IMG/VR virus record: IMGVR_UViG_3300038393_001290
Location: 1-55,802 of that record
Length of the DNA stretch: 55,802 nucleotides
Origin: a virus
Reading direction: 5' to 3' (one strand)
Below the pieces are notes generated by a model that was not told where the DNA came from, searched no databases, and saw only the letters and a list, made by a program, of their open reading frames with translations. Shown one piece after another: positions 1 to 55,802 of the stretch (positions are counted from its first letter, which is position 1; every line of letters starts with the position of its first letter). A program made the position numbers and the translations under genes.

Positions 1-127
1 GCCACATACGCCACAGACCTAGCCCGCAAGATGGGGCGCAAGGTGCGCTCGATTGTCCGTCAGCCCATCTATCGCGAGGTGTTCGGCACTGGGCTTGCGG
101 CAGATCAGGCCGCAGCGAACGAATGGG
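1..127. repeat. Terminal direct repeat identical to 55676-55802 (circular contig overlap)
   Basis: First 127 nt recur exactly as the last 127 nt; the terminase ORF reads through the junction. Confidence 0.95.
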
Positions 128-1299
128 CGCTCGAGAACGGCAACGAGTTCATGGGCGCCGGCATCCTGGCGGGGTGGACCGGCAACCGCCTCGATGGGCT
201 GCTCGTGGACGATCCGGTCAAGAACCGCGAGGAAGCCAGCAGTCCCGTTGTTCAGCAGAAGGTTCGCGCTGAATACGACGACAGCCTGAAAAGCCGCCTC
301 AAGCCGAATGGCTGGGTCGTGATGATCATGACCCGCTGGGACGAGAACGATCTTGCTGGCGGCCTGCTGCCGGAGGACTGGGACGGCGAGAGCGGCGCGA
401 TCCTCTGCCGCGACGGGCTCGTGTGGGAAGTCATCTGCATCCCGGCCGAGGCCGAGGAAAACGACGTCCTGGGCCGGAAGCCCGGCGAGATGCTGTGGAA
501 GGAGTGGTTCGGAAAAGATCCTGACTTCTGGACCGCGGCGCGGCGCAATCAGCGAACGTGGTCCGCCCTCTATCAGCAGAGGCCCTCACCTGCGGATGGC
601 ACGTTCTTCCGCAAGGATTGGTTCAAGCGCTACCGCATGGGCGACGAACCGAAGCACCTCCGCAAGTACCTCACCAGCGACCACGCGCCGACCGATGGGG
701 AGGATTCCGACCCGTCAGGCTGCCGGGTGTGGGGCGTCGCGGCGAATAGCGACCTCTACCTGCTCGATGGCTTCCTACACCGCGCCACCATGGACGTGAC
801 CGCGGATAGGGTCGTGGGCAACTTGAAGACTGGCCCTTCTCGCGATCCGCAGCCGCCCCCCATGGCTGGCCTCATCCGCAAGCACCAGCCGTTTGCCTGG
901 TTCCCCGAGGATGACAACAACTGGAAGTCAGCCGCTCCGTTCATCATCCGACAGATGAAGGCCGAGGGCGTGCGAACCATCATCGAGCCGCTTAGCCCGC
1001 ACGGCCACGACAAGGCGGTCAAGGCGCAGGCGTTCCAGGGCCTTGCCGCCATGGGACAGGTCTACATTCCCGAGGGACCGGAGGGAGACGCCATCATTGA
1101 GCAGTTCGTAAAATTCCCCGCCGGCAAGCACGACGAAGAGGTCGATATGGCCGCGCTGATCGGCCGAGCCATAGCCATGGCCCACCCCGCCATCGTTCCG
1201 CCGGAAGACAAGCCGCCAGCCGAGATGAGGGGCGTGAATGAGATCACGTTCAACGAGGCGGTGGAAAAGTACCTGCAGCCGAGGGCGGAGAGGATTTAG
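1..1299 (+). CDS. terL: Terminase large subunit, C-terminal part (continues from 55268-55802 across the circular junction; 1-127 duplicated)
   Basis: Same frame as the open ORF at the window end that carries Walker A MIFMPPGSAKST. Here DDPVKNREEA, MTRWDENDL and the nuclease-domain tail KHDEEVDMAALIG are present. Confidence 0.9.
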   Translation, partial: ATYATDLARKMGRKVRSIVRQPIYREVFGTGLAADQAAANEWALENGNEFMGAGILAGWTGNRLDGLLVDDPVKNREEASSPVVQQKVRAEYDDSLKSRLKPNGWVVMIMTRWDENDLAGGLLPEDWDGESGAILCRDGLVWEVICIPAEAEENDVLGRKPGEMLWKEWFGKDPDFWTAARRNQRTWSALYQQRPSPADGTFFRKDWFKRYRMGDEPKHLRKYLTSDHAPTDGEDSDPSGCRVWGVAANSDLYLLDGFLHRATMDVTADRVVGNLKTGPSRDPQPPPMAGLIRKHQPFAWFPEDDNNWKSAAPFIIRQMKAEGVRTIIEPLSPHGHDKAVKAQAFQGLAAMGQVYIPEGPEGDAIIEQFVKFPAGKHDEEVDMAALIGRAIAMAHPAIVPPEDKPPAEMRGVNEITFNEAVEKYLQPRAERI

Positions 1300-1371
1300 A
1301 GCCGCCGAGCAAATGTGCGTCTGGACGCCATTTTGCTGGACTTTGGCGCAGTCTGACGCCAGTATCTGAGC

Positions 1372-1554
1372 GTGAAACCTGCTTCGTTGATCGCTCTTCG
1401 CAAAAGGCTCGGCCTTTCCCAGCGCGGCTTGGCCGATGCGCTGAAGGTCGGTCGCCGCTCTCTGAGCGATTACGAGAGCGGGAAGACCCAAATCCCGCGG
1501 GTCGTGGCGCTGGCTTGTGCTGCGCTCGCCTACGGCCTGCCCCCGATGGAGTAG
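1372..1554 (+). CDS. XRE-family helix-turn-helix protein (60 aa, GTG start)
   Basis: LRKRLGLSQRGLADALKVGRRSLSDYESG is a classic HTH_XRE pattern; stop lies 2 nt before the next start. Confidence 0.7.
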   Translation: MKPASLIALRKRLGLSQRGLADALKVGRRSLSDYESGKTQIPRVVALACAALAYGLPPME

Positions 1555-1556
1555 CG

Positions 1557-2084
1557 ATGTACGCCTATGTGATCAGCGCCGGTGAGTTGCATCAGAAAAT
1601 CGGCATTACGCAGAACCTAACGTCGCGCCTGCAGGCATTGCAGACGGCGCATTACCACGACCTAATGCTCGTTTTCTCGGTAGAGGACGACGAGGCCGAG
1701 GTGATTGAACGCTGGGCCCATGAATCCCTGAAGGAGCGCCGCCTTCGAGGCGAATGGTTTCTGTGCTCACGCGAGGACGCGGTCAACGCCGTTCGGAAGG
1801 CGTCGGCTCGCGTGGCTGACCGGCGCGCGGCAACCTTCGAGGCTGGGGACGTTGTGGTTTGCGTTAGCGAGGAAAACGACGAGCAATACCTCCAAGTGGA
1901 GCAGCCAAAGGTGGGTCGCACGTACACCGTCTCTGGCATAAGTCCGGACGACAACGATCATATCGAATTGGCCGAACTGCCGAACGATTACTGCTACTTT
2001 TGGCGATATCACTTCAGGAAGGTGGCAAGCCATACGCCTGAGGGCGTGGTCACGCTCATCAAACGGCAGGCAATGCGAGCATGA
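1557..2084 (+). CDS. T5orf172 / GIY-YIG-superfamily-like domain protein
   Basis: YAYVISAGELHQKIGITQNLTSRLQALQTAHYHDL...RLRGEWF fits the T5orf172 pattern; ATG 1557 preferred over in-frame ATG 1515. Confidence 0.7.
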   Translation: MYAYVISAGELHQKIGITQNLTSRLQALQTAHYHDLMLVFSVEDDEAEVIERWAHESLKERRLRGEWFLCSREDAVNAVRKASARVADRRAATFEAGDVVVCVSEENDEQYLQVEQPKVGRTYTVSGISPDDNDHIELAELPNDYCYFWRYHFRKVASHTPEGVVTLIKRQAMRA

Positions 2085-2096
2085 GCCGCCAGTCTA

Positions 2097-2132
2097 GCGC
2101 CCCGCTGAGCAACCCTCTCACGCCCCTACACT
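2097..2132 (+). promoter_or_regulatory. Late promoter-like element, copy 1 (portal)
   Basis: GCGCCCCG-CTGAGC-16 nt-TACACT; ATG 2139 lies 6 nt after the -10 and has no SD (leaderless predicted). Confidence 0.6.
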
Positions 2133-2138
2133 CACGGC

Positions 2139-4352
2139 ATGGCCCAAGCCACGCCGACCGCCCCCGATCCCGAACAAGCCGCCCGTGACGCGCTGAAGAA
2201 GGCGCAATGCGCCCGCCGCTGGATCGCCGAACTGAATCAGTCGGAGAAAGCGCAGGCCAAGTGGCTCACCCGCTCCCGCAAGATCGTCCGCCGCTACAAG
2301 GAAGAGCACCGCTCGGACGGCGATCAGCGGCGTTTCGCCATGCTGTGGTCGAACACGCAAACGCTGCAGCCAGCGATCTACTCCCGACCGCCGCAGCCTG
2401 TGGTGTCCCGCCGCTTCGCTGACTCCGACCCCATCGCTCGCGTCGCCTCCGAGGTGCTGGAACGGGCCCTGGCCTATTCCATCGACTGCCAAGGCTTCGA
2501 CGGCGTGATGCGTCAGTCGAGCTTCGATTACGTGCTGTTGGCCAGAGGCCAGACCTGGGAGCGCTACGTTCCCACCAAAGGCCCGATGGTCACTCCGGAG
2601 ATCGAGCTTCAGGTGAAGACCGAAGGCGACGGCTATCTGGACCCGGACGGCAACGACTACGAGGGCGAGACCGAGACCCGCGAGGACGGCTCAGTGGTCG
2701 GCTTCGGCGAGCCCTATGCCCCGATCACCTACGAGGAAAGCGTCACCGACTACGTCAACTGGGAGGACTTCGGCCACTCGGTTGCCAGAACCTGGGATGA
2801 GGTCGATTACGTCTGGCGCCGGGTCTACCTGAACAGGGCCCAGCTCAAGGAGCGGTTCGGCGACGAGCTCGGCGAGCGCATCCCGCTCGACTTCTCTCCG
2901 AAGGCCCAGCAGAAGCAGGGCGACACCTCCGACTTGACCAACAAGGCCGCTATCTACGAAATCTGGTGCAAGTCGGAGAAGAAGGTCTACTGGATCTCAA
3001 AGTCCTTCAACGAAGCGCCGCTCGATGAGCGCGACGACCCGCTTCAACTGGAAGGCTTCTTCCCCTGTCCCCGCCCGCTCCTGGGAACCACGGCGAACGA
3101 CAGCGTAATTCCTCTCCCCGATTTCGTGTTCTACCAGGACCAGGCCGAGGAGATCGACAAGCTCACGGCCCGCATCGCCCATCTGCAGGACGCGCTGAAG
3201 GTCCGCGGCTTCTACGCGGCCGACCAGAAGTCAAACCTCAACAACCTCCTGAATTCCGACAATAACATCCTCATTCCGGTCACGGACTGGCAGAGCTTGA
3301 AGGAGGACGGCGGAGTCCGGAACAAGATCGAGTGGTGGCCGATCGATCTGGTGGTGAACGCCCTCAACGCGCTCATCACCCAGCGCACGCAGCTCATCAA
3401 CGACGTCTATCAGATCACCGGCATTGCCGACATTCTGCGCGGTATGAACGACCCCCGCGCCACGGCGGCGGCGGAGCAGATCAAGACCGCCTGGGGCACG
3501 CTCCGCATCCGTGACCGCCAGGTGGAGGTGATGCGGTTTGCCCGGGATGTGATCCGCATCAAGGGCCAGGTGATCGCCAAGGAGTTCAACCCCGACACGC
3601 TGAAGGCGATGACGGGCGTTCAGCTTCCGACCAACTCCGACAAGGCGCAGGTCCAGGCTCAAATCCAGCAGCTTCAGCAGCAGGCCCAACTGGCTGGCCA
3701 ACAGGCGCAGCTAGCGTGGCAGGCTCAGGCCCAAGCCTCGCAGCAACAGGGCCAACCCCCGCCGCCCAAGCCGGCCCCGCCCGCACCGCCGCAAATCCCC
3801 GACGAGCTGCAAGCCGTTCTGCGTTCGCCATCCTGGGAAGACGTGACCGCCCTCCTGCGCAACAAGGTCGCCCGCCAGTTCCGCATCGACATCGAGACGG
3901 ACTCCACTATCGAGCCGAACCAGACGGAGGAGAAGCAGCAGGCCGTCGAGCTGATCGGCGCTGTGGGCCAGATGGTCATGCAGTGGGGCCCGGCGATCCA
4001 GGCTCAACCGGCTCTGGCCCCCATGGTCGGCGAGTTCATCAAGTGGGGCGTCAGACGGTTCCGAGCCGGGCGTCAGCTCGAGGACGTGATCGACAACACG
4101 GTGGACAAGATGACCGCGGCAGCGAGCCAGCCTCAAGCGCCGCAGGGACCGCAACAGCCGCCGGTGGATCAGACCAAGTTGGCGGTCGCCTCCATCGAGC
4201 AGCAGACCGAGCAGATGGCGCAACAGGCCGAAACCCAGCGCGTTCAGATGCAGCTCGGCGTCAAGCAGCAGGAGATCGCCCAGCGGGCCGAGGAGACCCA
4301 GGCCAAGATCTACGCGTTGCCGCGTGATCCGACGCCTCAGGTGGCGGTGTAG
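2139..4352 (+). CDS. Portal (head-to-tail connector) protein
   Basis: 737 aa following the terminase region. N-terminal KIVRRYKEE...FAMLWSNTQTLQPAIYSRPPQPVVSRRF is typical of podovirus connector proteins; C-terminus is Q/A/P-rich. Confidence 0.85.
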   Translation: MAQATPTAPDPEQAARDALKKAQCARRWIAELNQSEKAQAKWLTRSRKIVRRYKEEHRSDGDQRRFAMLWSNTQTLQPAIYSRPPQPVVSRRFADSDPIARVASEVLERALAYSIDCQGFDGVMRQSSFDYVLLARGQTWERYVPTKGPMVTPEIELQVKTEGDGYLDPDGNDYEGETETREDGSVVGFGEPYAPITYEESVTDYVNWEDFGHSVARTWDEVDYVWRRVYLNRAQLKERFGDELGERIPLDFSPKAQQKQGDTSDLTNKAAIYEIWCKSEKKVYWISKSFNEAPLDERDDPLQLEGFFPCPRPLLGTTANDSVIPLPDFVFYQDQAEEIDKLTARIAHLQDALKVRGFYAADQKSNLNNLLNSDNNILIPVTDWQSLKEDGGVRNKIEWWPIDLVVNALNALITQRTQLINDVYQITGIADILRGMNDPRATAAAEQIKTAWGTLRIRDRQVEVMRFARDVIRIKGQVIAKEFNPDTLKAMTGVQLPTNSDKAQVQAQIQQLQQQAQLAGQQAQLAWQAQAQASQQQGQPPPPKPAPPAPPQIPDELQAVLRSPSWEDVTALLRNKVARQFRIDIETDSTIEPNQTEEKQQAVELIGAVGQMVMQWGPAIQAQPALAPMVGEFIKWGVRRFRAGRQLEDVIDNTVDKMTAAASQPQAPQGPQQPPVDQTKLAVASIEQQTEQMAQQAETQRVQMQLGVKQQEIAQRAEETQAKIYALPRDPTPQVAV

Positions 4353-4387
4353 CGCCCGGCTGAGAACGGTCTAGCCGACCGCAAAAT
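4352..4387 (+). promoter_or_regulatory. Late promoter-like element, copy 2
   Basis: GCGCCCGG-CTGAGA-16 nt-CAAAAT, starting at the G of the portal TAG stop; leader with AAGGGA SD before GTG 4415. Confidence 0.6.
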
Positions 4388-4414
4388 GTCCCTCACGCAA
4401 CCAAGGGACACCCA

Positions 4415-4696
4415 GTGGCGAACATCACCGTTTTTGAATTCTTCGCGGCCCCGAATGCTATCGGCGACGTCATCTGGCCGGCGGACGTTGTGACTACGAC
4501 CACGACCGCATCCACCATCAACCTGAGCGCCAACACTCGAGCGTTCATCGTCACGGCGGACGCCGATTGTCGCGCCATCGTGAACGCAAGCGGGGTTAGC
4601 ACGGCGGCGGGCGTTTCGACCTTGCCCGTCCTCTCGGCGGCGCCCAACCAATTCACCATCGCCCCGGCGAGCGGCCAATCCCTCAAGTTCGCTTAA
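4415..4696 (+). CDS. Hypothetical S/T/A-rich 93-aa protein
   Basis: GTG start 6 nt after AAGGGA; VVTTTTTASTINLSANT and GVSTAAGVSTLPVLS tracts; no recognised domain. Confidence 0.55.
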   Translation: MANITVFEFFAAPNAIGDVIWPADVVTTTTTASTINLSANTRAFIVTADADCRAIVNASGVSTAAGVSTLPVLSAAPNQFTIAPASGQSLKFA

Positions 4697-4708
4697 GGGC
4701 GGTCGCAC

Positions 4709-6304
4709 ATGAGCAGATCCACAGACCGACGCCGGGCCGCGGCGGCCCTGGCGACTGGAAGCGCCGTGGCCGCTGCTGGCGTCATTCGCTCGCGGGACCG
4801 CCGCGCGCGGATGATAGCGGCGGCGGTGATGCCGATGTTTCCGCGCAGCGTCGTCTTCATGGGCGACAGCCGGATTCAAGACGGCACGCGCTACTGGAAG
4901 AATGCCTTGTCTTCCGACTGGAAGGGGCTTCCCATCGGCTCGGGGTTCTGCGGGCCTGCCATTACGGCCGACTTCACTGATGGGCTACTGGAATTCCGCG
5001 CCTCCGACAGGTCGCTACGTTGGACCGCGTCGGGCGACACGGCCGGGGGCTGGGCGCAGATCACCCAAGCTGGGTGGGCGCAGCTTGAAAGCGCCACCGC
5101 CAACAAGCACCTGCGCGTCGGCGTGAAGAACCTGACGGGCTTTCCGGTGTCGGACCAGAGCGTGACTGTGTCGGGCTCCAGCTCGATGAACTTCGGCTGG
5201 AACGCGGTTGGCATTTGCAATCGGGCCATGAACCTCTTGCGCTGGCTTTGCCCCAGCCCGGTGTCGCTCGGCATCGGTGGCAGCACGACAGCCGACGTTA
5301 TTGAGCAACTCGCCTACTGTCAGGCCCAGGCCTCCGGCCTTGGCTGGGACATCGTCATGGTGTCCACGAACGACGTGACCGCGAGCGTGGCCGCGGCAAC
5401 CGTCACGGCCAACCTGCAAGCGATCTACGACGCGCGCCGGGCGCTGGGGCGCAAGCTGGTCATTGTCGAGAACACCGCCCGTTGGGGGGTGAATACCTCC
5501 ACCCCGCTCACCGCCGGGCAGATCGCCATCTTCGACGCCGTGCGGGCCTTCAACCAGACCTACGCCGCCCAGCACGATTGCGTCTATGTGGACAGCTATC
5601 TGCTGACCTACGACAGCGGCTTTTCGGATCGGCGGCCAGCCGCGGGGATGCTCCGCGACACGGTTCATCCGACCGACAACGGCTGCCAGATCATCGCCGC
5701 AGAACTCGTCCGGCTGCTCAAGCGGCGCACAGGGCCGGGACGTTTCCGAACGAGCGCCGATAGCAACACCTTCGCCAACGGCCTCCTGAATGGGACCGGC
5801 GGTACGCTGGGAACGGGCGCCAGCGGTCAGGTCGCGACGGGGTGGACCGTGGGTCGAGCGACTGGCACGGATGGAACCGCGACGTGCTCGGTGATCGATC
5901 GAACGGACGGCGGCGCGGGCAAGATGCAGCGTATCCAGTGCGCCAACACGACCGCCGGCTGGATGGAATTCACCGCCACGGCTTCGGGTGTCACGTTGGC
6001 GGCGCTCGGCCTGGCGGTGGGCGATACGGTCTATTACGAGATCGAGTACGAGGTGACGAGCCCGGTCGCCTTGCAGAACATCGCCGCGCAGGCATTCTTC
6101 ACCGGCGCGAGCCCGACCACGGCGCTGACCTGCAACGTCGAGACCTCCAACGTCTTCCTGGCGGAGGCGGGGACGATGCGAACCCCGCCGGCCAAGATAC
6201 CGGCGGGGACCACAAACGTGCGGCCGACCAACTACCTGAAGTTCGGCGCCAACGGCTCGGCTGACGTGAAGTTCGGCGTTTGCCGCATCGTCAAGGCCGC
6301 TTAA
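4709..6304 (+). CDS. SGNH/GDSL hydrolase-fold protein with Tat-like signal and C-terminal beta-rich (CBM-like) domain
   Basis: Blocks VVFMGDSR (I), IGGSTTAD (II), VSTNDV (III), DTVHPTD (V); N-terminal DRRRAAAALATGSAVAAAG resembles a twin-arginine signal. Confidence 0.75.
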   Translation: MSRSTDRRRAAAALATGSAVAAAGVIRSRDRRARMIAAAVMPMFPRSVVFMGDSRIQDGTRYWKNALSSDWKGLPIGSGFCGPAITADFTDGLLEFRASDRSLRWTASGDTAGGWAQITQAGWAQLESATANKHLRVGVKNLTGFPVSDQSVTVSGSSSMNFGWNAVGICNRAMNLLRWLCPSPVSLGIGGSTTADVIEQLAYCQAQASGLGWDIVMVSTNDVTASVAAATVTANLQAIYDARRALGRKLVIVENTARWGVNTSTPLTAGQIAIFDAVRAFNQTYAAQHDCVYVDSYLLTYDSGFSDRRPAAGMLRDTVHPTDNGCQIIAAELVRLLKRRTGPGRFRTSADSNTFANGLLNGTGGTLGTGASGQVATGWTVGRATGTDGTATCSVIDRTDGGAGKMQRIQCANTTAGWMEFTATASGVTLAALGLAVGDTVYYEIEYEVTSPVALQNIAAQAFFTGASPTTALTCNVETSNVFLAEAGTMRTPPAKIPAGTTNVRPTNYLKFGANGSADVKFGVCRIVKAA

Positions 6305-6366
6305 GCGCCGCAGTTCCGATCCGGGCGGGGGAATGATAGCGTCACGTCCTGGTGGGCGGGGGCGTG

Positions 6367-7317
6367 ATGGTTGAAGTGGGGATTGAGACCGCTCGTGAGA
6401 AGCTGAATTCGATCCAGCTTCTCCGGGCGCTGGCGGCTTTGGCAGTCGTGGCCGATCACACGCTTCTCGTCATCGACCGCTGGGCGGGCGCAGCCTGGAT
6501 GGCCCCTCTTGCCCGAGCCATGGGAGCTGGTGGCGTCTACCTGTTCTTCGTCATCTCCGGCTTGATAATGCTGCACACGTCGGGGCGGGAGTTCGGCCAG
6601 CCGGGCGGGTGGCGGCGATTTCTGACAAGGCGGCTGGAACGGATTGTGCCGCTCTACTGGCTCGTGACGGGAACGCGCGTGGCGGGGAGGGTGGTTCTTG
6701 GACGCCGCCTAGACTGGCCGCTGATCGCAAGCTCGCTCCTGTTCTTCCCCCACCTCAACGATGGGAAGATGCGCCCACTAATCGGCATGGGTTGGACCCT
6801 GAACTACGAGATGCTGTTCTATGTCTTGTTTGCGGTGGCCCTGTTGCTGCCGCGCCGGATCGGTTTGGCCGCGCTGTTCGGATCTTTCGGAGTCCTGGCC
6901 GTGGCTGGGCTGGCAATCAACCCAACCCTGGCCGCGGCGGTGACGCCGGTCCAGTTCTGGACGGCTCCAATCATCCTGCTGTTCGTGGCGGGCGTGGCGA
7001 TCGGGCTGATGCGGGAGCGGATCGCGCCGCTCCTGCGCTGGAACCCGGAGAACTGGGGGCTTCTCGGCCGGCTGGCGTTGCTGCTGGGGAACGCCTCTTA
7101 TAGCATCTACCTCTGGCAGGGGCTCGCCTCGGCGATTGTGACTAAGGCCTGGATGATGACCGTGGGGCCGCAGTTCGCACCCGTCTACTTCGTTGCCATG
7201 CTTGCGGGAGCTGCGGCGCTTGGCGTCGCGTCCTATTGGTTCTTTGAGCGTCCGGTGGCGGCGTTCTTCAGGTCGCGCCGCCGAATTGCCGCCAGCTCAG
7301 CGCTAGCGCCAGCCTGA
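6367..7317 (+). CDS. Acyltransferase-3 family integral membrane O-acyltransferase (OatA/OafA/Oac type)
   Basis: LNSIQLLRALAALAVVADH signature followed by roughly ten hydrophobic segments; GTG 6352 is an alternative start. Confidence 0.8.
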   Translation: MVEVGIETAREKLNSIQLLRALAALAVVADHTLLVIDRWAGAAWMAPLARAMGAGGVYLFFVISGLIMLHTSGREFGQPGGWRRFLTRRLERIVPLYWLVTGTRVAGRVVLGRRLDWPLIASSLLFFPHLNDGKMRPLIGMGWTLNYEMLFYVLFAVALLLPRRIGLAALFGSFGVLAVAGLAINPTLAAAVTPVQFWTAPIILLFVAGVAIGLMRERIAPLLRWNPENWGLLGRLALLLGNASYSIYLWQGLASAIVTKAWMMTVGPQFAPVYFVAMLAGAAALGVASYWFFERPVAAFFRSRRRIAASSALAPA

Positions 7318-7318
7318 A

Positions 7319-7444
7319 CTACCAGATCGCGGCGTCGTCGTCGGCCTCAGCGCGGGGGCCGAGAAGCGCACGGGCCGCGAGGCCTCCCAACACGACGAGA
7401 GCGAGAAGTGTCGCGAGCGAGAGTATGGCGTAGACGAGGGACAT
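7319..7444 (-). CDS. Small single-pass membrane protein (41 aa)
   Basis: MSLVYAILSLATLLALVVLGGLAARALL...; GC-rich third positions; convergent with the AT3 gene; weak SD. Confidence 0.4.
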   Translation of the reverse strand: MSLVYAILSLATLLALVVLGGLAARALLGPRAEADDDAAIW

Positions 7445-7493
7445 TGCGGGAGCATAGCAGGCCCCAAGCGCGGCCGATAGGGCGCGGCGCGAG

Positions 7494-7619
7494 CTACAGG
7501 CCGAAGCTGTTGAGTACAAGCAACGCCGCCACAGCGAGCGAGATCATGAGTGCAGCAATAACCACGGGCTGAACCACCTCGGGATTTCGCCGAGCCCATT
7601 GTGCGAAGCGCCTCATCAT
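7494..7619 (-). CDS. Small single-pass membrane protein (41 aa)
   Basis: MMRRFAQWARRNPEVVQPVVIAALMISLAVAALLVLNSFGL; no competing plus-strand ORF. Confidence 0.4.
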   Translation of the reverse strand: MMRRFAQWARRNPEVVQPVVIAALMISLAVAALLVLNSFGL

Positions 7620-7667
7620 AGAGAGACTACCTGCACCAGGGAGCCGCCATTGGCAATGACCGACGGC

Positions 7668-7703
7668 GCGCTCGCCTGAGAACACCGCCGTAAGGCCCAT
7701 TAT
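7668..7703 (+). promoter_or_regulatory. Late promoter-like element, copy 3
   Basis: GCGCTCGC-CTGAGA-16 nt-CATTAT; ATG 7710 lies 6 nt after the -10 (leaderless predicted). Confidence 0.6.
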
Positions 7704-7709
7704 CTCACC

Positions 7710-8054
7710 ATGACCACGCTTCTCCCGCCCGGAACCCTGCCAGAGACCACGCGACGGCTGCTGAACAGCATCCTAGCGACGTTCGGGGTGAATCTGCTGG
7801 ACGTAACGGCGACCTATGATCCGCCGAGCTTGGCGGCGGGAGCCGTGGCGACCATCCAGACGGTGACAGTGACGGGCGCTGTGTTGGGCGACTTCGCCAA
7901 GGCCTCGTTCAGCAACGACCTACAGGGCGTCCGGATCAACGCCTGGGTGAGTGGGGCGAACGCGGTGAAGTTCCAGCTCCAGAACGTCACAGGCGGAACT
8001 ATCGACCTGGCGTCTGGGACGGTGCGGGTGAGGGTGGAGCGGGCTTCTCCGTAG
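7710..8054 (+). CDS. Hypothetical beta-rich 114-aa protein (possible virion decoration)
   Basis: ATYDPPSLAAGAVATIQTVTVTGAVLGD...VKFQLQNVTGGTIDL; no recognised domain. Confidence 0.6.
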   Translation: MTTLLPPGTLPETTRRLLNSILATFGVNLLDVTATYDPPSLAAGAVATIQTVTVTGAVLGDFAKASFSNDLQGVRINAWVSGANAVKFQLQNVTGGTIDLASGTVRVRVERASP

Positions 8055-8060
8055 GCGTCC

Positions 8061-8096
8061 GCTCTCCGCTGAGAACGTGTTGGCCGGCCCTAGTCT
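8061..8096 (+). promoter_or_regulatory. Late promoter-like element, copy 4
   Basis: GCTCTCCG-CTGAGA-16 nt-TAGTCT; ATG 8103 lies 6 nt after the -10. Confidence 0.6.
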
Positions 8097-8102
8097 GCAG
8101 GC

Positions 8103-8762
8103 ATGGCGGACCGCGATTACTCCCAGTTGACCTCGGCCACGACGGCGAACGACAGCGACCTGCTGGCGATCTATCCGTCTGGCGGCCCGCTGAAGAAACT
8201 CACCTTCGGGACGTTCAAGAGCCTGACCATCACAGCGCTTGGCGGCTCGTACCTGACGGTCAGCAACAACCTGTCGGATGTGGCGTCAGCTTCCTCGGCT
8301 CGAGCGAACCTCGGCCTGGGCTCGGCCGCCACGCTGGCGTCGTCTGCGCTGTTCCAGGTCTCGAACAACCTCAGTGAGGTACCCAACGCTGCAACCGCGC
8401 GGACCAACCTCGGGGCGGCGGCTTCAGCCTCTCCCGTGATCACCGGGGGCATGACGTTCTCAGGCTGTGTGGCCGGCAACATTCAGGCGGTCGCGAGCAC
8501 GACGCTGGACGTGTCGATCTCAGAATTTCAGACCAAGACCATCAGCGCCAACACGACGTTTACGCTGTCGGGCGCCACGGCCGGCAAGTGGTCCGGCATG
8601 GTGCTTGAGCTGACGACTTCCTCTAGCGCCCAGCCGACGTTTACGGGCGCCCGGTGGAGCGGGGGGGTAGCGCCGACCTTCGCGAACGGCGTCCATCTGA
8701 TCGGGCTGCTTTACGACGGGTCCAACTGGAACGCGCTGCCGCTCGCCACGAGCCTCGCATGA
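8103..8762 (+). CDS. Fibre-like protein with phage tail-fibre N-terminal repeats
   Basis: SNNLSDVASASSARANLGLG and SNNLSEVPNAATARTNLG repeats are typical of phage fibre proteins. Confidence 0.65.
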   Translation: MADRDYSQLTSATTANDSDLLAIYPSGGPLKKLTFGTFKSLTITALGGSYLTVSNNLSDVASASSARANLGLGSAATLASSALFQVSNNLSEVPNAATARTNLGAAASASPVITGGMTFSGCVAGNIQAVASTTLDVSISEFQTKTISANTTFTLSGATAGKWSGMVLELTTSSSAQPTFTGARWSGGVAPTFANGVHLIGLLYDGSNWNALPLATSLA

Positions 8763-9337
8763 GCTTCATCCTGAAGCTGCTGTTGGGCGTCCAGTCGTAC
8801 CTCACGACGTGGCGATTCAACCCAATCGACAAGAACACTGACGTCACGCTCTCGGCCGACCATCGGACGATCTCGCTCAGCGTCTCCAGCTCCTTCCCGC
8901 TCGGTGCGCGCGCCAACGGCTATCCGGTGACTCCAGGCAAATGGTACGTCGAGATGACGGCTGTGGCCGTTGCCGGGGCCACGGATAGCGTTGGGGTCGG
9001 CGACCTCACTCAATCGACCGGGATCACCGTGGGGTCGGGCGCTGGCAGCTGCGGTTACAGTGCGGACGGAAGTATCCTGCTCAATGGAAGCTCCGTCGCA
9101 ACCTATGCGACCTTCACGACCGGGGATGTGATCAGCTTCGCAATCAACGCGACTTTGAACAAGATCTGGTTCGCCAAGAACGGCGTCTGGCAGAGCGGCA
9201 ATCCCGCCACGGGAACTGGCGGGATCAGCCTCACGGCCTTGACCTACTATCCGATGGCCGTGATGAACACCGGCGGCTCATGGTCCATTCCGCTGACGCC
9301 GACTTATCCCGCGCCCGGCGGCTTCACTGTCCGATAG
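8759..9337 (+). CDS. SPRY/B30.2 (concanavalin-like) domain protein
   Basis: GKWYVEMTAV...VGVGD...GYSADGSILLNG...GDVISFAIN...IWFAKNGVW; ATGA overlap with the upstream stop. Confidence 0.65.
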   Translation: MSFILKLLLGVQSYLTTWRFNPIDKNTDVTLSADHRTISLSVSSSFPLGARANGYPVTPGKWYVEMTAVAVAGATDSVGVGDLTQSTGITVGSGAGSCGYSADGSILLNGSSVATYATFTTGDVISFAINATLNKIWFAKNGVWQSGNPATGTGGISLTALTYYPMAVMNTGGSWSIPLTPTYPAPGGFTVR

Positions 9338-10034
9338 CTGCGCTGATCTCGGCGAACGGCGGGAGCTCGCCATGCTTGCGGATCGCAACCAGGGTGCTGG
9401 TGATCTGCTCGATGGTAACGGTCCCATAAATCGCGGTGGCCGCGACGAGTTCGTGGATCATCTGCGATAGCGGGATGCCGCCGTCCTTCAGCGAGGCCGC
9501 CGGGTGGAAATCCGGCCAGTAGGACCAACCCCAGTCCTCAATCACATAGATTCCGCCGACTGCGAGCCGTGGAAAGAGGATATCGAAGCAGCGCGTCGTG
9601 TAGCCGTAGTTGTGCGAGGCGTCGTCTATGATGAGGTCCGCCGGTCGATCTCCGAAGGCGCGCAGGACGATCTCGGGCAGCTTGGCCGGGTCGTCCTGCG
9701 AGACGCCGAAATGAAGGCGCATCCGCGTGGTGTAGCCGAGCCGGTCGATGTGGTGGCCGATGGCCGGATTTCCGCGCGCCCAGTCTATGCCGAGGATGGC
9801 GGCGCTTGGGAACATATCCGCCAACATGAGCGCCGATCCGCCCTGATGGACACCGACCTCGATGATCCGGTGCGGGTCAGGGCAGAGGCGTGCATATTCG
9901 CGGACGAGCGAGCCGGGCTTCAGAATGACGATCTCGTTTTCAGTCGTCTTGTGCGCGGCGAAGTCGCTCGTGACATAGCGCACCGGAACGCCTCCGAGGA
10001 AGCCTTCTGCGTCCATATCTCGCGCTTGCTGCAT
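9324..10034 (-). CDS. Class I SAM-dependent methyltransferase (CmcI / sugar O-methyltransferase-like)
   Basis: IIEVGVHQGGSALMLA (SAM motif I-like) and DLIIDDASHNYGYT...GGIYVIEDW; antisense to the surrounding late genes. Confidence 0.6.
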   Translation of the reverse strand: MQQARDMDAEGFLGGVPVRYVTSDFAAHKTTENEIVILKPGSLVREYARLCPDPHRIIEVGVHQGGSALMLADMFPSAAILGIDWARGNPAIGHHIDRLGYTTRMRLHFGVSQDDPAKLPEIVLRAFGDRPADLIIDDASHNYGYTTRCFDILFPRLAVGGIYVIEDWGWSYWPDFHPAASLKDGGIPLSQMIHELVAATAIYGTVTIEQITSTLVAIRKHGELPPFAEISAAIGQ

Positions 10035-10054
10035 GGCGGAGCCTTACCACAGCC

Positions 10055-10090
10055 GCGCCCGGCTGAGCAGTCCCGGCGCTGCCGCATCAT
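10055..10090 (+). promoter_or_regulatory. Late promoter-like element, copy 5
   Basis: GCGCCCGG-CTGAGC-16 nt-CATCAT; ATG 10097 lies 6 nt after the -10. Confidence 0.55.
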
Positions 10091-10096
10091 GGGCGC

Positions 10097-10450
10097 ATGG
10101 AGCAGTCCCAGTACCTCGCCCAAGCCCTGCAAGCCATGTCGCAGCCCAATGCGGCCCCGCAGTCTCCGACGTTCAACCCGCAAGGCATGGCGAACCTGGC
10201 CAAACAGGCACAAGCCTTCCATGCGGCCAATCCGGACGGCTCGTTCATCGGCCATCAGCTCATGCAGGCGGGTCGGAACGTGATGGGAGCGCCGGGGCGA
10301 GCGGTGGACGGGCTGGCGAACCTCGCGCAGTTGATCCCCGGCGTGGGTGGATCGCAGCCGTTCAACGCCGTGACCGCGGTTCCGCAACAGCAGGCTCCGA
10401 TGCAGCCGAACGGGCCGCTCACGCAGATGCCGCAGTTCCCGCAGTTCTGA
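10097..10450 (+). CDS. Hypothetical Q/P/A-rich 117-aa protein
   Basis: ORF with GC-rich third positions directly after promoter copy 5; no recognised domain. Confidence 0.5.
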   Translation: MEQSQYLAQALQAMSQPNAAPQSPTFNPQGMANLAKQAQAFHAANPDGSFIGHQLMQAGRNVMGAPGRAVDGLANLAQLIPGVGGSQPFNAVTAVPQQQAPMQPNGPLTQMPQFPQF

Positions 10451-10634
10451 GGCTGCGGGCGAGGACCCGACCGACAAACGCCAGTCCGTTTTTGCCCTCG
10501 CCCCTGCCAGCGATCAACCTGACAGCCCTCGCGGGTTTTAAGAGCCGCCTACGGCCATAGCGGAAGCGCCTTGGCGTGCACGCCGCAGCAAGAAAATCAT
10601 AGCGAATTCGGCAGGAAATGCTAGAGTAAATCTC

Positions 10635-10955
10635 ATGTGCATCGGCTGTTATGAAGACTACGAACTGCCGCGCATCGTTACGCCGGAAGTCGTCGCTATG
10701 TCTGAGCGGATCAAGAGCGCCAATCCATTCGGCGGCTTACACATCGTGGTCGAAGATTGGAACCTAGAAGATCTTGACATCGAGTTCTGCCGCGATAGCG
10801 ACGACGCAACCAACGAAGAGCGTCAATTGGCGTCGGACTTGCTCGCGATGACGCTTGAGCAACGCGCTTCCGCGATGGCCTTGGCAGACGGCTACCTGCT
10901 GCCGAACGGCGAGTTTTCCGAGTTCGTCAAGGACGCGCTGACACCGGCCGATTAG
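10635..10955 (+). CDS. Hypothetical acidic 106-aa protein (visibly lower GC than its neighbours)
   Basis: D/E-rich (HIVVEDWNLEDLDIEFCRDSDDATNEE); TAGAGT hexamer lies 7 nt upstream of the ATG; preceded by a 184-nt non-coding stretch. Confidence 0.6.
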   Translation: MCIGCYEDYELPRIVTPEVVAMSERIKSANPFGGLHIVVEDWNLEDLDIEFCRDSDDATNEERQLASDLLAMTLEQRASAMALADGYLLPNGEFSEFVKDALTPAD

Positions 10956-10990
10956 CGCTTCGCTGAGAACCCCCCGCTCTCCGCCAAACT
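10955..10990 (+). promoter_or_regulatory. Late promoter-like element, copy 6 (head assembly operon)
   Basis: GCGCTTCG-CTGAGA-16 nt-CAAACT; leader with AGGAGAG SD before TTG 11013. Confidence 0.6.
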
Positions 10991-11012
10991 ACACGGCAGG
11001 AGAGCTATTACG

Positions 11013-11321
11013 TTGGCGCGATCCCGTTACTGCCGTGTCTGCCATGAGTTCCACGACCTCACCGAGGCGTGGCCTTCAGCGTGCTACGGCCATTTCGGGA
11101 TCAGGGGAGAGGAAGCCCGGTTCTACGTGATCTCGGACAGTATGGACCCCATCGTCTCCATGGCGACGGGCCGCCCGCACGATTCCAAGAGCGCGTACCG
11201 AAAAGAACTTCGGGCTCTCGGCTGCTACGAGGTCGGCAACGACCGCCTAGACAGACGACCCGTCCAAGCCCCGCCCGTCCGCGACACTCTCCGCCAGGTC
11301 GTCCAGCAACTGAAGGGCTGA
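11013..11321 (+). CDS. Hypothetical 102-aa protein (TTG start)
   Basis: TTG lies 8 nt after AGGAGAG; Cys/His-containing N-terminus (CRVCHEFH...C..H); sits just upstream of the scaffold gene. Confidence 0.55.
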   Translation: MARSRYCRVCHEFHDLTEAWPSACYGHFGIRGEEARFYVISDSMDPIVSMATGRPHDSKSAYRKELRALGCYEVGNDRLDRRPVQAPPVRDTLRQVVQQLKG

Positions 11322-11331
11322 CGGAGAGAGC

Positions 11332-12510
11332 ATGGATCTTCGCGAACAACTCAAGGCGGCGATGAGTGGGGAGGTGAACGCCCCCGAACCGAACGAGGCC
11401 ATCACTCCGGCCGAGGGCGCGGAAGCCGCCGCCCCGCCGGTCAGCGAGGCCCCGGAAAGCCAAACCGAGGCCAAAGCCCCGGAGACCGACACCAAGGCCC
11501 TGGAGCGCGACGAAAGCGGGCGCTTCAAGGCCAAAAACACCGAGGCCCAAGCTGGCGCGGAGACCGCGACGCCTGAGCCTCCGAAAGAACCCGAGTCCGC
11601 GAAGCCGGAGGAAAAGGGACCTCAAACCGAGGCGACCCGCATTCCCCCGTCTCTGCCCGCAGCCGTGAAAGCGCAATGGGCGGACCTCAAGCCGGAAGTC
11701 CAACAGGCCTTCTCCAAGCTCGAGGAAACCGTCCAGACCGCCAAGGCCGAGTGGGGCAAGAAAGGCGAGCGGCTCAACCGCTATGACGAGATCGTGGGTC
11801 CGCATCTGGACCGATGGCGCATGGCCGGCTTGGACGAGTTCGCAGGGGTTCAGACGCTTATTGCGGCGCAGAACATCCTCGAACGCAACCCGGTTGATGG
11901 CCTGGTCCACATCGCCCGATCCTATGGCGTTCACCCGCAGCAGCTGGCCCAGGCTTTCGGCCTGACGCAGGCGAACGGAGCCCAGCCGGGCGCGGAGGGC
12001 CAACCAGCCCCGACCGCCGCACCGGACCTGACGCCCGTCCTGCAACCCGTTCTGCAGCAGGTCCAGACCCTACAGCAGCAACTGCAACAGCTCCGCCAGG
12101 GCTCCGAGCACGAAAAGCTCACCCAGGCGCAGGCCGAAGTCACCGCGTTCGCCAACGATCCCGCCAACCTCTACTTCGAGAACGTCCGACCAGTCGTCGC
12201 GAAGCTACTGGAGACGGGGCAGGCAAGCACGCTGAAGGACGCCTACGAACAAGCGATCTGGGCCTCGCCCGAGATCCGCCCGCTCCTCCTCGCGGCTCAA
12301 ACCGCGGAAGCAGCGAGGGCGGCTCAGGCCGAGACCACCCGGAAAGCCCAGGAGCAAGAGCAGCGGGCCAAGGCGCAAGCCGCAGCCAAAGCCGCAGGGT
12401 CTGTCACCGGAGCCCCCGCACCCGGCGCCACCGCGCCAGGACCGGGCTCCACCGGCAACCTGCGCGAAGACCTCCTGGCGGCCAAACGGCTCTCTGAGTC
12501 CAGGGCGTAA
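11332..12510 (+). CDS. Scaffolding protein (putative)
   Basis: 392 aa, A/E/Q/P-rich and helical-looking, immediately upstream of the capsid gene. Confidence 0.6.
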   Translation: MDLREQLKAAMSGEVNAPEPNEAITPAEGAEAAAPPVSEAPESQTEAKAPETDTKALERDESGRFKAKNTEAQAGAETATPEPPKEPESAKPEEKGPQTEATRIPPSLPAAVKAQWADLKPEVQQAFSKLEETVQTAKAEWGKKGERLNRYDEIVGPHLDRWRMAGLDEFAGVQTLIAAQNILERNPVDGLVHIARSYGVHPQQLAQAFGLTQANGAQPGAEGQPAPTAAPDLTPVLQPVLQQVQTLQQQLQQLRQGSEHEKLTQAQAEVTAFANDPANLYFENVRPVVAKLLETGQASTLKDAYEQAIWASPEIRPLLLAAQTAEAARAAQAETTRKAQEQEQRAKAQAAAKAAGSVTGAPAPGATAPGPGSTGNLREDLLAAKRLSESRA

Positions 12511-12557
12511 TCGCGCGCAACCACCCGACCCCGAGTGGGCGGGTAGGAGCGTGACAG

Positions 12558-13366
12558 ATGGCCTCTCCCGGCCTTTCCGAAATCGTCACGACCACGCTGC
12601 GCAACCGTAGCGGCGTGATCGCTGACAACATGAGCAAGAACAACGCGCTGTTGTTCCGGCTCAACAAGCGTGGTCGCGTCAAACCGCTTTCGGGCGGTCG
12701 GACGATCGTGCGCGAGCTGAGCTACGCCGAGAACTCGACGTTCCAGCGTTACTCGGGCTACGAGATCCTGAACACTTCGCCCAGCGACGTGATCAGCGCG
12801 GCCGAGTTCAACTGGAAGCAAGCTTCCGTCGCCGTCACCATGTCGGGTCTGGAGCAATACCAGAACTCCGGCGAAGACGCTCTGCTGGACCTCCTCGAAG
12901 CCCGCATCGACGTGGCCGAGAAGACCATGCAGAACAACCTGTCGTCCGACATGTACTCGGACGGCACGGCGTCGAGCGGCAAGCAGATCGGCGGCCTTCA
13001 GCTCCTCGTGGCTGACGACCCGACGACCGGCACTGTCGGCGGCATCAACCGGGCCACCTACACCTTCTGGCGCAACCAGAAGTACCAGGCGACCTCGGAT
13101 GGCGGCTCGGCGGCTTCTGCGACCAACATCCAGAAGTACATGAACGCGCTGTATCAGAAGTGCACGCGTCAGACCGACCGTCCGGACCTGATCGTCGCGG
13201 ATACGAACTACTACAACTTCTACCTGAACAGCCTGCAAGCTATCCAGCGGATCACCTCCGACGAGATGGCTCAGGCCGGCTTCCAGTCGCTCAAGTACAT
13301 GGGCGCGGATGTGGTGTTCGACGGCGGGGTGGGCGGCGCTTGCCCGTCCAACCACCTCTACATGCT
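12558..13366 (+). CDS. Major capsid protein, exon 1 (codons 1-269 plus 2 nt)
   Basis: Position after the scaffold gene. The uninterrupted ORF runs 10 more codons into the insert and stops (…HLYMLKDSANHTVH*); joining to 14132 restores a 323-aa ORF. Confidence 0.75.
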
Positions 13367-14131
13367 TAAGGACTCTGCGAACCACACGGTTCACTGAGTC
13401 AGGGCCAGCTAAGGACTAGAGAGAGAACCGCACGTGTTTCAGCTCAGTGATACGACGAGCAAGGTCTTCGCGGTAAGCGAAGATTTCGTCGCGCTGCGGG
13501 TGGACCGCGTGATGGCAACCGAGCTTGTGCTTCCATTCGTCAATGGATCTCTGGAGTTCCAGCGCAAGTTCGGCCTCATCTCGTTTGACGACCAAGTACG
13601 GAACAACGCGACGAAGGAAAGCGGCGGCCTTCTGGCTGGCGCAGTACCAGAGGAATTGGTCGCGGTGCTTCGGATTGCGCCGGCTGTGCGGGTTGACATT
13701 GAGCGACCCGCCGTAGGTGTTGTGCAGGCTCCGGATAACGGGCGCGTGCGACATGCCGATGGCGAGAAGGATTTGGTAGCGCGTGTGGATGCTGTTGGGC
13801 TTGGCCCACTTGCTGACGCGCACCCAGCCCTCTCCATCGAACAGGCCGGCGGCGTAGCGGTCGTCAAGCGTGATGGTCACTCTCTGAGCCTTAGGCTGAA
13901 TGCTGGTGAATTCGGTGGAAGCCCCATGCCCGGCTCGAAAGAGCGCGGAAGGGTAACGCCGAGCCAAGCAGGCGACCGTGACGGGTCGCCGGGCGTGTGT
14001 AACGAGCAGGGACCAGCCCCGAAAGGGAAGGCGTGCTCTGAACTCCGTAGGAATACGGAGAGGTCGGCAGAAATGACCGGCCCGGCGCAGCAAGTATCAT
14101 TCGATGATTCTACTGCGCAGGTAACAGATTG
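13367..14131 (+). mobile_element. Intervening sequence in the capsid gene; group I intron-like, with an antisense homing-endonuclease gene
   Basis: Exon ends in U and the insert ends in G. There are multiple perfect hairpins (13371-13400, 13932-13965, 13971-13990, 14043-14060 with a GGAA loop, 14085-14118). Stem 13409-13423/13880-13894 encloses the endonuclease ORF. Confidence 0.6.
13416..13880 (-). CDS. LAGLIDADG homing endonuclease (single-motif, 154 aa, GTG start)
   Basis: YAAGLFDGEGWVRVSKW... LAGLIDADG motif near the N-terminus; size and PYLVVKRDEAELALEL region fit I-CreI-type enzymes; AAGG precedes GTG 13880. Confidence 0.8.
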   Translation of the reverse strand: MTITLDDRYAAGLFDGEGWVRVSKWAKPNSIHTRYQILLAIGMSHAPVIRSLHNTYGGSLNVNPHSRRNPKHRDQFLWYCASQKAAAFLRRVVPYLVVKRDEAELALELQRSIDEWKHKLGCHHAVHPQRDEIFAYREDLARRITELKHVRFSL

Positions 14132-14294
14132 CAACACCGACTACATCTTCTGGCAGCCCCATCGGGACCGCAACATGGTCCCGCTGGATCGGGTCAACTC
14201 GATCAACCAGGACGCCTTGGTCCAGCTCATCATCTGGATGGGCAACATGACCGTCAGCAACGCTCAGCTGCAGGGCGTCCTCTTCCAGACCTAA
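14132..14294 (+). CDS. Major capsid protein, exon 2 (last 54 codons)
   Basis: (L)NTDYIFWQPHRDRNMVPLDRVNSINQDALVQLIIWMGNMTVSNAQLQGVLFQT has no start codon or SD of its own and is in frame with exon 1 after removal of 765 nt. Confidence 0.7.
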
Positions 14295-14304
14295 CCGGCC
14301 TGGG

Positions 14305-14337
14305 GCTCCGGGGCCTTCGGGCCTCGGGGCTTGTTTC
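14305..14337 (+). terminator. Intrinsic terminator after the capsid gene
   Basis: 11-bp GC-rich stem (GCTCCGGGGCC/GGCCTCGGGGC) with TTCG loop, followed by TTGTTTC. Confidence 0.6.
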
Positions 14338-14360
14338 AACCCCTATGGAGTGATGCCATC

Positions 14361-14651
14361 ATGGCTGCTTCTACCACGGTCTTTTCGACCACTCCGCTCG
14401 TGGGGCTCGCCCTGGGAGCCACCGGGACCTCGACGCCTGCCGTCGCGGCCCTGACCCGGTGCGCCGGCAACGATGGCCGGACGTACATTTACGGTAAGGC
14501 GTCCGAGGCCCTGACCTCGACCGCCACCTGCAAGATCGGTGCGGCGGGCTCTGTGTCCGACGACTCCGGTTCGGCTGGCTGGATTGCCAACGTGCCTGGC
14601 GGCCTCACGGCTGGCCAGTACGGCTGGTTCAAGCGCTCGTCGCTCGCCTAA
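14361..14651 (+). CDS. Hypothetical S/T/G-rich 96-aa protein after the capsid gene (possible decoration protein)
   Basis: ATG lies 10 nt after GGAG; MAASTTVFSTTPLVGLALGATGTSTP...; position suggests a head accessory role. Confidence 0.55.
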   Translation: MAASTTVFSTTPLVGLALGATGTSTPAVAALTRCAGNDGRTYIYGKASEALTSTATCKIGAAGSVSDDSGSAGWIANVPGGLTAGQYGWFKRSSLA

Positions 14652-14677
14652 CCGCGACCAGTACCAAGCGTAGGGGA

Positions 14678-14709
14678 GGGGGCGGTCTTTCGGGGCCGTC
14701 CCCTTCTTC
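14678..14709 (+). terminator. Intrinsic terminator
   Basis: GGGGGCGG/CCGTCCCC stem (one G-U pair), 10-nt loop, then TTCTTCA; immediately followed by promoter copy 7. Confidence 0.5.
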
Positions 14710-14713
14710 ATGC

Positions 14714-14749
14714 GCGCTCCACTGAGAAGGGGTCTGGCGGTCGCACGAT
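14714..14749 (+). promoter_or_regulatory. Late promoter-like element, copy 7
   Basis: GCGCTCCA-CTGAGA-16 nt-CACGAT; leader with GGGGAGG SD before ATG 14781. Confidence 0.6.
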
Positions 14750-14780
14750 GCTGTCTCAGCCTGGGGAGGCGAGAGAGAGC

Positions 14781-14966
14781 ATGAGCCAGTTTCCCGACTA
14801 CGCGGCGAACGCCGAAAGCGCGGCCGAGGCGCGCCAGATCATCAACCGATGCTTCGCCGATCCCGGCAGCGACGACGCCCATTGGGCGCGAGCTGCGGCG
14901 GCGGTCGCGATCCATGGCGGCGCGACGCTCGAGGAGGCGGTGGCGGCCGCCGTGGGTGGCGAATGA
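14781..14966 (+). CDS. Hypothetical 61-aa protein
   Basis: ATG preceded by GGGGAGGCGAGAGAGAG; stop overlaps the next start. Confidence 0.5.
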   Translation: MSQFPDYAANAESAAEARQIINRCFADPGSDDAHWARAAAAVAIHGGATLEEAVAAAVGGE

Positions 14967-15388
14967 GCGCCCCCGTCCGAATGGTCATCAAAGAGCCGAC
15001 CTTCCGCATGGTCCCGGCTCTCGACCAGTACAAGCTCAACGCCCACGGCCGGCTGGCGTGGCTGCACCGCCTGCTTTGGCGAGCCCTGGCCAAGATGGGC
15101 GCGCTGAAAAGCGGCATCGAGGAAAAGGTCACGTACAAGACCTACACCATCGACGCTGACCGCGTGATTGAGCGGGTGATGGAGGCGCAAGGCCGACTGT
15201 ATCGCGCCACCGGGCCCGGGCCTCGGAAAATCCTGATCGGCCCCGCCGAGGTGGCCGAACTGATGCAGGACGCAAGCCTGCAGGACTTCTCCTACGCGCC
15301 CGATCCGGTGCGGTTCGAGGGGCAACGTCAGTTCCGCGGAATGACTGTCGAGATCATCCCGCACATGCAAGGGGTGTTGGTACGGTGA
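14963..15388 (+). CDS. Hypothetical 141-aa protein
   Basis: ATGA overlap upstream and GTGA overlap downstream; no recognised domain. Confidence 0.6.
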   Translation: MSAPVRMVIKEPTFRMVPALDQYKLNAHGRLAWLHRLLWRALAKMGALKSGIEEKVTYKTYTIDADRVIERVMEAQGRLYRATGPGPRKILIGPAEVAELMQDASLQDFSYAPDPVRFEGQRQFRGMTVEIIPHMQGVLVR

Positions 15389-15585
15389 GCCGCTACGTCC
15401 TGAGGCACGCGGAGAGCCGCCGCTACCTGCACGCAAGCACACAGCGGCGCAAACCCCTCCTCACGGAGGAGTTGGAGGAGGCCAAGGTCTTTCAGGCCAC
15501 TCGCCCCTATGTCTCGGGGCTGGGGAGGGGGCTTGACGGCTTCGAATGGGTGGCCGTGCGGCTGGTGCTTGGCGAGGCGGTCTGA
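15385..15585 (+). CDS. Hypothetical 66-aa protein (GTG start)
   Basis: Translationally coupled at both ends. Confidence 0.5.
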   Translation: MSRYVLRHAESRRYLHASTQRRKPLLTEELEEAKVFQATRPYVSGLGRGLDGFEWVAVRLVLGEAV

Positions 15586-17153
15586 TGGGCGGCTCCATCC
15601 ACCCCGCCGCCGCTCAGGCCCTCGCCGCAGCCGTGGCCCCCCGCCGCCGGGTCAACTTCGTCATGGTCTGGACGGGCACCAAGTACGGCCCGGAATATCC
15701 GGCGATCCTTCAGAATATGATCGCCCGCAATGCCTCCAATCTGGAGGAGGATTGCGCGTGGTGGGCCATCACCGACCGGCCGGACGAGCTGCCGGCGGGT
15801 GTCTATCCCATCGAGGCCGATCCGACGCTTCCGACGTGGTGGCAGAAGGTGCGGCTGTTCTCGCCAGACATGCCGTGGGACCGCGGCGACCGCTGTGTCT
15901 ACTTCGACCTCGACGTGGCGATCACCGGCCGCCTGGAAGACCTCATCGAGCGCAAGGGGATCATTCAGGACTGGCACTGGCCCATGCGGAACAGCTCCGT
16001 GATGGTCTGGGACCACGGCGAGCATGTCCGGATCTGGACCGACTTCGCGCACGACCTGATCGACCGTCCCGCGCCGGACGACATCAAGCCGCTTCTGCCG
16101 AAGGGCGAGGTCAACGCCGGGGATCAGCATTGGATTTCGGAGTGCGCGCCCGACTGGCCGGCGTTCCCCGCCGACTGGTTCCGCTCCTATCGCGACTGTC
16201 ACGCTTGGCCGCCGAACGAGTGCAAGGCGGTCATATTCCACGGCGCGGTCAAGCCGGATCAGGTGACGGACGGCTGGGTTCCGAATGTCTGGAAGGTCGG
16301 CGGCTTCACGTCCCTCCCCGAGTTCAAGGGCGTCAACACCTCCGAAGACGCCCGGCTCGAAAACGTCCGCATCAACTCCGCCCGCGACCTCGATTGGTTC
16401 ACCGGCTTCAAGGACGAAGGCCGAACCTGCGTCATCGCCTGCGGCGCACCTTCGATGAAGGACTACGTTCAGCAGCTCAAGCGCCACCGGGCCAAGGGCG
16501 ATCGCATCGTCTCCGTGAACAACGCCTGGCGCTTCCTGCATCAGCGCGGGATCACGCCCGACGTCAACGTGATGCTGGATGCCCGGCCGGAGAACGCCGC
16601 GTTCCTCGACGGCGCGCCGAAGTCCATGCGGCTGATGCTCGCCAGCCAGTGCCATCCGAGCGTGTTCGACAAGGCGCTCGAGCAGGGGCTTGAGGTCGTG
16701 GTTTGGCACAATGGCTGGGATACCGGGAACGACAAGCTGCGGGAAATCCTCGACCCGTGGTGGGATGGGCCGAACCAGAGGCCGTGCATCCTCGTGCCTG
16801 GCGGCTCGACGGTGGGCCTGCGGTCCCTGTGGCTGGCGACCTATAGCGGCTTCCGGACGATCCACCTCTACGGATGTGATTCCAGCTACGCCGACGACGG
16901 CACACACCACGCCTACGCCCAGCCGCTGAACGACCACGAAACTGTCCTTGACGTGGTGATGGGAGCGAAGCGCTACCGCTGCGCGCCGTGGATGGTCAGG
17001 CAGGCGTCGGAATTTCAGCAGAGCTGGAAAGACCTCCGCGAGTACGAGGAGGAGCCCGGCAAAACTGCGCCGGTCACGCTGCACGTCCACGGCCGCGGGC
17101 TCGTGCCCGACGTCGCCAAGCAGCTTCGGGCCGAGGAAAGGGGCGTGGCGTGA
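15585..17153 (+). CDS. Fusion protein: GT-A/DxD glycosyltransferase-like N-domain + MptE-like (DUF115, Maf-type) C-domain
   Basis: WWQKVRLFSPD and VYFDLDVAITG (DxD) in the N-terminal half. CVIACGAPSMKD...VNNAW...DARPEN...HLYGCDSSY in the C-terminal half resembles motility-accessory-factor glycosyltransferases. Confidence 0.6.
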   Translation: MGGSIHPAAAQALAAAVAPRRRVNFVMVWTGTKYGPEYPAILQNMIARNASNLEEDCAWWAITDRPDELPAGVYPIEADPTLPTWWQKVRLFSPDMPWDRGDRCVYFDLDVAITGRLEDLIERKGIIQDWHWPMRNSSVMVWDHGEHVRIWTDFAHDLIDRPAPDDIKPLLPKGEVNAGDQHWISECAPDWPAFPADWFRSYRDCHAWPPNECKAVIFHGAVKPDQVTDGWVPNVWKVGGFTSLPEFKGVNTSEDARLENVRINSARDLDWFTGFKDEGRTCVIACGAPSMKDYVQQLKRHRAKGDRIVSVNNAWRFLHQRGITPDVNVMLDARPENAAFLDGAPKSMRLMLASQCHPSVFDKALEQGLEVVVWHNGWDTGNDKLREILDPWWDGPNQRPCILVPGGSTVGLRSLWLATYSGFRTIHLYGCDSSYADDGTHHAYAQPLNDHETVLDVVMGAKRYRCAPWMVRQASEFQQSWKDLREYEEEPGKTAPVTLHVHGRGLVPDVAKQLRAEERGVA

Positions 17154-17326
17154 GCGAACCCCTGCGCATCCCCTACATCATGGCGGCCGAGATGGGATCG
17201 TTCGCGCTCGCCGCGATGCGCGACCAGATGAAAGAGACCGTCGAGCGCGAGACCGGACAGCCCCACGTCTGGCGAACCTGCATCAACATGGACGCGATCG
17301 AGCTTGTCCCCGAGGACGGCCAATGA
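17150..17326 (+). CDS. Hypothetical 58-aa protein (GTG start)
   Basis: GTGA overlap upstream, ATGA overlap downstream. Confidence 0.45.
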   Translation: MSEPLRIPYIMAAEMGSFALAAMRDQMKETVERETGQPHVWRTCINMDAIELVPEDGQ

Positions 17327-17979
17327 CCGCGCCCGTTCTCGCCTCATGGGATGGCTGGTGGTGGCCAGCCTCCGACGAACGCGCCCGCCCGGTCCTGACG
17401 CGGGAAGTCGGCCCGGCCGTGGAATGGCTGCTGAGCCACGTCCCGGGACGGGAGCTGATCGTCCAGGCTGGCGGAAACGTGGGGCTCTTCCCGCTAGCGC
17501 TGGCCGACCACTTCGCGACGGTTGTTACGGCCGAGCCTGATCCTGCCAACTTTCACTGCCTGATCAAGAATCTGTCCGAGCGGCCGACCCAAGCCGGCTT
17601 CGAAGCCCATTGCGTGGCGTTCAGTGACGGCCACGGCTGGGGCGACATCGTAGAGGCCGAGCCGGGCAACTGCGGCGCCCATCGGATGGCCTACCGGCCC
17701 GCAATGCAGCCGGGGCCGGTGCGCGTCTTGCCGATCGATGCGCTCCACCTCTCGGCATGTGACGCCATCTGGCTGGATTGCGAGGGCTCCGAGCTCTTCG
17801 CGCTCATCGGCGCGGCCGACACTATCGAGCGCTTCAGCCCCACAATCTGCATCGAGGACAAGGGCCATCACCGCTCGTTCGGCATCCCGGACGGCGAGCT
17901 TCAGCGCTGGCTCTCAGCGCATGGGTATTCCGAGGTGGCGCGCCTGGGCAACGACAAGGTCTATAGGAGATACGCGTGA
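17323..17979 (+). CDS. FkbM-family SAM-dependent methyltransferase
   Basis: IVQAGGNVGLFPLALADHFATVVTAEPDPANFHCLIKN fits the Methyltransf_21/FkbM pattern. Confidence 0.7.
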   Translation: MTAPVLASWDGWWWPASDERARPVLTREVGPAVEWLLSHVPGRELIVQAGGNVGLFPLALADHFATVVTAEPDPANFHCLIKNLSERPTQAGFEAHCVAFSDGHGWGDIVEAEPGNCGAHRMAYRPAMQPGPVRVLPIDALHLSACDAIWLDCEGSELFALIGAADTIERFSPTICIEDKGHHRSFGIPDGELQRWLSAHGYSEVARLGNDKVYRRYA

Positions 17980-18434
17980 GGTATTACCTCGACACCGAGT
18001 TCAACGGTTTCGGCGGCGAGCTGATCAGTCTCGCGCTAGTGCGGGAGGATGGTTACAGCCTCTACGTGATCTATCGGCTGCCGGATGAAATCGAGCCGTG
18101 GGTTGCGGAAAACGTCATCCCGATCCTACACGAAGACCGCTGCCTCAATATCGCGATGCAGATAAGCCCGCCGACCGGCGCTAGGTTCATCGCCGACTTC
18201 TTGGCGGGCGACCCCGACCCGGTGATCATCACCGATTGGCCGGATGACATCCGCTACTTCTGCCAAGCCGTGATCGTCGGCCCCGGCCAGATGGTCAACA
18301 TTCCCGGCCTCAAGTTCGAAATGCACCGCGTGGACGCCTACCCGACCACGCTACCCGGCGCTGTCCAGCACAACGCGTGGTGGGACGCCATGGCCCTCCG
18401 TCACCTCTTCCAAGCCCAGAAGGTCGCCGCATGA
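17976..18434 (+). CDS. DEDD-type 3'-5' exonuclease (Rv2179c-like)
   Basis: MRYYLDTEFNGFGGELISLALV (ExoI D-x-E motif at the extreme N-terminus), about 150 aa. Confidence 0.65.
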   Translation: MRYYLDTEFNGFGGELISLALVREDGYSLYVIYRLPDEIEPWVAENVIPILHEDRCLNIAMQISPPTGARFIADFLAGDPDPVIITDWPDDIRYFCQAVIVGPGQMVNIPGLKFEMHRVDAYPTTLPGAVQHNAWWDAMALRHLFQAQKVAA

Positions 18435-19009
18435 GCGAAACTCCAGACTTCATCGCACCGAAAGCCGGCGGCGAGCGCGACACCGCCATGCCCCGCTTCT
18501 ACGTCAAGCCCGTCAAGAACGAGTTCAAGTCGAACGAGAAGGGCCATCCGGTCTTCGAGGACCGGGAATATGTGGAGATCCACATTCCCGGCGACCGCGG
18601 CACGGTGACGGATCGGCAAGTCCGACCAGAGGACCGCGACCGCTGGCCGCGCGAGTACGCCGCGTTCAAGGCTGGCCAGGAAGCCCCGGTGGAGGGAACT
18701 CCGCTCACTGAATGGCCGGCGATCACCCGCAGCCAGGCGGAAGAGCTGAAGTTCGGTCGCGTCTACACCGTGGAGCAGCTCGCGGCTTTGCCCGACGACC
18801 TCCTGAACCGCACCGTCAGCATGGGCGGCTTCTCGCTCAGGGAGAAGGCCAAGCGCTTCCTTGAGGCCGCTCAAGGCAATGCGCCGATGGAAAAGCTGGC
18901 CGCTGAGAACGAGGAGCAGCGAGCGACAATCAACGCGCTGCAGGAGCAGATGAAGGCCCTCACCGAACAGATGGCCAAGCTCTCCGCCCAGCAGGAGCCC
19001 AAGGCCTGA
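18431..19009 (+). CDS. Hypothetical 192-aa phage protein with C-terminal coiled coil
   Basis: ATGA overlap; PRFYVKPVKNEFKSNEKGHPVFEDREYVEIHIPGD...; no function recognised. Confidence 0.65.
   Translation: MSETPDFIAPKAGGERDTAMPRFYVKPVKNEFKSNEKGHPVFEDREYVEIHIPGDRGTVTDRQVRPEDRDRWPREYAAFKAGQEAPVEGTPLTEWPAITRSQAEELKFGRVYTVEQLAALPDDLLNRTVSMGGFSLREKAKRFLEAAQGNAPMEKLAAENEEQRATINALQEQMKALTEQMAKLSAQQEPKA
18895..18930 (+). promoter_or_regulatory. Possible 11th late promoter-like element (inside a CDS)
   Basis: GCTGGCCG-CTGAGA-16 nt-GACAAT with the same spacing, about 80 nt upstream of ATG 19011; weaker match in both boxes. Confidence 0.3.
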
Positions 19010-19010
19010 A

Positions 19011-19376
19011 ATGCACCCTCACGAACGAGATGTTTTGCCGAAGATCGGGCCGCACTTCCTCTTGGGTTCCGATGGGGCTGTGCTGTTCAAGTTCGTGGTG
19101 GACGTGAACAACGTCCTGGGGCCGCGGATCGCGTCGGAGGCCGACAAGGCGACGCATCCGGAAGCGTGGGCGCGGTTTGAGCGGGAGCATGGCGCAGAGT
19201 TGATCGCCGCTGCGTCGGCGGTCGCCGCATCCACTGCCGATTTCCGCGAGTGGCAGCGGCAGGGCGTGTATGTGGCCGAGGAGCCCATCAGCCCGAGGAC
19301 GGAAGCTGTCCTGCAAAACCTTGAGGTGCAGGCGATCCCGGTCAAGCGCCGCGGCCGTCCCCCGAAGGCGGCCTAA
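19011..19376 (+). CDS. Hypothetical 121-aa protein with C-terminal KRRGRPPKAA (AT-hook-like)
   Basis: ORF with GC-rich third positions, 1 nt after the previous stop. Confidence 0.55.
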   Translation: MHPHERDVLPKIGPHFLLGSDGAVLFKFVVDVNNVLGPRIASEADKATHPEAWARFEREHGAELIAAASAVAASTADFREWQRQGVYVAEEPISPRTEAVLQNLEVQAIPVKRRGRPPKAA

Positions 19377-19379
19377 GCC

Positions 19380-20093
19380 GTGTCGGTCCTGTCCATCGTT
19401 CAGAGCGCTACCGATCGACTGTCGCTGACGCGGCCTTCCACGGTCGTCACCTCGACGGACCTTCAGGTGCGCCAGTTGTTCGGGCTATTGCTCGAAGCGG
19501 GCAACGCGCTCGCCAAGCGCGGCGACATCGGCTGGCAGTCGCTCCAGAACGAGTGGCAGTTCGTGACGGTCGCGAATGAGATCCAGACCAACACCCCGAT
19601 CCCGCCCGACCTCGCCAAGTTCGTCCCCGACAGCTTCTATAACCGCACGCAACAGCGGAAAATCATCGGGCCGCTCACCCCACAGCAGTACCAGGAGCAG
19701 AACGCCCGACCGCAGCTCGTGGCGCCCTATCTCGCCTATCGCGAGCGGGCCGGGGCGTTCCTGATGAACCCCGTTCCCTCGGCTGGGGACACCATCGCCT
19801 ATGAGTACGTGTCGTCCTACTGGGCCAAGTCCAGCGCGGGCGTGGCCAAGGCGCAATTCACCTCCGATGACGACGGGACCTATCTGGACGAGGAACTGCT
19901 GATCCTCGACCTGAAGTGGCGCTGGAAGCAGGCCAAGGGCTTCGATTATGGAGAAGACCTAGCCACAGCCGAGCGGGAGATCGTCAAGGCGCTGGCCGGC
20001 GACGGGGGCTCAACGGCGCTCGACATCGGCGGCCCGCGCACGCTTGAGGATTTGACCCGGTACAATGTCCCTGAGGGATCGTTCGGCGTCTGA
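19380..20093 (+). CDS. Virion structural protein (putative adaptor / tail tubular A-like)
   Basis: 237 aa, GTG start; role inferred from position before a large tail-like protein only. Confidence 0.5.
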   Translation: MSVLSIVQSATDRLSLTRPSTVVTSTDLQVRQLFGLLLEAGNALAKRGDIGWQSLQNEWQFVTVANEIQTNTPIPPDLAKFVPDSFYNRTQQRKIIGPLTPQQYQEQNARPQLVAPYLAYRERAGAFLMNPVPSAGDTIAYEYVSSYWAKSSAGVAKAQFTSDDDGTYLDEELLILDLKWRWKQAKGFDYGEDLATAEREIVKALAGDGGSTALDIGGPRTLEDLTRYNVPEGSFGV

Positions 20094-21739
20094 TGAGGCA
20101 AGCACTCCGTCAGAACCGCGCCCGCGCCCGAGTGGCCAACGCCGCGTCGATCCCGGCTCCGATCGGCGGCTGGGACACCGACAGCGCCTTGCCCGCAATG
20201 CCGAAACAGAACGCGCTCGTGCTCGACAACTGGATTCCCCGCGGGGGCTATATCCAGCTTCGGCGCGGGTTCGTGGAGCAAGTCTCCGGCACGGCCGATC
20301 CGGTGGAAACACTGGTGGCCTGGCGGGGCGCAGCATCGGGCGACAAGCTGTTCGCCTGTGCTGGGTCGAAGATTTACGATGTCACCACGGCCGGGGCCTT
20401 GGGCTCGGCGGGATATTCGTCGGCGGGTTCCGCTCGGTGGAACTACACGAATTTCGCCAATGACTCGGGCCGGTTTGCGATCCTCGTCAATGGCGCAAGC
20501 TCGCCATTAAAGTACAATGGAACGGCCTTCTCTACAACAAGCATCACTGGAACTTCGGGCGCTATTACGCTAACCTCTACGAACCTGAAGTACGTCATGG
20601 CGCATAAGGCCAGACTTCACTTCGCCGAGAAGGATGCGTTGCGGGTCTGGTTCCTCGACGTGAACGCCATTGCGGGGGCGGCGGGGCTTCTGGATCTCGG
20701 CCCGATCTTCACCAAGGGCGGCCATCTGGTCGGCCTTTGCCGGTTGACGCTGGATGGTGGTGTCGGACCGGATGACTTCGCTTGCTACCTGACCTCGGAA
20801 GGCCAGGTGGCGCTCTATCAGGGGATCGACCCTTCTGATGCCAACAACTGGTCTCTGGTCGGGGTCTACTCCCTCCCCAAGCCCATCGGGGATCGGTGCT
20901 TGCTGGAATACGGGGCCGACGTCCTGTTGCTCACCGAGGCGGGCGTTCTGTCCCTGACGCAGGCCCTGAAGCTCTCCGAGGACGAACAGCGGCAGAACTC
21001 GCTCTCGCGCTACGTGACCAACGCCTTCGCCGCGGCGGCCTCGAGCTACGGATCAAACGACGGCTGGCAGATGATCTCCTACTCCGGTCGTGGGGGCTTG
21101 CTCGTCGTCAACGTCCCGACCGCGGAGCTTTCCAGCTCGCAGCAGTACGTCCGATGCGGCGAGACCGGCCGTTGGTGCAGGTTCACCGGAATTGACGCGT
21201 TCTGCTGGGAAACGGCCAACGGGGCGATCTACTTCGGCTCGACCCTGGGCGTCTATCAGTGGGACAAGGGCGCGTCGGACAACTCGGAACCGATCGTCGC
21301 AGATGCCCTTCCGGCGTTTCAGGACTTCGGCAACCGGACCACGCTCAAGAACGCGAAGAACGTCCGCGCGCTGCTGTTCGCGCCGGCCATCGTTCGACCT
21401 GCTCTGGACGTGATGTCTGACTACGACAAGTCCACCGTCCCGACCGATATCCAGACCGTGGTCACGCCGGGGGACATCTCACCGGACGACGCCACCGTGA
21501 TCCGCCAGGATTGGACCGGGGCGTCTGGCATCGGGTACGTGCTCAGTCCTCGCCTCCGCGTCAGCCTGACGGGCTCCAACGACGTGGACCGGGTGGCGGT
21601 GACGGATGATCTCTCCGAGCTGCTGCTAGTGGGACCTGCGGGAACAGATCACATCCTGTCGCGCCCGAATCTTCCTCTCGACGTGGAAGTCCAGTGTGTC
21701 GGCTTCGACCTCACCTATGAGGCGGGGGCGTTGATTTGA
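20093..21739 (+). CDS. Virion structural protein (putative tail tubular B / nozzle-like)
   Basis: 548 aa, beta-rich; TGATG overlap with the upstream gene; role inferred from position and size. Confidence 0.5.
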   Translation: MRQALRQNRARARVANAASIPAPIGGWDTDSALPAMPKQNALVLDNWIPRGGYIQLRRGFVEQVSGTADPVETLVAWRGAASGDKLFACAGSKIYDVTTAGALGSAGYSSAGSARWNYTNFANDSGRFAILVNGASSPLKYNGTAFSTTSITGTSGAITLTSTNLKYVMAHKARLHFAEKDALRVWFLDVNAIAGAAGLLDLGPIFTKGGHLVGLCRLTLDGGVGPDDFACYLTSEGQVALYQGIDPSDANNWSLVGVYSLPKPIGDRCLLEYGADVLLLTEAGVLSLTQALKLSEDEQRQNSLSRYVTNAFAAAASSYGSNDGWQMISYSGRGGLLVVNVPTAELSSSQQYVRCGETGRWCRFTGIDAFCWETANGAIYFGSTLGVYQWDKGASDNSEPIVADALPAFQDFGNRTTLKNAKNVRALLFAPAIVRPALDVMSDYDKSTVPTDIQTVVTPGDISPDDATVIRQDWTGASGIGYVLSPRLRVSLTGSNDVDRVAVTDDLSELLLVGPAGTDHILSRPNLPLDVEVQCVGFDLTYEAGALI

Positions 21740-22215
21740 AGCTTCTCCACGGCCACGCGGATGAGGTGGCGGCCTGGGTAGGCTGGCGCATTCCATTGAT
21801 CCGGAAGCGGCTGGAGAGAGACCCGAATTGCAAGCCGTTCGGGCCTTGCTATGCGATCGGTGTCCTTGACCAGAACAACACGCTAATCGCGGGCGTCGTG
21901 TATCACGCCTGGGCACCTGATTTCCAAAGTGTGGAGCTAAGCTTCGCCGCCGATACGCCGCGCTGGCTGACACGCAACTTAATCTGCGAGCTGCTCGCCT
22001 ATCCGTTTGAGACCCTGGGGTGCAACCGGATCAACGCCTACACCCCGAAGAAGAACCGAGAGGCGAGGGGCTTCATCGACAAATTCGGCTTTCGTCGCGA
22101 GGGCTGCGCGACAGATGGCTTCGGCCCCTGCGAGGACGCAATAATTTCCCGTCTGCTCAAGCGAGAGTGGCTGCAGACGAAGTGGGCCAAACCTTTCGGC
22201 TCGGCCCACCCTTAA
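21736..22215 (+). CDS. GNAT-family N-acetyltransferase (TTG start overlapping the upstream stop)
   Basis: RINAYTPKKNREARGFIDKFGFRREG is the acetyl-CoA-binding (motif A) region pattern. Confidence 0.65.
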   Translation: MKLLHGHADEVAAWVGWRIPLIRKRLERDPNCKPFGPCYAIGVLDQNNTLIAGVVYHAWAPDFQSVELSFAADTPRWLTRNLICELLAYPFETLGCNRINAYTPKKNREARGFIDKFGFRREGCATDGFGPCEDAIISRLLKREWLQTKWAKPFGSAHP

Positions 22216-22284
22216 CTGCGGCGCCCAGCCTCGCCGGACCTCGCCCAACCTTGCGTGGCCTAGCCACACCACGCCTGCCACGAT

Positions 22285-22458
22285 TTAGGGTTTCCCCTGG
22301 GCGTCAACAGACCCCTGTAGCCCACGATCCACGAGCCGCCTGATGGCCTCCGCTCGCGGCGGAATATCCGGCTGCTGCCGTCGCCATTCGTCGACTCGCG
22401 CCAGCCATTCCTTGCTGGCGCGCATCTCGAACCGCTCTGAGAGTTGATCGTCGGTCAC
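22285..22458 (-). CDS. Ribbon-helix-helix (CopG/Arc-like) DNA-binding protein, 57 aa, GTG start
   Basis: ERFEMRASKEWLARVDEWRRQQPDIPPRAEAIRRLVDRGL. The beta-strand lies upstream of the first ATG, so GTG 22458 is preferred; it sits 6 nt after a TACGTA -10-like hexamer. Confidence 0.65.
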   Translation of the reverse strand: MTDDQLSERFEMRASKEWLARVDEWRRQQPDIPPRAEAIRRLVDRGLQGSVDAQGKP

Positions 22459-22463
22459 GGAAC

Positions 22464-22511
22464 TTACGTACACGCTTGACGGCCCGCAATCAAGTGCCGT
22501 ACTGTACGTAA
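22464..22511. promoter_or_regulatory. Operator/promoter region with perfect 9-bp inverted repeats and face-to-face promoters
   Basis: TTACGTACA (22464-72) / TGTACGTAA (22503-11); inner CTTGA/TCAAG pair. Plus strand: TTGACG-18-TACTGT. Minus strand: TTGATT-17-TACGTA. Confidence 0.55.
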
Positions 22512-22578
22512 CAGCCGGACAGGGAGCCACTAACTCCCCATCCGGCCTAACCTGAAGCACGATCCCAAGGAGATCGAG

Positions 22579-22887
22579 ATGTCCCAGGCTGCTGAGCAGT
22601 CTATCGTGTTGCGCTTCCCAACGGAACGGCAGTTGCCCGTCCGGCAAGGCAAGCGCCCCGAAACCCTCCCCGCGAACGTAGAGCGCATTCGCCCGGCCAT
22701 CCCGGTCCCGGAGCCCCTGGCCCGCTCGCCGGAGCTGGCCATCGTCCTCGCGGTGATCGCCGCTCTCCCCGCCGCCACCCAGCGGCGCATCGGCATGAAG
22801 CTTCCGGCGCATTGCTGGGACAAGCCCGGCGACGAAAACCTGCTGCGGGCCTTCCTCTATGTCGGGAGGCCGCTGCTCAATGGCTAG
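22579..22887 (+). CDS. Hypothetical 102-aa protein
   Basis: Strong SD AAGGAG 6 nt upstream of the ATG; one hydrophobic segment (LAIVLAVIAALPAA). Confidence 0.65.
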   Translation: MSQAAEQSIVLRFPTERQLPVRQGKRPETLPANVERIRPAIPVPEPLARSPELAIVLAVIAALPAATQRRIGMKLPAHCWDKPGDENLLRAFLYVGRPLLNG

Positions 22888-23518
22888 CTCCTCGACGGCG
22901 ATCCAGCTTCCGCCGCTCGCGCTGGAGACGGTCGAAATCCCGCTGATCGGGACCTCGCCGCTCATCGTTCACGCCTGGAGCGAGAAGGCGCTTCGGGCGA
23001 TGGCCGACAAACAACAGAAGAAGGCCAGCAAGGGCAGGGAGGCGAAGAACCCCTTCGAGGACTTCACCGGTTCGCTCTACTGGCTCTCTGAGAAGCCCGA
23101 CGAGGTGACAGAGGCGGACATCGATACGGCCCGGTTCGGGTTCCCGGCCATCGCGTTCAAGGCCGCCGCCGTGACCGCTTGCACCTCGACCGGCGCCATC
23201 ACGAAGGTCGCGGCTCGTCAGGCCTTCCACGTCGAAGGCGAGATGGTGGAGATCGTGGGGCCACCCCCGGCCATGCGCGAGGATGTCTGCCGCGTCGGCA
23301 TGGGCGTGGCGGACCTCCGCTATCGCGGCCAGTTCGAACCGTGGGGCGCGCGGGTGCGGGTCCAGATAAACACAGCCGTCATCTCGGCCGAGCAGGTGGT
23401 GAACCTCTTCAACCTCGCCGGTTTCGCGGTCGGAGTGGGCGAGTGGCGACCGGAGCGTGATGGCGGCTATGGCCGCTTCCGCGTGGCGTCGGCCGGTGAG
23501 CTGGAGGCTCTGGTATGA
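22880..23518 (+). CDS. Hypothetical 212-aa conserved-looking phage protein
   Basis: 8-nt overlap with the upstream gene; FGFPAIAFKAAAV...GVGEWRPERDGGYGRFRV; family not recognised. Confidence 0.65.
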   Translation: MASSSTAIQLPPLALETVEIPLIGTSPLIVHAWSEKALRAMADKQQKKASKGREAKNPFEDFTGSLYWLSEKPDEVTEADIDTARFGFPAIAFKAAAVTACTSTGAITKVAARQAFHVEGEMVEIVGPPPAMREDVCRVGMGVADLRYRGQFEPWGARVRVQINTAVISAEQVVNLFNLAGFAVGVGEWRPERDGGYGRFRVASAGELEALV

Positions 23519-24000
23519 GGCGCGTCATCTACGGCTGGCGCGCCGGGAGCCAGATCAGCATCGACGCGCAGACGGCCGGCGAGGCGCTGGCGCGGATCGA
23601 GAAGAGCCACAACGGTCTGTTGGAGCCGGAAATGGTGGTGGACGCGGCGCGCGATGAAGCCTCGCCACTGCACCCGCACTTCGAATGGGACGATGCGGCC
23701 GCGGCGGAAGAATTCCGGAAGGATCAAGCCCGCGAGCTGGTGCGCGCCCTGACCGTGGACATCTCGCGCTCCAATCTGGAGCAGAAGACCGTCCGCGCGT
23801 TCGTCAACGTGGAAACCGGCGGCGAACGGGGATACCTTTCAACCTTCACCGCAATGTCCTCCGAGCAGCTTCGTAAGCAGGTGCTCGAGCGGGCCTTCGC
23901 GGAACTGGAGGCGTGGCGCGCCCGCCATGCGGAGTTGTCGGAGTTGGCCCGCATCTTCGCGGCCATTGACGAGACTCGTCCCGCCATCAAAGGGGACTAA
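23515..24000 (+). CDS. Hypothetical 161-aa protein
   Basis: ATGA overlap; SPLHPHFEWDDAAAAEEFRKDQARELVR pattern seen in many prophages; function unknown. Confidence 0.65.
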   Translation: MRRVIYGWRAGSQISIDAQTAGEALARIEKSHNGLLEPEMVVDAARDEASPLHPHFEWDDAAAAEEFRKDQARELVRALTVDISRSNLEQKTVRAFVNVETGGERGYLSTFTAMSSEQLRKQVLERAFAELEAWRARHAELSELARIFAAIDETRPAIKGD

Positions 24001-24123
24001 TCAAGGCAGGGCAGGCAAGGCACGGCGAGGCGCGGATAGGCAAGGCCACGCGCGGTAAGGCTTGGCTCGTCTAGTCAAGGCTGCAATGGGAGGCGGTCGG
24101 GGAAGCTCGGCCGCCTTCTTCCT

Positions 24124-24159
24124 GCGCCCCACTGAGAAGTCACTCACGCATTCTAGAGT
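24124..24159 (+). promoter_or_regulatory. Late promoter-like element, copy 8 (fibre/ejection operon)
   Basis: GCGCCCCA-CTGAGA-16 nt-TAGAGT; about 80-nt leader, GAGGG SD before TTG 24240. Confidence 0.6.
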
Positions 24160-24239
24160 GCAGTTCTGACCCGCTGCGACACCGCGTTTTCGCGACGAGC
24201 CCTCGGCGGTCTGAAGCAGATCAGTGCTGAGGGCGCAAG

Positions 24240-25619
24240 TTGTCGAAAAAGGGCGGGAACGTTCAGCCGGTCGATCCGGTCAAGACGGCGCAGGCGCAGT
24301 CGCAGGCCAACATCGAGACGGCCCGCGAGCAGCAGAGATTGAACATGATCAATACGTCCGGCCCGCAAGGGGCCGTGACGTATCAGGCCGACCCGAACGC
24401 GCCCGGCGGCTACTCTCAGACGACCACGCTCTCTCCCGCCGAACAGGCCATCTACGACAAGAGCAAGGCTGCGGAGTCCGGCGCCCTCGACACGGCGACG
24501 ACGCAGCTCGGCCGGGTCAACGACGCGCTGGCCACGCCGCTTTCGACCGAGGGGCTTCCACAGCTTAGCGGCGGGGTCGATCTCTCCGGCCTGCATCCGG
24601 GCCAGATCCAGTCCAGCTTCAACACCGGCCAGCCGCTGCAATACAGCTTCAATCCGGGCCAAGCGGTGCTGGGTGACGTGGGGGGCGACCTCGGCGTTGC
24701 CCGTCAGCAAGCCATAGACGCGGTGTATGGCCAAGCGACCTCGCGCCTTGATCCCCGCTTTGCCCAGGACGAGAACGCCCTTCGCACCAAGCTCGCCAAC
24801 CAGGGCTTGAGCCAGAACGACACGGCCTATCAAACGGCCCTGCAGAACTTCCAGCAGGGCCGCAACGACGCCTACAATCAGGCGCAGTATTCGGCCATTG
24901 GAGCGGGCGAAGACGCGGCCACCGCGCTGTTCGGCCGTCAGGTCCAGCAAGGCCAGTTCCACAACCAGGCCGCCAACCAGCAGTACGCCCAGAACCAGGG
25001 TCAGGCGGCGTTCCACAACGCCACCGCCGGCCAGGACTTCGGGCAGAACCAAAGCGCGGCGCAGTTCGCCAACGCGGCGGAGGCTCAGCGCTTTGGCGAG
25101 GCGCAGAGCGCGGCGCAGACCGCGCTTCAGAACGCCCAACTACAGAACACCGCCCGGCAGCAAGGCTTGCAAGAGAGGGCGTACATTCAGAACACCCCGA
25201 TCAACCAGTTTACCGGCCTCTTGGGGCTCGGGCAGGTTGGGATGCCCCAAGGCATCCAGTACAGCCCAACGCAGGTTGCGCCGACCGATGTGCTCGGGGC
25301 CTACGCGCTCAACCAGCAAGGCCAGCTCGCCAACGCGCAGATGAAGCAGCAGGCCAATTCCGGCCTCATGGGCGGCCTGTTCTCGCTCGGCTCGGCCGCG
25401 ATGATGGCCTCCGACCGCCGGCTGAAGACCGATGTTCACCTGATCCGCCGCCGCAAGGATGGCGTGGGCGTCTACCGCTTCCGGTACATCGGCAGCGACG
25501 TTCCGCACATCGGCGTCATGGCCCAGGAGCTGAAGAAGGTCCGGCCGGACCTCGTGGTCAAGCGCGCCGATGGGTTCCTGGCGGTCGATTACAGCGCCCT
25601 TGATCTGGAGGCTGCGTGA
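24240..25619 (+). CDS. Tail fibre/spike-like protein with C-terminal peptidase S74 intramolecular chaperone domain
   Basis: Q/N/A-rich body; C-terminal SDRRLKTDVHLI...GVYRFRY...HIGVMAQEL...AVDYSAL is the S74 autoproteolytic chaperone signature. Confidence 0.75.
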   Translation: MSKKGGNVQPVDPVKTAQAQSQANIETAREQQRLNMINTSGPQGAVTYQADPNAPGGYSQTTTLSPAEQAIYDKSKAAESGALDTATTQLGRVNDALATPLSTEGLPQLSGGVDLSGLHPGQIQSSFNTGQPLQYSFNPGQAVLGDVGGDLGVARQQAIDAVYGQATSRLDPRFAQDENALRTKLANQGLSQNDTAYQTALQNFQQGRNDAYNQAQYSAIGAGEDAATALFGRQVQQGQFHNQAANQQYAQNQGQAAFHNATAGQDFGQNQSAAQFANAAEAQRFGEAQSAAQTALQNAQLQNTARQQGLQERAYIQNTPINQFTGLLGLGQVGMPQGIQYSPTQVAPTDVLGAYALNQQGQLANAQMKQQANSGLMGGLFSLGSAAMMASDRRLKTDVHLIRRRKDGVGVYRFRYIGSDVPHIGVMAQELKKVRPDLVVKRADGFLAVDYSALDLEAA

Positions 25620-26326
25620 TGGCTACGGCATCCAAGCCCGCTGGGGTGGCGGCCCCCCTTGCCGCGGCCGTCAGCGCTGGCGTCAACCCCAAAGTCGCGC
25701 AACAGGCCTATGGCCGCAGTCAGTACCTCGCCCAGGTGCTGGCGGCGCTACAGCAGAACGGCGGCCAGAACATCCGGTCTCCCGCCCAGCTCGGCCTCAA
25801 CCTGCTGGCCATGGCTGTTGCGTCCCACGGAAAGCGGAGCGCCGACCAGGGCGTGGCTGAAATCCAGCGCCAGATCGCCGCGCAGCTCTATCCAAACGAT
25901 CAGCGGGCCCAACTCCTTTATCTCACTTCGCCCGAGGATATGGCGAAGGCGGCGGCGCAGGCTTACGCGCCGATGGCCGTCCGGGCGGGTGAGACCGTCA
26001 CCTACGGCCAGGGCGGCCCGACTTACACGGCTCCGATCCTACGCGATGATGGTGGAGTGTTTGGGAACCAGACGCTTGAGGGCTTCACCCCGACCGGCAC
26101 GCGGCAGATGAACTATGGCGAGCAGACGAGCGCTGCCCAGCAGCAAGAGGCGGCGCGCCACAATCTCGCGACGGAGAAGATCGACAGCGCGGATGCGGCG
26201 ATCCGTCAGGGGATGCTTGAGGTCGCGCTGAAGAACGCCGGCACCCAAGCCGGGCAACTCAACCTGGCGCAGACGAACTCGCCGCAGTTCGCTCCGCCGC
26301 CGCGCTTTACGGAGCGCGTGCGATGA
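25616..26326 (+). CDS. Internal virion/ejection-like protein (236 aa)
   Basis: Coupled (GTGA) to the fibre gene; A/Q-rich; role inferred from position. Confidence 0.5.
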   Translation: MMATASKPAGVAAPLAAAVSAGVNPKVAQQAYGRSQYLAQVLAALQQNGGQNIRSPAQLGLNLLAMAVASHGKRSADQGVAEIQRQIAAQLYPNDQRAQLLYLTSPEDMAKAAAQAYAPMAVRAGETVTYGQGGPTYTAPILRDDGGVFGNQTLEGFTPTGTRQMNYGEQTSAAQQQEAARHNLATEKIDSADAAIRQGMLEVALKNAGTQAGQLNLAQTNSPQFAPPPRFTERVR

Positions 26327-27138
26327 GCGGTTATCCGATTGGATCGGTCCTCCGCGACCCGCGGACCGGAGAGCAAATCGAGCTCACCGAAAAGGGTTGG
26401 GTCACGCACGGCCAGCAGATGCCGCTTCCCGAGGCGGATCAGGACGCCATGAAGCGCCTCCATCAGGATGCGCTCGATACGCAGTATCTGGACCAGAAGG
26501 CGCAGCAGTTCATCCAAGGAATGGATCCGCAGAAGCCAGGGCAGGGCAGCTTCGCTACCGGCCCCATCTACAAGCCGGGCCCTCACATTCCACTCGTTGA
26601 CATTCAACTGCCCAATCCGGTGCATGGTATCGTGGGCGCTCAAGACCCGCGTCTCGGCAATCTGGAATCGATCACCAACCAGACGTGGGTGCATATGCGC
26701 CCGGAGGGCTCTGGCGCGATTCGCGGCTACGAGGCCGGCGACTTCAAGCGGGCCTTCCCGAATGTGGAACAGTGGGGACCGGCAAACCAGGAAATCGCCG
26801 CACGCCTGCATCAAGACGCGCTGATCGCCTCGCAGAAGCTTCAGTTCATCGACAGCTTCATCCGTTCGGGTCACGGCGACTACGCGGCGGCCAACGCCGC
26901 GTGGCAGGCGAACTTCGGCAACCCGCAAGCCGCCGCTGCTGCGGGTCCACAAGCCGCCCAGGCTGGCCCGCCTCCGATCCAGCCGCCACAGCCCGATCCC
27001 ATCGGCAACGTCTACACGGGCGGCGATCCGCGCAACCCCGGCAGCTACGCCGCGCCGCAGCCGCCACCGCCCCAGCAGGCCCAGCCCGCACCCCCGGCTG
27101 TGCTCAACTGGACGCCTGACAAGGGGCTTCACCCGTGA
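26323..27138 (+). CDS. Internal virion/ejection-like protein (271 aa)
   Basis: ATGA overlap; P/Q-rich C-terminus; role inferred from position. Confidence 0.5.
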   Translation: MSGYPIGSVLRDPRTGEQIELTEKGWVTHGQQMPLPEADQDAMKRLHQDALDTQYLDQKAQQFIQGMDPQKPGQGSFATGPIYKPGPHIPLVDIQLPNPVHGIVGAQDPRLGNLESITNQTWVHMRPEGSGAIRGYEAGDFKRAFPNVEQWGPANQEIAARLHQDALIASQKLQFIDSFIRSGHGDYAAANAAWQANFGNPQAAAAAGPQAAQAGPPPIQPPQPDPIGNVYTGGDPRNPGSYAAPQPPPPQQAQPAPPAVLNWTPDKGLHP

Positions 27139-29531
27139 CCGTGCAAGTCCGCGCGCCGGACGGCACGATCATCCGGTTTCCGGACGGCACCCCGCCCGCG
27201 ACCATCAATCAGGTGATGGGCCAATATCACGCCCAAGCCCTCGCTCTTGCTGATGCTCGAGCGAAGATGGCTGGCTCGGGCCCGCTGGTGGCCTTCGCCA
27301 ATGGACGCGCCTTCAACTTCGCCCCGGAAATCAGCGGCGCTGTGGCGGCCTTCGACACGGCCGGCAACAACCTCGTCCATACCCTGAAGGGCGAGCCGAA
27401 GCCCTACGGGGCGGCGGATATGTACCATGCCACCGCCCAGGCCACCCGCGAGGAAGGGGCCAAATACGCGGCCCAGCATCCTGGGGTGAACCTTGCGCTG
27501 AATGTCACGGGGGCTGCTGGAAATCCCGCCAATGTCGCGGCGGGGAAGTATGTCGCGGCGGCGGGCAAAGTGCTTCCGGCGATCGGACGCAGCGCGGCGA
27601 CCGGCGCGGCTCTAGGCGCGGGCTATGGCGCGGGATCTGGTGGGCCTGGGGGGCGCGCCCAAGGGGCCACGCAAGGCGCGGCGACGGGGGCTGCGGTGGG
27701 CGTCGCGCTGCCCGTGGCGGGGGCGGCGGCCGAGCGCGTCGCTGGTGGCGTGGCGGGCGCGGGGCGGAATATCGCCCGCGCCGCAGGAGTGGCGAAGCCT
27801 GCCGACGTCGCGCGTCAGCGTTTGGCCGCTGCCGTGGCGAAAGACATCAAGGCCGGTGTCGATCCGCAAGCGGCTCTCGCGAACTGGCCTGGGGAGTCCC
27901 GGCCGACGCTCGCCGACGTGGGTGGCGAGAACGTCCGAGCCACAGTCCGAGACGCGGGCTCGCAAGGTCCCGCTCGGCAAACCCTGACCCAATACCGAGA
28001 CAGGGTGGCCGCCGACCTTCAAGACAACGCCATTGCGCTCACGAACCGCCTGACGCCGAACGACGCGCGCCCCGGATCGGCTGTCGCCTCCGATATTGAG
28101 CGGCGGATTGCAGACGCCTCCACGCCGCCCGTCACCGCGACGCCGGGGCAGGGCGGAGCGTTGCTATCCCAGGCGCTGAACGAGCGAGCTGCACAAGCGC
28201 GGCAGGCGGTGGACGATGCCTACGCCGCCGCTCGAGCGGCCAACCCCGAACAGGCGCAACTTCCCAAGAGCGCCATTGGCCATCTGACCGCGTCGGTGCG
28301 TGAGGCGGTGGCCGACTACGCGCCCAGTTCGACGCCGAACGTCCGCAGCGTGCTTTCGCGACTGGACGCGCTCAACGCCCCCACGGCGCGCGACCTGTTT
28401 GAGATCCGATCGCAGCTCAGCAATCTCCGCGTCGGCGCTCCATCGCCCGAGACAGCCGCGGCGAGCCGCGCTGTGGGGGCTCTGGACGCCCAGATCAACA
28501 GCGCCCTGGATGGCGGTCTGTTCACCGGCGACCCCAGCGTGGTTCGGCTCTGGCAGAACGCCAACGCACTGCGCCGGAGCTACGGCCAGCAGTTCGAAGG
28601 CGGCGACCTCATCCACGATCTGACGGCGCAGGATTATCGCGGCGGTGGCCGCAACCTCGTGATCGCCCCGGAGGATGCGAGCAACGCCATCCTCGGCCGC
28701 AACGGGGTGAATCCCCGCGCCAACCTGACCCGCGATTTCGGGCGCGTCGTGGATCTGCTGGGCGACAATCACCCAGCAGTTCAGGCGGTGCGCAACGAGG
28801 CGGCCTCGCGCCTCCTGTCCGCTGATGCGGGCTCTCCGGACTACGGGACGGCCTTCCAGACCTTCCAGCAGAACAACCCAGCCGTGGCCGGCGCATTGCT
28901 GCCCGATCTGACGGACCCGATCACCTCGAGCCGGGCGGCCATTGCTCGGGCGCTCACCGATCAGCGCGCTCTAGACGCCTCCGGCCGCGTGCTGAATGCC
29001 GCCCCGGATGCCTACGTCACCGCATTCGGCGACGCGAACCCCGCGGGAAATGTTTCGCAAGTCGGCGCGCGCCAGGCGCTCATCGACGCGATCGGTCGCC
29101 CGACCGAAGGTGCGGTGGGCGCGCTCAATCGGATTTCCACCGCGACCAACCCAGGCCAGAACCTCAGCGCCACCTTCGGGGCCGACACGGCAGACAATTA
29201 TCGCCAAGCCCTGGCGGCGGAAATCTCGCGCATGAGCAACGCGAACTACATGGCCCCGAACACCGGAAGCCAGACCGCCAGCAAGAGCCAAGACCTGATC
29301 GCCGCGTTGCTGCATGGCGGTCACGCCGTTGCCGGCTTCGCCAAAAACCTCATCGGGGGCGGCCCCCTCACGGACGCCGAGCGCTCGGCCATCGTCTCTC
29401 CGGCGATTGACGATCTGCACGATGAAGTGCTGCAAGCGCTTCTGAGGGCCAAGGCCGCGCCGGTCCTTCTCCCCGCCGCCTCCTATGCAGCGCCCACGCT
29501 TTCGGCCGTCAGTGCCGGAGCGGGAAGATAG
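27135..29531 (+). CDS. Large internal virion/ejection-like protein (798 aa, A/G-rich)
   Basis: GTGA overlap; largest late protein; no enzymatic motif recognised. Confidence 0.55.
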   Translation: MTVQVRAPDGTIIRFPDGTPPATINQVMGQYHAQALALADARAKMAGSGPLVAFANGRAFNFAPEISGAVAAFDTAGNNLVHTLKGEPKPYGAADMYHATAQATREEGAKYAAQHPGVNLALNVTGAAGNPANVAAGKYVAAAGKVLPAIGRSAATGAALGAGYGAGSGGPGGRAQGATQGAATGAAVGVALPVAGAAAERVAGGVAGAGRNIARAAGVAKPADVARQRLAAAVAKDIKAGVDPQAALANWPGESRPTLADVGGENVRATVRDAGSQGPARQTLTQYRDRVAADLQDNAIALTNRLTPNDARPGSAVASDIERRIADASTPPVTATPGQGGALLSQALNERAAQARQAVDDAYAAARAANPEQAQLPKSAIGHLTASVREAVADYAPSSTPNVRSVLSRLDALNAPTARDLFEIRSQLSNLRVGAPSPETAAASRAVGALDAQINSALDGGLFTGDPSVVRLWQNANALRRSYGQQFEGGDLIHDLTAQDYRGGGRNLVIAPEDASNAILGRNGVNPRANLTRDFGRVVDLLGDNHPAVQAVRNEAASRLLSADAGSPDYGTAFQTFQQNNPAVAGALLPDLTDPITSSRAAIARALTDQRALDASGRVLNAAPDAYVTAFGDANPAGNVSQVGARQALIDAIGRPTEGAVGALNRISTATNPGQNLSATFGADTADNYRQALAAEISRMSNANYMAPNTGSQTASKSQDLIAALLHGGHAVAGFAKNLIGGGPLTDAERSAIVSPAIDDLHDEVLQALLRAKAAPVLLPAASYAAPTLSAVSAGAGR

Positions 29532-29727
29532 CTTGGCCGAGCCAGTGCGCCCCGATCCACGCCCCAGTCATGATCGAGAGCCAGACCACGACGTACACCA
29601 CGCGGGGGATGAAGCCCCATGTGTGCCAGCTTGGCGGCAGCCCCAGGCCGTTCCAGCTTTGCGGGGCAGGCTCTCCGACGACGGTGAATTCCGCGTCGAT
29701 GATCTCGGGGTTTCTCACGTTCACCAT
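29509..29727 (-). CDS. Small membrane protein (72 aa), antisense to the late operon
   Basis: Very GC-rich third positions; FIPRVVYVVVWLSIMTGAWIGAHWL transmembrane segment. Upstream TTGAAC-17-CAGAAT overlaps the ATG, so GTG 29718 is an alternative leaderless start. Confidence 0.55.
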   Translation of the reverse strand: MVNVRNPEIIDAEFTVVGEPAPQSWNGLGLPPSWHTWGFIPRVVYVVVWLSIMTGAWIGAHWLGQAIFPLRH

Positions 29728-29858
29728 TCTGCGCCCACCTACGGCGCAGTTCAAGTTCTGCTGCGCCCTGCTCTCCGGCGGCAGTGGAAAGGCGCGCGCT
29801 GCGGCCTCCCCAAGCGCTACGCGGCGCGCGCCACCCCAATCCAAGCGGAGGCTCAGCC

Positions 29859-30116
29859 ATGAGCGACAGACAGACCGTGGCCGGAGCCTACGCCAAGATC
29901 GAGGCCCACGAAGATCTCTGCGCCGAGCGCTACTCCAACATCCACGACAAGCTCGGCGAGCTTCGCGACGACGCGAAGAACACGGGCCGGCTGGTGGTAG
30001 GCGTGCTTCTGGCGCTCCTGGGCTGGATGGCCGTGCAGCTCTGGAACGGGCAGGCGGTCAATCCGCCGAGCAAAGCGCAGGCGCTCGCGACGGTCGTTGC
30101 GGCGGTTCCGAAGTGA
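29859..30116 (+). CDS. Membrane protein with N-terminal coiled region and one TM (85 aa)
   Basis: GGAGG SD; GRLVVGVLLALLGWMAVQLW transmembrane segment. Confidence 0.6.
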   Translation: MSDRQTVAGAYAKIEAHEDLCAERYSNIHDKLGELRDDAKNTGRLVVGVLLALLGWMAVQLWNGQAVNPPSKAQALATVVAAVPK

Positions 30117-30283
30117 CCCCAGAAGCCGTCTCCCGCTGGGTCGCCGAACAGATGGCTGACCACTGGCGACAGCTCAACAAGGAATATGCGCAGGCCCGCC
30201 GGAAGGACATCCGGAAAAGGGGTTTGAAGGTCAGGGCGCCCGATCCTGGCGAGCATGACGAGGCCGATCCGGAGAACGGATGA
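30113..30283 (+). CDS. Hypothetical 56-aa basic/acidic protein (GTG start)
   Basis: GTGA overlap upstream, ATGA overlap downstream. Confidence 0.45.
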   Translation: MTPEAVSRWVAEQMADHWRQLNKEYAQARRKDIRKRGLKVRAPDPGEHDEADPENG

Positions 30284-31470
30284 ACAAGCCGCTGAAGATC
30301 GACCCGCGCCTCAAGGAGTGGGCGACGGATCGCCAACTCGAACTCATTGATGCGCTGGAGAAGCACGGCAGCGCCAGCAAGGCCGGGGCAGCGCTCGGGG
30401 TTCATAAGTCCTATGTCGCGAGAACCCTGAAGGCCTTGGAGCGGAGAGCGGCCCGCGAGGGCTATGCGCCAGGTCACTGGGAGAGCGGCGTCGCCCCGGG
30501 TTATCGGATGGGCATGGTGACGATTGAGCGTCGCCAGGAAGACGGCACCCGTACCTGGGAGCGGCAGCACCCCGAGGCGGCGACACTCGAGGCCATGATC
30601 GAGCGGTGTGAGGAGCGCCTTCAGGATTTTCCGCGCTTCGAGGCTACTCCGGTTCCAGAGCCGTGCCCCGCGCCGCTGACCAACTTCCTCGGCCTGTTTG
30701 ATCTCCACATCGGCGAGAAGATCAGCTCGGACGATCCAGCCGGGCGCTGGGACATCGCAACGGCCAAGCAGACCATCATGGCCAGCGCGAGCCATGCGGT
30801 CCTGAACGCGCCCAAGGCCAAGCGACTAGTCCTGTGCTTCGGTGGCGATGCGGCACACTACGACGGGCTCGAGCCGGTCACGCCGCGCTCAAAGCACGTC
30901 CTGCACTCGGACGGCGACTTTGACGACATGGTGGATGCCGTGCTGGACGTGGCCGTGGGTGTCATCGACCTGGGACTTAGGACCCATCAAGAGGTTCACC
31001 TCATCTGGGCTGAGGGGAATCACGACCAGGCCTCCACGGTGTGGATGCGTAAGATGCTGGCCCGCATTTACGCGGACGAGCCGCGCCTGTCGGTCGTTCA
31101 GTCCAAGGTTCCCTATTACGCCCTGCTCTTCGGCAAGGTGATGATCTGCGTTCACCACGGCCACGGGGCAAAGCTGACCGATTACGCCGGCATCTTCGCA
31201 TCCCTGTTCCGCCAGATGTGGGGCCAGGCCGAGTACGCCTACTCGCACCGCGGTCACGAGCACCACATCCATGAGAAGGAGAAGGGCGGGATGCTATCGA
31301 CCCAACACCCGTCGCTCGCTCCCTCCGACGACTTCGCGCTCGGCAAGGGCCTGATCAGCCGGCGCGGCTGCATGATGATCACCTACCATGACGAGTACGG
31401 GGAGGTGGAGCGAAAGACCACCCGTCCAGAAATGCTCGGTGTTTTCCCGGCGCTCTCAGAAGCCGCCTGA
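30280..31470 (+). CDS. HTH domain fused to calcineurin-like metallophosphoesterase
   Basis: N-terminal sigma70-r4/LuxR-like HTH (ATDRQLELIDALEKHGSASKAGAALGVHKSYVARTLK); phosphoesterase motifs DLHIGE, GGDAAHYD, GNHD, HHGH, GHEHH. Confidence 0.7.
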   Translation: MNKPLKIDPRLKEWATDRQLELIDALEKHGSASKAGAALGVHKSYVARTLKALERRAAREGYAPGHWESGVAPGYRMGMVTIERRQEDGTRTWERQHPEAATLEAMIERCEERLQDFPRFEATPVPEPCPAPLTNFLGLFDLHIGEKISSDDPAGRWDIATAKQTIMASASHAVLNAPKAKRLVLCFGGDAAHYDGLEPVTPRSKHVLHSDGDFDDMVDAVLDVAVGVIDLGLRTHQEVHLIWAEGNHDQASTVWMRKMLARIYADEPRLSVVQSKVPYYALLFGKVMICVHHGHGAKLTDYAGIFASLFRQMWGQAEYAYSHRGHEHHIHEKEKGGMLSTQHPSLAPSDDFALGKGLISRRGCMMITYHDEYGEVERKTTRPEMLGVFPALSEAA

Positions 31471-31472
31471 CC

Positions 31473-31508
31473 GCTCCCGGCTGAGAAGGGCTGGGCAAGC
31501 TGCACAAT
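31473..31508 (+). promoter_or_regulatory. Late promoter-like element, copy 9 (lysis cassette)
   Basis: GCTCCCGG-CTGAGA-16 nt-CACAAT; GGAGGG SD before ATG 31526. Confidence 0.6.
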
Positions 31509-31525
31509 CCGGGTTGGAGGGTCGA

Positions 31526-31606
31526 ATGACCGAATCCTTCATCCTCGCGGCCGGCCTTCTGGCGCTCGCCCTCTGGCTCATCGCCACTGAGGGGAAACGC
31601 CCGTGA
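31526..31606 (+). CDS. 26-aa hydrophobic peptide
   Basis: MTESFILAAGLLALALWLIATEGKRP; good SD; stop overlaps the next GTG start. Confidence 0.4.
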   Translation: MTESFILAAGLLALALWLIATEGKRP

Positions 31607-31872
31607 GCTGGTGGGACCATGCCAAGGCGTGGCTGTTTCCTGCTTGGCTGAAGCACCTGATCACCGAGCGGGACAACTCCACGCCGGATGCCAAGCGCAT
31701 CATCGCGCTCGCCGGGACCGTCGAATACCTCTGGCTCCCGATCCATAGCGTGGTGATCAACCACTCACCGATGGACTTCCAGAGCTATGCGCTGGGCCTT
31801 GCGGCGATCCTGACGAGCGTCGGGGCGATGCTGGGGTTGGCGGCGAGTTCGGAGCGTCCGCCCAATGGCTAG
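31603..31872 (+). CDS. Holin candidate (89 aa)
   Basis: Hydrophobic segments (IIALAGTVEYLWLPI, ALGLAAILTSVGAMLGLAA); immediately upstream of and overlapping the endolysin gene. Confidence 0.5.
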   Translation: MSWWDHAKAWLFPAWLKHLITERDNSTPDAKRIIALAGTVEYLWLPIHSVVINHSPMDFQSYALGLAAILTSVGAMLGLAASSERPPNG

Positions 31873-32347
31873 CCGGGCTCAGAAGTCGGCTGCGGTCATC
31901 GGCGCGTCGCTCCTGGCGGCCTCGGCGGCTAGCAGCCTGGTTGTCGAGTGGGAAGGCTGGGTCACGAAGGTTGGCCCCGATCCGATCGGCATTCCCACAG
32001 GCTGCGCAGGCGTCACCAAAGGTGTGAGGCCGGGACAGGTTCTCACCGATGCCCAATGCCAGCAGATGACCGCGCAGGCCTTGACTGAGCACGCGGTCGG
32101 CATCGCGCAATGCCTGCCGGACAAGCTGCCCAACGACACCCGGGCGGCGTTCGTGAGCCTTTCGTACAACCTGGGCGTGGCGGGGTTCTGCTCGTCCAAG
32201 GTGGCGAAGCTGGCGCGTGAGGGGCGGCTAGGCGAGGCGTGCGGGGCACTGAACCTGTATGTCTACGCCGGCAAGCAAAAGCTGCCGGGCCTTGTCACTA
32301 GGCGGGCTGCTGAAGCGGCCCTGTGCTGGAAGGGGCTGCGCTCGTGA
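31865..32347 (+). CDS. SAR endolysin (GH24 / T4-type lysozyme with signal-anchor-release N-terminus)
   Basis: N-terminal AAVIGASLLAASAASSLVV, then the EWEG...DPIGIPTGCAGVT catalytic E-D-T pattern. Confidence 0.8.
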   Translation: MASRAQKSAAVIGASLLAASAASSLVVEWEGWVTKVGPDPIGIPTGCAGVTKGVRPGQVLTDAQCQQMTAQALTEHAVGIAQCLPDKLPNDTRAAFVSLSYNLGVAGFCSSKVAKLAREGRLGEACGALNLYVYAGKQKLPGLVTRRAAEAALCWKGLRS

Positions 32348-32490
32348 GGTGGTCGCCCCCGTTCGTGGTCGGCTCCGTCCTGCTGCTGATCGTGGCCGGC
32401 GCTGCGGTGGCGTGGCTTCCGCGAGCTGAGGCCTGGGCTGCGCTGGGTCAGATCGCTGTCGCTGCGGCGAAGATGGTGGGGGCGGGATGA
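32344..32490 (+). CDS. 48-aa membrane protein (GTG start)
   Basis: PPFVVGSVLLLIVAGAAVAWL; GTGA and ATGA overlaps at its ends. Confidence 0.45.
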   Translation: MRWSPPFVVGSVLLLIVAGAAVAWLPRAEAWAALGQIAVAAAKMVGAG

Positions 32491-32612
32491 GCCACGTCAT
32501 CGACTTCCTGGCCGGCTACGCCTGTGGAGTGCTCTGTGTCTTTGGAGTGCTGGGGTTTGCTGTGGTTTGGGCGAGGTGGGTCGCTGGGCGATGGCTGAAC
32601 GGGGTGGGTTGA
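32487..32612 (+). CDS. 41-aa membrane protein
   Basis: MSHVIDFLAGYACGVLCVFGVLGFAVVWARW. Confidence 0.45.
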   Translation: MSHVIDFLAGYACGVLCVFGVLGFAVVWARWVAGRWLNGVG

Positions 32613-32614
32613 TG

Positions 32615-32833
32615 TCAGGCTTCGCCGAGCAGCTTGGAGAGCCGCGGGAACCGCGGGCCTCCCCAGCTCTGGGGCAGCTTCACCGCGAAGTCCCGACAGC
32701 TCTGCACCATTGCCGCGGCGATGTCCCTGTGGCGGTCAAGCTCGCCCTTGGGGAAGCGCTTCCGTTCGCAGAGGTCTTCCACCGTCGCCAACTGGCATTC
32801 GGTGAAGTAGGCGAGCCGCGAAGCGAGGTCCAT
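32615..32833 (-). CDS. Hypothetical 72-aa protein, antisense gene inside the lysis cassette
   Basis: GC-rich third positions; own promoter on the minus strand, TTGAGA (32886-81)-17 nt-GATATT (32863-58). Confidence 0.6.
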   Translation of the reverse strand: MDLASRLAYFTECQLATVEDLCERKRFPKGELDRHRDIAAAMVQSCRDFAVKLPQSWGGPRFPRLSKLLGEA

Positions 32834-32898
32834 GTGGGACAGGTCTCTCACAGAGAGAATATCCCACGAACATCGTTGAATCTCAAGCGGATTTTGCT

Positions 32899-33291
32899 AT
32901 GCTCAAGGCTCTGATCGCGCCCTATCTGCCTTGGGTTTATGGCGGCCTCGCGGCGCTGTTCCTGGCGGGCCAGCTCGCCTTCGGAGCCTGGCAGTTCCAC
33001 CGGGGAGCAGAGAGCGTGAGGGCGAAGGATCGGGAAGCCCTTGAAGCCGCATCATCCCGCCAAGCCAAAGCTGTCTCAGAAGCCGATCAACAGCGCCCGA
33101 AAGATCAGGCCACGACCGCCAAGCTAAAGGACCAGCTCACCCATGCAGCCGACGCTCTCCCGGATAGCAACCCTTCTGCTGTGCGCGTCGCTCCTTATTG
33201 TCAGCGGCTGTGCAACCAGGGCAGTTCCATCGCAGCAGTTCCCGCCTGCGCAGGATTTAGCTGTTCAGCCGCGACCCGTCCTCGATCCTGA
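32899..33291 (+). CDS. Rz: Inner-membrane spanin subunit (Rz-like)
   Basis: N-terminal transmembrane segment (YLPWVYGGLAALFLAGQLAF) followed by a charged helical region; contains the o-spanin start in another frame. Confidence 0.65.
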   Translation: MLKALIAPYLPWVYGGLAALFLAGQLAFGAWQFHRGAESVRAKDREALEAASSRQAKAVSEADQQRPKDQATTAKLKDQLTHAADALPDSNPSAVRVAPYCQRLCNQGSSIAAVPACAGFSCSAATRPRS

Positions 33292-33433
33292 CGCCCTGAA
33301 CTCCGACAAGGCGCTGAACGCCTATGACGCCGAGATTGAGGCGTGGGGCTCGGCCGGCTGGCTTCAGGTGGCGCGGGTGTGTCGGTGGGCTCAGGCGAAC
33401 GGTGCGAAGGGGCTTAGTTGTCCGAGGGAGTAG
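33143..33433 (+). CDS. Rz1: Outer-membrane lipoprotein spanin subunit (Rz1-like), overlapped architecture
   Basis: Lipobox LLIVSGC; P-rich mature part; starts inside the i-spanin gene. Confidence 0.65.
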   Translation: MQPTLSRIATLLLCASLLIVSGCATRAVPSQQFPPAQDLAVQPRPVLDPDALNSDKALNAYDAEIEAWGSAGWLQVARVCRWAQANGAKGLSCPRE

Positions 33434-33653
33434 GGGGCTCGGGAAGCGGCATCCAGTGGGTGGGGCAACTCACCTGACCGTCGAAGTAGTCGGTCGGGTC
33501 GGTGTTCATTTCCCACCAGCCGCGGTTTTCCTCGAAATAGCGCGCCTCGCCCACCCAGCGGCCTTCGGCGACGGCCAGAAGCACCGGGGTCCCGTCTAGC
33601 GGCGCGCTCTCAATCGGTCTCCACTCTGACGGCTTAGCCAGTGCTTCGCTCAT
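33414..33653 (-). CDS. DUF551 domain protein
   Basis: WRPIESAPLDGTPVLL...PTHWMPLPEPP is the DUF551 pattern. Confidence 0.7.
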   Translation of the reverse strand: MSEALAKPSEWRPIESAPLDGTPVLLAVAEGRWVGEARYFEENRGWWEMNTDPTDYFDGQVSCPTHWMPLPEPPTPSDN

Positions 33654-33829
33654 TGGTCGGGTCCGCCCAGGTGATCATCGCCGTCATAGGCCAGCGCTGC
33701 CGCTCTTTGCTCAGGGGTGAGTGTGGCGAGAAAGCCGGTCATCAAGGATTGTTGGTAGGGCGTAACCCAGCCCAGCGACAGGGTATTGTCCCGCAGGTAT
33801 TGCCCGAACTCCGGTAGCAGCATGCTCAT
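33650..33829 (-). CDS. Hypothetical 59-aa protein
   Basis: ATG 33829; stop overlaps the DUF551 start (ATGA); below the ORF-track size cut-off. Confidence 0.45.
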   Translation of the reverse strand: MSMLLPEFGQYLRDNTLSLGWVTPYQQSLMTGFLATLTPEQRAAALAYDGDDHLGGPDQ

Positions 33830-33855
33830 GGGTGTTTGTCCTGGTGGGGAGGGGG

Positions 33856-34104
33856 TTACTTCAGTGCCAAGATCGCCGCTTCGGCGGCGGCGTCCTTGGA
33901 GCCGTACTCGATGCGTTTCTCGTCCAGCTTCACACGCGCAGCCTCGGACAGCCAGAGCGTGACCTTCTTCAGGCCCTCAGCCTCTCGCTTGGCGTGATAG
34001 GCGGCCGAAGCCCGGCGGCGAGACTCGGTGTTCATGTGTGCTGGCATATCACGCTTAAGCGCGTCGTAATCCAACTCGTGGGGCGCATCGTGAAGCCGGG
34101 TCAC
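33856..34104 (-). CDS. Hypothetical 82-aa protein (GTG start)
   Basis: GTGA overlap with the upstream stop; basic helical protein. Confidence 0.5.
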   Translation of the reverse strand: MTRLHDAPHELDYDALKRDMPAHMNTESRRRASAAYHAKREAEGLKKVTLWLSEAARVKLDEKRIEYGSKDAAAEAAILALK

Positions 34105-34376
34105 TGGTCGCCCTCCCACAGGGTCCGTCGGTCAGTGATGACTTGTTTCGGAATGCAGAGAACGCCATCAACCTTCCGGCTTCCAGCCTCGTCCGCCACC
34201 GTTACGTGCGGCGCCAGGATGATGTGGCTTTCACACTCGCGGATCAGCCACCCGACCGAAATGCAGCGGCTTGGCTGCCAATTGTCAAAGACGGACGGCT
34301 CATGCCAGCCGTGAGCACCACAGCTATCCCGCCACTCGACGCGGACTAGGGGTTCAGTCGGGTTCTCGTTGCTCAT
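34101..34376 (-). CDS. Hypothetical 91-aa protein
   Basis: Coupled at both ends; W/C-containing (VEWRDSCGAHGWHEPSVFDNW). Confidence 0.55.
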   Translation of the reverse strand: MSNENPTEPLVRVEWRDSCGAHGWHEPSVFDNWQPSRCISVGWLIRECESHIILAPHVTVADEAGSRKVDGVLCIPKQVITDRRTLWEGDQ

Positions 34377-34552
34377 CAGGCGGCTTCCTTGCAGCGGACT
34401 AGCTCCGCGAGCTCGGTGAGTGTGTTGCGGTACTGGTTTTCGGGGGCAGACCAGTCGCCTCCCGCGCGGCGCCGGACAATGACCGCGCAGTTATGGGCGA
34501 TGATCTCCTCGGCCAACGCACGGTGATCCCAAACGAGTTCGGGGAGGGTCAA
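34376..34552 (-). CDS. Hypothetical 58-aa protein (TTG start)
   Basis: TTGA overlap with the upstream stop; below the ORF-track size cut-off. Confidence 0.4.
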   Translation of the reverse strand: MTLPELVWDHRALAEEIIAHNCAVIVRRRAGGDWSAPENQYRNTLTELAELVRCKEAA

Positions 34553-34749
34553 CGGACCCTCGCCTCGCGATAGGCGCCCACGGAGCAGTGATGTGTGACC
34601 GAGGCGGAGATCGAACCGGCCCAGTAGGCGGCGAAGCTGTCGGTGGCTTTCGCCATATTGGCCACTTGGTTGTCGACGGCGACGAGGGCGAGAACGTCCA
34701 GGTCGATCAGCTCGGCAGCGTCCGCGGCGGGTTGGGCGAAGGCGTTCAT
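34549..34749 (-). CDS. Hypothetical 66-aa protein, first gene of the accessory operon
   Basis: GAGGA SD; downstream of an AT-rich promoter region. Confidence 0.5.
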   Translation of the reverse strand: MNAFAQPAADAAELIDLDVLALVAVDNQVANMAKATDSFAAYWAGSISASVTHHCSVGAYREARVR

Positions 34750-34788
34750 CTCTGTTCGTCCTCTTCAGGAGGGGCGCTGCCGCCCTGT

Positions 34789-34840
34789 TGATTTATATAT
34801 GCCAGCATATTTTCGGATGTGCAAGCACATATTTTCGAAC
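34789..34840. promoter_or_regulatory. AT-rich divergent regulatory region with palindrome and direct repeats
   Basis: ATGTGCAAGCACAT (34817-30). 10-bp direct repeat CATATTTTCG at 34806-15 and 34828-37. Minus strand reads TTGCAC-17/19-CATATA/TATATA. Confidence 0.5.
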
Positions 34841-34916
34841 ACCGTTCCCGGCAAGCAAAAAGCCCTTGAGATTCAGCGTGATTCTGCTAATGTTCTCGGG
34901 CATTTCGGAGGCGCAC

Positions 34917-35045
34917 ATGCGCGAAGGCTGGAACGATCTGGAACAAGAGTTCGGCGGCATCACCCGCGAGGGTTGGGGCGGCGTCGATCTGACCCGCGCC
35001 GAGCAACAGCCCGGCGGCTGCGGAGACGGCGGCAGCGAGTTCTAG
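34917..35045 (+). CDS. Hypothetical 42-aa G/E-rich protein
   Basis: GGAGG SD, GC-rich third positions; very short, no recognised domain. Confidence 0.35.
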   Translation: MREGWNDLEQEFGGITREGWGGVDLTRAEQQPGGCGDGGSEF

Positions 35046-35061
35046 GCGCGCCTCGCCACGC

Positions 35062-35316
35062 CTAGCTATTCGGCGACAACCGCCGCCGCTTGGCTTCAAA
35101 CGCCCGCCGCTCCTTCTCGAGCTGCGCCAGGTGCTTCTTCACGATCTGCCGAAGCACGACCTCTGCTCTCTTCTCCGGCCGCTCGTTCGGCTTGAGAGAC
35201 ACATGCTCGACATGCTCTCCCCAAGAGACGCAGAGACGTGAGCCCTGTTTGAGCTTCCAGACGCCATTAACTCGCCTGCCTTCAACGTCGATCTGGAACG
35301 GATGGAAGTCGGCCAT
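35062..35316 (-). CDS. Hypothetical 84-aa protein
   Basis: Plausible globular plus basic helical tail; no recognised domain. Confidence 0.5.
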   Translation of the reverse strand: MADFHPFQIDVEGRRVNGVWKLKQGSRLCVSWGEHVEHVSLKPNERPEKRAEVVLRQIVKKHLAQLEKERRAFEAKRRRLSPNS

Positions 35317-35359
35317 CCCCTGAGAGATGGGGAGCGGGACCGCAGGACAAGCGCGGCTG

Positions 35360-35575
35360 TCAGGGCCGGATCGGGCCGACCGTATCGTGCTGGGCTCCGA
35401 AGACGTGGCGCCGGCCGGTCAGCTGCTCGGCGGTCTCGTCCAGGCTCTGCAAGGCGACCATGACTGCCAGGTAGTCGCGGCCGAAGGGACGTAGCTGGGT
35501 CTGCATCCGCCTGAGCGCCTTAGCCATGGGCTTCAGGGCGTCCATTTCGGCGTTCCAGTCGGGCTTGAGCTTCAT
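35360..35575 (-). CDS. Hypothetical 71-aa protein
   Basis: Internal ATG 35575 (MKLKPDW...) preferred over ORF start 35611. Confidence 0.45.
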   Translation of the reverse strand: MKLKPDWNAEMDALKPMAKALRRMQTQLRPFGRDYLAVMVALQSLDETAEQLTGRRHVFGAQHDTVGPIRP

Positions 35576-35629
35576 GGGAACATGAAGGGAACATCGGGGC
35601 GGGAGAGTCAACGGGAAAAGGCGCGAAGT

Positions 35630-35831
35630 CCCTTTACACAGACCCCGCTAAGTCATTGATTTTTCGTGGGCGTCCTGGCCGTCGCTTTACATCCAGGTCG
35701 TTGATTTTGCATCAGAACTACCCGTTTACAAAACCGCTGCTCTACCAGCTGAGCTAATCCGGCGCGTTGATTTTACTAGCGTTTTCACACACCGCCGTTA
35801 GGCGCTTTACACTTTGATGAGGCCCTTTACA
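35630..35831. other. Candidate attP region
   Basis: Adjacent to int. Contains five (C/G)TTTACA copies (35632, 35685, 35724, 35805, 35825), three TTGATTTT copies (35656, 35701, 35767) and a tRNA-like 5' half. Confidence 0.6.
35724..35763 (-). tRNA. 5' half of a tRNA-Thr(UGU)-like sequence (positions 1-40 only; not a functional gene)
   Basis: GCCGGAT-TA-GCTC-AGCTGGTA-GAGC-A-GCGGT-TTTGTAA-AC gives acceptor, D-arm and anticodon stem/loop. The 3' anticodon-stem strand and the T-arm are absent. Confidence 0.55.
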
Positions 35832-36915
35832 AAACGGCCCCTGATTTGTTCTTCCCTAGCCGCTTCAGCATCCCCGCCGCAACCGCTTCTGCGGTGACGT
35901 AGCGGGCGGCGATGGCGTCGACGCGCTGCGGCGTCCAGCCCATGATCCGGGCGACGTCCGCCAAGGGAAGATGCCGCGCGAAATGGGTCGCGGCGGTGCC
36001 TCTGAGGTCATGGAACCGGAGGCCCTTAATCCCGCGATCGACCTTTGCCCGCTGCATGGCGGTCTGAAGCCCCCAGCCTGTCCACGGCTTGCCGCCGGAG
36101 TGGGTCAGGACCGCGCCCACGTCCTTGCGACCAATCTGCTTCAGGATGGCGCGGGTCTTTGGCGTGATCGGGATGACCACCACGCGCTTACCCTTGCTCT
36201 TCGCCGTGGCGAGCGTGATGGCGTCCTGGCCCACGTCGGCCCAGCTCAGGCGCACAAGATCCCCCAGGCGCAGGCCGGTGAAGGCGGCTAGCAGCACGGC
36301 CCGGCGGAACTCCGGCTTGACCCCCTTGAGCAGCTTGATCAGATCCGGCTTCGTCCAGATGGCCTCTGCGCGATTGACGCTGTAGAGGCGCGGCCACTTC
36401 TCCAGAGGATTGGTGGCCAGGTCGCCGCGCTTCTTCGCCCAGCTCAGCACCAAGGCGAGGGCGCCCAAGTAGGCGTCGGCGGTCTTCGGGGTGCTCTTGT
36501 AGCGGTCGCGCCAGTCCAGCAGGGCTTTCCGGGCGCCATCCGATTTCAATGCCTCGAGGGCCATCACGCCGATGTCGTTGCGCACGACGGATAGGTGTCG
36601 CTTCAGGTCGGCGCGTGTGCGGGGCGCCAGCTTCTTGAACTCGGCGCTCTCCTCGTATTTGACGCATAAGCCCGAAAGGAACTCGTCGGCTCGCTGCGGA
36701 GCAACCGCCTTCCGGTAAGCCGCTGCGGCCTCGCTGAAGCGCTCCTGAGCCAGCCGTTCAAGATCGGCGTCGGAGCGGCCCCTCAGCGTCAGGATGCGGG
36801 GACCGCCGCGCCAGGCGTACCAGTACTCCGCCGGGCCGCCGGCGAGCTTCACGCGGACCTTATGGACGCCGGGCAGCATCTTGCGTGTCGGCAAGGAATT
36901 GGGCGAGCGCGGCAT
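35827..36915 (-). CDS. int: Tyrosine integrase
   Basis: MPRSPNSLPTRK...GGPAEYWYAWRGGPR N-terminus; catalytic region FHDLRGTAATH...ARY; ATG 36879 is an alternative start. Confidence 0.85.
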   Translation of the reverse strand: MPRSPNSLPTRKMLPGVHKVRVKLAGGPAEYWYAWRGGPRILTLRGRSDADLERLAQERFSEAAAAYRKAVAPQRADEFLSGLCVKYEESAEFKKLAPRTRADLKRHLSVVRNDIGVMALEALKSDGARKALLDWRDRYKSTPKTADAYLGALALVLSWAKKRGDLATNPLEKWPRLYSVNRAEAIWTKPDLIKLLKGVKPEFRRAVLLAAFTGLRLGDLVRLSWADVGQDAITLATAKSKGKRVVVIPITPKTRAILKQIGRKDVGAVLTHSGGKPWTGWGLQTAMQRAKVDRGIKGLRFHDLRGTAATHFARHLPLADVARIMGWTPQRVDAIAARYVTAEAVAAGMLKRLGKNKSGAVL

Positions 36916-37111
36916 CAGGCCCCGAGAGGTTGGAGTTCGCCACTGTAAGCTTTGCGCCGCGCAAACCGTCAAGGTAGTCGTCCAGGGCCTTGCGGTCCCA
37001 CCTGACCCGCCCATCGAGCACGACGCGGCCAGCCTGGACCCGCTTCATCGCCGCGAGCGGCAATGACAGGTAGGCGGCGGCGGCGCGCTCGGTGAGCAGG
37101 CGGGGCGTCAT
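36860..37111 (-). CDS. xis: Excisionase / AlpA-type HTH protein
   Basis: LLTERAAAAYLSLPLAAMKR...RVRWDRKALDDYLD; immediately upstream of and overlapping int. Confidence 0.65.
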   Translation of the reverse strand: MTPRLLTERAAAAYLSLPLAAMKRVQAGRVVLDGRVRWDRKALDDYLDGLRGAKLTVANSNLSGPDAALAQFLADTQDAARRP

Positions 37112-37112
37112 C

Positions 37113-37343
37113 TCACCACCCGCTCCTGCGCCTCTTCCAGGGGAGCGTTTTGTTGTTCAGCCGGTGGAAGAGTCCTGCACTCGGCCTTGCCTCGGACTGC
37201 GGACGCCGAGCTTCACTGGACAAGCAGCCGCCCGGCCAGTGGCAAGCATCCAGAGAGCCCGACAATCTGTAGGGGCAGTTGGCGAACCTGTCGTTAGGTG
37301 TGCAGAACATGGCCGGTGGAAGAGACGAGTGGTTGCCTGACAT
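37113..37343 (-). CDS. Hypothetical 76-aa Cys/Trp-containing protein
   Basis: 1-nt gaps to both neighbouring genes argue for a real operon member; composition is unusual. Confidence 0.35.
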   Translation of the reverse strand: MSGNHSSLPPAMFCTPNDRFANCPYRLSGSLDACHWPGGCLSSEARRPQSEARPSAGLFHRLNNKTLPWKRRRSGW

Positions 37344-37344
37344 T

Positions 37345-37491
37345 TCAGTACCCCTTGCGAGCCCTCAGGTGGACCGGATGGGATCGGCGGTAGGCGGCTG
37401 AGTAGCCGGGGTGGCAGACGGTTTGGCTGAGCGTGGCCTGGGTGACGTCGGTGTTCAGCATTAGGGCTGCGGCGAGGGTTAGGGCGATCAT
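37345..37491 (-). CDS. 48-aa protein with signal-peptide-like N-terminus
   Basis: MIALTLAAALMLNTDVTQA...; ATGA overlap with the upstream stop. Confidence 0.4.
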   Translation of the reverse strand: MIALTLAAALMLNTDVTQATLSQTVCHPGYSAAYRRSHPVHLRARKGY

Positions 37492-37880
37492 GCGGGCTCA
37501 GCCTCGGTTTGAGCGATTAGGGCTCGGAGGAGAGCGGCGAGGAGAGCTAGGGCGGGGGTCTTCGCCGACGCGACGCGCCAATGCCCCCGTTCCGGCATGT
37601 ACCAGCGGACCTCGAAGTGACCGAGCTGCCGGAAGCAGATGTCGAAATCGGGCTCCGGCATCGCGAGCCGCTCCACAAGCGCCAGGGCGGCGTCGAGGGA
37701 GGCGGTGACGTCCGCCTTCACCCACCCGCTGAACCATGGTTGAAGTGGGTCGGCGGTGCGCCACCACGCGCCGCGATGCCAATCGAGACCAAGGACGTTG
37801 ATGAGGTCTCGGTCGATCGCACGATCCGGCCCCTCTGCCTTCTCTACCCGAGCAAGCAGTTCCTGAAGCTCAGCGGTCAT
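37488..37880 (-). CDS. Hypothetical 130-aa protein
   Basis: ATG 37880 overlaps the upstream stop (ATGA); W-rich globular sequence. Confidence 0.6.
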   Translation of the reverse strand: MTAELQELLARVEKAEGPDRAIDRDLINVLGLDWHRGAWWRTADPLQPWFSGWVKADVTASLDAALALVERLAMPEPDFDICFRQLGHFEVRWYMPERGHWRVASAKTPALALLAALLRALIAQTEAEPA

Positions 37881-38686
37881 GCCTCGTGCTCCGGCAAGCG
37901 GCAGCCCTCGGCGCAGTCCTTGCAGAGGTCGATGCCGTTCACGTCGGTGACGACGGCTTGCTCGCCGCATCCCTCGCACTCGACGCCGTCGTAGAGCTCA
38001 AGCTCTTGCAGGCTCGGAAGGTCAGCGGTCATCGCCCAGAGGGCGGCGTAAGCTTCGGCGGCGCGGCGGAAGTCGCTGTCGAGCGGGTACATGCCCGCCG
38101 GGAGAGCTGATCCCATGCGCTGCGATCTTGCCCATGCGTGAGCGAACGGCTTCACCGCCTCCACCAGCGCCTTACGCTGTTCCTCGGCTGCTTGTAGAGA
38201 TAGCAATCGCTCGGCGGCTGTCTTGCCTTGGGCGTTGGCGATCTCCCACGCCTCCTTCAGCTGTTCCTCGGAGGCACGGAGTTCGGCGGCTTGGGCGCGG
38301 GCGAGAACCTCGGCGCCTACCTCGTCGGTGTTGGCGAGCGCGATTTTCAGGTCATCCCGCTCCTTCTCGGCCTTGAGGCGGGCTGCTTCGGAGGCTTGGA
38401 GGGCGCTCTGCGCTCGATCATCCCGCAGGAGCGGCGCGTACAGCCAGGGTGACAGGCTGTAGATGCTGACGCCGCAAGCATCGGCGATTTCGCCTAGGTC
38501 TTTGCCGTCCCGGTAGAACATGAGCCAGGGCCGCGCTTGGCGGAGCTGTTGGAGGAGGGAGAGGACGACGGCTGGCGTGAAGGTGTCCAGAAAGCGCGAC
38601 CGGGCGGCGGATGTAGAGAAGGCGCTGAATGGCTTCGCCGCCTCCGCCACGCGCTCCAGCTCGTCTAGTTCTGCGATCTCTGTCAT
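37877..38686 (-). CDS. Hypothetical 269-aa coiled-coil protein with C-terminal Cys cluster
   Basis: Long A/E/Q heptad-like region; CEGCGEQAVV...CKDCAEGC at the C-terminus. Confidence 0.65.
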   Translation of the reverse strand: MTEIAELDELERVAEAAKPFSAFSTSAARSRFLDTFTPAVVLSLLQQLRQARPWLMFYRDGKDLGEIADACGVSIYSLSPWLYAPLLRDDRAQSALQASEAARLKAEKERDDLKIALANTDEVGAEVLARAQAAELRASEEQLKEAWEIANAQGKTAAERLLSLQAAEEQRKALVEAVKPFAHAWARSQRMGSALPAGMYPLDSDFRRAAEAYAALWAMTADLPSLQELELYDGVECEGCGEQAVVTDVNGIDLCKDCAEGCRLPEHEA

Positions 38687-38985
38687 AGGGTCCCTCCGCG
38701 GCGAGCCTCAAATCGACGCGCCTCGGCCACCATGCCGTTGACGATGCGCTCTGCGATCTGTCGCGCCTCTTTCGGGGCGCGAGGGAAGCTAGCTATGCGG
38801 GCGTAGTCCGCCACCGAGCGGACGCGCGGATGAGCGATGATCCAGTAGCCGGCTCTGTTGAGGCGGTTCGTGACGCGACATTCGCGACGACTGCTCATCT
38901 GCCGCAGCAGTCGTTTGGTGCGCGGCTTGAGTTCCCGCGCCACGCGCTCCAGAGCTTCCACGTCTACCTCTATGGTCTCACTCAT
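38683..38985 (-). CDS. Hypothetical 100-aa basic protein
   Basis: Internal ATG 38985 (MSETIEV...) of a longer spurious ORF; stop overlaps the next start. Confidence 0.5.
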   Translation of the reverse strand: MSETIEVDVEALERVARELKPRTKRLLRQMSSRRECRVTNRLNRAGYWIIAHPRVRSVADYARIASFPRAPKEARQIAERIVNGMVAEARRFEARRGGTL

Positions 38986-39067
38986 GCCGGCTTCCTTGCA
39001 GGGAACGGCCGACCTTGAAGCCTTTGAGAGCCACGAGGCGGCCAGGTTGGTTTCGGGCGCTTGGACT

Positions 39068-39535
39068 TCATTCCGCGGCCTCGTATCGCCGCTCGAGCTC
39101 GGCGCAGGCGTCCGGCGGAAAGATCCCGTGGGCGGCCCACCAGGACCGTTCGCGGGCGTTGTGCTGCGCCTTCGGGCCTTCGCGGTGATGCTCGCGGCAC
39201 AGCGGCAGGGTCCGCCGGTCGTTCGGCTTCTCCTGCATCCCCGTGGGCCGCCATCCCGCTTCGGGGTAGCCGGCGCGGACGTGGGCCGCTTCAACCGCTC
39301 GGGTGGTGCTGCAGATCATGCAGGGCTGTCGGCGGATGAAGGCGAGATAGGGCTTGTCGTGCTCGCGCGGCTGGCGCTTGTTGGTGGCGGTGGAGAGCTT
39401 CAGCGCCTCGCGCTTGGCCTTCTGCTCCGCGCGGCGCTTCTTGCGCTGCTCGGGCGTCTCAGCCGCGATCGCGGCGATCTCACGCCGCAGCTCGGCCAGC
39501 CGGTCGCGGTCTGTGCGGCTGCGGGTCAAGGTCAC
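39068..39535 (-). CDS. Ref-like / DUF968 HNH-type recombination-enhancement nuclease
   Basis: YLAFIRRQPCMIC...AAHVR...KPNDRRTLPLCREHH...H...WW. Confidence 0.7.
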   Translation of the reverse strand: MTLTRSRTDRDRLAELRREIAAIAAETPEQRKKRRAEQKAKREALKLSTATNKRQPREHDKPYLAFIRRQPCMICSTTRAVEAAHVRAGYPEAGWRPTGMQEKPNDRRTLPLCREHHREGPKAQHNARERSWWAAHGIFPPDACAELERRYEAAE

Positions 39536-39978
39536 GCGGCCTCTCCCAGCATGGCGCGCGCCTCGCGCTCCAGGGCCTCCGAGTTGAGGCCGGGGATCAG
39601 GTGCTCAGTGATGAGCCGCTTCACCCGGTCGAAGTAGGCGGTGAACTCGGCGTGCTCCATCTTGTCGAAGGCGACTGACTTGGCGACGAAGGTCACTTCA
39701 CCGTTGCGCTGGCGAACCGGCGTCACGAGGCCGAGCTTGACTTTCATCCACTCGTGCAAGTCGTCGGGCGAGATGTCCTGATCCAGGTTCTCGCAAACGA
39801 TCTGCAGAAGGCCCCGATAAAGCCGGTTCTGTCGGCTGGAGCGGCGCGGCCGACGCACCGTGATCGCCAGCGCCTTTCCCGCCGGCAGTTCACGGATTGC
39901 TTCGCCGTCGAGCGGGGCTTCCGGGATGAGGAAGTCGCCGCGCCGCTGAACCATGATCGGGGGGCGCTCGTCGGTCAT
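39532..39978 (-). CDS. NinB/Orf-like (DUF1367-like) recombination mediator
   Basis: RRSSRQNRLYRGLLQIVCEN and KSVAFDKMEHAEFTAYFDRV parallel lambda NinB RSLDQNRKLW... and STSRMRVGEFAELLE. Confidence 0.5.
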   Translation of the reverse strand: MTDERPPIMVQRRGDFLIPEAPLDGEAIRELPAGKALAITVRRPRRSSRQNRLYRGLLQIVCENLDQDISPDDLHEWMKVKLGLVTPVRQRNGEVTFVAKSVAFDKMEHAEFTAYFDRVKRLITEHLIPGLNSEALEREARAMLGEAA

Positions 39979-40478
39979 TTGCGGATCTGCAGAACCGGCG
40001 TGGCGTTGGACAGCTCGCAGCCCGGCACGGTCTCGCCGTGCTCGAGCGCGCTCTTGATCGCCGCGCGGTCGGGCTCGCGCTTGATGCGGACGAACCGATC
40101 CGGAAGCGACGCCACGTCCGGCTCGCCGACCAGCTTGCGAGAGCCGGCCTTCACCGAAACCGTGCCTTCGGTGAGCACGAGGGACTTCTCGCCGATGTCG
40201 CCCATGAACTGCATCAGGGCGGAGCGGGCGCGAGCCGCGCGATCGGAGAAGTCCTTGGCGCGGGCGGCGTAGCGGTTGGCGAGCCCCTTGGCGGCTTCCT
40301 CCATGGCCTCCATCGCGGCGACCAGCCGGACCACGGACGAGGCGGCACGGATGGCGTCGGTCTCCCCGTCCAGGGTGTCGGCGAAGGCGATGTCGTCATC
40401 CCCGCACAGTTCGCGGATTTGGGCGGCGAGGGACGCGATCTCACGCCCCTGCTGGCGGAGTTGGGCGACGGCGCTCAA
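39975..40478 (-). CDS. Gp157-like protein (TTG start)
   Basis: Coiled-coil N-terminal half and conserved C-terminal half typical of Sipho_Gp157; TTGA overlap with the Sak4-like gene. Confidence 0.55.
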   Translation of the reverse strand: MSAVAQLRQQGREIASLAAQIRELCGDDDIAFADTLDGETDAIRAASSVVRLVAAMEAMEEAAKGLANRYAARAKDFSDRAARARSALMQFMGDIGEKSLVLTEGTVSVKAGSRKLVGEPDVASLPDRFVRIKREPDRAAIKSALEHGETVPGCELSNATPVLQIRK

Positions 40479-41389
40479 TGCACGCCCTCCGGCTGCGGCG
40501 CCCAGCGCTTGGCCTCGGACTGCATCACGCCCACCACCCGGCGGTACTCGTCCTCGTGCATGACGGCCTTCCAGCCGTCCTTGTTCTTCTCCCAGGTCTC
40601 CTTGAAGGCCTCGGCGCTCGTGGCGTCGCGTAGGGTGGTGGCGGCGAGGTCCACGGCCGACATGACCGGTTCCGCGCCGTTCTCCAGCCAAGCCATCACC
40701 CGCCGGCCGGTGTCCTCGCTGATCCGCTCCGGATCGCCCGCGAAAAGCCCGGTGCGGTCCTTAGAGGCCACAGCGAAATGGCCGTCGTGGATCAGGTCCA
40801 GAACCGTGGTGAACTCATACTCGATGCCGTCGCGCTGCTCGGCCTTCATGCCGAGCTTGACGACCTTCTTCTTGCGGCCGTCATCCACCTGCGCCGTCTC
40901 GGTTTTGGACCGCATGGTGGCGATGATGTGCATGGAGGATCGCAGCATCGCGTCGAGGAAGGCGCGGTGGCGCGGCGTGATCGCCGACCAGGCCATGTAG
41001 CTGTTGCCGCCGAAGCTGGCCTTGGCGACGTGATCCACCAGCTCCAGACAGCCGCCGAGGCCGGACCATTCCGCCGTCGTGCTGTCGATGACGCAGATGT
41101 CGTAGCCGGCGTTCTCAGCGGCGCGGATCGCCTCGATGAAGCGCTCCGGCGTATAGGGCGGATCGAGGCTGAGCGCGTCGAACTCCGGCGGCTCGAACAG
41201 TGAGCCATCCGGCAGCTTCAGCGGCTCGGCGTAGAGCGAGGCGCTGTCCCGCTCGGTGTCGATGACCGCGATGCGACCGCCCATGCCCTTGGCGATGAGC
41301 AGCGCGCCCATGGTCTTGCCGGAGCCCGATGGGCCACCGATGCCGAGGCGCAGCTTGGCCTTGCGGCGTTGGGCTTTCTGGAATTGCAT
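40475..41389 (-). CDS. AAA_24 / Sak4-like RecA-fold ATPase (single-strand annealing accessory)
   Basis: Walker A GIGGPSGSGKT, Walker B ICVIDS, then RSKTE...; typical partner of Gp157-like genes. Confidence 0.75.
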   Translation of the reverse strand: MQFQKAQRRKAKLRLGIGGPSGSGKTMGALLIAKGMGGRIAVIDTERDSASLYAEPLKLPDGSLFEPPEFDALSLDPPYTPERFIEAIRAAENAGYDICVIDSTTAEWSGLGGCLELVDHVAKASFGGNSYMAWSAITPRHRAFLDAMLRSSMHIIATMRSKTETAQVDDGRKKKVVKLGMKAEQRDGIEYEFTTVLDLIHDGHFAVASKDRTGLFAGDPERISEDTGRRVMAWLENGAEPVMSAVDLAATTLRDATSAEAFKETWEKNKDGWKAVMHEDEYRRVVGVMQSEAKRWAPQPEGVH

Positions 41390-41610
41390 CAGGCGGCATC
41401 CCTCTGGTTGAGCCGCGCAAGCGCGTCCTCGCGCGTCTCGCGTTCGGCTTGGTTGATGGTTTCGCGGGCGTCGTGGACGGCGTGCCAGACCTCGTTCAGG
41501 GCGCGCTTCATCGCGTCCAGGTCGGGGGCCATCTCGGCCTCATGGGCGCGGGTCGCGACGGCATGGACCGCGGCGCGGATGCGCGTGTTGGCGGCGCGGG
41601 AGAGGTTCAT
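41389..41610 (-). CDS. Hypothetical 73-aa helical protein
   Basis: ATGA overlap upstream; stop overlaps the Sak4-like start. Confidence 0.5.
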   Translation of the reverse strand: MNLSRAANTRIRAAVHAVATRAHEAEMAPDLDAMKRALNEVWHAVHDARETINQAERETREDALARLNQRDAA

Positions 41611-41816
41611 TGATGCACCTGGGATTGCAGGGTGTGCTCGACGCACTCGACGCAAACCGGGGCGTCAGACGGCCCCCCGCACAGATTACAGGTCAGTGCG
41701 GGGACGGGGGGCAGCGCTCTTGGGCGCGCCGCACAGGTCGAACGGGCGTGGTCCCGGGCGGACCCCTCAAACGACCTCTGTTCATCCCCTGTGCTAAGGG
41801 AGGTGGAGCTAGTCAT
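41607..41816 (-). CDS. Hypothetical 69-aa protein with C-terminal CxxC...CxxC
   Basis: CNLCGGPSDAPVCVECVEH; coupled at both ends. Confidence 0.45.
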   Translation of the reverse strand: MTSSTSLSTGDEQRSFEGSARDHARSTCAARPRALPPVPALTCNLCGGPSDAPVCVECVEHTLQSQVHQ

Positions 41817-42165
41817 TGACGCGCTCCAGACGCTCCGGGTCGATGGTCAGGTGATCGCCTTCATCGCTGGCCAGCCACGCGTGCTTGCCGTCAATGGCGG
41901 CGAGCCGCACTACCCGGCCGGTCCATAGGAAGTCGTCAGGCATTTCCGCGCCGACCTTCACCCGATCCCCGACAGCCAGGGCCTTGGGGGTGACGGCCGC
42001 GATCTCGTCGCCAAGCACCATGAAGCTGCTGGACAGCTCTTGGTCGGCGTCGCTCACGGTGAGGCAATGGAAGATGTTCCGAGCTGCCGAACCGCGCTCG
42101 CGCACTACGCAGCGAACCAGCACTTCATCGCCCGGCTTGATCTTGCTGAGATCGACGGCCATCAC
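41809..42165 (-). CDS. Hypothetical 118-aa protein
   Basis: Beta-rich (SH3/Tudor-like feel); coupled to its neighbours. Confidence 0.55.
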   Translation of the reverse strand: MMAVDLSKIKPGDEVLVRCVVRERGSAARNIFHCLTVSDADQELSSSFMVLGDEIAAVTPKALAVGDRVKVGAEMPDDFLWTGRVVRLAAIDGKHAWLASDEGDHLTIDPERLERVND

Positions 42166-42431
42166 ATCGTCCTCGACACGATGGCTTCGAGCGTCTGGAC
42201 GCGGCTCTCGATGTCCTCGACCAGGCGCGAGGTCAGCTCGCGGATGCCCGGCGGATAGACGTCGCCGCCATCGGCGATCTCGGCCGCGATCTGCTCGATG
42301 CGGACCATCTCGGCGGCGAGCGCGCGGACGTGATCCTTGGCGAGCGCCTTGGCTTCGGCCTGCAGCCGGCGCACGCGCTCGGCGACGGTTTCCGGCTTGG
42401 GCTCCACGACGTGGAGGTTGGGTTTGGTCAC
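42162..42431 (-). CDS. Hypothetical 89-aa helical protein (GTG start)
   Basis: GTGA overlap with the upstream mini-ORF. Confidence 0.55.
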   Translation of the reverse strand: MTKPNLHVVEPKPETVAERVRRLQAEAKALAKDHVRALAAEMVRIEQIAAEIADGGDVYPPGIRELTSRLVEDIESRVQTLEAIVSRTM

Positions 42432-42520
42432 GGTTTCACTCCGAGAACGAGAGCCACATAGGCGGGGCTGAGAAGCGCCAGGATCAGCGCGTCCCAGAGG
42501 AGGCGTTGGAAGCGGGTCAC
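42428..42520 (-). CDS. 30-aa hydrophobic peptide (GTG start)
   Basis: VTRFQRLLWDALILALLSPAYVALVLGVKP; fills the gap between two genes exactly; very short. Confidence 0.3.
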   Translation of the reverse strand: MTRFQRLLWDALILALLSPAYVALVLGVKP

Positions 42521-42522
42521 GG

Positions 42523-42735
42523 CTAAGCAGCCTTCGCTTTGCGGAAATGCGAGATGCGCGGGATGAAGAGCGGATGGGCGGAGGCGGCTTCCCAGAGGTC
42601 GAGAAATTCGCGCCTCGCTCCAGCCTCCTGGTAGATCCCCAACAGCTGGTCTGCTTGCTCCAGGGTCAGGGAGACCGGACCTCCGTTGGAGATCATGTCC
42701 ACGCCGGAGGGGGTGGGGAGATAGCGGGCGGTCAT
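42523..42735 (-). CDS. Hypothetical 70-aa protein
   Basis: ORF with GC-rich third positions in the early-left operon. Confidence 0.5.
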   Translation of the reverse strand: MTARYLPTPSGVDMISNGGPVSLTLEQADQLLGIYQEAGARREFLDLWEAASAHPLFIPRISHFRKAKAA

Positions 42736-43082
42736 CAGGGTTGCCCCCCGGTGGCCTTGGCGATGGCGCGCTCCTGCGTGTCCGCCATGAGGATCAGCAG
42801 GCCGGCGTGAAGCCCATGGCCGGCCTCAGCCAGCAGCTTCGCAGCCTCGCGGACGTTCACGGGGTCAAGGCTGTCCAGCAGCTCAGGCGCGGCGGCGATC
42901 AGGCGGGCATTGGCCTCCCCCGCCTCTCGCACCGCCTCGACGTCCGTGATGACGGCGGCGACGACCCAATGCCCTTCGTCGGCTCGGGATTCGATTTCCC
43001 ACGCGCTGCAATCGCCAGCGTAGGAGTCGCCGTTCGTCGCGTTCACGACCCACGGCCCCGGCGTGTGCTTGGCTTCTCTCAC
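42735..43082 (-). CDS. Hypothetical 115-aa protein (HTPGPW...ANARLIAAAPELL family)
   Basis: Motifs common in small early phage proteins; function unknown. Confidence 0.6.
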   Translation of the reverse strand: MREAKHTPGPWVVNATNGDSYAGDCSAWEIESRADEGHWVVAAVITDVEAVREAGEANARLIAAAPELLDSLDPVNVREAAKLLAEAGHGLHAGLLILMADTQERAIAKATGGQP

Positions 43083-43327
43083 GCCGCGCTCCTCTGAACG
43101 ATGTGCAGCCGGTAGGCCTTGCCGTGGCTCTGGATGGAGACGATGGCGCCCTCTTCCAGATGGCCGGGCTCGTTGGCGATGAAGGACCCGCCGTCCATCC
43201 AGGGCTTGCCGAGGGTGATGCGGGTGAAGGGGGCGTCCACGATCCCGCCGCGATGCTCGGCGAAGGCATCGATCACCGGGAGGGTGAGGGCGGCTAGCAG
43301 CCCGGCTTGGGTTCCATCGGCGGGCAT
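43079..43327 (-). CDS. Hypothetical 82-aa protein
   Basis: Internal ATG 43327 lies 1 nt after the upstream stop. Confidence 0.5.
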   Translation of the reverse strand: MPADGTQAGLLAALTLPVIDAFAEHRGGIVDAPFTRITLGKPWMDGGSFIANEPGHLEEGAIVSIQSHGKAYRLHIVQRSAA

Positions 43328-43328
43328 G

Positions 43329-43574
43329 TCAGGCCTCCGCCTTGGTGGTCGGAGTGGCGGGGAATCCGATGCCGACGAAAAGCATCTGTCGCTCACGGTC
43401 CCCGCTCCAGGTGCAGACCTCGCCAGCCTTCAGGCGATCGCGGGTCAACTGATAGAGCCGCAGGGCTTGCCGGATGACCGCCGTCTTAGAGAGGTCGGTG
43501 TCCGCCGCGATCTGCTCCACCACCCGCATTTCCGCGGGGCGCAGGTTGAGCGTCATGGTCTCGCGCTCAGACAT
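43329..43574 (-). CDS. Ribbon-helix-helix (CopG/Arc-like) protein, 81 aa
   Basis: TLNLRPAEMRVVEQIAADTDLSKTAVIRQALRLY. Confidence 0.6.
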   Translation of the reverse strand: MSERETMTLNLRPAEMRVVEQIAADTDLSKTAVIRQALRLYQLTRDRLKAGEVCTWSGDRERQMLFVGIGFPATPTTKAEA

Positions 43575-43842
43575 GACGTTCCGCCTCATCCTTCGGTAGG
43601 GCTTGGGCGGTTTGTTCTGGTTGCGTGCGGCCGTCGTTCTCAGGCGACACCGAAGTTTTCGGTCCGCTTGGGGAAGAAGTTTTCCGTTGCGGCTCCAGGC
43701 CCGCGGGCAGTTCCCGGATTGCTTCGGCCGCCGCGCGGACTCCGCCAACCGTCAGGTCGTGCATGACCGTCTGGTGCAGAATGGTGGAGCGGGAGCCCGC
43801 GCTATCGGCGGCGTAGGCGAGGAAGGCGTCGAGGTCTCCCAT
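43567..43842 (-). CDS. Hypothetical 91-aa protein
   Basis: ATG 43842 overlaps the upstream stop. Confidence 0.5.
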   Translation of the reverse strand: MGDLDAFLAYAADSAGSRSTILHQTVMHDLTVGGVRAAAEAIRELPAGLEPQRKTSSPSGPKTSVSPENDGRTQPEQTAQALPKDEAERHV

Positions 43843-44171
43843 CACGCCGCCTCGCACATGAAAGCGCCGCGGCCGTGGTTCTTGCCGCCGCACGCGCACT
43901 CGCACTTCATCGTGCGGCCGGTGGCATACATGCAGCGGTCATCGCACTCGTGGCGGGAAGGATTGGCCTTCAGCTCAACGGTGCGGGTGATGCGGACCTT
44001 GTGGCCACCATCCAGAAGACCGAACAGCTCGTTCCCGATGAAGGTCACGCGGGCGGGGACATCGCGGTAACGCGGCGCTCCGTAGCGGTCCTCACCGATA
44101 CGCTCGCGGCGGTCGGTCCACTCTAGGCTGGAGCCGTTGGGCTGGTCGGCGAAGTAAGAGAAGCGGGCCAT
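43842..44171 (-). CDS. Hypothetical 109-aa protein with C-terminal Cys cluster; first gene of the early-left operon
   Basis: GAGGAAG SD; HECDDRCMYATGRTMKCECACGGKNHG. Confidence 0.6.
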   Translation of the reverse strand: MARFSYFADQPNGSSLEWTDRRERIGEDRYGAPRYRDVPARVTFIGNELFGLLDGGHKVRITRTVELKANPSRHECDDRCMYATGRTMKCECACGGKNHGRGAFMCEAA

Positions 44172-44207
44172 CTGCGGCTTCCTCATCAGCGTCGTTCTGA
44201 TGAAGGA

Positions 44208-44262
44208 ACTATGCGCACACGCACAGTCGGGCGTCAAACACTTTCTATGCGAGCACGCATAG
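44208..44262 (-). promoter_or_regulatory. Early-left promoter with two operators
   Basis: Minus strand TTGACG (44237-32)-18 nt-CATAGT (44213-08). Operator CTGTGCGTGTGCGCATAG lies between the boxes (44209-26); perfect palindrome CTATGCGAGCACGCATAG sits at 44245-62. Confidence 0.6.
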
Positions 44263-44270
44263 GTGCGACC

Positions 44271-44294
44271 AAAAAGAAAGCCCCCGAAGGGGCT
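44271..44294 (-). terminator. Intrinsic terminator downstream of the repressor gene
   Basis: Minus strand AGCCCC-TTCG-GGGGCT followed by TTCTTTTT. Confidence 0.75.
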
Positions 44295-44318
44295 CTCGCG
44301 CGCGCGATCCTTATAGGG

Positions 44319-44744
44319 CTAGGCGACCTTGGCGAGCATCTGGTCCAGCTCGCGCTTCAGCTCGCTCTTCCTCATCGGGTCGGTGGCCTCGGCGAGCTGG
44401 CGTCCCAACTCGAGCATCCGCTGCCACTCCGGAGAAGACTGCAGGAAGGCCTCCACCTCCAATGTCGTGGGGGAGGGGCGGGGCGCGTGGAGGGCGCGCA
44501 GCGCGTCCTTGAGCCCCTCATGGATGGGGATGCCCGACTGCTCCTCAAGGATCATGAGCTTGGGATAGCCCAGCGAGTGCTTGAGCTTCAGGGCCTTATT
44601 GATGGTCGTTGAGGCCACGCCTGCGCGTCGCCCGATCTCGGACTGTGACCAGCCGCGGGTCAGCTCCAGCGCTTTCAGATAGGCGGCGACCTGGTGGCGA
44701 TAGTTCTGCTCTCGGTCGGAAGCGGTCTCGGCCATGAGCGCCAT
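44319..44744 (-). CDS. CI-like repressor (XRE HTH, no S24 peptidase domain)
   Basis: LTRGWSQSEIGRRAGVASTTINKAL HTH; divergent from the cro-like gene across the operator region; ATG 44735 is an alternative start. Confidence 0.7.
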   Translation of the reverse strand: MALMAETASDREQNYRHQVAAYLKALELTRGWSQSEIGRRAGVASTTINKALKLKHSLGYPKLMILEEQSGIPIHEGLKDALRALHAPRPSPTTLEVEAFLQSSPEWQRMLELGRQLAEATDPMRKSELKRELDQMLAKVA

Positions 44745-44800
44745 TATGCCGCGCGCTGCGTCCTTCGCGCGCTCAGCGGGTACGCACACCGATCTTATGC

Positions 44801-44828
44801 TTGACTTCTGTGCGTGCGCGCATAGAGT
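44801..44828 (+). promoter_or_regulatory. Early-right promoter with operator
   Basis: TTGACT-16 nt-TAGAGT with CTGTGCGTGCGCGCATAG (44808-25) between the boxes; ATG 44835 lies 6 nt after the -10 (leaderless). Confidence 0.6.
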
Positions 44829-44834
44829 GCCGCT

Positions 44835-45026
44835 ATGCAGATCGCCCCCGAAGTGCGCGAGCTTCAAGAGCTGGCCGCCAACGCCCAGATCCCGATCACG
44901 CGCGCTCTCGCCAAAGCCGGCGTCGCGAACAGCACCTACTGGCGCTGGTGTCACGAGGGGAAGGACCCGAAAGCCGGAAGTCTGCGCAAGGTCCGCGCCG
45001 CGATACGGGAGTTGGCGGAGGGCTGA
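44835..45026 (+). CDS. Cro-like HTH protein (63 aa)
   Basis: ITRALAKAGVANSTYWRW HTH; position opposite the repressor. Confidence 0.65.
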   Translation: MQIAPEVRELQELAANAQIPITRALAKAGVANSTYWRWCHEGKDPKAGSLRKVRAAIRELAEG

Positions 45027-45042
45027 TGAACCGGGTGGGGGC

Positions 45043-45330
45043 CTACTCCGGCGGTATCGCGGCGGTGAGCGTGGGCTGCACGCTCTCCAGCCAGAGCAAC
45101 GCCTGCCGCCGTGCGCGCATCACCGCTGGCCGGTCCCGCGTCGGCCGTATCGGCAGGATCACGCTCATCTTCTCCTCGTCGGAGAGGATGGTCAGCCACT
45201 CGCGCAAGAACTTCTCGCCCTTCCGCCGGCCGAACGTGCGGATGATCGCCTCTGCGCCGGTTCGGATCAGCACGAGCGACACGTCCACGTCTGGCAGTCC
45301 ATCGACGGACCGCGTCTGGAACTCCGGCAT
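45043..45330 (-). CDS. Hypothetical 95-aa protein, convergent with the cro-like gene
   Basis: ATG 45330; GC-rich third positions; its own upstream region holds a CCCCC/GGGGG hairpin and TTGCCG-18-TTTATC. Confidence 0.55.
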   Translation of the reverse strand: MPEFQTRSVDGLPDVDVSLVLIRTGAEAIIRTFGRRKGEKFLREWLTILSDEEKMSVILPIRPTRDRPAVMRARRQALLWLESVQPTLTAAIPPE

Positions 45331-45541
45331 TGCAATCAACCCCCACACAACCGGGGGAGTCGGTCACGTTCGACCTGAACGCGAGATAAACGAACTTCGT
45401 CTTCATTGCGGCAAGGTTACTCACCATCAGCCTTACCGCCCCGACAACCATCCGTTTCAGCCATACAATTGCAACCGCTCGGTTGAGCGGACGCGAGGCG
45501 CTGCCAGCAGAGCGCGATTGAACGAGAACCCAAAATGGGCC

Positions 45542-45571
45542 CCCTCCCCTCGGCTGACCGGACGGGGAGGG
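45542..45571 (+). promoter_or_regulatory. Stem-loop sequestering the SD of the 45578 gene
   Basis: CCCTCCCC (45542-49) pairs with GGGGAGGG (45564-71), which contains the GGAGGG SD 8 nt before the ATG; an inner CGG/CCG stem extends it. Confidence 0.5.
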
Positions 45572-45577
45572 TAGGGG

Positions 45578-45946
45578 ATGACCCGCGACGGCCTTCAACG
45601 CGCCTTGCTGGACCTTGGGTGGATTTCGCTGACGCAGCGAGCGCTCGGCATCCGGCCGGCTGAGGCCTACGCGCTTCGGCAGCTTACGCGCCGGCCCGGA
45701 ACCCCCGTCACGCTTCGCTCGATTGCCGATGAATACGGCGACAAGGGCGGCTTCTGCACCGGCAGCGACGACGCTATCCGGAAGCGTGTCGAGCGCGTCC
45801 GAACCGCGCTGAGTGACGTCGGCTGCGAAGGCGCAATCCAGACCATCGTGGGCGCCAAGGCCTATGTCGTGGAGCCGCGAGACGCGCGCCGCATCGAGAA
45901 TGCGGTGCTGTACGCCTGCGGCATCGAAATCTCGGAGGCCGCATGA
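45578..45946 (+). CDS. Winged-helix (OmpR/PhoB C-terminal-like) DNA-binding protein
   Basis: AIRKRVERVRTALSDVGCEGAIQTIVGAKAYVV resembles the trans_reg_C recognition helix and wing. Confidence 0.5.
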   Translation: MTRDGLQRALLDLGWISLTQRALGIRPAEAYALRQLTRRPGTPVTLRSIADEYGDKGGFCTGSDDAIRKRVERVRTALSDVGCEGAIQTIVGAKAYVVEPRDARRIENAVLYACGIEISEAA

Positions 45947-46287
45947 CCTCCCACCCGATTGCGCTCTCACCCCTGACGAGCCCCCTCCAGCAGAGAGCGC
46001 ATGAGGCGGACGGCCTGGCTGTCCGCCTCCCCATTCACCCGGCTCTGAGCCGGCAAATCTCGTCATCGACGGCTGGAGCTGGCTGCAACCAGCCCCGCCA
46101 TGTCGTCAAATCCCGCATCCCGGCGGGCGTACTTCTTCGCGGCGCGCCACAGGCTGACCCGCGTCTCAACATCTGTCGTCCGGCCCATCTCCTCCAAGAG
46201 CTGCCGGGCGATGTCCAATCCTTCTCCGCGTCCTCCGTCCACTTCGCGCCCTCCAAGTGCGCTGCCCGTCATGGGGATCACTCATGA
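45943..46287 (+). CDS. Hypothetical 114-aa protein
   Basis: ATGA overlaps at both ends argue for the plus-strand frame over the antisense ORF 46063-46281; composition is S/P/R/H-rich. Confidence 0.45.
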   Translation: MTSHPIALSPLTSPLQQRAHEADGLAVRLPIHPALSRQISSSTAGAGCNQPRHVVKSRIPAGVLLRGAPQADPRLNICRPAHLLQELPGDVQSFSASSVHFAPSKCAARHGDHS

Positions 46288-46691
46288 CGGACTGGACCAT
46301 GCAAAGCACTGAGCGCGATCTCAGCGAAATGTTGGGCGCCTACCTGCGCCGGCGGACGCCGAGCGCGAAACACCTCGCCCGCCAGATCGGTTGTGACCCG
46401 CGGACCGCTGAAGGTTTCCGCGCCGGTCGCCATTGGCCCCAGGCCAAGCACTGGATGGGAATTGTCGCCGCGTTCGGGCGCGATGTCACCGACGCTGTTT
46501 TCCACCCCGACGTGGCTGCGGCCCGTCTGCAAGAGGAGATCGCGCAGCTTGAAGCCGAACTCGCCGAAAGGCGCGCCGCCCTCGGGGTGGTGGGGACGGA
46601 GGCTCGCAGCTTTACGTCTCGCCATTCGAAGGCTGGCGCTCGCGATGAAGACCGGGCCGCCGCGCTGAGCGCCCAGGAGGCCGGGCGCTAA
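46284..46691 (+). CDS. Hypothetical 135-aa protein (possible HTH, C-terminal coiled coil)
   Basis: SAKHLARQIGCDPRTAEGFRAG HTH-like; LQEEIAQLEAELAERR. Confidence 0.55.
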   Translation: MTDWTMQSTERDLSEMLGAYLRRRTPSAKHLARQIGCDPRTAEGFRAGRHWPQAKHWMGIVAAFGRDVTDAVFHPDVAAARLQEEIAQLEAELAERRAALGVVGTEARSFTSRHSKAGARDEDRAAALSAQEAGR

Positions 46692-46864
46692 TGGCCTCGC
46701 GCATTTCACTCCTTACCGAGACCGTCGCCCGGTGTGTTCCGCGCCAGGACGGCGGCTATCTGATCGTCACCCGCAAGGGCAAATCCGCCGTCGCCACCTC
46801 GGAGATACCCGAGGGCGCTCACATCGTCATTCGCGACGGCCTAGCTGTGAGGGCCGCTCGATGA
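46691..46864 (+). CDS. Hypothetical 57-aa protein
   Basis: TAATG and ATGA junctions with its neighbours. Confidence 0.4.
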   Translation: MASRISLLTETVARCVPRQDGGYLIVTRKGKSAVATSEIPEGAHIVIRDGLAVRAAR

Positions 46865-47121
46865 GCGAAGAGACGAAGAAGCACAAACCCCGGAAGGCCA
46901 AGCCGACGCTGGTTGAGCAACGGCTGATGGCGGGGGCTGAAATCCTCAAAACCACCACTGCGGACGCAGATCGCGGCGTCTTCTGGACCTTCACCGACAC
47001 CGGCCGCTCGGCGCGGGGCGACATCGTTGAGCGCCTGATCGCCGCCGGCAAGCTTCTACCCGCTGGCGACGGCCTATTCGCGGGCGAAAGCCAGACCTGG
47101 CGTTACGCCGCGACGGCTTGA
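46861..47121 (+). CDS. Hypothetical 86-aa protein
   Basis: Basic N-terminus then a globular part; coupled upstream. Confidence 0.5.
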   Translation: MSEETKKHKPRKAKPTLVEQRLMAGAEILKTTTADADRGVFWTFTDTGRSARGDIVERLIAAGKLLPAGDGLFAGESQTWRYAATA

Positions 47122-47191
47122 GCTGACTGAGGGCATCCGCCAGCCCAATTCACGGCGGAGGGGCAAAATCTAGCGAGGGTGGGGGTAGCGC

Positions 47192-47479
47192 ATGAGCGCA
47201 CCGAAAAGCACATCTGAACAAGCCACGGCGAAGCTTGGCCCGGCCGAGATCGAGGCGTGGATGCTCTCTCGCGAGCCGTTCACCTATGGCGCGCTCTGCG
47301 AGAGGCGGGCGGCCATCGAGCAGGGCGCCATTCGAACGCAGCCCTACGACCACGACCGGCTGGTCGATCGCACGATCCAGAAGCTCCGCCGCAAGGGCCT
47401 GATCAAGTTCGAGCGCCAAGGCCGGATGACCGTCTGGACGCTCACGGATGAGGCTGTCGAGCTGGGCTACGGCCAATGA
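47192..47479 (+). CDS. Hypothetical 95-aa protein (possible winged helix)
   Basis: TIQKLRRKGLIKFERQGRMTVWTL. Confidence 0.5.
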   Translation: MSAPKSTSEQATAKLGPAEIEAWMLSREPFTYGALCERRAAIEQGAIRTQPYDHDRLVDRTIQKLRRKGLIKFERQGRMTVWTLTDEAVELGYGQ

Positions 47480-47646
47480 CCGCCCTCCGCAACATCTTCG
47501 CCTGGCTGAAGAACAGCCAAGCCGAACGCCTCAAGCGTGAACACGCAGCCGCCGTCTCCCTCGCCCTAGGTGGTGGAAAGGGAAGTCAGGTCGCAGCTCA
47601 TCGGGCTCATGCGCTCTGCCATGAACGTCTGCGGCGGGGGGTGTGA
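47476..47646 (+). CDS. Hypothetical 56-aa protein
   Basis: ATGA overlap upstream, TGATG overlap downstream. Confidence 0.4.
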   Translation: MTALRNIFAWLKNSQAERLKREHAAAVSLALGGGKGSQVAAHRAHALCHERLRRGV

Positions 47647-47819
47647 TGCACGTTCCCGGCTGGAAGCCGACTTGGTGGCGTCGTGCCCAACTCGTGTGGG
47701 TCGTGCCGATCTACATCATCCTTTTCCTGCCAGTGGCGTGCTGGATCGGGCTTCGCGAGCTCGGTAATCCGGTCACAGACCTGCCGCAGCTGGTCGCCGA
47801 CATTTGGCGGGGGGCGTGA
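47646..47819 (+). CDS. 57-aa membrane protein
   Basis: LVWVVPIYIILFLPVACWIGL transmembrane segment. Confidence 0.4.
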   Translation: MHVPGWKPTWWRRAQLVWVVPIYIILFLPVACWIGLRELGNPVTDLPQLVADIWRGA

Positions 47820-48586
47820 TGCGCGTCGCCGGAATGTTCGACGGCATCGGCGCTTTCGGCCTCGGCCTAGAGCGCGCCGGCCACACCGTAGTTTCGCACA
47901 CCGAAAAGGACCCCGACTGCCAGCGGATCCTCCGCAAGCATTGGCCCGACGTGCCGCTGCATGACGACGTGACCACCCGCGAATGGAAGGAAGGCGAGGC
48001 TGATGTCATCTGCGCAGGCTTCCCCTGTCAGGACGTTTCCCAGATGGGGCCGCGCACCGGACTGGCCGGGTCGCGTTCTGGACTGTGGCGGGAGGTGGTG
48101 CGAGCCCTTCGCGTGGTGGGACCAAAGTACGTCCTGCTGGAGAACGTGGAACGCCTGCGCAAGCGAGGTCTGGGAACGGTTCTCGGAGACCTGGCCGAGA
48201 GCGGGTATGACGCGGAGTGGGATTGCATACCGGCGAGCCACGTTGGCGCCCCGCACATACGGGACCGGATTTGGGTCGTCGCCCAGCCACAGCATCCCGA
48301 CCCCGTGCGCGCAAGACCACATAAAGCGCCGCTGCACCTCGTCGGAAGCGCTGAACTTTTCGACCAACAAGAGCGTGTCTCTGGACCGATGGGCGCGCCG
48401 CTGGCCGCTGCCCTGGCTCGGGTGGGATCAGCCTGCGGTCGAGCGTGGGATGCCGAGCCGCAGCTTCCTCGAGTGGCTGATGGATCTCCCGCCGACGTGG
48501 CTTGCGTAAAGCAGGCCGGCAATTCGCTCGTGCCGCGGGTCGCCGAGGCCATCGGACTGGCGATCACTGACGGGGTGGCCGCATGA
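47819..48586 (+). CDS. DNA (cytosine-5) methyltransferase
   Basis: Motifs FDGIGAFGLG (I), GFPCQDVS (IV), ENV (VI), RDRIW (VIII), QAGNSLVP (X); short target-recognition region. Confidence 0.85.
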   Translation: MRVAGMFDGIGAFGLGLERAGHTVVSHTEKDPDCQRILRKHWPDVPLHDDVTTREWKEGEADVICAGFPCQDVSQMGPRTGLAGSRSGLWREVVRALRVVGPKYVLLENVERLRKRGLGTVLGDLAESGYDAEWDCIPASHVGAPHIRDRIWVVAQPQHPDPVRARPHKAPLHLVGSAELFDQQERVSGPMGAPLAAALARVGSACGRAWDAEPQLPRVADGSPADVACVKQAGNSLVPRVAEAIGLAITDGVAA

Positions 48587-48927
48587 CCACCTTCTCTCTC
48601 CCCTTTCCGCCCGCCAGCCTGTCCGGTCACGCCGAAGGCCACTGGCGGTCCAAATCTGGACCCACGGCGCAGCATCGCAAATGGGCCAAGCTTGCCACGC
48701 TCGCGGCCAAACCCACGGTTCCGGCCATGGGCGACATCCGCATCCACGTCCGCTTCACGCCGCCCGATCGGCGCGGCGACCGCACCAACTTCCCGAACCG
48801 GATGAAGCCCTACTTCGACGGGATCGCAGACGCCCTTGGCGTGAACGATGCCCGGTTCCTGCCGAGCTACGAGTTCGCGCCCCCCGCCAAGCCCGGCGCC
48901 ATCATCATCACTCTGGAGCCTGCCTGA
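48583..48927 (+). CDS. rusA: RusA-family Holliday junction resolvase
   Basis: PPDRRGDRTNFPNRMKPYFDGIADALGVNDARF. Confidence 0.7.
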   Translation: MTTFSLPFPPASLSGHAEGHWRSKSGPTAQHRKWAKLATLAAKPTVPAMGDIRIHVRFTPPDRRGDRTNFPNRMKPYFDGIADALGVNDARFLPSYEFAPPAKPGAIIITLEPA

Positions 48928-49233
48928 ATGCTCCCCCTCACCACCAAGCAAGCCGAGTTCAAGGCGCTGATCCAGAGCCGCACGCGCCAGGGCGTCCCGC
49001 CGACGTTCGAGGAACTGTCCCAAGCCTCCGGCCTAGTGAAGTCCGGCGTCCACCGGATGATCTCCGAGCTGAAGAAGCGCGGCCACGTCGATTTCGTGCC
49101 GAACCGGCGCCAGACGCTTCGCATCATTGAGCCGGATCTTCCCTCGCTCGAGGGCCTGACCCGCAAGCAGCTCGTCCGGCTGCACGCTCAGATCGAGGCG
49201 GCGCTGGCCGATCGTTTCGCGGAGCGCGTCTGA
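48928..49233 (+). CDS. LexA N-terminal DNA-binding-domain-like winged-helix protein (no peptidase domain)
   Basis: LTTKQAEFKALIQSRTRQGVPPTFEELSQASGLVKSGVHRMISELKKRGHV. Confidence 0.6.
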   Translation: MLPLTTKQAEFKALIQSRTRQGVPPTFEELSQASGLVKSGVHRMISELKKRGHVDFVPNRRQTLRIIEPDLPSLEGLTRKQLVRLHAQIEAALADRFAERV

Positions 49234-49724
49234 TGGCGCAGATCACCCGAGAACTCGCCAAGCAGATCCTCAAGGATCGCACGGCCGGCCTGTCATACCG
49301 GCAAATCACCATCAAGCATGGCATCGCGAAAGGTTCCGCGCAGAGCATCGTCTGGCGCTTTGAGCGCGGCGGAAACGTCGGCGGCGGGTTCGCTCGCCCG
49401 AAGCCTTGGACCCCGCCCGAGATCGACGCGCTGAGGTCCCTCGCAGATCAGGGAATTTCCGTCTCCCGCATGGCGCAGCTCCTCCACCGTTCCGAGGAGC
49501 GCATCCGCCCCATGCTCAGGGAACTGCTCGGCAAGCCTTACGTGTCTCGGCCCTCCGAGGCGCTGGCCGAAGAGCGCCGGGCTTACCTCGCCAAGTGCAA
49601 GAGCGAGGCGATCGCCAGGCGCCCGAACGATCACCTGGCTCATTGCCTCGCCGTGATCCGAGCCAACAACGGCTGCGGCTATCCGGCTTACGAGATCCCG
49701 CCGACCTACCGGGTGGCCGCGTGA
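49233..49724 (+). CDS. Two-HTH protein; second half GcrA/Myb-like
   Basis: GLSYRQITIKHGIAKGSAQSIV and KPWTPPEIDALRSLADQGISVSRMAQLL; the GcrA similarity is tentative. Confidence 0.45.
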   Translation: MAQITRELAKQILKDRTAGLSYRQITIKHGIAKGSAQSIVWRFERGGNVGGGFARPKPWTPPEIDALRSLADQGISVSRMAQLLHRSEERIRPMLRELLGKPYVSRPSEALAEERRAYLAKCKSEAIARRPNDHLAHCLAVIRANNGCGYPAYEIPPTYRVAA

Positions 49725-49969
49725 CCCCGCTGCAGTCCTCCGCCCGCAAAGCTGCGGCGTTCGCCTCCAAGCTCGACTTCCGCCTGCTTGGCATCGCCTC
49801 AGAGCACGCCACCGAAGCCGAACGGGACGCCAACCTGTCTCGAGCCTTCGCCCAGTTCGTCGGCCTCCTCCCCCACATGCGGGAGCTTAAGCGGCTTAGA
49901 CCCGACCTCTACGCCAAGGCGGAAGCCGATGCGGCGACGGCGCGGGAGATTGAGGGGAGGGCGGCATGA
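49721..49969 (+). CDS. Hypothetical 82-aa helical protein (GTG start)
   Basis: GTGA overlap upstream, ATGA overlap downstream. Confidence 0.45.
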   Translation: MTPLQSSARKAAAFASKLDFRLLGIASEHATEAERDANLSRAFAQFVGLLPHMRELKRLRPDLYAKAEADAATAREIEGRAA

Positions 49970-50023
49970 CGCGGTTTCCCTCCCTTTACGCCTTTCTGAC
50001 CGGCGAGAAGCCGGAACGAAAAA

Positions 50024-50045
50024 CCCCGCCGTTGCCGCGGCGGGG
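50024..50045 (-). terminator. GC-rich hairpin; terminator-like only in the minus orientation
   Basis: CCCCGCCG-TTGCCG-CGGCGGGG, preceded on the plus strand by GAACGAAAAA (a T-tract on the minus strand). Confidence 0.35.
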
Positions 50046-50091
50046 CTCACAGCCCGCAACCGGGCCTCAACCACTTAAGGAGTCACCAGAT

Positions 50092-51012
50092 ATGGTAGTT
50101 GCTTTGATGCCGAAAGCCAAGGATGGCGCCCCGTCAGTCCACACAAAACCGCAGCGGGTCACGGAAGCCGACCAACTCGCCGCTTGGATCGCGCGTGGCG
50201 AACAAGAGGTGTTCTCGGTCACGGCGCTGTTGACGCCGACGCTGGCGGCGCTCTTGACCCAACGCAACGAAGAAAACCGCCCGGTGACCTGGAAGGGCGG
50301 CAATCGTTCGGTGGCGGCTTACTCCGCCGCCATGCAGCGGGGCGAGTGGCGCCTGAACGGTGAGAGCATTGTCATCTCCCGCTGCGGCGCACTGAACGAC
50401 GGGCAACATCGCTGTTACGCGGTGCTTGACTGCCAAGTCACCATCCCAGTGCAGATCACCTTTGGCGTCGAGCGCGATACGCGCCACACGGTAAATCAGG
50501 GGATCGCGCGTACGCCAGGCCACATCCTGGCAATGGCCGGCGAGGTGAACACCAACCAGCTCGCCACGGCTCTTCAAATGCTGTGGTGCTTGGACTCTGG
50601 CGAGACCCTGAACGCGCGCCCTTCGATGGATCAGTTGCAGGAGACGCTTGCGCGCCATCCGCAGATCCGCGACGCCATTCCGGCTACCGGCAAGCTCTAT
50701 GGCCACTACCGCCTGTCGGCCGGCTATATCGCCGGGGCGCACTACCTGTGTCGCAAGCATCGCGATTTCGACGCCGATCAGTTCCTTGGCGCTGTCACTA
50801 CCGGCCTGAACATCCGGAACGTCAATTCTCCGATCGCGCGACTGCGGAAGCAGTTCGAGGAGCATTCCGCGAAGCGCAAGCCTATCGCGCGCGACGAACA
50901 GGCCGCCCTCTACATCAAGGGCTTCAACAACTTCATTCGGGGGCGCACCGGCGCGCTCGTGTGGCGGAACACCGGCCCGGCAGCCGAAGCGTTCCCTGTG
51001 GTCGGAGGCTGA
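50092..51012 (+). CDS. ParB/Srx-fold DGQHR-motif protein
   Basis: GALNDGQHRCYAVLD; AAGGAG SD 9 nt before ATG 50092. ATG 49966 (ATGA-coupled) is an alternative start that would put the hairpin inside the coding sequence. Confidence 0.6.
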   Translation: MVVALMPKAKDGAPSVHTKPQRVTEADQLAAWIARGEQEVFSVTALLTPTLAALLTQRNEENRPVTWKGGNRSVAAYSAAMQRGEWRLNGESIVISRCGALNDGQHRCYAVLDCQVTIPVQITFGVERDTRHTVNQGIARTPGHILAMAGEVNTNQLATALQMLWCLDSGETLNARPSMDQLQETLARHPQIRDAIPATGKLYGHYRLSAGYIAGAHYLCRKHRDFDADQFLGAVTTGLNIRNVNSPIARLRKQFEEHSAKRKPIARDEQAALYIKGFNNFIRGRTGALVWRNTGPAAEAFPVVGG

Positions 51013-51015
51013 GCC

Positions 51016-51810
51016 GTGAAGGTGGAGCGCCTCTTTATCGCGGATGTGGAGACGGGCGACCGCCTGCGGGCGGTCACGCCCGAGCGGGTGGCCGGCATCA
51101 AAGCATCCATCGCGGAGATCGGATTGCGCACGCCGATCACCGTGGCGGCGGCGCGTGACGGCGACGAATGGCATTTCCGCCTCGTCGCAGGCGCGCACCG
51201 TCTGGAGGCGCTCCGCCAACTCGGCGAGGAGTTTGTTGAAGCCTATGTCATGGAGGGCAGCGAAGACGACGCCGCCCTCTGGGAGATCGATGAGAACTTC
51301 GCCCGCGCTGAGCTGACCGACGCCCAGCGCGCCGATCACCACGTCCGCCGCGAGGAGATACTGAAGCGGAAGGGACTGGTTAGCTCCCATGGTGGCGCCC
51401 GGAAGCAAAACGACAAATTGTCGTCTTGCTCTTATGCCGAACGCGCTTCGGCCGATCTGGGTGTGGATAGGCGGACCGTTCAGCGAGACCTCGCGCGCGG
51501 CAAGAAGATCGCGCCAGAGGTGCTCGCCGAAGTCGCGGGCACGGATCTCGACAAAGGCGTGGTGCTGGACGAGTTGGCCCGCGCGCCGGCCGCCCAGCAA
51601 CCCGCGCTACTGGACGAAATCCGTGCGCGGCGGGAGGCCCACAAGCTAAACGCAGAGCACAACCGGGTCATCGCCCTGACCGACGCCGAGCAGTTCGCCG
51701 AGTGGCTTATGGCTCGGACGGACCTTGATGAGCTGCCCACCATCATCTCGTGGCTGGAGGGCACAAAAGCCAAGGACGTGATCGCGGCGCTCCGCAGAGA
51801 GGCCGCCTAG
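51016..51810 (+). CDS. ParB N-terminal (nuclease-like) domain protein (GTG start)
   Basis: RTPITVAA...FRLVAGAHRLEALRQLG...IDENFARAELT. Confidence 0.7.
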   Translation: MKVERLFIADVETGDRLRAVTPERVAGIKASIAEIGLRTPITVAAARDGDEWHFRLVAGAHRLEALRQLGEEFVEAYVMEGSEDDAALWEIDENFARAELTDAQRADHHVRREEILKRKGLVSSHGGARKQNDKLSSCSYAERASADLGVDRRTVQRDLARGKKIAPEVLAEVAGTDLDKGVVLDELARAPAAQQPALLDEIRARREAHKLNAEHNRVIALTDAEQFAEWLMARTDLDELPTIISWLEGTKAKDVIAALRREAA

Positions 51811-51813
51811 CCC

Positions 51814-52722
51814 GTGAGCGTCCAAGCCCTCACCTGCGCCATGGCTATTCGCGGCGTCTCGGCCTCCGAGAAGCTGCTGCTGCTGGTGCTCGCGAACTTC
51901 GCGGATGAGGGCATGGCCTGCTGGCCGTCGCATAAGCGCCTGGCCGATGACACCGGCCTCTCTCAGCGCACCATCCTGACCCTCATGAAGGGGCTCGAGG
52001 AGCGGAAGATCATCAGCCGAGAGGAGCGCACCCGCTCCGATGGCTCGCGCGCCTCCGACAAGATCACGCTGCACTTTAGTGGGGAAGTCATTTCCCCACG
52101 TGGGGAAACCGTTTCAGGGGGTGGGGAAGCCACTTCGCCGGGGTGGGGAAATGAGCAGCAGGGGGGTGGGGAAATGGTTTCACCCCTCACTACGTTTGAA
52201 CCATCCACTGAACCATCAGAGGAACCAAAGCGCGCGGTGAGCGCGCGCGACCTCGCCAAGCAGATTTGGGAACTTCAGCCCGTCCTCGACGGCAAGCGGC
52301 GCTCCACCTGTCCCGACGTTGAGCGGGCGCTGGGTCCGGTGCTCAAGCACGCCCAGCCCGATGAGGTCGTGAACGCCTGCCGCGGCTACTACGCCCTCCC
52401 GGCAAGCCGAAAAGAGGGCGGAGCCTTCGCCATGGGCGCCGCTCGCCTGCTGCAGCGCGACCGCTGGAAGGAGTTCGTGGGCACGGCCGCGCCGACCGCA
52501 CGCCTCGCGACCGTCAAGCCGTTCCCTGATGAGGCGATCCGCAACGCCATTGTGGCGGCCAAGGACGAGGCCTGGGCGCGCTCCTGGCTGGACCCGTGCA
52601 GTTGGGAGCCTGAGCGCCGGGTGATCGTCCCGCGCAATGGCCTCGCCGCGCAGAAGCTCCGCTCCGAAGTCCTCCGCATCCTGCAAGCCCGAAAAGCCTC
52701 AATCCAAGAGCTAGCCGCATGA
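51814..52722 (+). CDS. Replication initiator-like protein (HTH_36-type N-terminal domain)
   Basis: SASEKLLLLVLANFADEGMACWPSHKRLADDTGLSQRTILTLMKGLEERKII; contains internal iterons. Confidence 0.65.
   Translation: MSVQALTCAMAIRGVSASEKLLLLVLANFADEGMACWPSHKRLADDTGLSQRTILTLMKGLEERKIISREERTRSDGSRASDKITLHFSGEVISPRGETVSGGGEATSPGWGNEQQGGGEMVSPLTTFEPSTEPSEEPKRAVSARDLAKQIWELQPVLDGKRRSTCPDVERALGPVLKHAQPDEVVNACRGYYALPASRKEGGAFAMGAARLLQRDRWKEFVGTAAPTARLATVKPFPDEAIRNAIVAAKDEAWARSWLDPCSWEPERRVIVPRNGLAAQKLRSEVLRILQARKASIQELAA
52079..52173 (+). repeat. Five GTGGGGAA iterons (candidate origin of replication)
   Basis: Copies start at 52079, 52100, 52121, 52143 and 52166 (21-23 bp spacing) inside the initiator gene. 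Confidence 0.7.
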
Positions 52723-52913
52723 AGCAACCGCCCGTCTCCGACTTCGTGCTGCGCTCATGCTGGCTGAAGGAGGCCTTCACCTGCAGAAGTCTCGCGCAAA
52801 GGGCGGCTACGCGGATCAACAACACGTCAAGCAAGCGGGTTCGCATCCACGTGGAGCCGTTCAGGTGCCGGGTCTGTGGGGCATTCCACATCGGCAAGAG
52901 GAAGAAGCCATGA
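52719..52913 (+). CDS. Hypothetical 64-aa protein with CxxC near the C-terminus
   Basis: ATGA overlap; RCRVCGAFHIGKRKK. Confidence 0.5.
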   Translation: MKQPPVSDFVLRSCWLKEAFTCRSLAQRAATRINNTSSKRVRIHVEPFRCRVCGAFHIGKRKKP

Positions 52914-52950
52914 CCTAGGCCGCTTGGGGCCGATCACGAGGAACACGCCA

Positions 52951-53370
52951 TTGACCCGCATCATCCACGGCATCAGCCGGGAGCTGCTTAGGGCCGCGTT
53001 CTGCGACTACTTCGGCGTGGCTGAGGAGCACGCGGATATCCTGGTGCTGCTCTATGAGCGGCCAGGAGAACCGATCCCGACAAAGGATCTTGCCAAGCTC
53101 CTGAATAGCCATCGGCCCCCGACGCGAGGGGCGATCCATGAGCGCATCCGGTTCCTTCGGGAGGGGATGGAAGCCGAGAGCTTGGATTCCGGCAGCCACT
53201 TGGATGACCGGGGTTACAGCCTGACGGAGATCGGCCTGGGGGAGTGCGCCAAGGCTCTCCGCGTCATGGCGGAAGCGCTCGCCAAGTGTGGGCCGGCGAC
53301 GATGCTTGCGGGGCGGAACGTGGAGGCGATCCGGCGGGGTGAAGAACCCCAACAGCTCAGGTCCGCGTAA
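52951..53370 (+). CDS. Winged-helix (OmpR-like) protein, TTG start
   Basis: GAGGAA 8 nt before TTG 52951; AIHERIRFLREGM...DDRGYSL resembles the 45578 protein. ATG 52876 is an alternative start. Confidence 0.45.
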   Translation: MTRIIHGISRELLRAAFCDYFGVAEEHADILVLLYERPGEPIPTKDLAKLLNSHRPPTRGAIHERIRFLREGMEAESLDSGSHLDDRGYSLTEIGLGECAKALRVMAEALAKCGPATMLAGRNVEAIRRGEEPQQLRSA

Positions 53371-53439
53371 CGCCCAAAACCACCCGCTTTGTAGCAGCTT
53401 TTTCCTTGTGATTCAACCCGTTATGTGGGAAGCTAGAGC

Positions 53440-53709
53440 ATGGCATCTGAGATGATAGAGCGAGTGGCTCGGGCGCTGGCCATTGCGGATGGCAGGGACC
53501 CTGAAGGGCACAGCATCGAGCTTCGCGACGGGTCGCTCCATCTCGGCAAGCAGTGGGAGGCGTTTGTCCCGACCGCCCGCGCAGCCATCGAGGCCATGCA
53601 GGAACCGATGCCAGAGATGATGGCGGCCATCAGCCTCCAAACATCGACCGATGGCTGCGTGAACTACCGCGCCATGCTCAACGCCGCCCGAGCGGAGCCC
53701 GCGAAGTGA
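53440..53709 (+). CDS. Hypothetical 89-aa protein
   Basis: ORF after a 69-nt lower-GC spacer; no recognised domain. Confidence 0.55.
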   Translation: MASEMIERVARALAIADGRDPEGHSIELRDGSLHLGKQWEAFVPTARAAIEAMQEPMPEMMAAISLQTSTDGCVNYRAMLNAARAEPAK

Positions 53710-53930
53710 GCGAGGAGCTGATCGCATTCCGAAAGCCGGGCGGTGGTACCATCCCGATTTGGGCGAGTGAGGTCGAGACCTACGGCCCAGCGCCCGTGCG
53801 GGGATCGCAGATCGACCTCAAGGATGGAACCCGCATTCGAGTCGATAACACCTGCCGGAAGGTCTTCGATCTGCTCTCGGCTACCGGGTGGAGTTTTCCA
53901 GCCAATCCCAGCACGCCCGCGCCCCGCTGA
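53706..53930 (+). CDS. Hypothetical 74-aa protein (GTG start)
   Basis: GTGA overlap; its TGA stop lies inside the CTGAG core of promoter copy 10. Confidence 0.5.
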   Translation: MSEELIAFRKPGGGTIPIWASEVETYGPAPVRGSQIDLKDGTRIRVDNTCRKVFDLLSATGWSFPANPSTPAPR

Positions 53931-53954
53931 GAACACCCCCCGCCAAGCCATACT
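53919..53954 (+). promoter_or_regulatory. Late promoter-like element, copy 10 (packaging operon)
   Basis: GCGCCCCG-CTGAGA-16 nt-CATACT; ATG 53960 lies 5 nt after the -10. Confidence 0.6.
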
Positions 53955-53959
53955 CCACC

Positions 53960-54157
53960 ATGGAGAGCACCATGGACCACCCGACCTATCTGGAACAGTT
54001 CAACGACATCGTGACGAAGGTCTTGCCGGAAGTGGCCCTGATGCAGGGCCGAGGCGACCACGAGAGCGCAACACAGCTCGTCACCCAACTCCGCGCCAAG
54101 CTGGACGACATGTGGTCCCAGCGCGTGGCGGATGCGGAACGCGGGGTGGCGCCGTGA
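53960..54157 (+). CDS. Hypothetical 65-aa helical protein
   Basis: Start assigned from promoter geometry (leaderless); ATG 53972 is an alternative start. Confidence 0.5.
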   Translation: MESTMDHPTYLEQFNDIVTKVLPEVALMQGRGDHESATQLVTQLRAKLDDMWSQRVADAERGVAP

Positions 54158-54279
54158 TGGATTTCCTCCGCTTCTGCACGCAGGACCGCAACCACGTCAT
54201 CGGCAGTTTGGTCGTGCTCTGGATGCTGTTCGAGGGGCTTAAGGGCCTGATCCTGGCGGCTCGCGGACGAGACGCATGA
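54157..54279 (+). CDS. 40-aa membrane peptide
   Basis: VIGSLVVLWMLFEGLKGLILAA; coupled at both ends. Confidence 0.4.
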   Translation: MDFLRFCTQDRNHVIGSLVVLWMLFEGLKGLILAARGRDA

Positions 54280-54881
54280 CCAAACCCCCCAAGCCCAAGG
54301 GAAGGCCGAGCAAGTATGAGAACGGCCTGACGCTGCGCGAGGCGAAGAGGCTGGAAGGAGCGTTCGTCTACGGGTTGGCTGACGAGGGCGGCATTTTCTA
54401 CATCGGGCAAACGCGATCAGCGCGAAGGCGATTTCAAGCCCACGCTGAGGCCAGAACAAACAACCCGATCTTGCGGGAGCGCATCAAAGCCACTGGCGAT
54501 ACTCTCCGAGTGCTAATTCTGCACGAGAATCCAGACGACTTAAGCGCCACAGAGCGCGAAGAAATCCGGCGTCGGGGGGCCGATCTGGTCAACCTTGTCG
54601 GTGCTGACCACTTCGCCTGGAGCAAGCGCTCCGATTTGCCGTGGGGTGCTGGAACTGGTGTGCACGCCCCAACCGCATACGCGATGATGCGCGTCCGACC
54701 CCATGTTCGCGCCGAACTCAGGGAGCGCCTCGCCGGCATGACGAATGCTGAGCGGTGCTTGTACGAAGTTCAGTTGCTCGCGTCGTGGCCGGACCCGCTT
54801 CAGCGGAAGTTCGATCGCTGGCTTTCGATCACGCGCGACAAGATGATCGCGTGCCTGGAGGAAGAGCATGGCGCGGCCTAG
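54276..54881 (+). CDS. GIY-YIG nuclease (homing-endonuclease-like)
   Basis: FVYGLADEGGIFYIGQTRSARRRFQAH...EREEIRR...LVNLV supplies the GIY, YIG, R, E and N elements. Confidence 0.75.
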   Translation: MTKPPKPKGRPSKYENGLTLREAKRLEGAFVYGLADEGGIFYIGQTRSARRRFQAHAEARTNNPILRERIKATGDTLRVLILHENPDDLSATEREEIRRRGADLVNLVGADHFAWSKRSDLPWGAGTGVHAPTAYAMMRVRPHVRAELRERLAGMTNAERCLYEVQLLASWPDPLQRKFDRWLSITRDKMIACLEEEHGAA

Positions 54882-55347
54882 CGACTTCACCCAGGAGATT
54901 GCCGACGAAATCTGCGAGCGCATCGCGACCACGCCAAGAGGCATCGACTTCATCTGCGAGAGCGATGAGGGCCTTCCTTCGGCGCGTACTGTGCATCGCT
55001 GGCTGAACGCGAACGAGGCGTTTCGGCAGAGTTACCTGCGCGCGCGCGAGCGGCAGGCTGACCTTCTGTTCGACCAGTGTCTGGAAATCGCGGACGACAA
55101 CTCCAACGACACGAAGCTTGTAGGAGCGGAGGGCGCTGAACACGAGGCGGCAAACAGCGAGTGGATCAGCCGGTCAAAGCTGCGGGTCGATACGCGCCTG
55201 CGGATGGCTGGCAAGCTCGCGCCGAAGAAGTACGGCGACGCTGTGCACCTCAAGCACTCGGCCCCAGATGGCGGTCCGATCCAATATACCGACCTGTCGG
55301 ACGAAGAGCTTGAACGTCGCATCGCTCAGCTCAGCGGCCAAGCGTGA
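54868..55347 (+). CDS. terS: Terminase small subunit
   Basis: MARPSDFTQEIADEICERIA...LPSARTVHRWL...FRQSYLRARERQAD...RSKLRVDTRLRMAGKLAPKKYGD matches the common HTH-type small terminase family. Confidence 0.85.
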   Translation: MARPSDFTQEIADEICERIATTPRGIDFICESDEGLPSARTVHRWLNANEAFRQSYLRARERQADLLFDQCLEIADDNSNDTKLVGAEGAEHEAANSEWISRSKLRVDTRLRMAGKLAPKKYGDAVHLKHSAPDGGPIQYTDLSDEELERRIAQLSGQA

Positions 55348-55802
55348 GCTTCTCCCGCTTCTAGAGGAGCGGGCTCGGCGACAGCGCAGGAAGGCGGCGC
55401 GGGACAGCCTGCGCGCCTACTGTTCCCTTATCGAAATACCTGGCGCTCCGATCGGAGAGGAAGCCGACGACGCCTTGGACGGCGTTTATGCGCCCGTCGA
55501 AACGCCGCTAGCGGCCCACCACGAGCTGCTGATCTCAAAGCTGCAGGACGTCGCTGACGGCAAGATTCGCCGCCTGATGATCTTCATGCCGCCCGGCTCG
55601 GCGAAGTCCACCTACGCCAGCGTCGTCTTTCCGTCGTGGATCATGGGCCGTCGCAAGCGGCTCAACGTCGGCGTCGCCACATACGCCACAGACCTAGCCC
55701 GCAAGATGGGGCGCAAGGTGCGCTCGATTGTCCGTCAGCCCATCTATCGCGAGGTGTTCGGCACTGGGCTTGCGGCAGATCAGGCCGCAGCGAACGAATG
55801 GG
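55268..55802 (+). CDS. terL: Terminase large subunit, N-terminal part (runs off the window end; continues at position 128)
   Basis: Open frame from 55124; ATG 55268 or TTG 55310 as start; Walker A MIFMPPGSAKST. The joined product is 568 aa if it starts at 55268. Confidence 0.85.
   Translation, partial: MAVRSNIPTCRTKSLNVASLSSAAKRELLPLLEERARRQRRKAARDSLRAYCSLIEIPGAPIGEEADDALDGVYAPVETPLAAHHELLISKLQDVADGKIRRLMIFMPPGSAKSTYASVVFPSWIMGRRKRLNVGVATYATDLARKMGRKVRSIVRQPIYREVFGTGLAADQAAANEW
55676..55802. repeat. Terminal direct repeat identical to 1-127
   Basis: Exact 127-nt identity with the window start. Confidence 0.95.

Follow-up and report, generated by a model that had tools for sequence, protein, structure and literature searches.

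In pho promoters, PhoB acts through region 4 of sigma, and its box stands in place of the -35 region beside a sigma-70-type -10 element; the usual targets of OmpR/PhoB proteins are tandem direct repeats. The late region of the temperate podophage described here resembles this type (including SARP/AfsR, ToxR and TcpP) in that a winged-helix protein would bind a box that replaces the -35 region next to a sigma-70-type -10 hexamer, and the family profile of the candidate protein matches the DNA-binding domains of PhoB, PmrA and CarR, while ToxR, CadC, TcpP and AfsR are among the Foldseek matches of its model. It differs in that the candidate is phage-encoded, would serve a late regulon, stands alone at 139 aa and stays under the Pfam threshold when scored by itself, while the phage box has no tandem direct repeat.

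Comparable arrangements are also found among phages. The middle promoters of T4 (MotA/AsiA, ‘sigma appropriation’) likewise occur in multiple copies with a sigma-70-type -10, and a phage-specific box near -30, read by a phage DNA-binding protein, replaces the -35 region at a tightly fixed distance. The present phage, unlike T4, is temperate and it is its late genes that are regulated; no AsiA-like protein has been identified in it, and the ‘double-wing’ DNA-binding domain of MotA contrasts with the OmpR-type winged helix modelled here, the N-terminal domain of MotA being a weak Foldseek match of the candidate (E 0.053). Mu, P2/186/P4 and P1 have 4 to about 11 late promoters, and their phage-encoded activators (C protein in Mu; Ogr, B and Delta in P2/186/P4; Lpa in P1) are made before the late genes. 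Their late promoters, too, share an activator site at or upstream of a poor -35 region. However, these activators are helix-turn-helix dimers or zinc-finger proteins that act mostly on inverted repeats, the sequence and position of the box differ, and none of these phages is known for leaderless late mRNAs or for promoters squeezed into the gap from one stop codon to the start codon that follows. Mycobacteriophage L5 (stoperators) and Cluster K phages (start-associated sequences) likewise have numerous short, asymmetric repeats that share one orientation and lie at gene boundaries, where they often touch a stop or start codon. Stoperators, however, are repressor sites without a fixed -10 partner; in the present element a -10-like hexamer accompanies every copy at a rigid distance, and many copies also have an ATG where +1 is predicted. 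In the ‘sigma adaptation’ promoters of mycobacteria, the site of the winged-helix activator PafBC takes the place of the -35 region (PMC8635444), but PafBC is a large WYL-domain host protein of the DNA damage response, from an unrelated family and with a different motif.

An element in eleven copies across the late region

The window analysed is the whole 55.8-kb contig of the phage, whose host is probably a Caulobacterales-type bacterium, as judged from sequence; the nearest named relatives of its portal protein are from Phenylobacterium soli (68%) and Caulobacter sp. (54%). The late region extends from 53.9 kb across the contig end to 32.5 kb and holds all copies of the element, and the immunity region lies at about 44-45.5 kb. 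The phage also carries a gene for a C5 cytosine methylase.

A sequence-only reading had reported ten plus-strand copies of a 16-nt box, each followed exactly 14 nt later by a yAnnnT hexamer, and both observations are confirmed. The 16-mer GCKCYYSVCTGAGMAV has exactly 10 matches, all on the plus strand, where 0.03 are expected from shuffles (0 of 100 shuffles reached this count), and the hexamer lies exactly 14 nt downstream of all 10. The relaxed pattern GC-N6-CTGAG-N18-A-N3-T gives 11 matches, all on the plus strand (0.60 expected), the eleventh at 18895. A weight matrix whose 58 training sites all came from other contigs ranked the same 11 sites at the top of the window with 18.3-32.0 bits, the next best site scoring 10.7 and the maximum in shuffled sequence being 15.2. 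The copy at 18895, previously called weak and placed inside a CDS, is a genuine eleventh copy, since it recurs at the same position within the homologous gene of the relatives L098 (4081) and L148 (9975). In late-region order, the copies and two hairpins are:

53919-53954, plus strand: predicted late promoter copy 1, first in the late region; 32.0 bits; box GCGCCCCGCTGAGAAC, hexamer CATACT
2097-2132, plus strand: predicted late promoter copy 2; 31.6 bits; portal ATG (2139) 6 nt past the hexamer, leaderless geometry
4352-4387, plus strand: predicted late promoter copy 3; 28.1 bits; G of the portal TAG stop is box position 1
7668-7703, plus strand: predicted late promoter copy 4; 28.4 bits; ATG (7710) of a 114-aa gene 6 nt past the hexamer, leaderless geometry
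8061-8096, plus strand: predicted late promoter copy 5; 25.9 bits; ATG (8103) of a 219-aa tail-fibre-like gene 6 nt past the hexamer, leaderless geometry
10055-10090, plus strand: predicted late promoter copy 6; 26.8 bits; ATG (10097) 6 nt past the hexamer, leaderless geometry
10955-10990, plus strand: predicted late promoter copy 7; 30.7 bits; short leader with conserved ribosome-binding site GCAGGAGAG
14668-14713, plus strand: terminator-like hairpin, GC-rich with a pyrimidine-rich tail, closing the head unit right before copy 8
14714-14749, plus strand: predicted late promoter copy 8, of the modification and tail-adaptor unit; 23.9 bits; leader of about 31 nt
18895-18930, plus strand: predicted late promoter copy 9, inside CDS 18377-19009; 23.0 bits; hexamer GACAAT
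24088-24119, plus strand: terminator-like hairpin right before copy 10
24124-24159, plus strand: predicted late promoter copy 10, of the ejection and virion-protein unit; 18.3 bits; long leader
31473-31508, plus strand: predicted late promoter copy 11, heading the lysis cassette; 23.5 bits

The elements split the late region in the order already proposed, namely packaging, portal, accessory genes, head, modification/tail, ejection and lysis, and eleven promoters would make each late module a separate transcription unit. Copy 1 precedes the genes for a 61-aa protein, a GIY-YIG protein, TerS and TerL, with a short leader that includes a GGAGAG ribosome-binding site, and has counterparts in L002 and L003. 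The arrangement of copy 2 ahead of the portal gene recurs in L001-L003. Copy 3 precedes a 93-aa gene (GTG at 4415), a lipase-like gene and an acetyltransferase gene, its counterpart at 8165 of L001 lying ahead of the homologous gene, and the counterparts of copy 5 precede the same gene (MADKDYSQ...) in L001, L005, L148 and others. Copy 6 may restart plus-strand transcription after a minus-strand methyltransferase gene. Copy 7 heads the head module (a 102-aa gene, a 392-aa gene and the major capsid protein), with counterparts at 16973 of L001, 17711 of L003 and 10852 of L098; copies 8 and 10 correspond to 7908 and 829 of L098. Copy 9 is upstream of the gene 19011-19376 and the adaptor gene, and the lysis cassette after copy 11 comprises a 26-aa membrane peptide, an 89-aa gene and an endolysin (31865-32347).

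The elements had been described as beginning at or just after the preceding stop codon. At 8061 and 31473 a stop codon precedes the box by 2-6 nt, the G of a TAG stop is box position 1 at 10955 as at 4352, and the TGA of ORF 53553-53930 sits within CTGAG at 53919. The description does not apply at 10055, where the box comes after the start of a minus-strand gene and not after a stop. Folding bore out the hairpins noticed before copies 8 and 10, with -32.3 kcal/mol at 14668-14713 (z -5.45; 0 of 200 shuffles folded as well), which a generic terminator scan did not pick up, and -26.0 kcal/mol (z -2.8) at 24088-24119. As these strong hairpins immediately precede the copies, transcription would need to restart there.

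Predicted promoter geometry and conservation in relatives

A search with GC-N6-CTGAG left the hexamer unconstrained, so the -10 signature was not imposed. Among 112 unique plus-strand occurrences, 69 carry A at position 32 together with T at position 36, while the same pair at any other offset is found in 0-9 of them; none of the 41 minus-strand occurrences has A32/T36. An ATG follows the hexamer at exactly 6 nt in 28 of the 69 sites and at 7 nt in 6 more. With this ATG as +1, the mRNA would be leaderless and the A and T of the hexamer would occupy -11 and -7, a placement that would make the elements sigma-70-type promoters with a non-canonical -35 region and a transcription start about 7 nt after the hexamer. 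The earlier promoter interpretation, a -35-like CTGAGA, a 16-nt spacer and a -10-like hexamer, thus holds as far as sequence can tell; the leaderless geometry had not been part of it. In Caulobacter, 375 leaderless mRNAs are translated as well as leadered ones (PMC4117421). The claim of eight further conserved positions upstream does not stand, as only G1 and C2, both part of the search pattern, are invariant before CTGAG in the family sites, and positions 3-8 are merely biased.

It is highly improbable that the element is a non-promoter signal acting in RNA (processing, translational reinitiation or coupling) or a site in the DNA that serves packaging, recombination or methylation. In favour of such readings, the element is placed between a stop codon and the following start with fairly constant distance, and many boxes start with GCGC in a phage that has a cytosine methylase. 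However, GCGC is not invariant (G3 in 46/69 sites, C4 in 40/69), and downstream of the box only an A and a T are invariant, at a single offset and with four positions from one to the other. With their long leaders, or with a hairpin or divergent gene ahead of them, several copies are no simple stop-start junctions; one (18895) lies inside a CDS, and no Rfam family matched.

The motif is present in every relative with a portal identity of at least 54%, at 69 unique sites that are all on the late-gene strand (0 opposite), and is absent from about 70 loci with a portal identity of 53% or less. Syntenic copies are located ahead of the portal gene, the tail-fibre-like gene, the head module and the ejection unit, after the head unit, and inside the g18377 homologue. 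When IMG/VR was scanned for the DNA pattern, loci with several copies turned up almost exclusively on contigs with the portal, capsid or regulator genes of this clade. The earlier suggestion of a dedicated phage-encoded factor is strengthened by the conservation of the motif among relatives, by its rigid spacing and by the ATG that stands where +1 is predicted.

Such a factor could also be a repressor. In a stoperator-type arrangement, as in L5, the prophage repressor or the 139-aa protein would bind the box and silence promoters that are active by themselves, or stop elongation within the late region. The asymmetric, singly oriented sites at gene boundaries fit this, often overlapping stops (TA just before box position 1 makes TAG in 17 of 53 sites), and with 8 of 12 matches to the sigma-70 consensus in CTGAGA and the hexamer, weak intrinsic activity is conceivable. 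We nevertheless consider it quite improbable: a roadblock needs neither a fixed distance to a -10-like hexamer nor an ATG at +1, and the candidate protein is encoded in the lytic operon beside the packaging genes, outside the immunity region. Moreover, the invariant C and G of CTGAG differ from TTGAC exactly where the host sigma prefers T and C, which argues for activator dependence and not for a repressed strong promoter. Some activator-independent recognition by the host sigma may still occur, CTGAGA being identical to TTGACA at 4 of 6 positions, and the host may have promoters of this kind as well.

A candidate activator ahead of the first copy

Two conserved genes flank the first copy:

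52951-53370, plus strand: candidate late activator, a stand-alone 139-aa winged-helix protein (P0121); the longest ORF starts at 52876
53972-54157, plus strand: conserved 61-aa protein (MDHPTYLE...), encoded by the first late-region gene in nearly all relatives

No sigma factor or RNA polymerase was found among the proteins scanned (several small ORFs lie outside the scan), in line with the earlier remark on RNA polymerase. The three regulators then suggested are not retained: among the related phages, a single one has a homologue of the two-HTH protein (49233-49724) and not one has a homologue of the LexA-DBD-like protein (48928-49233), while the gene of the HTH-phosphoesterase (30280-31470) belongs to the late genes. 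The 139-aa protein, which had not been considered, is most likely the factor that reads the box. Its gene is the last conserved one ahead of the first late promoter and lies in the lytic rightward operon downstream of the replication genes, the usual place of late activators and not of repressors.

In all clade contigs that cover the region, the first box comes directly after the candidate regulator gene, although this co-occurrence could reflect shared ancestry alone within the portal clade. Homologues of 38-50% identity are found on other contigs, and one of these (L208) has another type of small terminase. Among 7 distinct homologue contexts there are 5 in which the 3' end of the regulator gene overlaps or adjoins a box, and in L208 and L212 the ATG of the downstream gene is 6 nt past the hexamer; the distant contexts L209 and L215 have no box nearby.

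The 139-aa protein has no Pfam or PHROG match above threshold, Trans_reg_C being sub-threshold only (E 0.06). Its AlphaFold2 model (pLDDT 87.9) has as top Foldseek matches winged-helix DNA binders such as ToxR, CadC, CovR, TcpP and AfsR, with an rmsd of 2.0-2.7 Å over about 75 residues and a best E of 0.027. The profile of the wider family matches the DNA-binding domains of CarR (5.4e-6), PmrA/BasR (1e-4) and PhoB (7e-3), and 19 of 79 family members match Pfam Trans_reg_C (best E-value 1.8e-7). The modelled fold class thus resembles OmpR/PhoB-type winged helices, with a long C-terminal helix and no receiver, BTA or membrane domain.

In another reading, the elements are late promoters but their box is served by the host, through an alternative or ECF-type sigma or through an activator peculiar to Caulobacterales, or else by some phage protein other than the 139-aa one, for instance the 61-aa protein or an early regulator that is not conserved. 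Rigid, single-valued spacing is typical of ECF-type sigmas, the motif is limited to phages of one host group, the 139-aa protein is only remotely similar to known activators, and the 61-aa protein, for which no Pfam or PHROG match was found, co-occurs with the motif about equally well. This is nonetheless unlikely, for the -10 keeps only the A-11/T-7 of primary-type sigmas, unlike the CGT-type -10 of ECF sigmas, host-only control would leave the late genes of a lysogen uncontrolled, and the regulator gene and first box travel together onto contigs with a different terminase type. The 61-aa gene is downstream of the first box and so cannot initiate late transcription; its product could be an accessory factor or part of the late-promoter system.

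The reading that we hold to be probable is that the elements are late promoters whose box is read by the 139-aa winged-helix activator together with the host primary-sigma polymerase. The rightward early/middle operon would yield the OmpR/PhoB-like protein. For the host polymerase, the A at -11 and the T at -7 would suffice as a minimal -10 element, but it would be unable to use the -35 region unaided, as the phage-specific box occupies -42 to -27. In this box G and C stand at -42/-41, and CTGAG takes up -34 to -30 and mostly has AA after it. The activator would bind this box and recruit or position the polymerase, and in about half of the sites transcription would start at the A of the start codon, giving a leaderless mRNA; the remaining sites would have a short leader with a ribosome-binding site. 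Hence, the system would be an activator-dependent phage late regulon, which is a known kind, and a new example of it.

Phage, late region and copies of the box

The window, which is the entire 55,802-nt metagenome contig (G+C 62-68%), has the gene content of a temperate podophage, with Mx8, Brucella Tb and Bradyrhizobium ppBjS10J-1 as distant relatives. Megablast of 25 kb found no DNA-level match among GenBank phages, and the Rfam and tRNA scans of the window returned nothing. The nearest named portal relatives are those of Phenylobacterium soli (68%) and Caulobacter sp. UC70_42 (54%), and hence the host is probably a member of the Caulobacterales. A prophage of P. soli is on contig QFYQ01000002 (GCA_003254475.1). 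The large terminase is split across the contig ends, so that the contig looks circularly permuted or complete. By third-position G+C, the rightward genes begin near 45.5 kb and run past the contig end as far as about 32.5 kb, and the leftward early genes extend from about 45.3 to 32.6 kb. The genes needed for what follows are listed below.

Principal genes of the window
1-1299 and 55344-55802, large terminase (TerL), split by the contig ends; 31-1299 is the C-terminal half
2139-4352, portal
12558-13397, major head protein
from 24240, ejection and virion proteins
31865-32347, endolysin
35827-37014, minus strand, integrase
52951-53370, plus strand, P0121, the candidate late activator (139 aa as called, within the ORF 52876-53370)
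53972-54157, helical protein of 61 aa (MDHPTYLEQF...), the first gene past the first putative late promoter in nearly all relatives
54868-55347, small terminase (TerS), Sf6-type

The packaging genes are flanked by homing-endonuclease-like genes, GIY-YIG (54276-54881) before TerS and HNH-like (1515-2084) after TerL. Sugar- or polysaccharide-modifying genes (glycosyltransferase/MptE-like, FkbM methyltransferase, O-acetyltransferase, lipase/GDSL-like) occupy 15546-17979 and 4709-7317 of the late region; they are placed behind putative late promoters and not behind the 'moron' promoters expressed in lysogens.

The sequence-only reading had described ten copies of a 16-nt box, each followed 14 nt later by a yAnnnT hexamer, which together form a putative late promoter of 36 nt. 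The degenerate 16-mer GCKCYYSVCTGAGMAV was recovered ten times, to the nucleotide and always on the plus strand, where shuffled sequences lead one to expect 0.03 matches, and the hexamer follows every copy at that distance. Two mismatches raise the count to 25 against 13.9 expected, which is near chance, and the exact set of ten therefore stands apart. The looser pattern GC-N6-CTGAG-N18-A-N3-T matches 11 times, again only on the plus strand (0.6 expected). The eleventh match is the copy at 18895, which had been noticed as a weaker one; since it is among the copies that are syntenic between phages, lying inside the homologue of the same gene in two related contigs (L098, position 4081; L148, position 9975), it is predicted to be a real eleventh promoter embedded in a CDS. 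Scoring of the motif against this genome, proposed earlier as a check, was done with a weight matrix trained on 58 sites from outside the window only: the 11 sites took the top ranks with 18.3-32.0 bits, the next-best site of the window scored 10.7 and the best of the shuffled sequence 15.2. No copy was found in the early regions on either strand or anywhere on the minus strand of the window. A generic promoter and terminator scanner missed all 11 copies as well as both hairpins described below.

Copies of the box, all on the plus strand, and what they precede
53919, the 61-aa gene, the GIY-YIG gene, TerS and TerL
2097, the portal gene
4352, 7668, 8061 and 10055, small accessory units, four in all, comprising a 93-aa gene together with an acetyltransferase gene and a lipase-like one, a 114-aa gene, a gene resembling tail fibres and a 117-aa gene
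10955, the head module
14714, the adaptor in one unit with transferases
18895, within CDS 18377-19009
24124, the unit of the ejection proteins
31473, the lysis cassette

The copies span from 53.9 kb through the contig end to 31.5 kb and divide the late region into the same units as had been proposed. The terminator-like hairpins reported directly upstream of 14714 and 24124 proved strong, with -32.3 kcal/mol (z -5.45) and -26.0 kcal/mol (z -2.8), respectively. The copies had also been said to begin at or just after the stop codon of the preceding gene; this holds elsewhere in the set, but the copy at 10055 follows the start of a methyltransferase gene on the minus strand (9324-10034). That gene lies inside the late region, and the copy right after it would restart transcription of the plus strand. 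Behind the 4352 copy, the leader carries a small inverted repeat (GTCCCT...AGGGAC, 4388-4414) just before the GTG start at 4415, and the homologue of this gene in the related contig L001 is leaderless instead. For the 53919 copy, comparison with the relatives L002 and L003 places the true gene start at the second ATG (53972), preceded by GGAGAG.

Distribution among relatives and geometry of the putative promoter

The comparison set consisted of contigs encoding relatives of the portal and contigs encoding relatives of P0121. The motif is present on the late-gene strand, and never on the opposite strand, in every contig with a portal identity of at least 54%, which we call the clade; it is absent from about 70 loci with an identity of 53% or less. 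Likewise, it is absent from Bradyrhizobium phage ppBjS10J-1, in which no common motif was evident on visual inspection of the sequences ahead of the late genes. After removal of duplicates, 69 unique sites remained. When IMG/VR was scanned without bias for a 14-base pattern, 112 stretches were obtained; those with at least two copies almost all carry the portal, capsid or regulator genes of the clade, and the remainder are single and chance-like. Two stretches from the DNA scan (L132 and L174), with two weak matches each and no clade genes, were judged to be chance. Counts of strand-biased 8-mers, made to look for analogous motifs in relatives further away, mainly reflected codon bias, and profile searches of genome contigs with the portal and the regulator alignments found no relatives.

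The spacing of the element is rigid. When GC-N6-CTGAG was collected without imposing the A...T pair of the hexamer, 69 of 112 unique plus-strand occurrences had A at position 32 and T at position 36; any other offset gave the pair in 0-9 of the 112, and the minus-strand occurrences gave it in 0 of 41. There is not even one base of slack between box and hexamer. An ATG begins exactly 6 nt past the hexamer in 28 of the 69 sites and at 7 nt in 6 more; in the window, 6 nt is the distance for four genes, those starting at 2139 (portal), 7710, 8103 and 10097. If transcription starts at the A of that ATG, the conserved A and T would fall at -11 and -7, CTGAG at -34 to -30, and the conserved G and C at -42/-41. 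The bases at -11 and -7 are the two that sigma-70-family factors flip out of the -10 element. With the ATG as +1, the A at -11, the T at -7 and the fixed distance to the start are thus those of a sigma-70-type -10 element, and the sigma70-like geometry proposed earlier is upheld in this respect, the pair being tied to one offset. Read as a -35 element with a 16-nt spacer, CTGAGA agrees with TTGACA at 4 of 6 positions, and its invariant C and G depart from the consensus T and C. The element could in principle be an RNA or DNA signal and no promoter at all; this is unlikely, because the hexamer is held at a rigid offset and the ATG is placed at the predicted +1.

Sites that have no ATG at that distance show short leaders with a purine-rich ribosome-binding site. 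For example, the ribosome-binding site of the head module, GCAGGAGAG, is kept in three relatives (L001, L003 and L098). Leaderless mRNAs are common and efficiently translated in Caulobacter, where 375 of them make up 9.6% of the CDSs (PMC4117421).

Several known elements were considered and rejected since the matching features are absent, namely the alphaproteobacterial LexA box (GTTC-N7-GTTC), GANTC/GcrA sites, CtrA boxes and ECF-type -35/-10 pairs. The window also encodes a C5 cytosine DNA methylase (47804-48586), and many boxes begin with GCGC; as GCGC is not invariant in the family (G3 in 46 and C4 in 40 of 69 sites), a link to methylation is doubtful.

P0121 and its linkage to the first box

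Among the window proteins of at least about 100 aa, neither a sigma factor nor an RNA polymerase was recognised with Pfam or PHROG, in line with the earlier statement that a single-subunit RNA polymerase gene is lacking. The three regulators proposed by the sequence-only reading fare poorly: the two-HTH protein has a homologue in just one related phage, the LexA-DBD-like protein has none in the related phages, and the HTH-phosphoesterase is itself a late gene. Near the start of the late region, the only proteins conserved in relatives are P0121 and the 61-aa protein. The latter, with homologues in L001-L014 and L018-L021, matched nothing in Pfam or PHROG; it may assist packaging as an accessory protein or act as a co-factor of transcription.

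P0121 has no match in the Pfam and PHROG scans. Its 38 close homologues are 57-83% identical to it and share an invariant stretch around SHRPP...ERxRxxRE. The AlphaFold2 model (pLDDT 87.9) has its best Foldseek matches in the PDB among winged-helix DNA binders, with E-values of just 0.03-0.2. These include the OmpR/PhoB-type proteins ToxR, CadC, CovR, CssR, TcpP and AfsR (rmsd 2.0-2.7 Å over about 75 residues), and MarR-type matches (MepR) score just as well. Against Trans_reg_C (PF00486), P0121 gives an E-value of 0.061 and 13.8 bits, under the 26.2-bit cut-off, and 10 of the 38 close homologues likewise match below threshold. An exhaustive HMM search recovered only 119 family representatives among 1.84 billion proteins, and none of the isolated phages encodes the regulator. 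In the wider family, 19 of 79 members match Trans_reg_C with E-values of 0.01 or lower (best 1.8e-7). A search of the PDB with the close-family profile gave no sequence match; the wider-family profile matched the DNA-binding domains of CarR (5.4e-6), PmrA/BasR (about 1e-4 to 5e-4) and PhoB (7e-3). From the model and these profiles, we read P0121 as a remote, stand-alone winged helix of OmpR/PhoB-like type, its own score being too low for formal membership of Trans_reg_C. Among the distant members of the wider family, 3 of 79 match Pfam GcrA (best E 1.7e-5) and 2 of 79 match Sigma70_r4 (best E 1.1e-4), which hints at a link to proteins acting on sigma-70. Another small protein, encoded at 45578-45946 by the gene that opens the rightward early operon, bears a weak resemblance to Trans_reg_C (E 0.0089); its helix pattern is like that of P0121, and it has no homologue in the related loci.

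The regulator gene is found in every motif-bearing contig that covers the region and is missing from the examined stretches of the motif-less relatives L024-L096. In every clade contig covering the region, it is the last conserved gene ahead of the first box. Distant homologues (36-50% identity) on other contigs carry more weight: the 3' end of their gene is overlapped or adjoined by a box in 5 of 7 distinct contexts (L207, L208, L210, L212 and L213/L214); no box was found at that end in L209 and L215. For example, in L212 the TGA stop codon of the regulator lies inside CTGAG and the next ATG stands 6 nt past the hexamer, and in L208 the next gene, a small terminase of Terminase_2 type, has its ATG at the same distance. 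The chance of the core pattern in a 200-nt window is below 1% by our estimate from base composition, and hence the regulator gene appears to move as one module with its presumed first target.

In the relative L002, the stop codon of the regulator directly abuts the box. In the window, the regulator gene and the first box are some 550 nt apart, and this interval (53440-53930) holds two small ORFs, 53440-53709 and the C-terminal portion of 53553-53930. Upstream of the gene preceding the regulator homologue, L208 (9560-9660) carries several tandem and inverted copies of TGTCACCG/GTGACA, which may be iterons or an operator array.

Two other readings of the box were weighed. A host factor or another phage protein might read it, as would fit the rigid spacing and the restriction to one host group; we consider this improbable, because the -10 is of the type described, late genes need control in a lysogen, and the regulator gene is linked to the box. 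The box might also be a repressor site resembling the stoperators of L5-type phages, since asymmetric sites in one orientation at stop codons would fit such a role. Stoperators, however, stand alone and are bound by the immunity repressor, whereas every copy here has a -10-like hexamer as partner at a rigid distance, and the ATG at +1 argues against it as well. In the window, moreover, the rightward lytic operon ends with the regulator gene, past the replication genes, where late activators sit and immunity repressors do not. A repressor site is thus very unlikely.

A candidate late regulon and its relation to known systems

Two features of a late regulon are found together, namely a cis element confined to late genes in their orientation and a co-occurring phage-encoded protein that is predicted to be a winged helix and to bind DNA. 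What is shown is at the level of sequence; that the elements act as promoters, which sigma factor they use and that P0121 binds them are inferred. The holoenzyme with the primary sigma factor of the host would read the minimal -10 element, and P0121 would bind GC-N6-CTGAG(AA) at -42 to -27, standing in for a proper -35 element and recruiting or positioning the polymerase, with transcription starting about 7 nt past the hexamer. Each late module would be transcribed independently from one of 11 promoters, two of which would restart transcription past terminator-like hairpins.

A more specific proposal, to which we give a low probability, is that P0121 founds an undescribed family of stand-alone phage winged-helix proteins and acts as a surrogate -35 reader. 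A monomer on one asymmetric site would be held fast against sigma region 4 or the beta flap, and this would account for the one spacing that is allowed. In that case the regulator gene with its first box would form a portable 'late switch' between phage backgrounds that also delivers leaderless mRNAs, with the 61-aa protein possibly a reinforcing co-factor.

The proposed replacement of the -35 element by an activator would be shared with PhoB at pho boxes and with other OmpR/PhoB or SARP activators, and there is a functional resemblance to the MotA boxes of T4 and to the multi-promoter late regulons of Mu, P2/186/P4 and P1. If the surrogate -35 reading is true, P0121 would be a one-protein counterpart of sigma appropriation by MotA/AsiA of T4. 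The present system differs from all of these in its own box sequence, in a stand-alone, putatively winged-helix protein of an unannotated family, in the rigid spacing, in a frequent leaderless output (predicted) and in its packed stop-to-start layout. It differs also in having no direct repeat in the box; OmpR/PhoB-type proteins usually bind tandem direct repeats, whereas none is evident within the 16 nt from a reading of position counts. Activator-dependent late regulons are a well-known general principle, and the system is a further case of it and not a new kind of system.

What is gained is a complete and testable map of late-gene transcription, with 11 promoters, their starts and a single candidate activator, all of them predicted, for a group of temperate phages and prophages, so far uncultured, in bacteria of the Caulobacter and Phenylobacterium type. 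A role for the P0121 family would annotate a recurring 'hypothetical protein' beside terminase genes. The compact layout of stop codon, putative 36-nt promoter, 6 nt and start codon is a clean natural system for leaderless expression in alphaproteobacteria, and Caulobacter genetics might use the box with its candidate activator as a promoter that is both orthogonal and switchable.

Follow-up and report, generated by a model that had tools for sequence, protein, structure and literature searches.

How a phage could make a complete major capsid protein from a gene that runs into a stop codon and resumes only beyond a long insert is the question raised by this locus. The window, that is, the whole 55,802-nt stretch of DNA analysed here (IMG/VR record IMGVR_UViG_3300038393_001290), closes into a circular phage genome of 55.7 kb, its ends sharing an exact overlap of 127 bp, and belongs to a temperate, podovirus-type phage. 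We propose that the capsid gene is interrupted by a mobile group I intron whose endonuclease gene lies antisense in the P2 loop, a reading to which we give a probability of roughly 0.88.

An interrupted major capsid gene

On the plus strand, the capsid open reading frame (ORF; 12558-13397) encodes 279 aa and comes to a premature end, reading ...HLYMLKDSANHTVH before an in-frame TGA at 13395-13397, ten codons into the insert. The final 54 codons of another plus-strand ORF (13434-14294) share its frame, and deletion of the 765 nt at 13367-14131 yields a single ORF of 323 aa. This spliced product matches phrog_9953 'major head protein' over residues 2-321 (E 1.6e-121) and the NCBIfam family capsid_maj_Podo over residues 6-322 (E 1.3e-103), and many uninterrupted 323-aa homologues align with it from end to end, the best at 90% identity. 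The initial annotation had described a split capsid gene with these boundaries, and the comparison with uninterrupted capsids bears it out. The source annotation lists a 279-aa capsid fragment at this position (P0039). An intein, dismissed earlier on the ground of in-frame stops, is indeed ruled out by the TGA at 13395-97.

Intron-less alleles are unbroken exactly at the junction, as seen in Bradyrhizobium phage ppBjS10J-1 and in a Phenylobacterium soli contig; the intron-less site sequence at the insertion point is ...TACATGCTSAACAC..., and the P. soli site reads ...AACCACATGTACATGCTGAACACGTCC.... The presence or absence of the intron is established at this one site, as is the exon structure. 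Exon 1 (12558-13366) comprises codons 1-269 and two bases of codon 270 (Leu), the last of them U13366; the intron (13367-14131) closes with G14131; and exon 2 (14132-14294) supplies the remaining base of that codon, another 53 codons and the stop at 14292-14294. Moving both junctions by +1 to +3 leaves the protein unchanged, and only the junction given here combines a U before the cut with a terminal intron G (T at 13366, G at 14131 in the DNA), the two bases that had been pointed out at the outset. The predicted ligated DNA joins ...CUACAUGCU to CAACACCGAC... (in RNA, AUGCU to CAACACC), and the spliced ORF predicts HLYMLNTDYIFWQPHR as the junction peptide, whereas the unspliced product would end in DSANHTVH.

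RNA structure of the insert

For the catalytic core we built a comparative model of P3-P9a on 23 related introns, in which 97.3% of cells are paired and 30 of the 53 pairs show compensatory changes. None of 500 shuffles did as well, and slid controls reached 31-41%. According to this model, the 3' 240 nt of the intron form P3-P9 in the standard group I order, including the P3/P7 pseudoknot; the long-range P3 itself has compensatory changes in five of its six pairs. The window copy is paired at all 53 modelled positions and retains every family-invariant column, and its 3' 238 nt fold at -102 kcal/mol (z = -3.65 against shuffles). The structure is established by covariation, and the early suspicion of a group I intron is substantiated by it.

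All helices lie on the plus strand. The 5' strand of P3 (13902-13907) pairs with 14012-14017. The covariation model then places P4 at 13912-17/13957-62, P5 at 13921-24/13951-54, P5a at 13930-32/13946-48, P5b at 13933-36/13941-44 (GAAA loop), P6 at 13963-64/13997-98, P6a at 13968-69/13993-94 and P6b, the GGCGACC/GGTCGCC hairpin, at 13971-77/13984-90. P7 (14004-08/14034-38) encloses the 3' strand of P3 and P8 (14018-20/14025-27, GAAA loop); it is unvarying in the set, partly since the retrieval pattern fixed both of its strands, and covariation is uninformative for it; its position is the same as in the Rfam alignment of a relative, L046. P9 is the CTCCGTA/TACGGAG hairpin (14043-49/14054-60, GGAA loop), P9a (14062-67/14077-82) is capped by CAGAAAUGA, a conserved loop, and the GCGCAG/CTGCGC hairpin (14085-90/14113-18) makes up P9b, which is variable. 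Four of the five hairpins noted initially are thereby kept (the P1 extension, P6b, P9 and P9b); the fifth, GGCTCG/CGAGCC, is without covariation, and its bases go to P5b and P4.

P2 is the 15-nt stem in which the initial annotation had seen the endonuclease start and stop codons buried, with the ORF in a terminal loop, and this description stands. Its 5' strand (13409-13423; outer helix 13409-14, inner 13417-23) includes the complement of the endonuclease stop codon (13418-16), and its 3' strand (13880-13894; inner helix 13880-86, outer 13889-94) that of the start codon (13880-78) and ribosome-binding site; 13 of the 15 positions pair. Taken singly, P2 stems give weak duplex z-scores (0 to -3), and only a partner-swap test was informative: own partners averaged -5.46 kcal/mol, swapped ones -2.35 (p <= 2e-4).

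Just upstream lies P1 (13364-13405), formed by G13364-C13405, C13365-G13404, the cleavage-site wobble U13366·G13403 and U13367·G13402, with the internal guide GGGC (13402-13405) as its 3' side. An earlier judgement that there was no convincing P1, only about 3 bp, has to be revised, as this short pairing is the real 4-bp P1. In an alignment built by hand and anchored 3 nt upstream of P2, P1 is 98.8% paired, three of its four pairs are compensatory and the U·G at position -1 is invariant in 20 distinct relatives. Position -2 occurs as C-G, A-U and G-C, position -3 as C-G and G-C, and position +1 as U·G, U-A, A-U and C-G; this covariation exceeds that of all 500 shuffles. A candidate pairing of GCUUAAGG (13364-71) with CCUUAGGC (13889-96), which would place everything in L1, was rejected because 13889-94 covaries with 13409-14 as P2 and because in every relative a guide GGGN precedes P2 by a constant 3 nt. 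The P1 extension hairpin (13371-13400) consists of GACTC (13371-75) and GAGTC (13396-13400) enclosing GAACC-ACAC-GGTTC; the TGA at 13395-13397 lies inside it, and on direct reading an in-frame stop is kept in relatives.

Since P1 changes together with the exon from one insertion site to another, we assign the insert at 13367-14131 to group I. Where capsid homology placed the 3' junction of relatives (aa 270/271 and 62/63), direct reading likewise shows a terminal G. The Infernal comparison suggested at the outset gave a mixed outcome. Rfam RF00028 (Intron_gpI) had no match in the window (the whole window at the gathering threshold, two sub-ranges at E <= 10), but it does match L046, a relative that lacks the ORF and occupies this capsid site, over the full model length, at 24.4 bits (E 3.3e-4) and thus below the curated cut-off of 50 bits; that alignment sets P4, P6, P7, P3', P8 and P9 as our manual model does. 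The model responds only once the ORF is absent, and it is insensitive to this lineage, because the intron of mycobacteriophage LittleE, which is known to splice, scores just 23 bits. A group II intron, a six-domain RNA that includes domain V and usually encodes a reverse transcriptase, was rejected, there being no Rfam group II match, only about 300 nt of non-coding sequence and a covariation-supported fold of group I type. The family model used with nhmmer found this copy alone in the window, blastn of the ribozyme core against GenBank phages gave no match, and a tRNA scan found none.

An antisense endonuclease gene and a proposed splicing pathway

The loop of P2 holds, on the minus strand and hence antisense to the capsid gene, a full-length endonuclease ORF of 465 nt (13880 to 13416; GTG start, 154 aa). 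As the initial annotation recognised, it encodes a single LAGLIDADG motif, YAAGLFDGEG, in which 27 homologues show no change at Y9, A11, G12, L13, F14, D15, G16 and G18 and at least 90% conservation of E17. The single protein matches I-MsoI (E 5.9e-6), and a family profile matches, over nearly its full length, single-chain I-MsoI (2e-14), native I-MsoI (1.9e-6) and I-CreI and I-CvuI (both about 2e-4). Pfam LAGLIDADG_1 does not match the window protein and matches seven of the 27 homologues (best E 6.1e-5). The enzyme family is established, and these matches class the protein as an I-MsoI/I-CreI-type, single-motif LAGLIDADG endonuclease of the homodimer type. Its activity, target and mode of transcription are what we infer in the scheme below.

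In the pathway that we propose, the late capsid transcript would fold into P1-P9, free guanosine would attack at the U13366·G13403 pair presented by P1, and G14131 would next take the guanosine site in P7. Ligation of AUGCU to CAACACC would restore Leu270-Asn271 and the 323-aa capsid protein. On unspliced RNA, ribosomes would halt at the TGA (13395-97) in the P1 extension, ahead of the catalytic core. The antisense gene, with a ribosome-binding site of its own and probably a promoter as well, would yield an endonuclease whose presumed substrate is the conserved Y-M/F-L-N-T site in the intron-less capsid alleles that co-infecting relatives carry; repair of the cut would copy the intron in (homing).

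Whether the antisense orientation is itself functional is doubtful. Here a promoter would lie across the 3' splice junction, and endonuclease expression and capsid splicing would be mutually antagonistic, by antisense pairing or convergent transcription, the endonuclease 5' untranslated region being the full complement of the ribozyme core. A hypothetical, promoter-like site occurs on the endonuclease strand (14107-14134), with TTGCAA (14134-29) straddling the 3' splice junction, a spacing of 16 nt and TAGAAT (14112-07); two such sites were found against 0.3 expected, and conservation in the family is partial. Promoter scores across the family are suggestive without discriminating, being 7-9 in introns with an antisense gene and 6-8 in those with a sense gene or no ORF. 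If true, the arrangement would act as a timing switch, with homing early and capsid production late, and would keep ribosomes away from the P2 loop in the late transcript with the highest expression.

With regard to the splicing intron itself, the alternative that fares best, although unlikely, is a group I intron dependent on a helper protein, which could come from the host or be the LAGLIDADG protein in the role of maturase. The very short P1 would suit such a dependence; yet Azoarcus-type introns with a 3-bp P1 self-splice. Maturase-like activity occurs in some LAGLIDADG proteins of bacterial introns, such as that of the Thermotoga 23S intron (PMC3984707), but the ORF-less introns L037 and L046 at the same site retain the whole ribozyme, and the pre-mRNA does not yield the product of an antisense gene. 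We consider it quite improbable that a former group I intron has lost splicing here, which would make the capsid gene a pseudogene and the genome a dead end or a defective prophage. The failure of the Rfam model to recognise the window copy would fit, but the complete pairing and invariant columns described above, the intact, in-frame exons, the full-length endonuclease ORF and the circular closure of the 55.7-kb genome speak for a working intron, and some 20 further phage contigs have the arrangement too, with compensatory changes that point to selection on the RNA. That an endonuclease gene merely split the capsid gene, whose parts (279 aa and ~54-74 aa) are translated separately and assemble without splicing, as in some gene fissions of T4-like phages, is barely credible. 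In both the window and L002, an ATG of the P9a loop (14073 in the window) shares the frame of exon 2 and follows GGAGAGG by about 11 nt, but on direct reading the frame of this ATG meets a stop in L005 and does not match exon 2 in L003, the AUG belongs to the conserved loop CAGAAAUGA that is found in LittleE too, some 300 nt of non-coding RNA that show group I covariation would go unexplained, and ORF-less copies still interrupt the gene.

The intron family and known systems

The same ribozyme is present in about 28 distinct metagenomic phage contigs, at no fewer than four sites of homologous capsid genes (aa 270/271, 62/63, 192 and ~275) and, in a few contigs, apparently within other genes. 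It represents a previously unannotated intron family of many related phages. In most of these introns the endonuclease gene runs antisense; three have it in the sense orientation and at least four lack it, and these ORF-less versions retain the ribozyme, which is therefore conserved without the gene. An essential, very highly expressed structural gene would depend on RNA splicing, both here and in many uncultured relatives, while gene callers instead output two or three 'hypothetical proteins' at the locus. As Rfam misses the family at its curated threshold and blastn finds no counterpart among GenBank phages, such introns are under-counted in phage genome annotation. It also supplies many natural variants of a compact ribozyme, shows sense, antisense and ORF-less states of one loop and several insertion sites in one gene, and is useful for studying intron mobility and intron-host coordination. 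If true, the several capsid sites with their matching guide changes would offer a natural system for how group I introns reach new sites.

Among known ribozymes, the Azoarcus and cyanobacterial pre-tRNA introns (subgroup IC3) share the compact core lacking a large P5abc extension, a P1 of 3-4 bp and a near-identical J3/4-P4 and P4'-P6 (AAUUCGG...GGYAAYNCCGAGCCAAGC). The family HMM aligned with an Azoarcus sequence over P3-P6 at 16 bits, which is a lead rather than a test. The present intron differs in residing in a phage protein-coding gene, in its P1 and P9 extensions, in the endonuclease gene in P2 and in its P7 sequence. T4 td, nrdB and nrdD (sunY) and other phage group I introns self-splice in phage protein genes and carry an endonuclease gene in a peripheral loop. 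The T4 introns, however, belong to subgroup IA2, interrupt genes of nucleotide metabolism and not a structural gene, and encode GIY-YIG or HNH enzymes on the sense strand. They share the early in-frame stop past the 5' splice site, a trait recognised in group I introns that interrupt protein genes (PMC3984707).

With regard to the endonuclease, I-MsoI, I-CreI and I-CvuI resemble the present protein in size (~150-170 aa), single motif and nearly full-length profile match, although identity is low and the motif here ends in GEG, theirs in GDG. Their genes lie on the sense strand, within 23S rRNA introns of algal chloroplasts. Group I introns of nuclear rDNA, such as those at L2066, resemble the present ones in that a single intron family includes both sense and antisense endonuclease genes, placed in a peripheral loop (PMC9548176), but they are eukaryotic, lie in rRNA genes and encode His-Cys box enzymes whose mRNAs are processed with spliceosomal introns.

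The initial annotation considered an antisense endonuclease gene unusual for phage introns, but LittleE provides a precedent: its capsid gene 13 has an intron with a bottom-strand LAGLIDADG gene 14 and splices in vivo by RT-PCR (Pope et al. 2013, PMC3706429). Both are group I-type introns of a major capsid gene with an antisense LAGLIDADG ORF, an exon 1 ending in U and an intron ending in G; LittleE matches Intron_gpI at 23 bits, and nhmmer (E 2e-5) finds P9/P9a, with the loop CAGAAAUGA, to be a module common to the two. In contrast, LittleE is a siphovirus of an actinobacterial host with an unrelated capsid family, its endonuclease gene lies downstream of P9a and not in P2, only the motif is common to the two endonucleases, and its P7 is standard (AGACUA/UAGUC, against GAGCA/UGCUC in the present family). 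Splicing of LittleE was demonstrated experimentally, whereas for the present phage we infer it from sequence. A capsid intron with an antisense LAGLIDADG gene is thus already known from LittleE, and the present case adds to that kind.

Exon structure of the capsid gene and its phage

The major capsid reading frame on this contig stops early (12558-13397, plus strand; 279 aa, C-terminus ...GGACPSNHLYMLKDSANHTVH and stop), and the source annotation records this fragment alone (P0039). Joining 12558-13366 to 14132-14294, the split gene proposed by the initial annotation, yields a 323-aa protein which matches capsid profiles end to end: PHROG 9953 'major head protein' over residues 2-321 (E 1.6e-121) and NCBIfam NF033394 capsid_maj_Podo over residues 6-322 (E 1.3e-103). 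Uninterrupted homologues of the joined protein number 7760 at E <= 1e-20, those nearest to the window being likewise 323 aa long, and the best is a Phenylobacterium soli protein (P0001, 90% identity). Two alleles, in Bradyrhizobium phage ppBjS10J-1 (L001) and a P. soli contig (L050), lack the intron and run unbroken over the junction, reading ...M-Y-M/F-L-N-T-D/S-Y.... The intron is present or absent at a conserved capsid site. Moving the junction pair by +1 to +3 nt leaves the encoded protein unchanged; this placement alone puts U13366 before the cut and G14131 as the final intron base. The plus-strand ORF 13434-14294 codes only in its last 54 codons (exon 2), which are in frame with 12558-13397; over the intron it is not a gene but mirrors the endonuclease frame in G+C-rich DNA.

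Bases 1-127 of the window are identical to 55676-55802, an exact 127-bp end overlap, so the contig is circularly closed and represents a phage genome of ~55.7 kb. It encodes a terminase large subunit (spanning the circular junction), portal protein, capsid, amidase and integrase, with G+C of ~60-70% around the capsid gene; a tRNA scan found no tRNAs. Given a tyrosine-integrase-like gene (35827-37014, minus strand; phrog_1, E 1.3e-39), the phage is probably temperate, and overlap and gene content together point to a complete genome.

The group I fold

With the 5' splice sites fixed by protein homology before the search, P1 was found to form between the last three exon bases plus the first intron base and a 4-nt guide, always 3 nt upstream of P2. 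In the window it comprises G13364-C13405, C13365-G13404, U13366·G13403 and U13367·G13402. Exon end and guide change together: CCU/GGG at most loci, CAU/GUG in L006, L034 and L044, GCU/GGC in the window and CGU/GCG in L020 and L033. Across a hand-built alignment of 22 sequences, 98.8% of P1 cells are paired, the cleavage-site U·G never varies and compensatory changes occur at each of the three remaining pairs (0/500 shuffles).

The P1-loop hairpin (13371-75/13396-13400) contains an in-frame TGA at 13395-97. By direct reading, a stop in frame with exon 1 lies in this hairpin in every relative inspected (L002, L003, L005, L006, L016, L022, L024, L032, L037, L043, L044, L020, L028, L030, L033, L040), as 'CAC/CAT TGA' at capsid site 270/271 (TAG in L032) and 'GCT/GCG TAA' at site 62/63. 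The pattern fits a published account in which ribosomes are prevented from entering the ribozyme by an early in-frame stop (PMC3984707). The read-through tails ending at the stop are short and conserved, e.g. ...ESVTVH.

The 15-nt stem 13409-23/13880-94, noted initially as enclosing the endonuclease ORF, proved to be P2, with an outer (13409-14/13889-94) and an inner helix (13417-23/13880-86) separated by a 2x2 internal loop. In 17 antisense-gene introns, the P2 duplex with its own 3' arm averages -5.46 kcal/mol, against -2.35 kcal/mol with the arms of other introns, and the own partner ranks first in 11/17 (permutation p <= 2e-4). The P2 loop thus holds the complete endonuclease gene together with its ribosome-binding site and its stop codon.

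The remaining helices were derived by hand as P3 (13902-07/14012-17), P4 (13912-17/13957-62), P5 (13921-24/13951-54), P5a (13930-32/13946-48), P5b (13933-36/13941-44, GAAA loop), P6 (13963-64/13997-98), P6a (13968-69/13993-94), P6b (13971-77/13984-90), P7 (14004-08/14034-38), P8 (14018-20/14025-27, GAAA loop), P9 (14043-49/14054-60, GGAA loop), P9a (14062-67/14077-82, loop CAGAAAUGA) and a variable P9b (14085-90/14113-18), followed by the terminal G at 14131. When the P3-P9a model was tested on an alignment of 23 introns (A2), standard pairs occupied 97.3% of 1194 cells, compared with 82.4% in column shuffles and 31-41% with slid partners, and none of 500 shuffles reached any of five measures. 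Compensatory changes occur in 30/53 modelled pairs (P3 5/6, P9 6/7, P9a 6/6, P5 3/4), invariance being uninformative where the retrieval pattern fixed the sequence, namely on either strand of P7 and in part of P6. In six relatives the P6 pair G13963·U13998 is replaced by A·C. Folded by itself, the 238-nt core reaches -102.1 kcal/mol (z = -3.65). The Rfam model Intron_gpI aligns from end to end with an ORF-less relative at the same capsid site (L046; 24.4 bits, E 3.3e-4, below the curated cut-off of 50) and agrees with the hand model on P4, P6, P7, P3', P8 and P9. The fold is under purifying selection. What the initial annotation observed is confirmed, and its reading of the insert is supported.

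The 9-nt P9a loop CAGAAAUGA (14071-14079), nearly invariant in the family and also found in the intron of mycobacteriophage LittleE, could take part in a tertiary contact. The AUG within this loop shares the frame of exon 2 in the window and L002, but does not read into exon 2 in other relatives.

The antisense endonuclease gene

The intact endonuclease gene (13880->13416, minus strand), called as P0121 in the source annotation, has a GTG start and encodes 154 aa; its ~60 homologues are 146-221 aa long. Searched on its own, the sequence hits I-MsoI (E 5.9e-6) and, weakly, I-CreI; a 27-homologue profile hits single-chain I-MsoI (2e-14) and native I-MsoI (1.9e-6) over nearly the full length, and I-CreI and I-CvuI at ~2e-4. 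The 27 show little or no variation in the motif YAAGLFDGEG. Pfam LAGLIDADG_1 weakly matches 7/27 homologues (best E 6.1e-5) and does not match P0121. As judged from these matches, P0121 is a single-motif LAGLIDADG enzyme of the I-CreI type, in keeping with the antisense gene first described. The PHROGs label of the family, 'HNH endonuclease', is a misnomer.

By direct reading, relatives have canonical ribosome-binding sites before the endonuclease ATG; the window has AAGG 8 nt 5' of the GTG. The minus strand also carries a sigma-70-like site (TTGCAA 14134-29, 16 nt, TAGAAT 14112-07), which extends across the 3' splice junction and could be the promoter of the gene; comparable sites recur in several antisense-gene relatives, and promoter score does not cleanly separate antisense-gene introns from sense or ORF-less ones.

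Taken together, we propose that guanosine-initiated self-splicing would restore Leu270-Asn271, that ribosomes on unspliced RNA would be arrested at 13395-97, and that the endonuclease would cleave intron-less alleles in homing.

Related introns and known systems

Relatives were first sought through the loci of three endonuclease homologues (L002, L003/L004, L005), where the gene is likewise antisense in a capsid gene, the capsids (44-81% identity) are split at residue 270/271 and the 3' non-coding part of the intron is strongly conserved. A DNA pattern from this part, CCAAGCAGG...GTAACGAGCA...GTGCTCTG, retrieved further copies from collections of viral, metagenome and genome sequences, bringing the total to 28 distinct sequences. 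They occupy capsid site aa 270/271 (window and ~15 others), 62/63 (L020, L028, L030, L033, L039, L040), 192 (L047) and ~275 (L019), and apparently other genes (L025, L034, L038, L045). A family-model search of the window found one core copy and no second, and blastn found no match to the core in GenBank phages.

The endonuclease gene is antisense at most loci and absent from L037/L046, L019 and L029 (L036 is a partial copy only). Three lineages (L010/L035, L039 and L047) instead have a LAGLIDADG gene of more distant sequence (28-34% identity) on the sense strand, placed after the 5' splice site and before P3, which suggests independent invasions or an inversion; the long P9b hairpin with conserved UGUA...UACA is missing from their introns. 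The L003 capsid gene has a second insert at ~aa 40-64 (4148-4492 and 4860-4941, minus strand), which matches Intron_gpI (22.7 bits, E 0.0024) but not the family core model, so one capsid gene holds two different group I introns. The viral contig L019 carries three to four ORF-less core copies in or near its capsid gene (11437-11580, 12598-12739, 12857-12905, 13492-13622), one sitting ~5 codons downstream of the window's capsid site.

The nearest published case is the LittleE capsid-gene intron (U...G), which has a bottom-strand LAGLIDADG ORF and splices in vivo (PMC3706429). Its P9/P9a module, CAGAAAUGA loop included, is shared with the window's family; in contrast, its endonuclease gene follows P9a instead of lying in the P2 loop, the enzymes have the motif alone in common and the capsid families differ. 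Its Rfam core score (L049, 23 bits) is no better than that of the window's family. LittleE also has glycosyltransferases directly after the capsid gene; in the window (15546-17153), L002, L005 and L050, the region a few genes 3' of the capsid encodes glycosyltransferase or MptE-like proteins and methyltransferases, a resemblance that may be coincidence. Azoarcus-type IC3 tRNA introns appear to resemble the family in P3-P6 (16 bits against a putative Azoarcus sequence), which is a lead only.

The intron belongs to a sizeable unannotated family of a kind already known. A review of group I introns in bacteria, published in 2014, gives GIY-YIG, HNH, PD-(D/E)xK and EDxHD as the endonucleases usually found in phage introns and does not mention antisense endonuclease genes (PMC3984707). 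Such genes have been described from group I introns of nuclear rDNA (PMC9548176); the arrangement is uncommon, with precedent.

Follow-up and report, generated by a model that had tools for sequence, protein, structure and literature searches.

Organisation of the locus

The window analysed here is the whole 55,802-nucleotide IMG/VR virus record IMGVR_UViG_3300038393_001290, which carries a putative glycosylation cassette in a slot flanked by the MCP (major head protein) gene (12558-14294) and the gene for an SU10-type adaptor (19380-20093) (Table 1). The ORFs described in an earlier, sequence-only reading were confirmed at their coordinates, with a coding-type GC3 of 0.79-0.86. The phage is temperate (integrase at 35827-37014) and has a lambda-like replication initiator. 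It belongs to a large, mostly uncultured lineage of temperate SU10-adaptor-type podophages whose hosts include Caulobacterales and, as MAG assignments suggest, other Gram-negatives.

Table 1. Features of the cassette and its surroundings (positions in the window)
Feature	Position	Strand	Remarks
MCP 5' part (aa 1-270)	12558..13368	+	PHROG 9953 major head protein, E=9e-105
764-bp insertion interrupting MCP gene	13369..14132		
MCP 3' part (last 53 aa)	14133..14294	+	in frame with 5' part
GC-rich hairpin with U-rich tail, terminator-like attenuator	14304..14331	+	right behind MCP stop codon
96-aa S/T-rich (25%) protein, probable capsid decoration protein	14361..14651	+	adjoins MCP gene
Strong hairpin followed by UUCUUC, terminator-like attenuator	14668..14715	+	3' of decoration gene
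Three small overlapping ORFs (72, 141, 66 aa)	14748..15585	+	differ between relatives
N-terminal half of 522-aa protein, GT8-type retaining GT-A glycosyltransferase	15585..16334	+	DxD = D108-L-D110
C-terminal half of 522-aa protein, PF01973/DUF115 domain	16335..17153	+	Maf- and sialyltransferase-like fold
Possible 48-aa ORF between glycosyltransferase and FkbM genes	17180..17326	+	putative; ATGA overlap with FkbM
FkbM-family SAM-dependent methyltransferase	17323..17979	+	PF05050, E=7e-10
DEDD-like 3'-5' exonuclease	17976..18434	+	PHROG 2259, E=8e-38
Conserved ~194-aa protein (p194)	18431..19009	+	PHROG 20268; found in at least 80 loci

The 5' part of the MCP covers positions 5-274 of 329 in the PHROG 9953 profile and shows 90% identity to the uninterrupted MCP of a Phenylobacterium soli phage; the 3' part is 87% identical to residues 271-323 of the same protein (tblastn). 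The insertion between them contains, on the minus strand (about 13416-13877), an ORF for an I-MsoI-like LAGLIDADG homing endonuclease (I-MsoI 3fd2, E=6e-6). Its 3' segment is strongly structured on the plus strand (z=-3.7), and an Rfam search of the insertion gave no match. The insertion is context and lies outside the glycosylation module.

The sequence-only reading had placed the seventh copy of a promoter ahead of the cassette. No repeated promoter-like motif was found there; instead, two terminator-like hairpins lie upstream, one on each side of the 96-aa gene. The first (12-bp stem, about -25 kcal/mol) folds no better than shuffled sequence (z=-0.95), and the second (-39 kcal/mol, z=-3.6) is equalled by none of 200 shuffles. 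The three small ORFs that follow, noted earlier as unknown proteins, have no family matches in Pfam or PHROG, and only the 141-aa one recurs (L002, L013). Stop/start overlaps join them to one another and to the glycosyltransferase gene. The translational coupling that had been proposed for the cassette fits the junctions that overlap by 1-4 nt, but not the 170-nt gap between the glycosyltransferase and FkbM genes, which the 48-aa ORF may bridge; in one relative (L001), these two genes overlap directly.

The exonuclease had been counted with the enzymes. Its DEDD-type assignment stands, albeit with weak similarity only to the exoribonucleases Rv2179c and RNase AS, but none of the 86 related loci and 7 genome loci searched contains a homolog; it is a phage-specific insertion and was rejected as a module member. 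Downstream, p194 forms the boundary of the variable slot. The structural block also holds, among the head genes, a membrane Acyl_transf_3 O-acetyltransferase and an SGNH protein, a pair with no counterpart in the related loci searched and unique to this phage. The O-acetyltransferase is unable to act on cytoplasmic virions, and because it shares the block, location by itself counts for little as evidence in this genome.

A two-domain glycosyltransferase with a Maf-like fold

Foldseek against the PDB divides the AlphaFold2 model of the 522-aa protein (ORF 15585-17153; pLDDT 90) into the two domains that the sequence-only reading had proposed, a GT-A glycosyltransferase (here assigned to the GT8 type) fused to a PF01973/DUF115 domain, and the motifs quoted in that reading are invariant across 41 homologs. 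In the N-terminal half, residues 51-237 match PHROG 1962 'glycosyltransferase' (E=8e-13), and the structural matches are GT8 GT-A enzymes (GlyE, 1e-8; glycogenin, 2e-6; LgtC; LARGE1; XXYLT1). K88, D108-L-D110, N136, N177/G179/D180, G220 and K223 are invariant and H219 nearly so (at least 90%) in the 41 homologs, and the motifs align with those of glycogenin (DLD/DAD, NSS/NSG, GDQ, HG..KP). The Pfam MptE-like model matches residues 267-437 of the C-terminal half (E=1.2e-17, 64.6 bits; cut-off 34.6 bits). Here, P289-S290, N312, D332, G430-x-D432 and H441-H442 are invariant in the 41 homologs, and the GxPS, N, SQ, H, GxD and H.Y motifs are retained even at 27% identity.

Structural matches of the DUF115 half include Maf 5mu5 (1e-6), GT29 sialyltransferases and, at a level about equal to Maf, the M. 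jannaschii MptE HPPK 8sd5 (E=4e-6, TM 0.57, 20% identity). Since MptE gives the Pfam family its name, the domain might be a kinase or diphosphokinase that acts on a small molecule or, by analogy with chain-terminating kinase-methyltransferase enzymes, adds a phosphate or methyl-phosphate cap to a GT8-placed sugar. The frequent methyltransferase fusions (see below) would also suit such a cap, and the JGI label of the protein is only 'uncharacterized Rossmann fold enzyme'. However, a profile of the 41 homologs fits Maf 5mu5 across the entire domain (E=2e-6) and MptE over 50 residues only (E=0.22), the GxD and HH motifs common to Maf are invariant, and pterin or folate genes are absent nearby. 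Among NCBIfam models, only PseD (a Maf, 7e-4) and WaaZ match the domain itself, and no kinase model does; the remaining matches, of homolog L055, lie within its fused methyltransferase region. The match to the Kdo transferase WaaZ, a weak one, comes from a DUF115-only relative. A kinase is thus improbable, and the domain is nearer to Maf and the sialyltransferases than to MptE, the kinase of archaea.

O-glycosylation by Maf enzymes takes place on Ser/Thr, and both CMP-Kdo and CMP-Neu5Ac can serve as donors (PMC11339370). Known Mafs, however, depend on a domain or adaptor dedicated to acceptor binding (bioRxiv 10.1101/2023.12.03.569772), which is not recognisable in the phage enzyme: 30 diverse homologs showed no TPR or chaperone-like domain, nor any other that could be recognised as flagellin-binding, and flagellar context and nonulosonic-acid synthesis genes are absent around the gene. 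The earlier designation 'Maf-type' is therefore retained as a description of fold but not of family membership, because only the catalytic DUF115 domain of a Maf is present; a true Maf was rejected. These findings also bear on whether the enzymes glycosylate a host protein during infection (flagellin, pilin or S-layer), for example disabling motility or blocking flagellum- or pilus-dependent competitor phages. Flagellins are the substrates of all characterised DUF115 enzymes (PMC11339370; bioRxiv 10.1101/2023.12.03.569772), and those of Caulobacterales are normally glycosylated (PMC7591256). Nonetheless, with no flagellin-binding domain in any of the 30 homologs, linkage to head genes and not to host-takeover or early genes, and homologs in contigs binned to MAGs of widely differing bacteria, a host protein is quite improbable as the target.

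The methyltransferase and the 96-aa protein

The FkbM assignment was borne out by PF05050 and by TIGR01444 (61.8 bits; cut-off 37.7), and the protein also matches PHROG 8156 (E=7.5e-24). Its gene adjoins the glycosyltransferase gene in 33 of 82 related loci and is fused to it in P0085, and among the 30 diverse DUF115 ORFs, 18 carry a fused methyltransferase, which belongs to one of three Pfam groups (Methyltransf_24, Methyltransf_25/23/12/11 or FkbM). In flagellin glycosylation islands, too, FkbM genes are found together with maf genes (PMC5109656). Because neither the 522-aa glycosyltransferase nor the FkbM protein has transmembrane segments, both are soluble cytoplasmic enzymes. Some phages encode glycosyltransferases for DNA hypermodification (bioRxiv 10.1101/2023.12.21.572611; PMC13326640), and glycosylation and methylation of phage bases could counter restriction. 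This is very improbable here: the methyltransferase families concerned are not DNA methyltransferases, no hydroxymethylase, TET/5mYOX, C5-methyltransferase, DNA polymerase or nucleotide-metabolism genes were seen in the window, and the phage is temperate with a lambda-like initiator.

The 96-aa protein is probably a capsid decoration protein, judging from its AlphaFold2 model. Its Foldseek matches are weak; most are decoration or cement proteins of capsids (HFTV1, phi29 gp8.5 base, TW1, SHP/gpD, T1 and YSD1), with E values of only 0.25-1 against the PDB and non-viral chains (MoeA, GH97 glycosidases) mixed in; a Brucella phage protein matches the model at E=2e-5. The protein has 81 homologs (53-97% identical), in which S4, S53, T56, S64, S66 and S71 are invariant, and occurs in 32 of 33 loci with the full cassette. 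It is the leading candidate acceptor of glycosylation.

Conservation of the cassette among related phages

When 82 non-redundant loci, selected by MCP similarity, were scored for content between MCP and p194, 33 had GT8, DUF115 and FkbM in the slot, 8 had GT8 and DUF115, 6 had only DUF115 and 35 had nothing there. The 47 loci with a DUF115 gene have it in the same place, behind MCP and a small decoration-like protein and ahead of the head-tail genes. A separate DUF115-seeded scan matched 225 IMG/VR contigs, and the MCP family lies upstream in 69 of 69 further IMG/VR loci having upstream sequence. Copies with only 31-38% identity still occupy this position in MAGs (Magnetospirillum, Gammaproteobacteria, Terriglobales and Rhodopila) whose assignments cover further bacterial classes and a second phylum. 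So does the copy in a Caulobacter sp. UC70_42 prophage, which is integrated. DUF115 identity tracks that of MCP (rho 0.72), adaptor (0.84) and nozzle (0.84), and its mean equals or exceeds theirs. By these comparisons, the cassette appears to be inherited vertically with the virion genes. The module is dispensable for assembly, as the 35 relatives without it, among them the cultured Bradyrhizobium phage ppBjS10J-1, indicate.

The same toolkit could target LPS, because the GT8 enzyme LgtC (a Foldseek match, and like other characterised bacterial GT8 enzymes active on lipooligosaccharide) and the Kdo transferase WaaZ, weakly matched by the DUF115-only relative, act on LPS/lipooligosaccharide cores. 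The module might thus modify an envelope glycoconjugate (LPS core, O-antigen or capsule precursor) at the cytoplasmic membrane face, together with the Acyl_transf_3/SGNH O-acetylation genes, altering the receptor of this or other phages and leading to superinfection exclusion or receptor masking. That the phage is temperate and the cassette dispensable would agree with this, and the O-acetyltransferase and SGNH genes indicate that cell-directed genes can occupy the block. However, the MCP-adjacent position is fixed across phages assigned through MAGs to several bacterial classes and a second phylum, with differing envelopes, and cassette divergence tracks the virion proteins; the O-acetyltransferase/SGNH pair, by contrast, is unique to this phage, as a moron would be. 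The cassette is also preceded by the two terminator-like hairpins and is some 18 kb away from the integrase gene, and no promoter-like site for its prophage expression was found. We therefore consider an envelope target less likely than a virion protein, though it is the main alternative. The sequence-only reading had argued for virion or late-stage targets from the structural-operon position. Position alone remains weak, given the membrane O-acetyltransferase, but it is conserved, syntenic and co-diverging; taken with the soluble enzymes and the decoration-protein neighbour, this makes a virion target fit better than lysogenic conversion.

Possible virion glycosylation

We see about an even chance that the cassette directs late cytoplasmic O-glycosylation and methyl capping of a capsid-surface protein. 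Late in infection, it would be transcribed by read-through beyond the two attenuating hairpins, which would yield catalytic amounts of the enzymes alongside bulk MCP and decoration protein. The two-domain enzyme would draw on host nucleotide sugars. Its DUF115 domain may transfer a sugar of the ulosonic-acid type, activated with CMP; of such donors, only CMP-Kdo should be present in all Gram-negative hosts, and CMP-pseudaminic acid would be available too in Caulobacter, which makes pseudaminic acid and pseudaminylates its flagellins (PMC7591256). The GT8 domain, its DxD motif binding Mn2+, would take a hexose from a UDP-sugar and add it in alpha linkage, and we infer that the FkbM enzyme would then O-methylate the product as a cap. 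The acceptor would most likely be a Ser/Thr in an exposed region of a protein at the capsid surface, either the 96-aa decoration-like protein or MCP itself; no column of the MCP alignment holds Ser/Thr throughout the DUF115-positive phages while lacking it in the DUF115-negative ones.

The earlier view that no such phage system had been described requires adjustment, since virion glycosylation encoded by phages and viruses is already known. Capsids of mycobacteriophages Che8/Rita are reported to be glycosylated (PMC11256854, citing Freeman 2023), and A064R of chlorovirus PBCV-1 is a GT-GT-methyltransferase that builds a capsid glycan (PMC9614988). The novelty of the present cassette would thus lie in its enzyme type and host range, and progeny heads of these podophages would bear a small methylated glycan coat.

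Domain architecture of the 522-aa protein

The open reading frames listed in the sequence-only reading were all present, and each was compared with family and structure libraries. In the 522-aa protein, which had been described as a GT-A/DxD glycosyltransferase fused to a DUF115 domain, the C-terminal half is matched by Pfam PF01973 at aa 267-437 (64.6 bits against a cut-off of 34.6 bits), as are 30 of 30 diverse relatives. The N-terminal half matches PHROG 1962 ('glycosyltransferase') at aa 51-237 (E=8e-13) and has the GT-A fold according to Foldseek; Pfam, Glyco_transf_8 included, gave no match at E<0.1 over aa 1-260. The suggested Foldseek check, run on an AlphaFold2 model built from 41 homologs (pLDDT 90), resolved two domains, one a GT8-type GT-A domain and the other Maf-like. 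In the PDB, the GT8 half retrieved glycogenin, LgtC, GlyE, LARGE1 and XXYLT1 (E values of 1e-8 to 2e-4) and also UGGT, and the DUF115 half retrieved the Magnetospirillum Maf (5mu5, E=9.6e-7), the M. jannaschii MptE kinase and GT29 sialyltransferases. At the sequence level, phmmer with the single 522-aa sequence found nothing in the PDB; only the homolog profile found matches.

Judged from the modelled GT-A fold and its motif set, the N-terminal domain is of the GT8 type. The 41-homolog profile aligned DLD with DAD, NSS with NSG and the C-terminal H-G-x-x-KP with those of glycogenin; the putative metal-binding His of the last motif is offset by two positions in the HMMER alignment, and GDQ is present but out of register. 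D108-x-D110, N136, D180, G220 and K223 are invariant, and Q181 and H219 nearly so. Indeed, the catalytic-looking residues of both halves are invariant among the 41 homologs, and the DUF115 set stays so down to 27% identity. Characterised GT8 enzymes (glycogenin, LgtC, S. pneumoniae GlyE, LARGE1, and XXYLT1) share the fold and conserve DxD, NS(S/G), GDQ and H-G-x-x-KP, and glycogenin, GlyE and XXYLT1 act on proteins or protein-bound glycans; however, the phage domain differs from them in being fused to a second transferase domain.

It is improbable that the DUF115 domain is a kinase. In fold, it resembles MptE and Maf about equally well, but sequence, motifs and NCBIfam favour a transferase. 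In hmmsearch, the homolog profile matched Maf 5mu5 at E=2.2e-6 over residues 275-428, i.e., the whole PF01973 domain, whereas archaeal MptE was matched at E=0.22 over only ~50 residues. The resemblance to MptE-type enzymes is thus one of fold, with no sequence similarity across the domain, no pterin genes and a bacterial/phage context. The sole NCBIfam matches of the DUF115 domain itself, both weak, were to PseD (a Maf), for which the 522-aa protein scores 18 bits against a cut-off of 670 bits, and, from a DUF115-only relative, to the Kdo transferase WaaZ; no kinase model was matched. The invariant D432 of the GxD motif aligns with the Asp of 'GVD' in 5mu5, and a conserved catalytic Asp (D247/D261) is reportedly needed for the activity of Shewanella Maf-1/2.

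The earlier description of the protein as 'Maf-type' holds for the sequence and fold of the catalytic domain, but not for the whole protein. With Mafs (Magnetospirillum 5mu5, Campylobacter PseD, and C. botulinum CbMaf), it shares the PF01973/MAF_flag10 catalytic domain, the GxPS, GxD and HH motifs, and a soluble cytoplasmic nature. The maf genes, like the phage gene, are often accompanied by FkbM-type methyltransferases, as is described for DUF115 enzymes (PMC5109656). However, the phage protein has no N-terminal Rossmann-like domain, to which a GT8 domain is the fused alternative, and it lacks the acceptor-binding module described for Mafs, either a C-terminal helical/TPR domain or a GlfM partner (PMC11339370; bioRxiv 10.1101/2023.12.03.569772), the remainder of the protein being the GT8 domain. 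In the 30 diverse relatives, Pfam found no TPR or other extra domain beside methyltransferases. Nor is the setting a flagellar or nonulosonic-acid biosynthesis cluster, since the neighbours are the major capsid protein (MCP), a decoration protein, the adaptor and the nozzle. By analogy, the C-terminal domain would work like Maf, but the protein, in which both the acceptor-binding module and the flagellar context are missing, is not a Maf. The absence of an acceptor-binding domain also makes it quite improbable that the target is a host protein such as flagellin.

The phage, its host, and the genes around the cassette

The identical 127-nt repeat at the two contig ends indicates a circular assembly of a complete genome, with a unit of ~55.7 kb and a GC content of 62-68%. 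The gene set (terminase, portal, MCP of PHROG 9953, SU10-type adaptor, nozzle-like protein, and fibres with an endosialidase-chaperone domain, together with a tyrosine integrase, ParB and a lambda-O-like initiator) points to a temperate podovirus-like phage. At the DNA level, none of 50,697 phage records was matched when the region was searched by megablast. Judged by the portal protein, the cultured phages closest to it are Bradyrhizobium phage ppBjS10J-1 (42%), a Rhizobium phage, the Brucella Tb group and Myxococcus Mx8. The host is very probably a member of the Caulobacterales, because the MCP is 90% identical to that on a 102-kb assembly contig of Phenylobacterium soli (QFYQ01000003 of GCA_003254475.1) and a homologous prophage is integrated in the complete chromosome of Caulobacter sp. 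UC70_42, at ~4.067-4.080 Mb; both are integrated copies in sequenced isolates. A 114-aa protein resembles only the C-terminal end of large tail-fibre/lyase proteins (PHROG 23388), Pfam K1-lyase_C being found in the corresponding P. soli protein (locus L001), and a 459-aa fibre protein carries an endosialidase intramolecular-chaperone domain (Peptidase_S74), which suggests that the receptor-binding proteins are aimed at polysaccharide.

Coordinates of features in the phage genome and in related loci
Record	Feature	Position	Strand	Remarks
Window	Identical terminal repeat	1-127 / 55676-55802
Window	Terminase ORF	31-1299		Only the 3' part of a gene running across the contig ends
Window	93-aa S/T-rich ORF	4415-4696
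Window	SGNH/GDSL hydrolase-domain protein	4709-6304		531 aa; between portal and scaffold genes
Window	Acyl_transf_3 O-acetyltransferase	6352-7317		321 aa, many hydrophobic segments; between portal and scaffold genes
Window	114-aa ORF	7710-8054
Window	Methyltransf_24-family methyltransferase	9324-10034	minus	Antisense to the structural operon
Window	MCP gene	12558-14294		Split
Window	Insertion in MCP gene	13369-14132		764 bp
Window	96-aa S/T-rich protein	14361-14651
Window	522-aa GT8-DUF115 protein	15585-17153
Window	FkbM methyltransferase	17323-17979
Window	Exonuclease	17976-18434
Window	p194	18431-19009
Window	SU10-type adaptor	19380-20093
Window	459-aa fibre protein	24240-25619
Window	Tyrosine integrase	35827-37014
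L001 (P. soli)	Upstream methyltransferase	128-940	minus
L050	Decoration-like gene	10985-11479
L055	Decoration-like gene	10307-10801
L033	Decoration-like gene	11015-11509
L005	Decoration-like gene	20916-21689
L062	Decoration-like gene	6008-6283
Mosig MT647606.1	GT8-like-half homolog and FkbM-like methyltransferase	124829-125509 and 129447-130010

The MCP gene is itself interrupted: residues 1-270 are encoded up to ~13368 and the last 53 residues from 14133 in the same frame. The insert contains stop codons and, on the opposite strand, an ORF for an I-MsoI-like LAGLIDADG homing endonuclease, and its 3' segment is strongly structured (z=-3.7). No Rfam intron family was matched with E up to 10, and the homologous exon junction CTT/AAC (ambiguous by 2 nt) would leave no 3'-terminal G, so that a canonical group I intron is not supported. 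The insertion is absent from all related loci fetched by MCP similarity.

With respect to the operon, the FkbM assignment was borne out by PF05050 (39.7 bits against 22.7) and TIGR01444 (61.8 bits against 37.7). The DEDD exonuclease described next to it is present and has a strong match to PHROG 2259 'RNase H' (E=8e-38), but it is unique to this phage; in relatives, its position is empty or taken by an unrelated ORF of 55-85 aa. With the RNase AS model it reaches 16.6 bits (cut-off 200), and it matches Rv2179c at E=0.002-0.007 over its first 50 residues, including the D-x-E motif. The proposed translational coupling fits the exonuclease, which lies between the FkbM and p194 genes and overlaps both by 4 nt, but not the glycosyltransferase and FkbM genes, which are 170 nt apart, a gap possibly filled by a 48-aa ORF. 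The repeated promoter said to drive the cassette could not be recovered: a direct-repeat search, a consensus sigma-70 scan, a mismatch motif search and a 12-mer recurrence scan yielded only GC-rich background. GC-rich hairpins with a U-rich tail end both the MCP gene and the gene that follows, the second, after the 96-aa gene, being very stable (-39 kcal/mol, z=-3.6). As the enzyme genes lie just downstream of two presumably highly expressed genes, the structural proteins would be made in bulk and the enzymes in small amounts.

The SGNH and Acyl_transf_3 genes look like a moron of the serotype-conversion type, for O-acetylation of host polysaccharide, placed within the structural block. Neither these two proteins nor the exonuclease have a counterpart in any related locus searched, and all three thus behave as morons. 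The antisense methyltransferase may, as far as its family can tell, also have a role in carbohydrate modification, because Methyltransf_24 is also fused to DUF115 in 11 of 30 relatives; the P. soli locus likewise has an upstream minus-strand methyltransferase.

A lineage-wide slot in the head module

Neighbourhoods were collected by an exact-protein look-up, an MCP-seeded scan of IMG/VR, a glycosyltransferase-seeded scan of GTDB genomes and a DUF115-seeded scan of IMG/VR. All four gave the same order: scaffold, MCP, a small decoration-like gene, a variable slot, the ~194-aa protein p194 (PHROG 20268), a ~120-aa protein, adaptor, and nozzle. In 82 non-redundant loci, the slot contains GT8, DUF115 and FkbM in 33, GT8 and DUF115 in 8, DUF115 alone in 6, and nothing in 35, the cultured Bradyrhizobium phage included. 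The 33 loci with the full cassette have MCP identities of 59-90%, and at identities of at least ~70% nearly all sampled loci carry it. The DUF115-seeded scan returned 225 contigs, with the window's MCP family upstream in 69 of 69 new judgeable loci, and MAGs assigned to Magnetospirillum, Gammaproteobacteria, Terriglobales, and Rhodopila keep the arrangement at identities as low as 31-38%.

The identity of DUF115 to the window copy correlates with that of the MCP (rho 0.72), the adaptor (0.84) and the nozzle (0.84), and the mean conservation of the domain equals or exceeds that of adaptor and nozzle. This tracking of virion proteins argues for vertical inheritance as part of the virion module. 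Morons of lysogenic conversion are sporadic, uncoupled from virion phylogeny and often membrane-embedded, whereas this module shows the above correlations, has no transmembrane segments and is syntenic across the lineage, in agreement with the earlier view that it belongs to the structural block rather than to a lysogenic-conversion slot. The same evidence bears on the possibility, of which we are rather doubtful, that the module targets a host envelope glycan. Characterised bacterial GT8 enzymes such as LgtC, as well as WaaZ, act on LPS/lipooligosaccharide cores, and the temperate lifestyle of the phage and the dispensability of the module also fit such a target; however, its position in the head module is fixed across very different hosts, it co-diverges with virion genes, and no promoter signal was found.

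In some relatives, the enzymes are joined in one polypeptide, as FkbM-GT8-DUF115 (locus P0085), GT8-DUF115-Methyltransf_24 (L083) or DUF115-class I methyltransferase (L050 and L055). Among the 30 diverse DUF115 ORFs, Methyltransf_24 occurs in 11, Methyltransf_25/23/12/11 in ~4 and FkbM in 3. That DUF115 became fused independently to methyltransferases of three families is an argument for the two reactions, that of DUF115 and methylation, acting on a common product. From these domain combinations, the minimal core appears to be DUF115 plus a methyltransferase, with GT8 as a frequent add-on.

A DUF115 homolog was detected neither in PHROGs nor in the cultured-phage collection. When the 522-aa protein was compared with the 50,697 phage records by tblastn, four weak matches were obtained, which all lie in the GT8 half and leave the DUF115 half without a match; the GT8-DUF115 fusion is thus absent from the cultured phages in this set. 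In the literature, no paper was found that ties DUF115/PF01973 to a phage structural module. In the cultured Pelagibacter myophage Mosig, the GT8-like half has a homolog (29% identity) whose gene lies ~4 kb from that of an FkbM-like methyltransferase (24.5%); DUF115 is lacking, and the two are a possible distant analogue of the glycosyltransferase-plus-methyltransferase pairing.

Candidate acceptors

The 96-aa decoration-like protein encoded directly after the MCP and the MCP itself are the prime acceptor candidates. The former consists of 25% Ser/Thr and has 81 close homologs with several invariant Ser/Thr. A protein of a Brucella phage is matched at E=2e-5, and the fold comparison of its model gave weak matches, for the most part to capsid decoration/cement proteins but also to some non-viral chains. 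A decoration-like gene (91-257 aa) directly follows the MCP in every sampled relative inspected, and the products share a ...Y.Y.KA...YGW... pattern. It is the 96-aa form that accompanies GT8, DUF115 and FkbM together; longer forms (~164 aa) are seen in loci with a DUF115-methyltransferase fusion as well as in loci that lack DUF115. By tblastn, the 96-aa protein was found in 32 of the 33 loci with the full cassette and in 0 of the 35 loci without one, a co-occurrence that is not independent evidence, as all inspected relatives carry some decoration-like gene and the tblastn signal partly reflects divergence. In the MCP, Ser/Thr frequencies per column in 43 DUF115-positive and 34 DUF115-negative phages gave no clean separation; the best column, S184 (0.77 against 0.18), is confounded by phylogeny. 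The 93-aa S/T-rich ORF, also named earlier as a plausible acceptor, shows no paralogy with the 96-aa protein and recurs in only three loci.

Proposed function

The conserved system is real. The computational analysis established what its domains are, that their motifs are intact and that the enzymes are soluble, as well as the synteny, the co-divergence and the fusions to methyltransferases; the capsid-glycosylating function predicted for it is plausible. The evidence pointing to the virion is indirect and consists of synteny, co-divergence and the neighbouring gene for a decoration-like protein. We place at about even probability that the module, late in infection, O-glycosylates a capsid-surface protein in the cytoplasm and caps the product by methylation, by means of the DUF115, GT8 and FkbM enzymes; within this best explanation, we infer the donors, the order of steps, the acceptor and the timing. 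Unlike the Acyl_transf_3 protein, the glycosyltransferase and FkbM have no membrane segments, and would therefore act in the cytoplasm, the site of capsid assembly. The phage has no sugar-nucleotide synthesis genes, and the window no NeuB/PseI-like or CMP-synthetase genes, so that the sugar donors would be supplied by the host. From LPS biology, CMP-Kdo would be the only ulosonic donor to be expected across all hosts sampled. Caulobacter also makes pseudaminic acid for its flagellins (PMC7591256), and characterised DUF115 enzymes transfer CMP-activated ulosonic acids onto Ser/Thr of a structural protein and are promiscuous towards CMP-Kdo and CMP-Neu5Ac (PMC11339370). DNA modification as the role of the module is most improbable, given that no precursor pathway is encoded; a DNA-hypermodification reading was rejected because there are no hydroxymethyl-pyrimidine genes of any kind.

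Relation to known systems and significance

To our knowledge, phage-encoded virion glycosylation is known only from a few mycobacteriophages, and otherwise from giant algal viruses. Where known, it alters antibody recognition and surface chemistry. Serotype-converting modules (Acyl_transf_3 O-acetylases and Gtr-type), of which the Acyl_transf_3 gene is the window's own example, are likewise carbohydrate-modifying genes of temperate phages, but they encode membrane proteins acting outside the cytoplasm and are sporadically distributed, whereas the GT8-DUF115/FkbM pair is soluble, lineage-wide, and co-diverging with virion genes. PBCV-1 A064R, a virus-encoded GT-GT-methyltransferase acting on a capsid-protein glycan (PMC9614988), is similarly soluble and multi-domain, combining a retaining DxD GT-A domain with a second glycosyltransferase and a methyltransferase, and P0085 and L083 are comparable true triple fusions. 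However, A064R has a eukaryotic host, N-linked glycans, a second glycosyltransferase of an unrelated family and a class I methyltransferase, and its function was shown experimentally, whereas that of the phage module is predicted. According to PMC11256854 (citing Freeman et al. 2023), glycosyltransferases of mycobacteriophages Che8 and Rita, temperate tailed phages like the one studied here, are proposed or shown to glycosylate capsid proteins, resulting in a glycan shield. In these phages, the host is actinobacterial, the glycosyltransferase genes lie near the genome 3' end, not in the head block, and the account in PMC11256854, in the part concerning them, reports no DUF115 enzyme.

It is possible, and we put this forward only tentatively, that a widespread temperate podophage lineage of Gram-negatives has redirected a Maf/sialyltransferase-like enzyme, flagellin being the former target and the phage capsid the new one, so that heads would bear O-glycans with a methyl cap and an ulosonic acid (of the Kdo or pseudaminic-acid type), built from CMP-sugars of the host, with the DUF115-methyltransferase pair as the minimal core. 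If true, sialic-acid-like virion glycosylation would be new to phages altogether, and phages of Gram-negative hosts would gain their first known system for glycosylating virions. Should the capsids be glycosylated, the trait would be common in environmental phages of Gram-negatives, as hundreds of contigs carry the module; it would depend on an enzyme family whose only known role to date is to modify flagellin, and host CMP-ulosonic-acid pools would probably be drawn on. Such a system would matter for the stability of phages, their adsorption and their recognition by the immune system, and for glyco-engineering, where Maf enzymes already serve to sialylate designer proteins. DUF115 would gain a second acceptor class, and the natural DUF115-methyltransferase fusions would offer a set for working out the chemistry.
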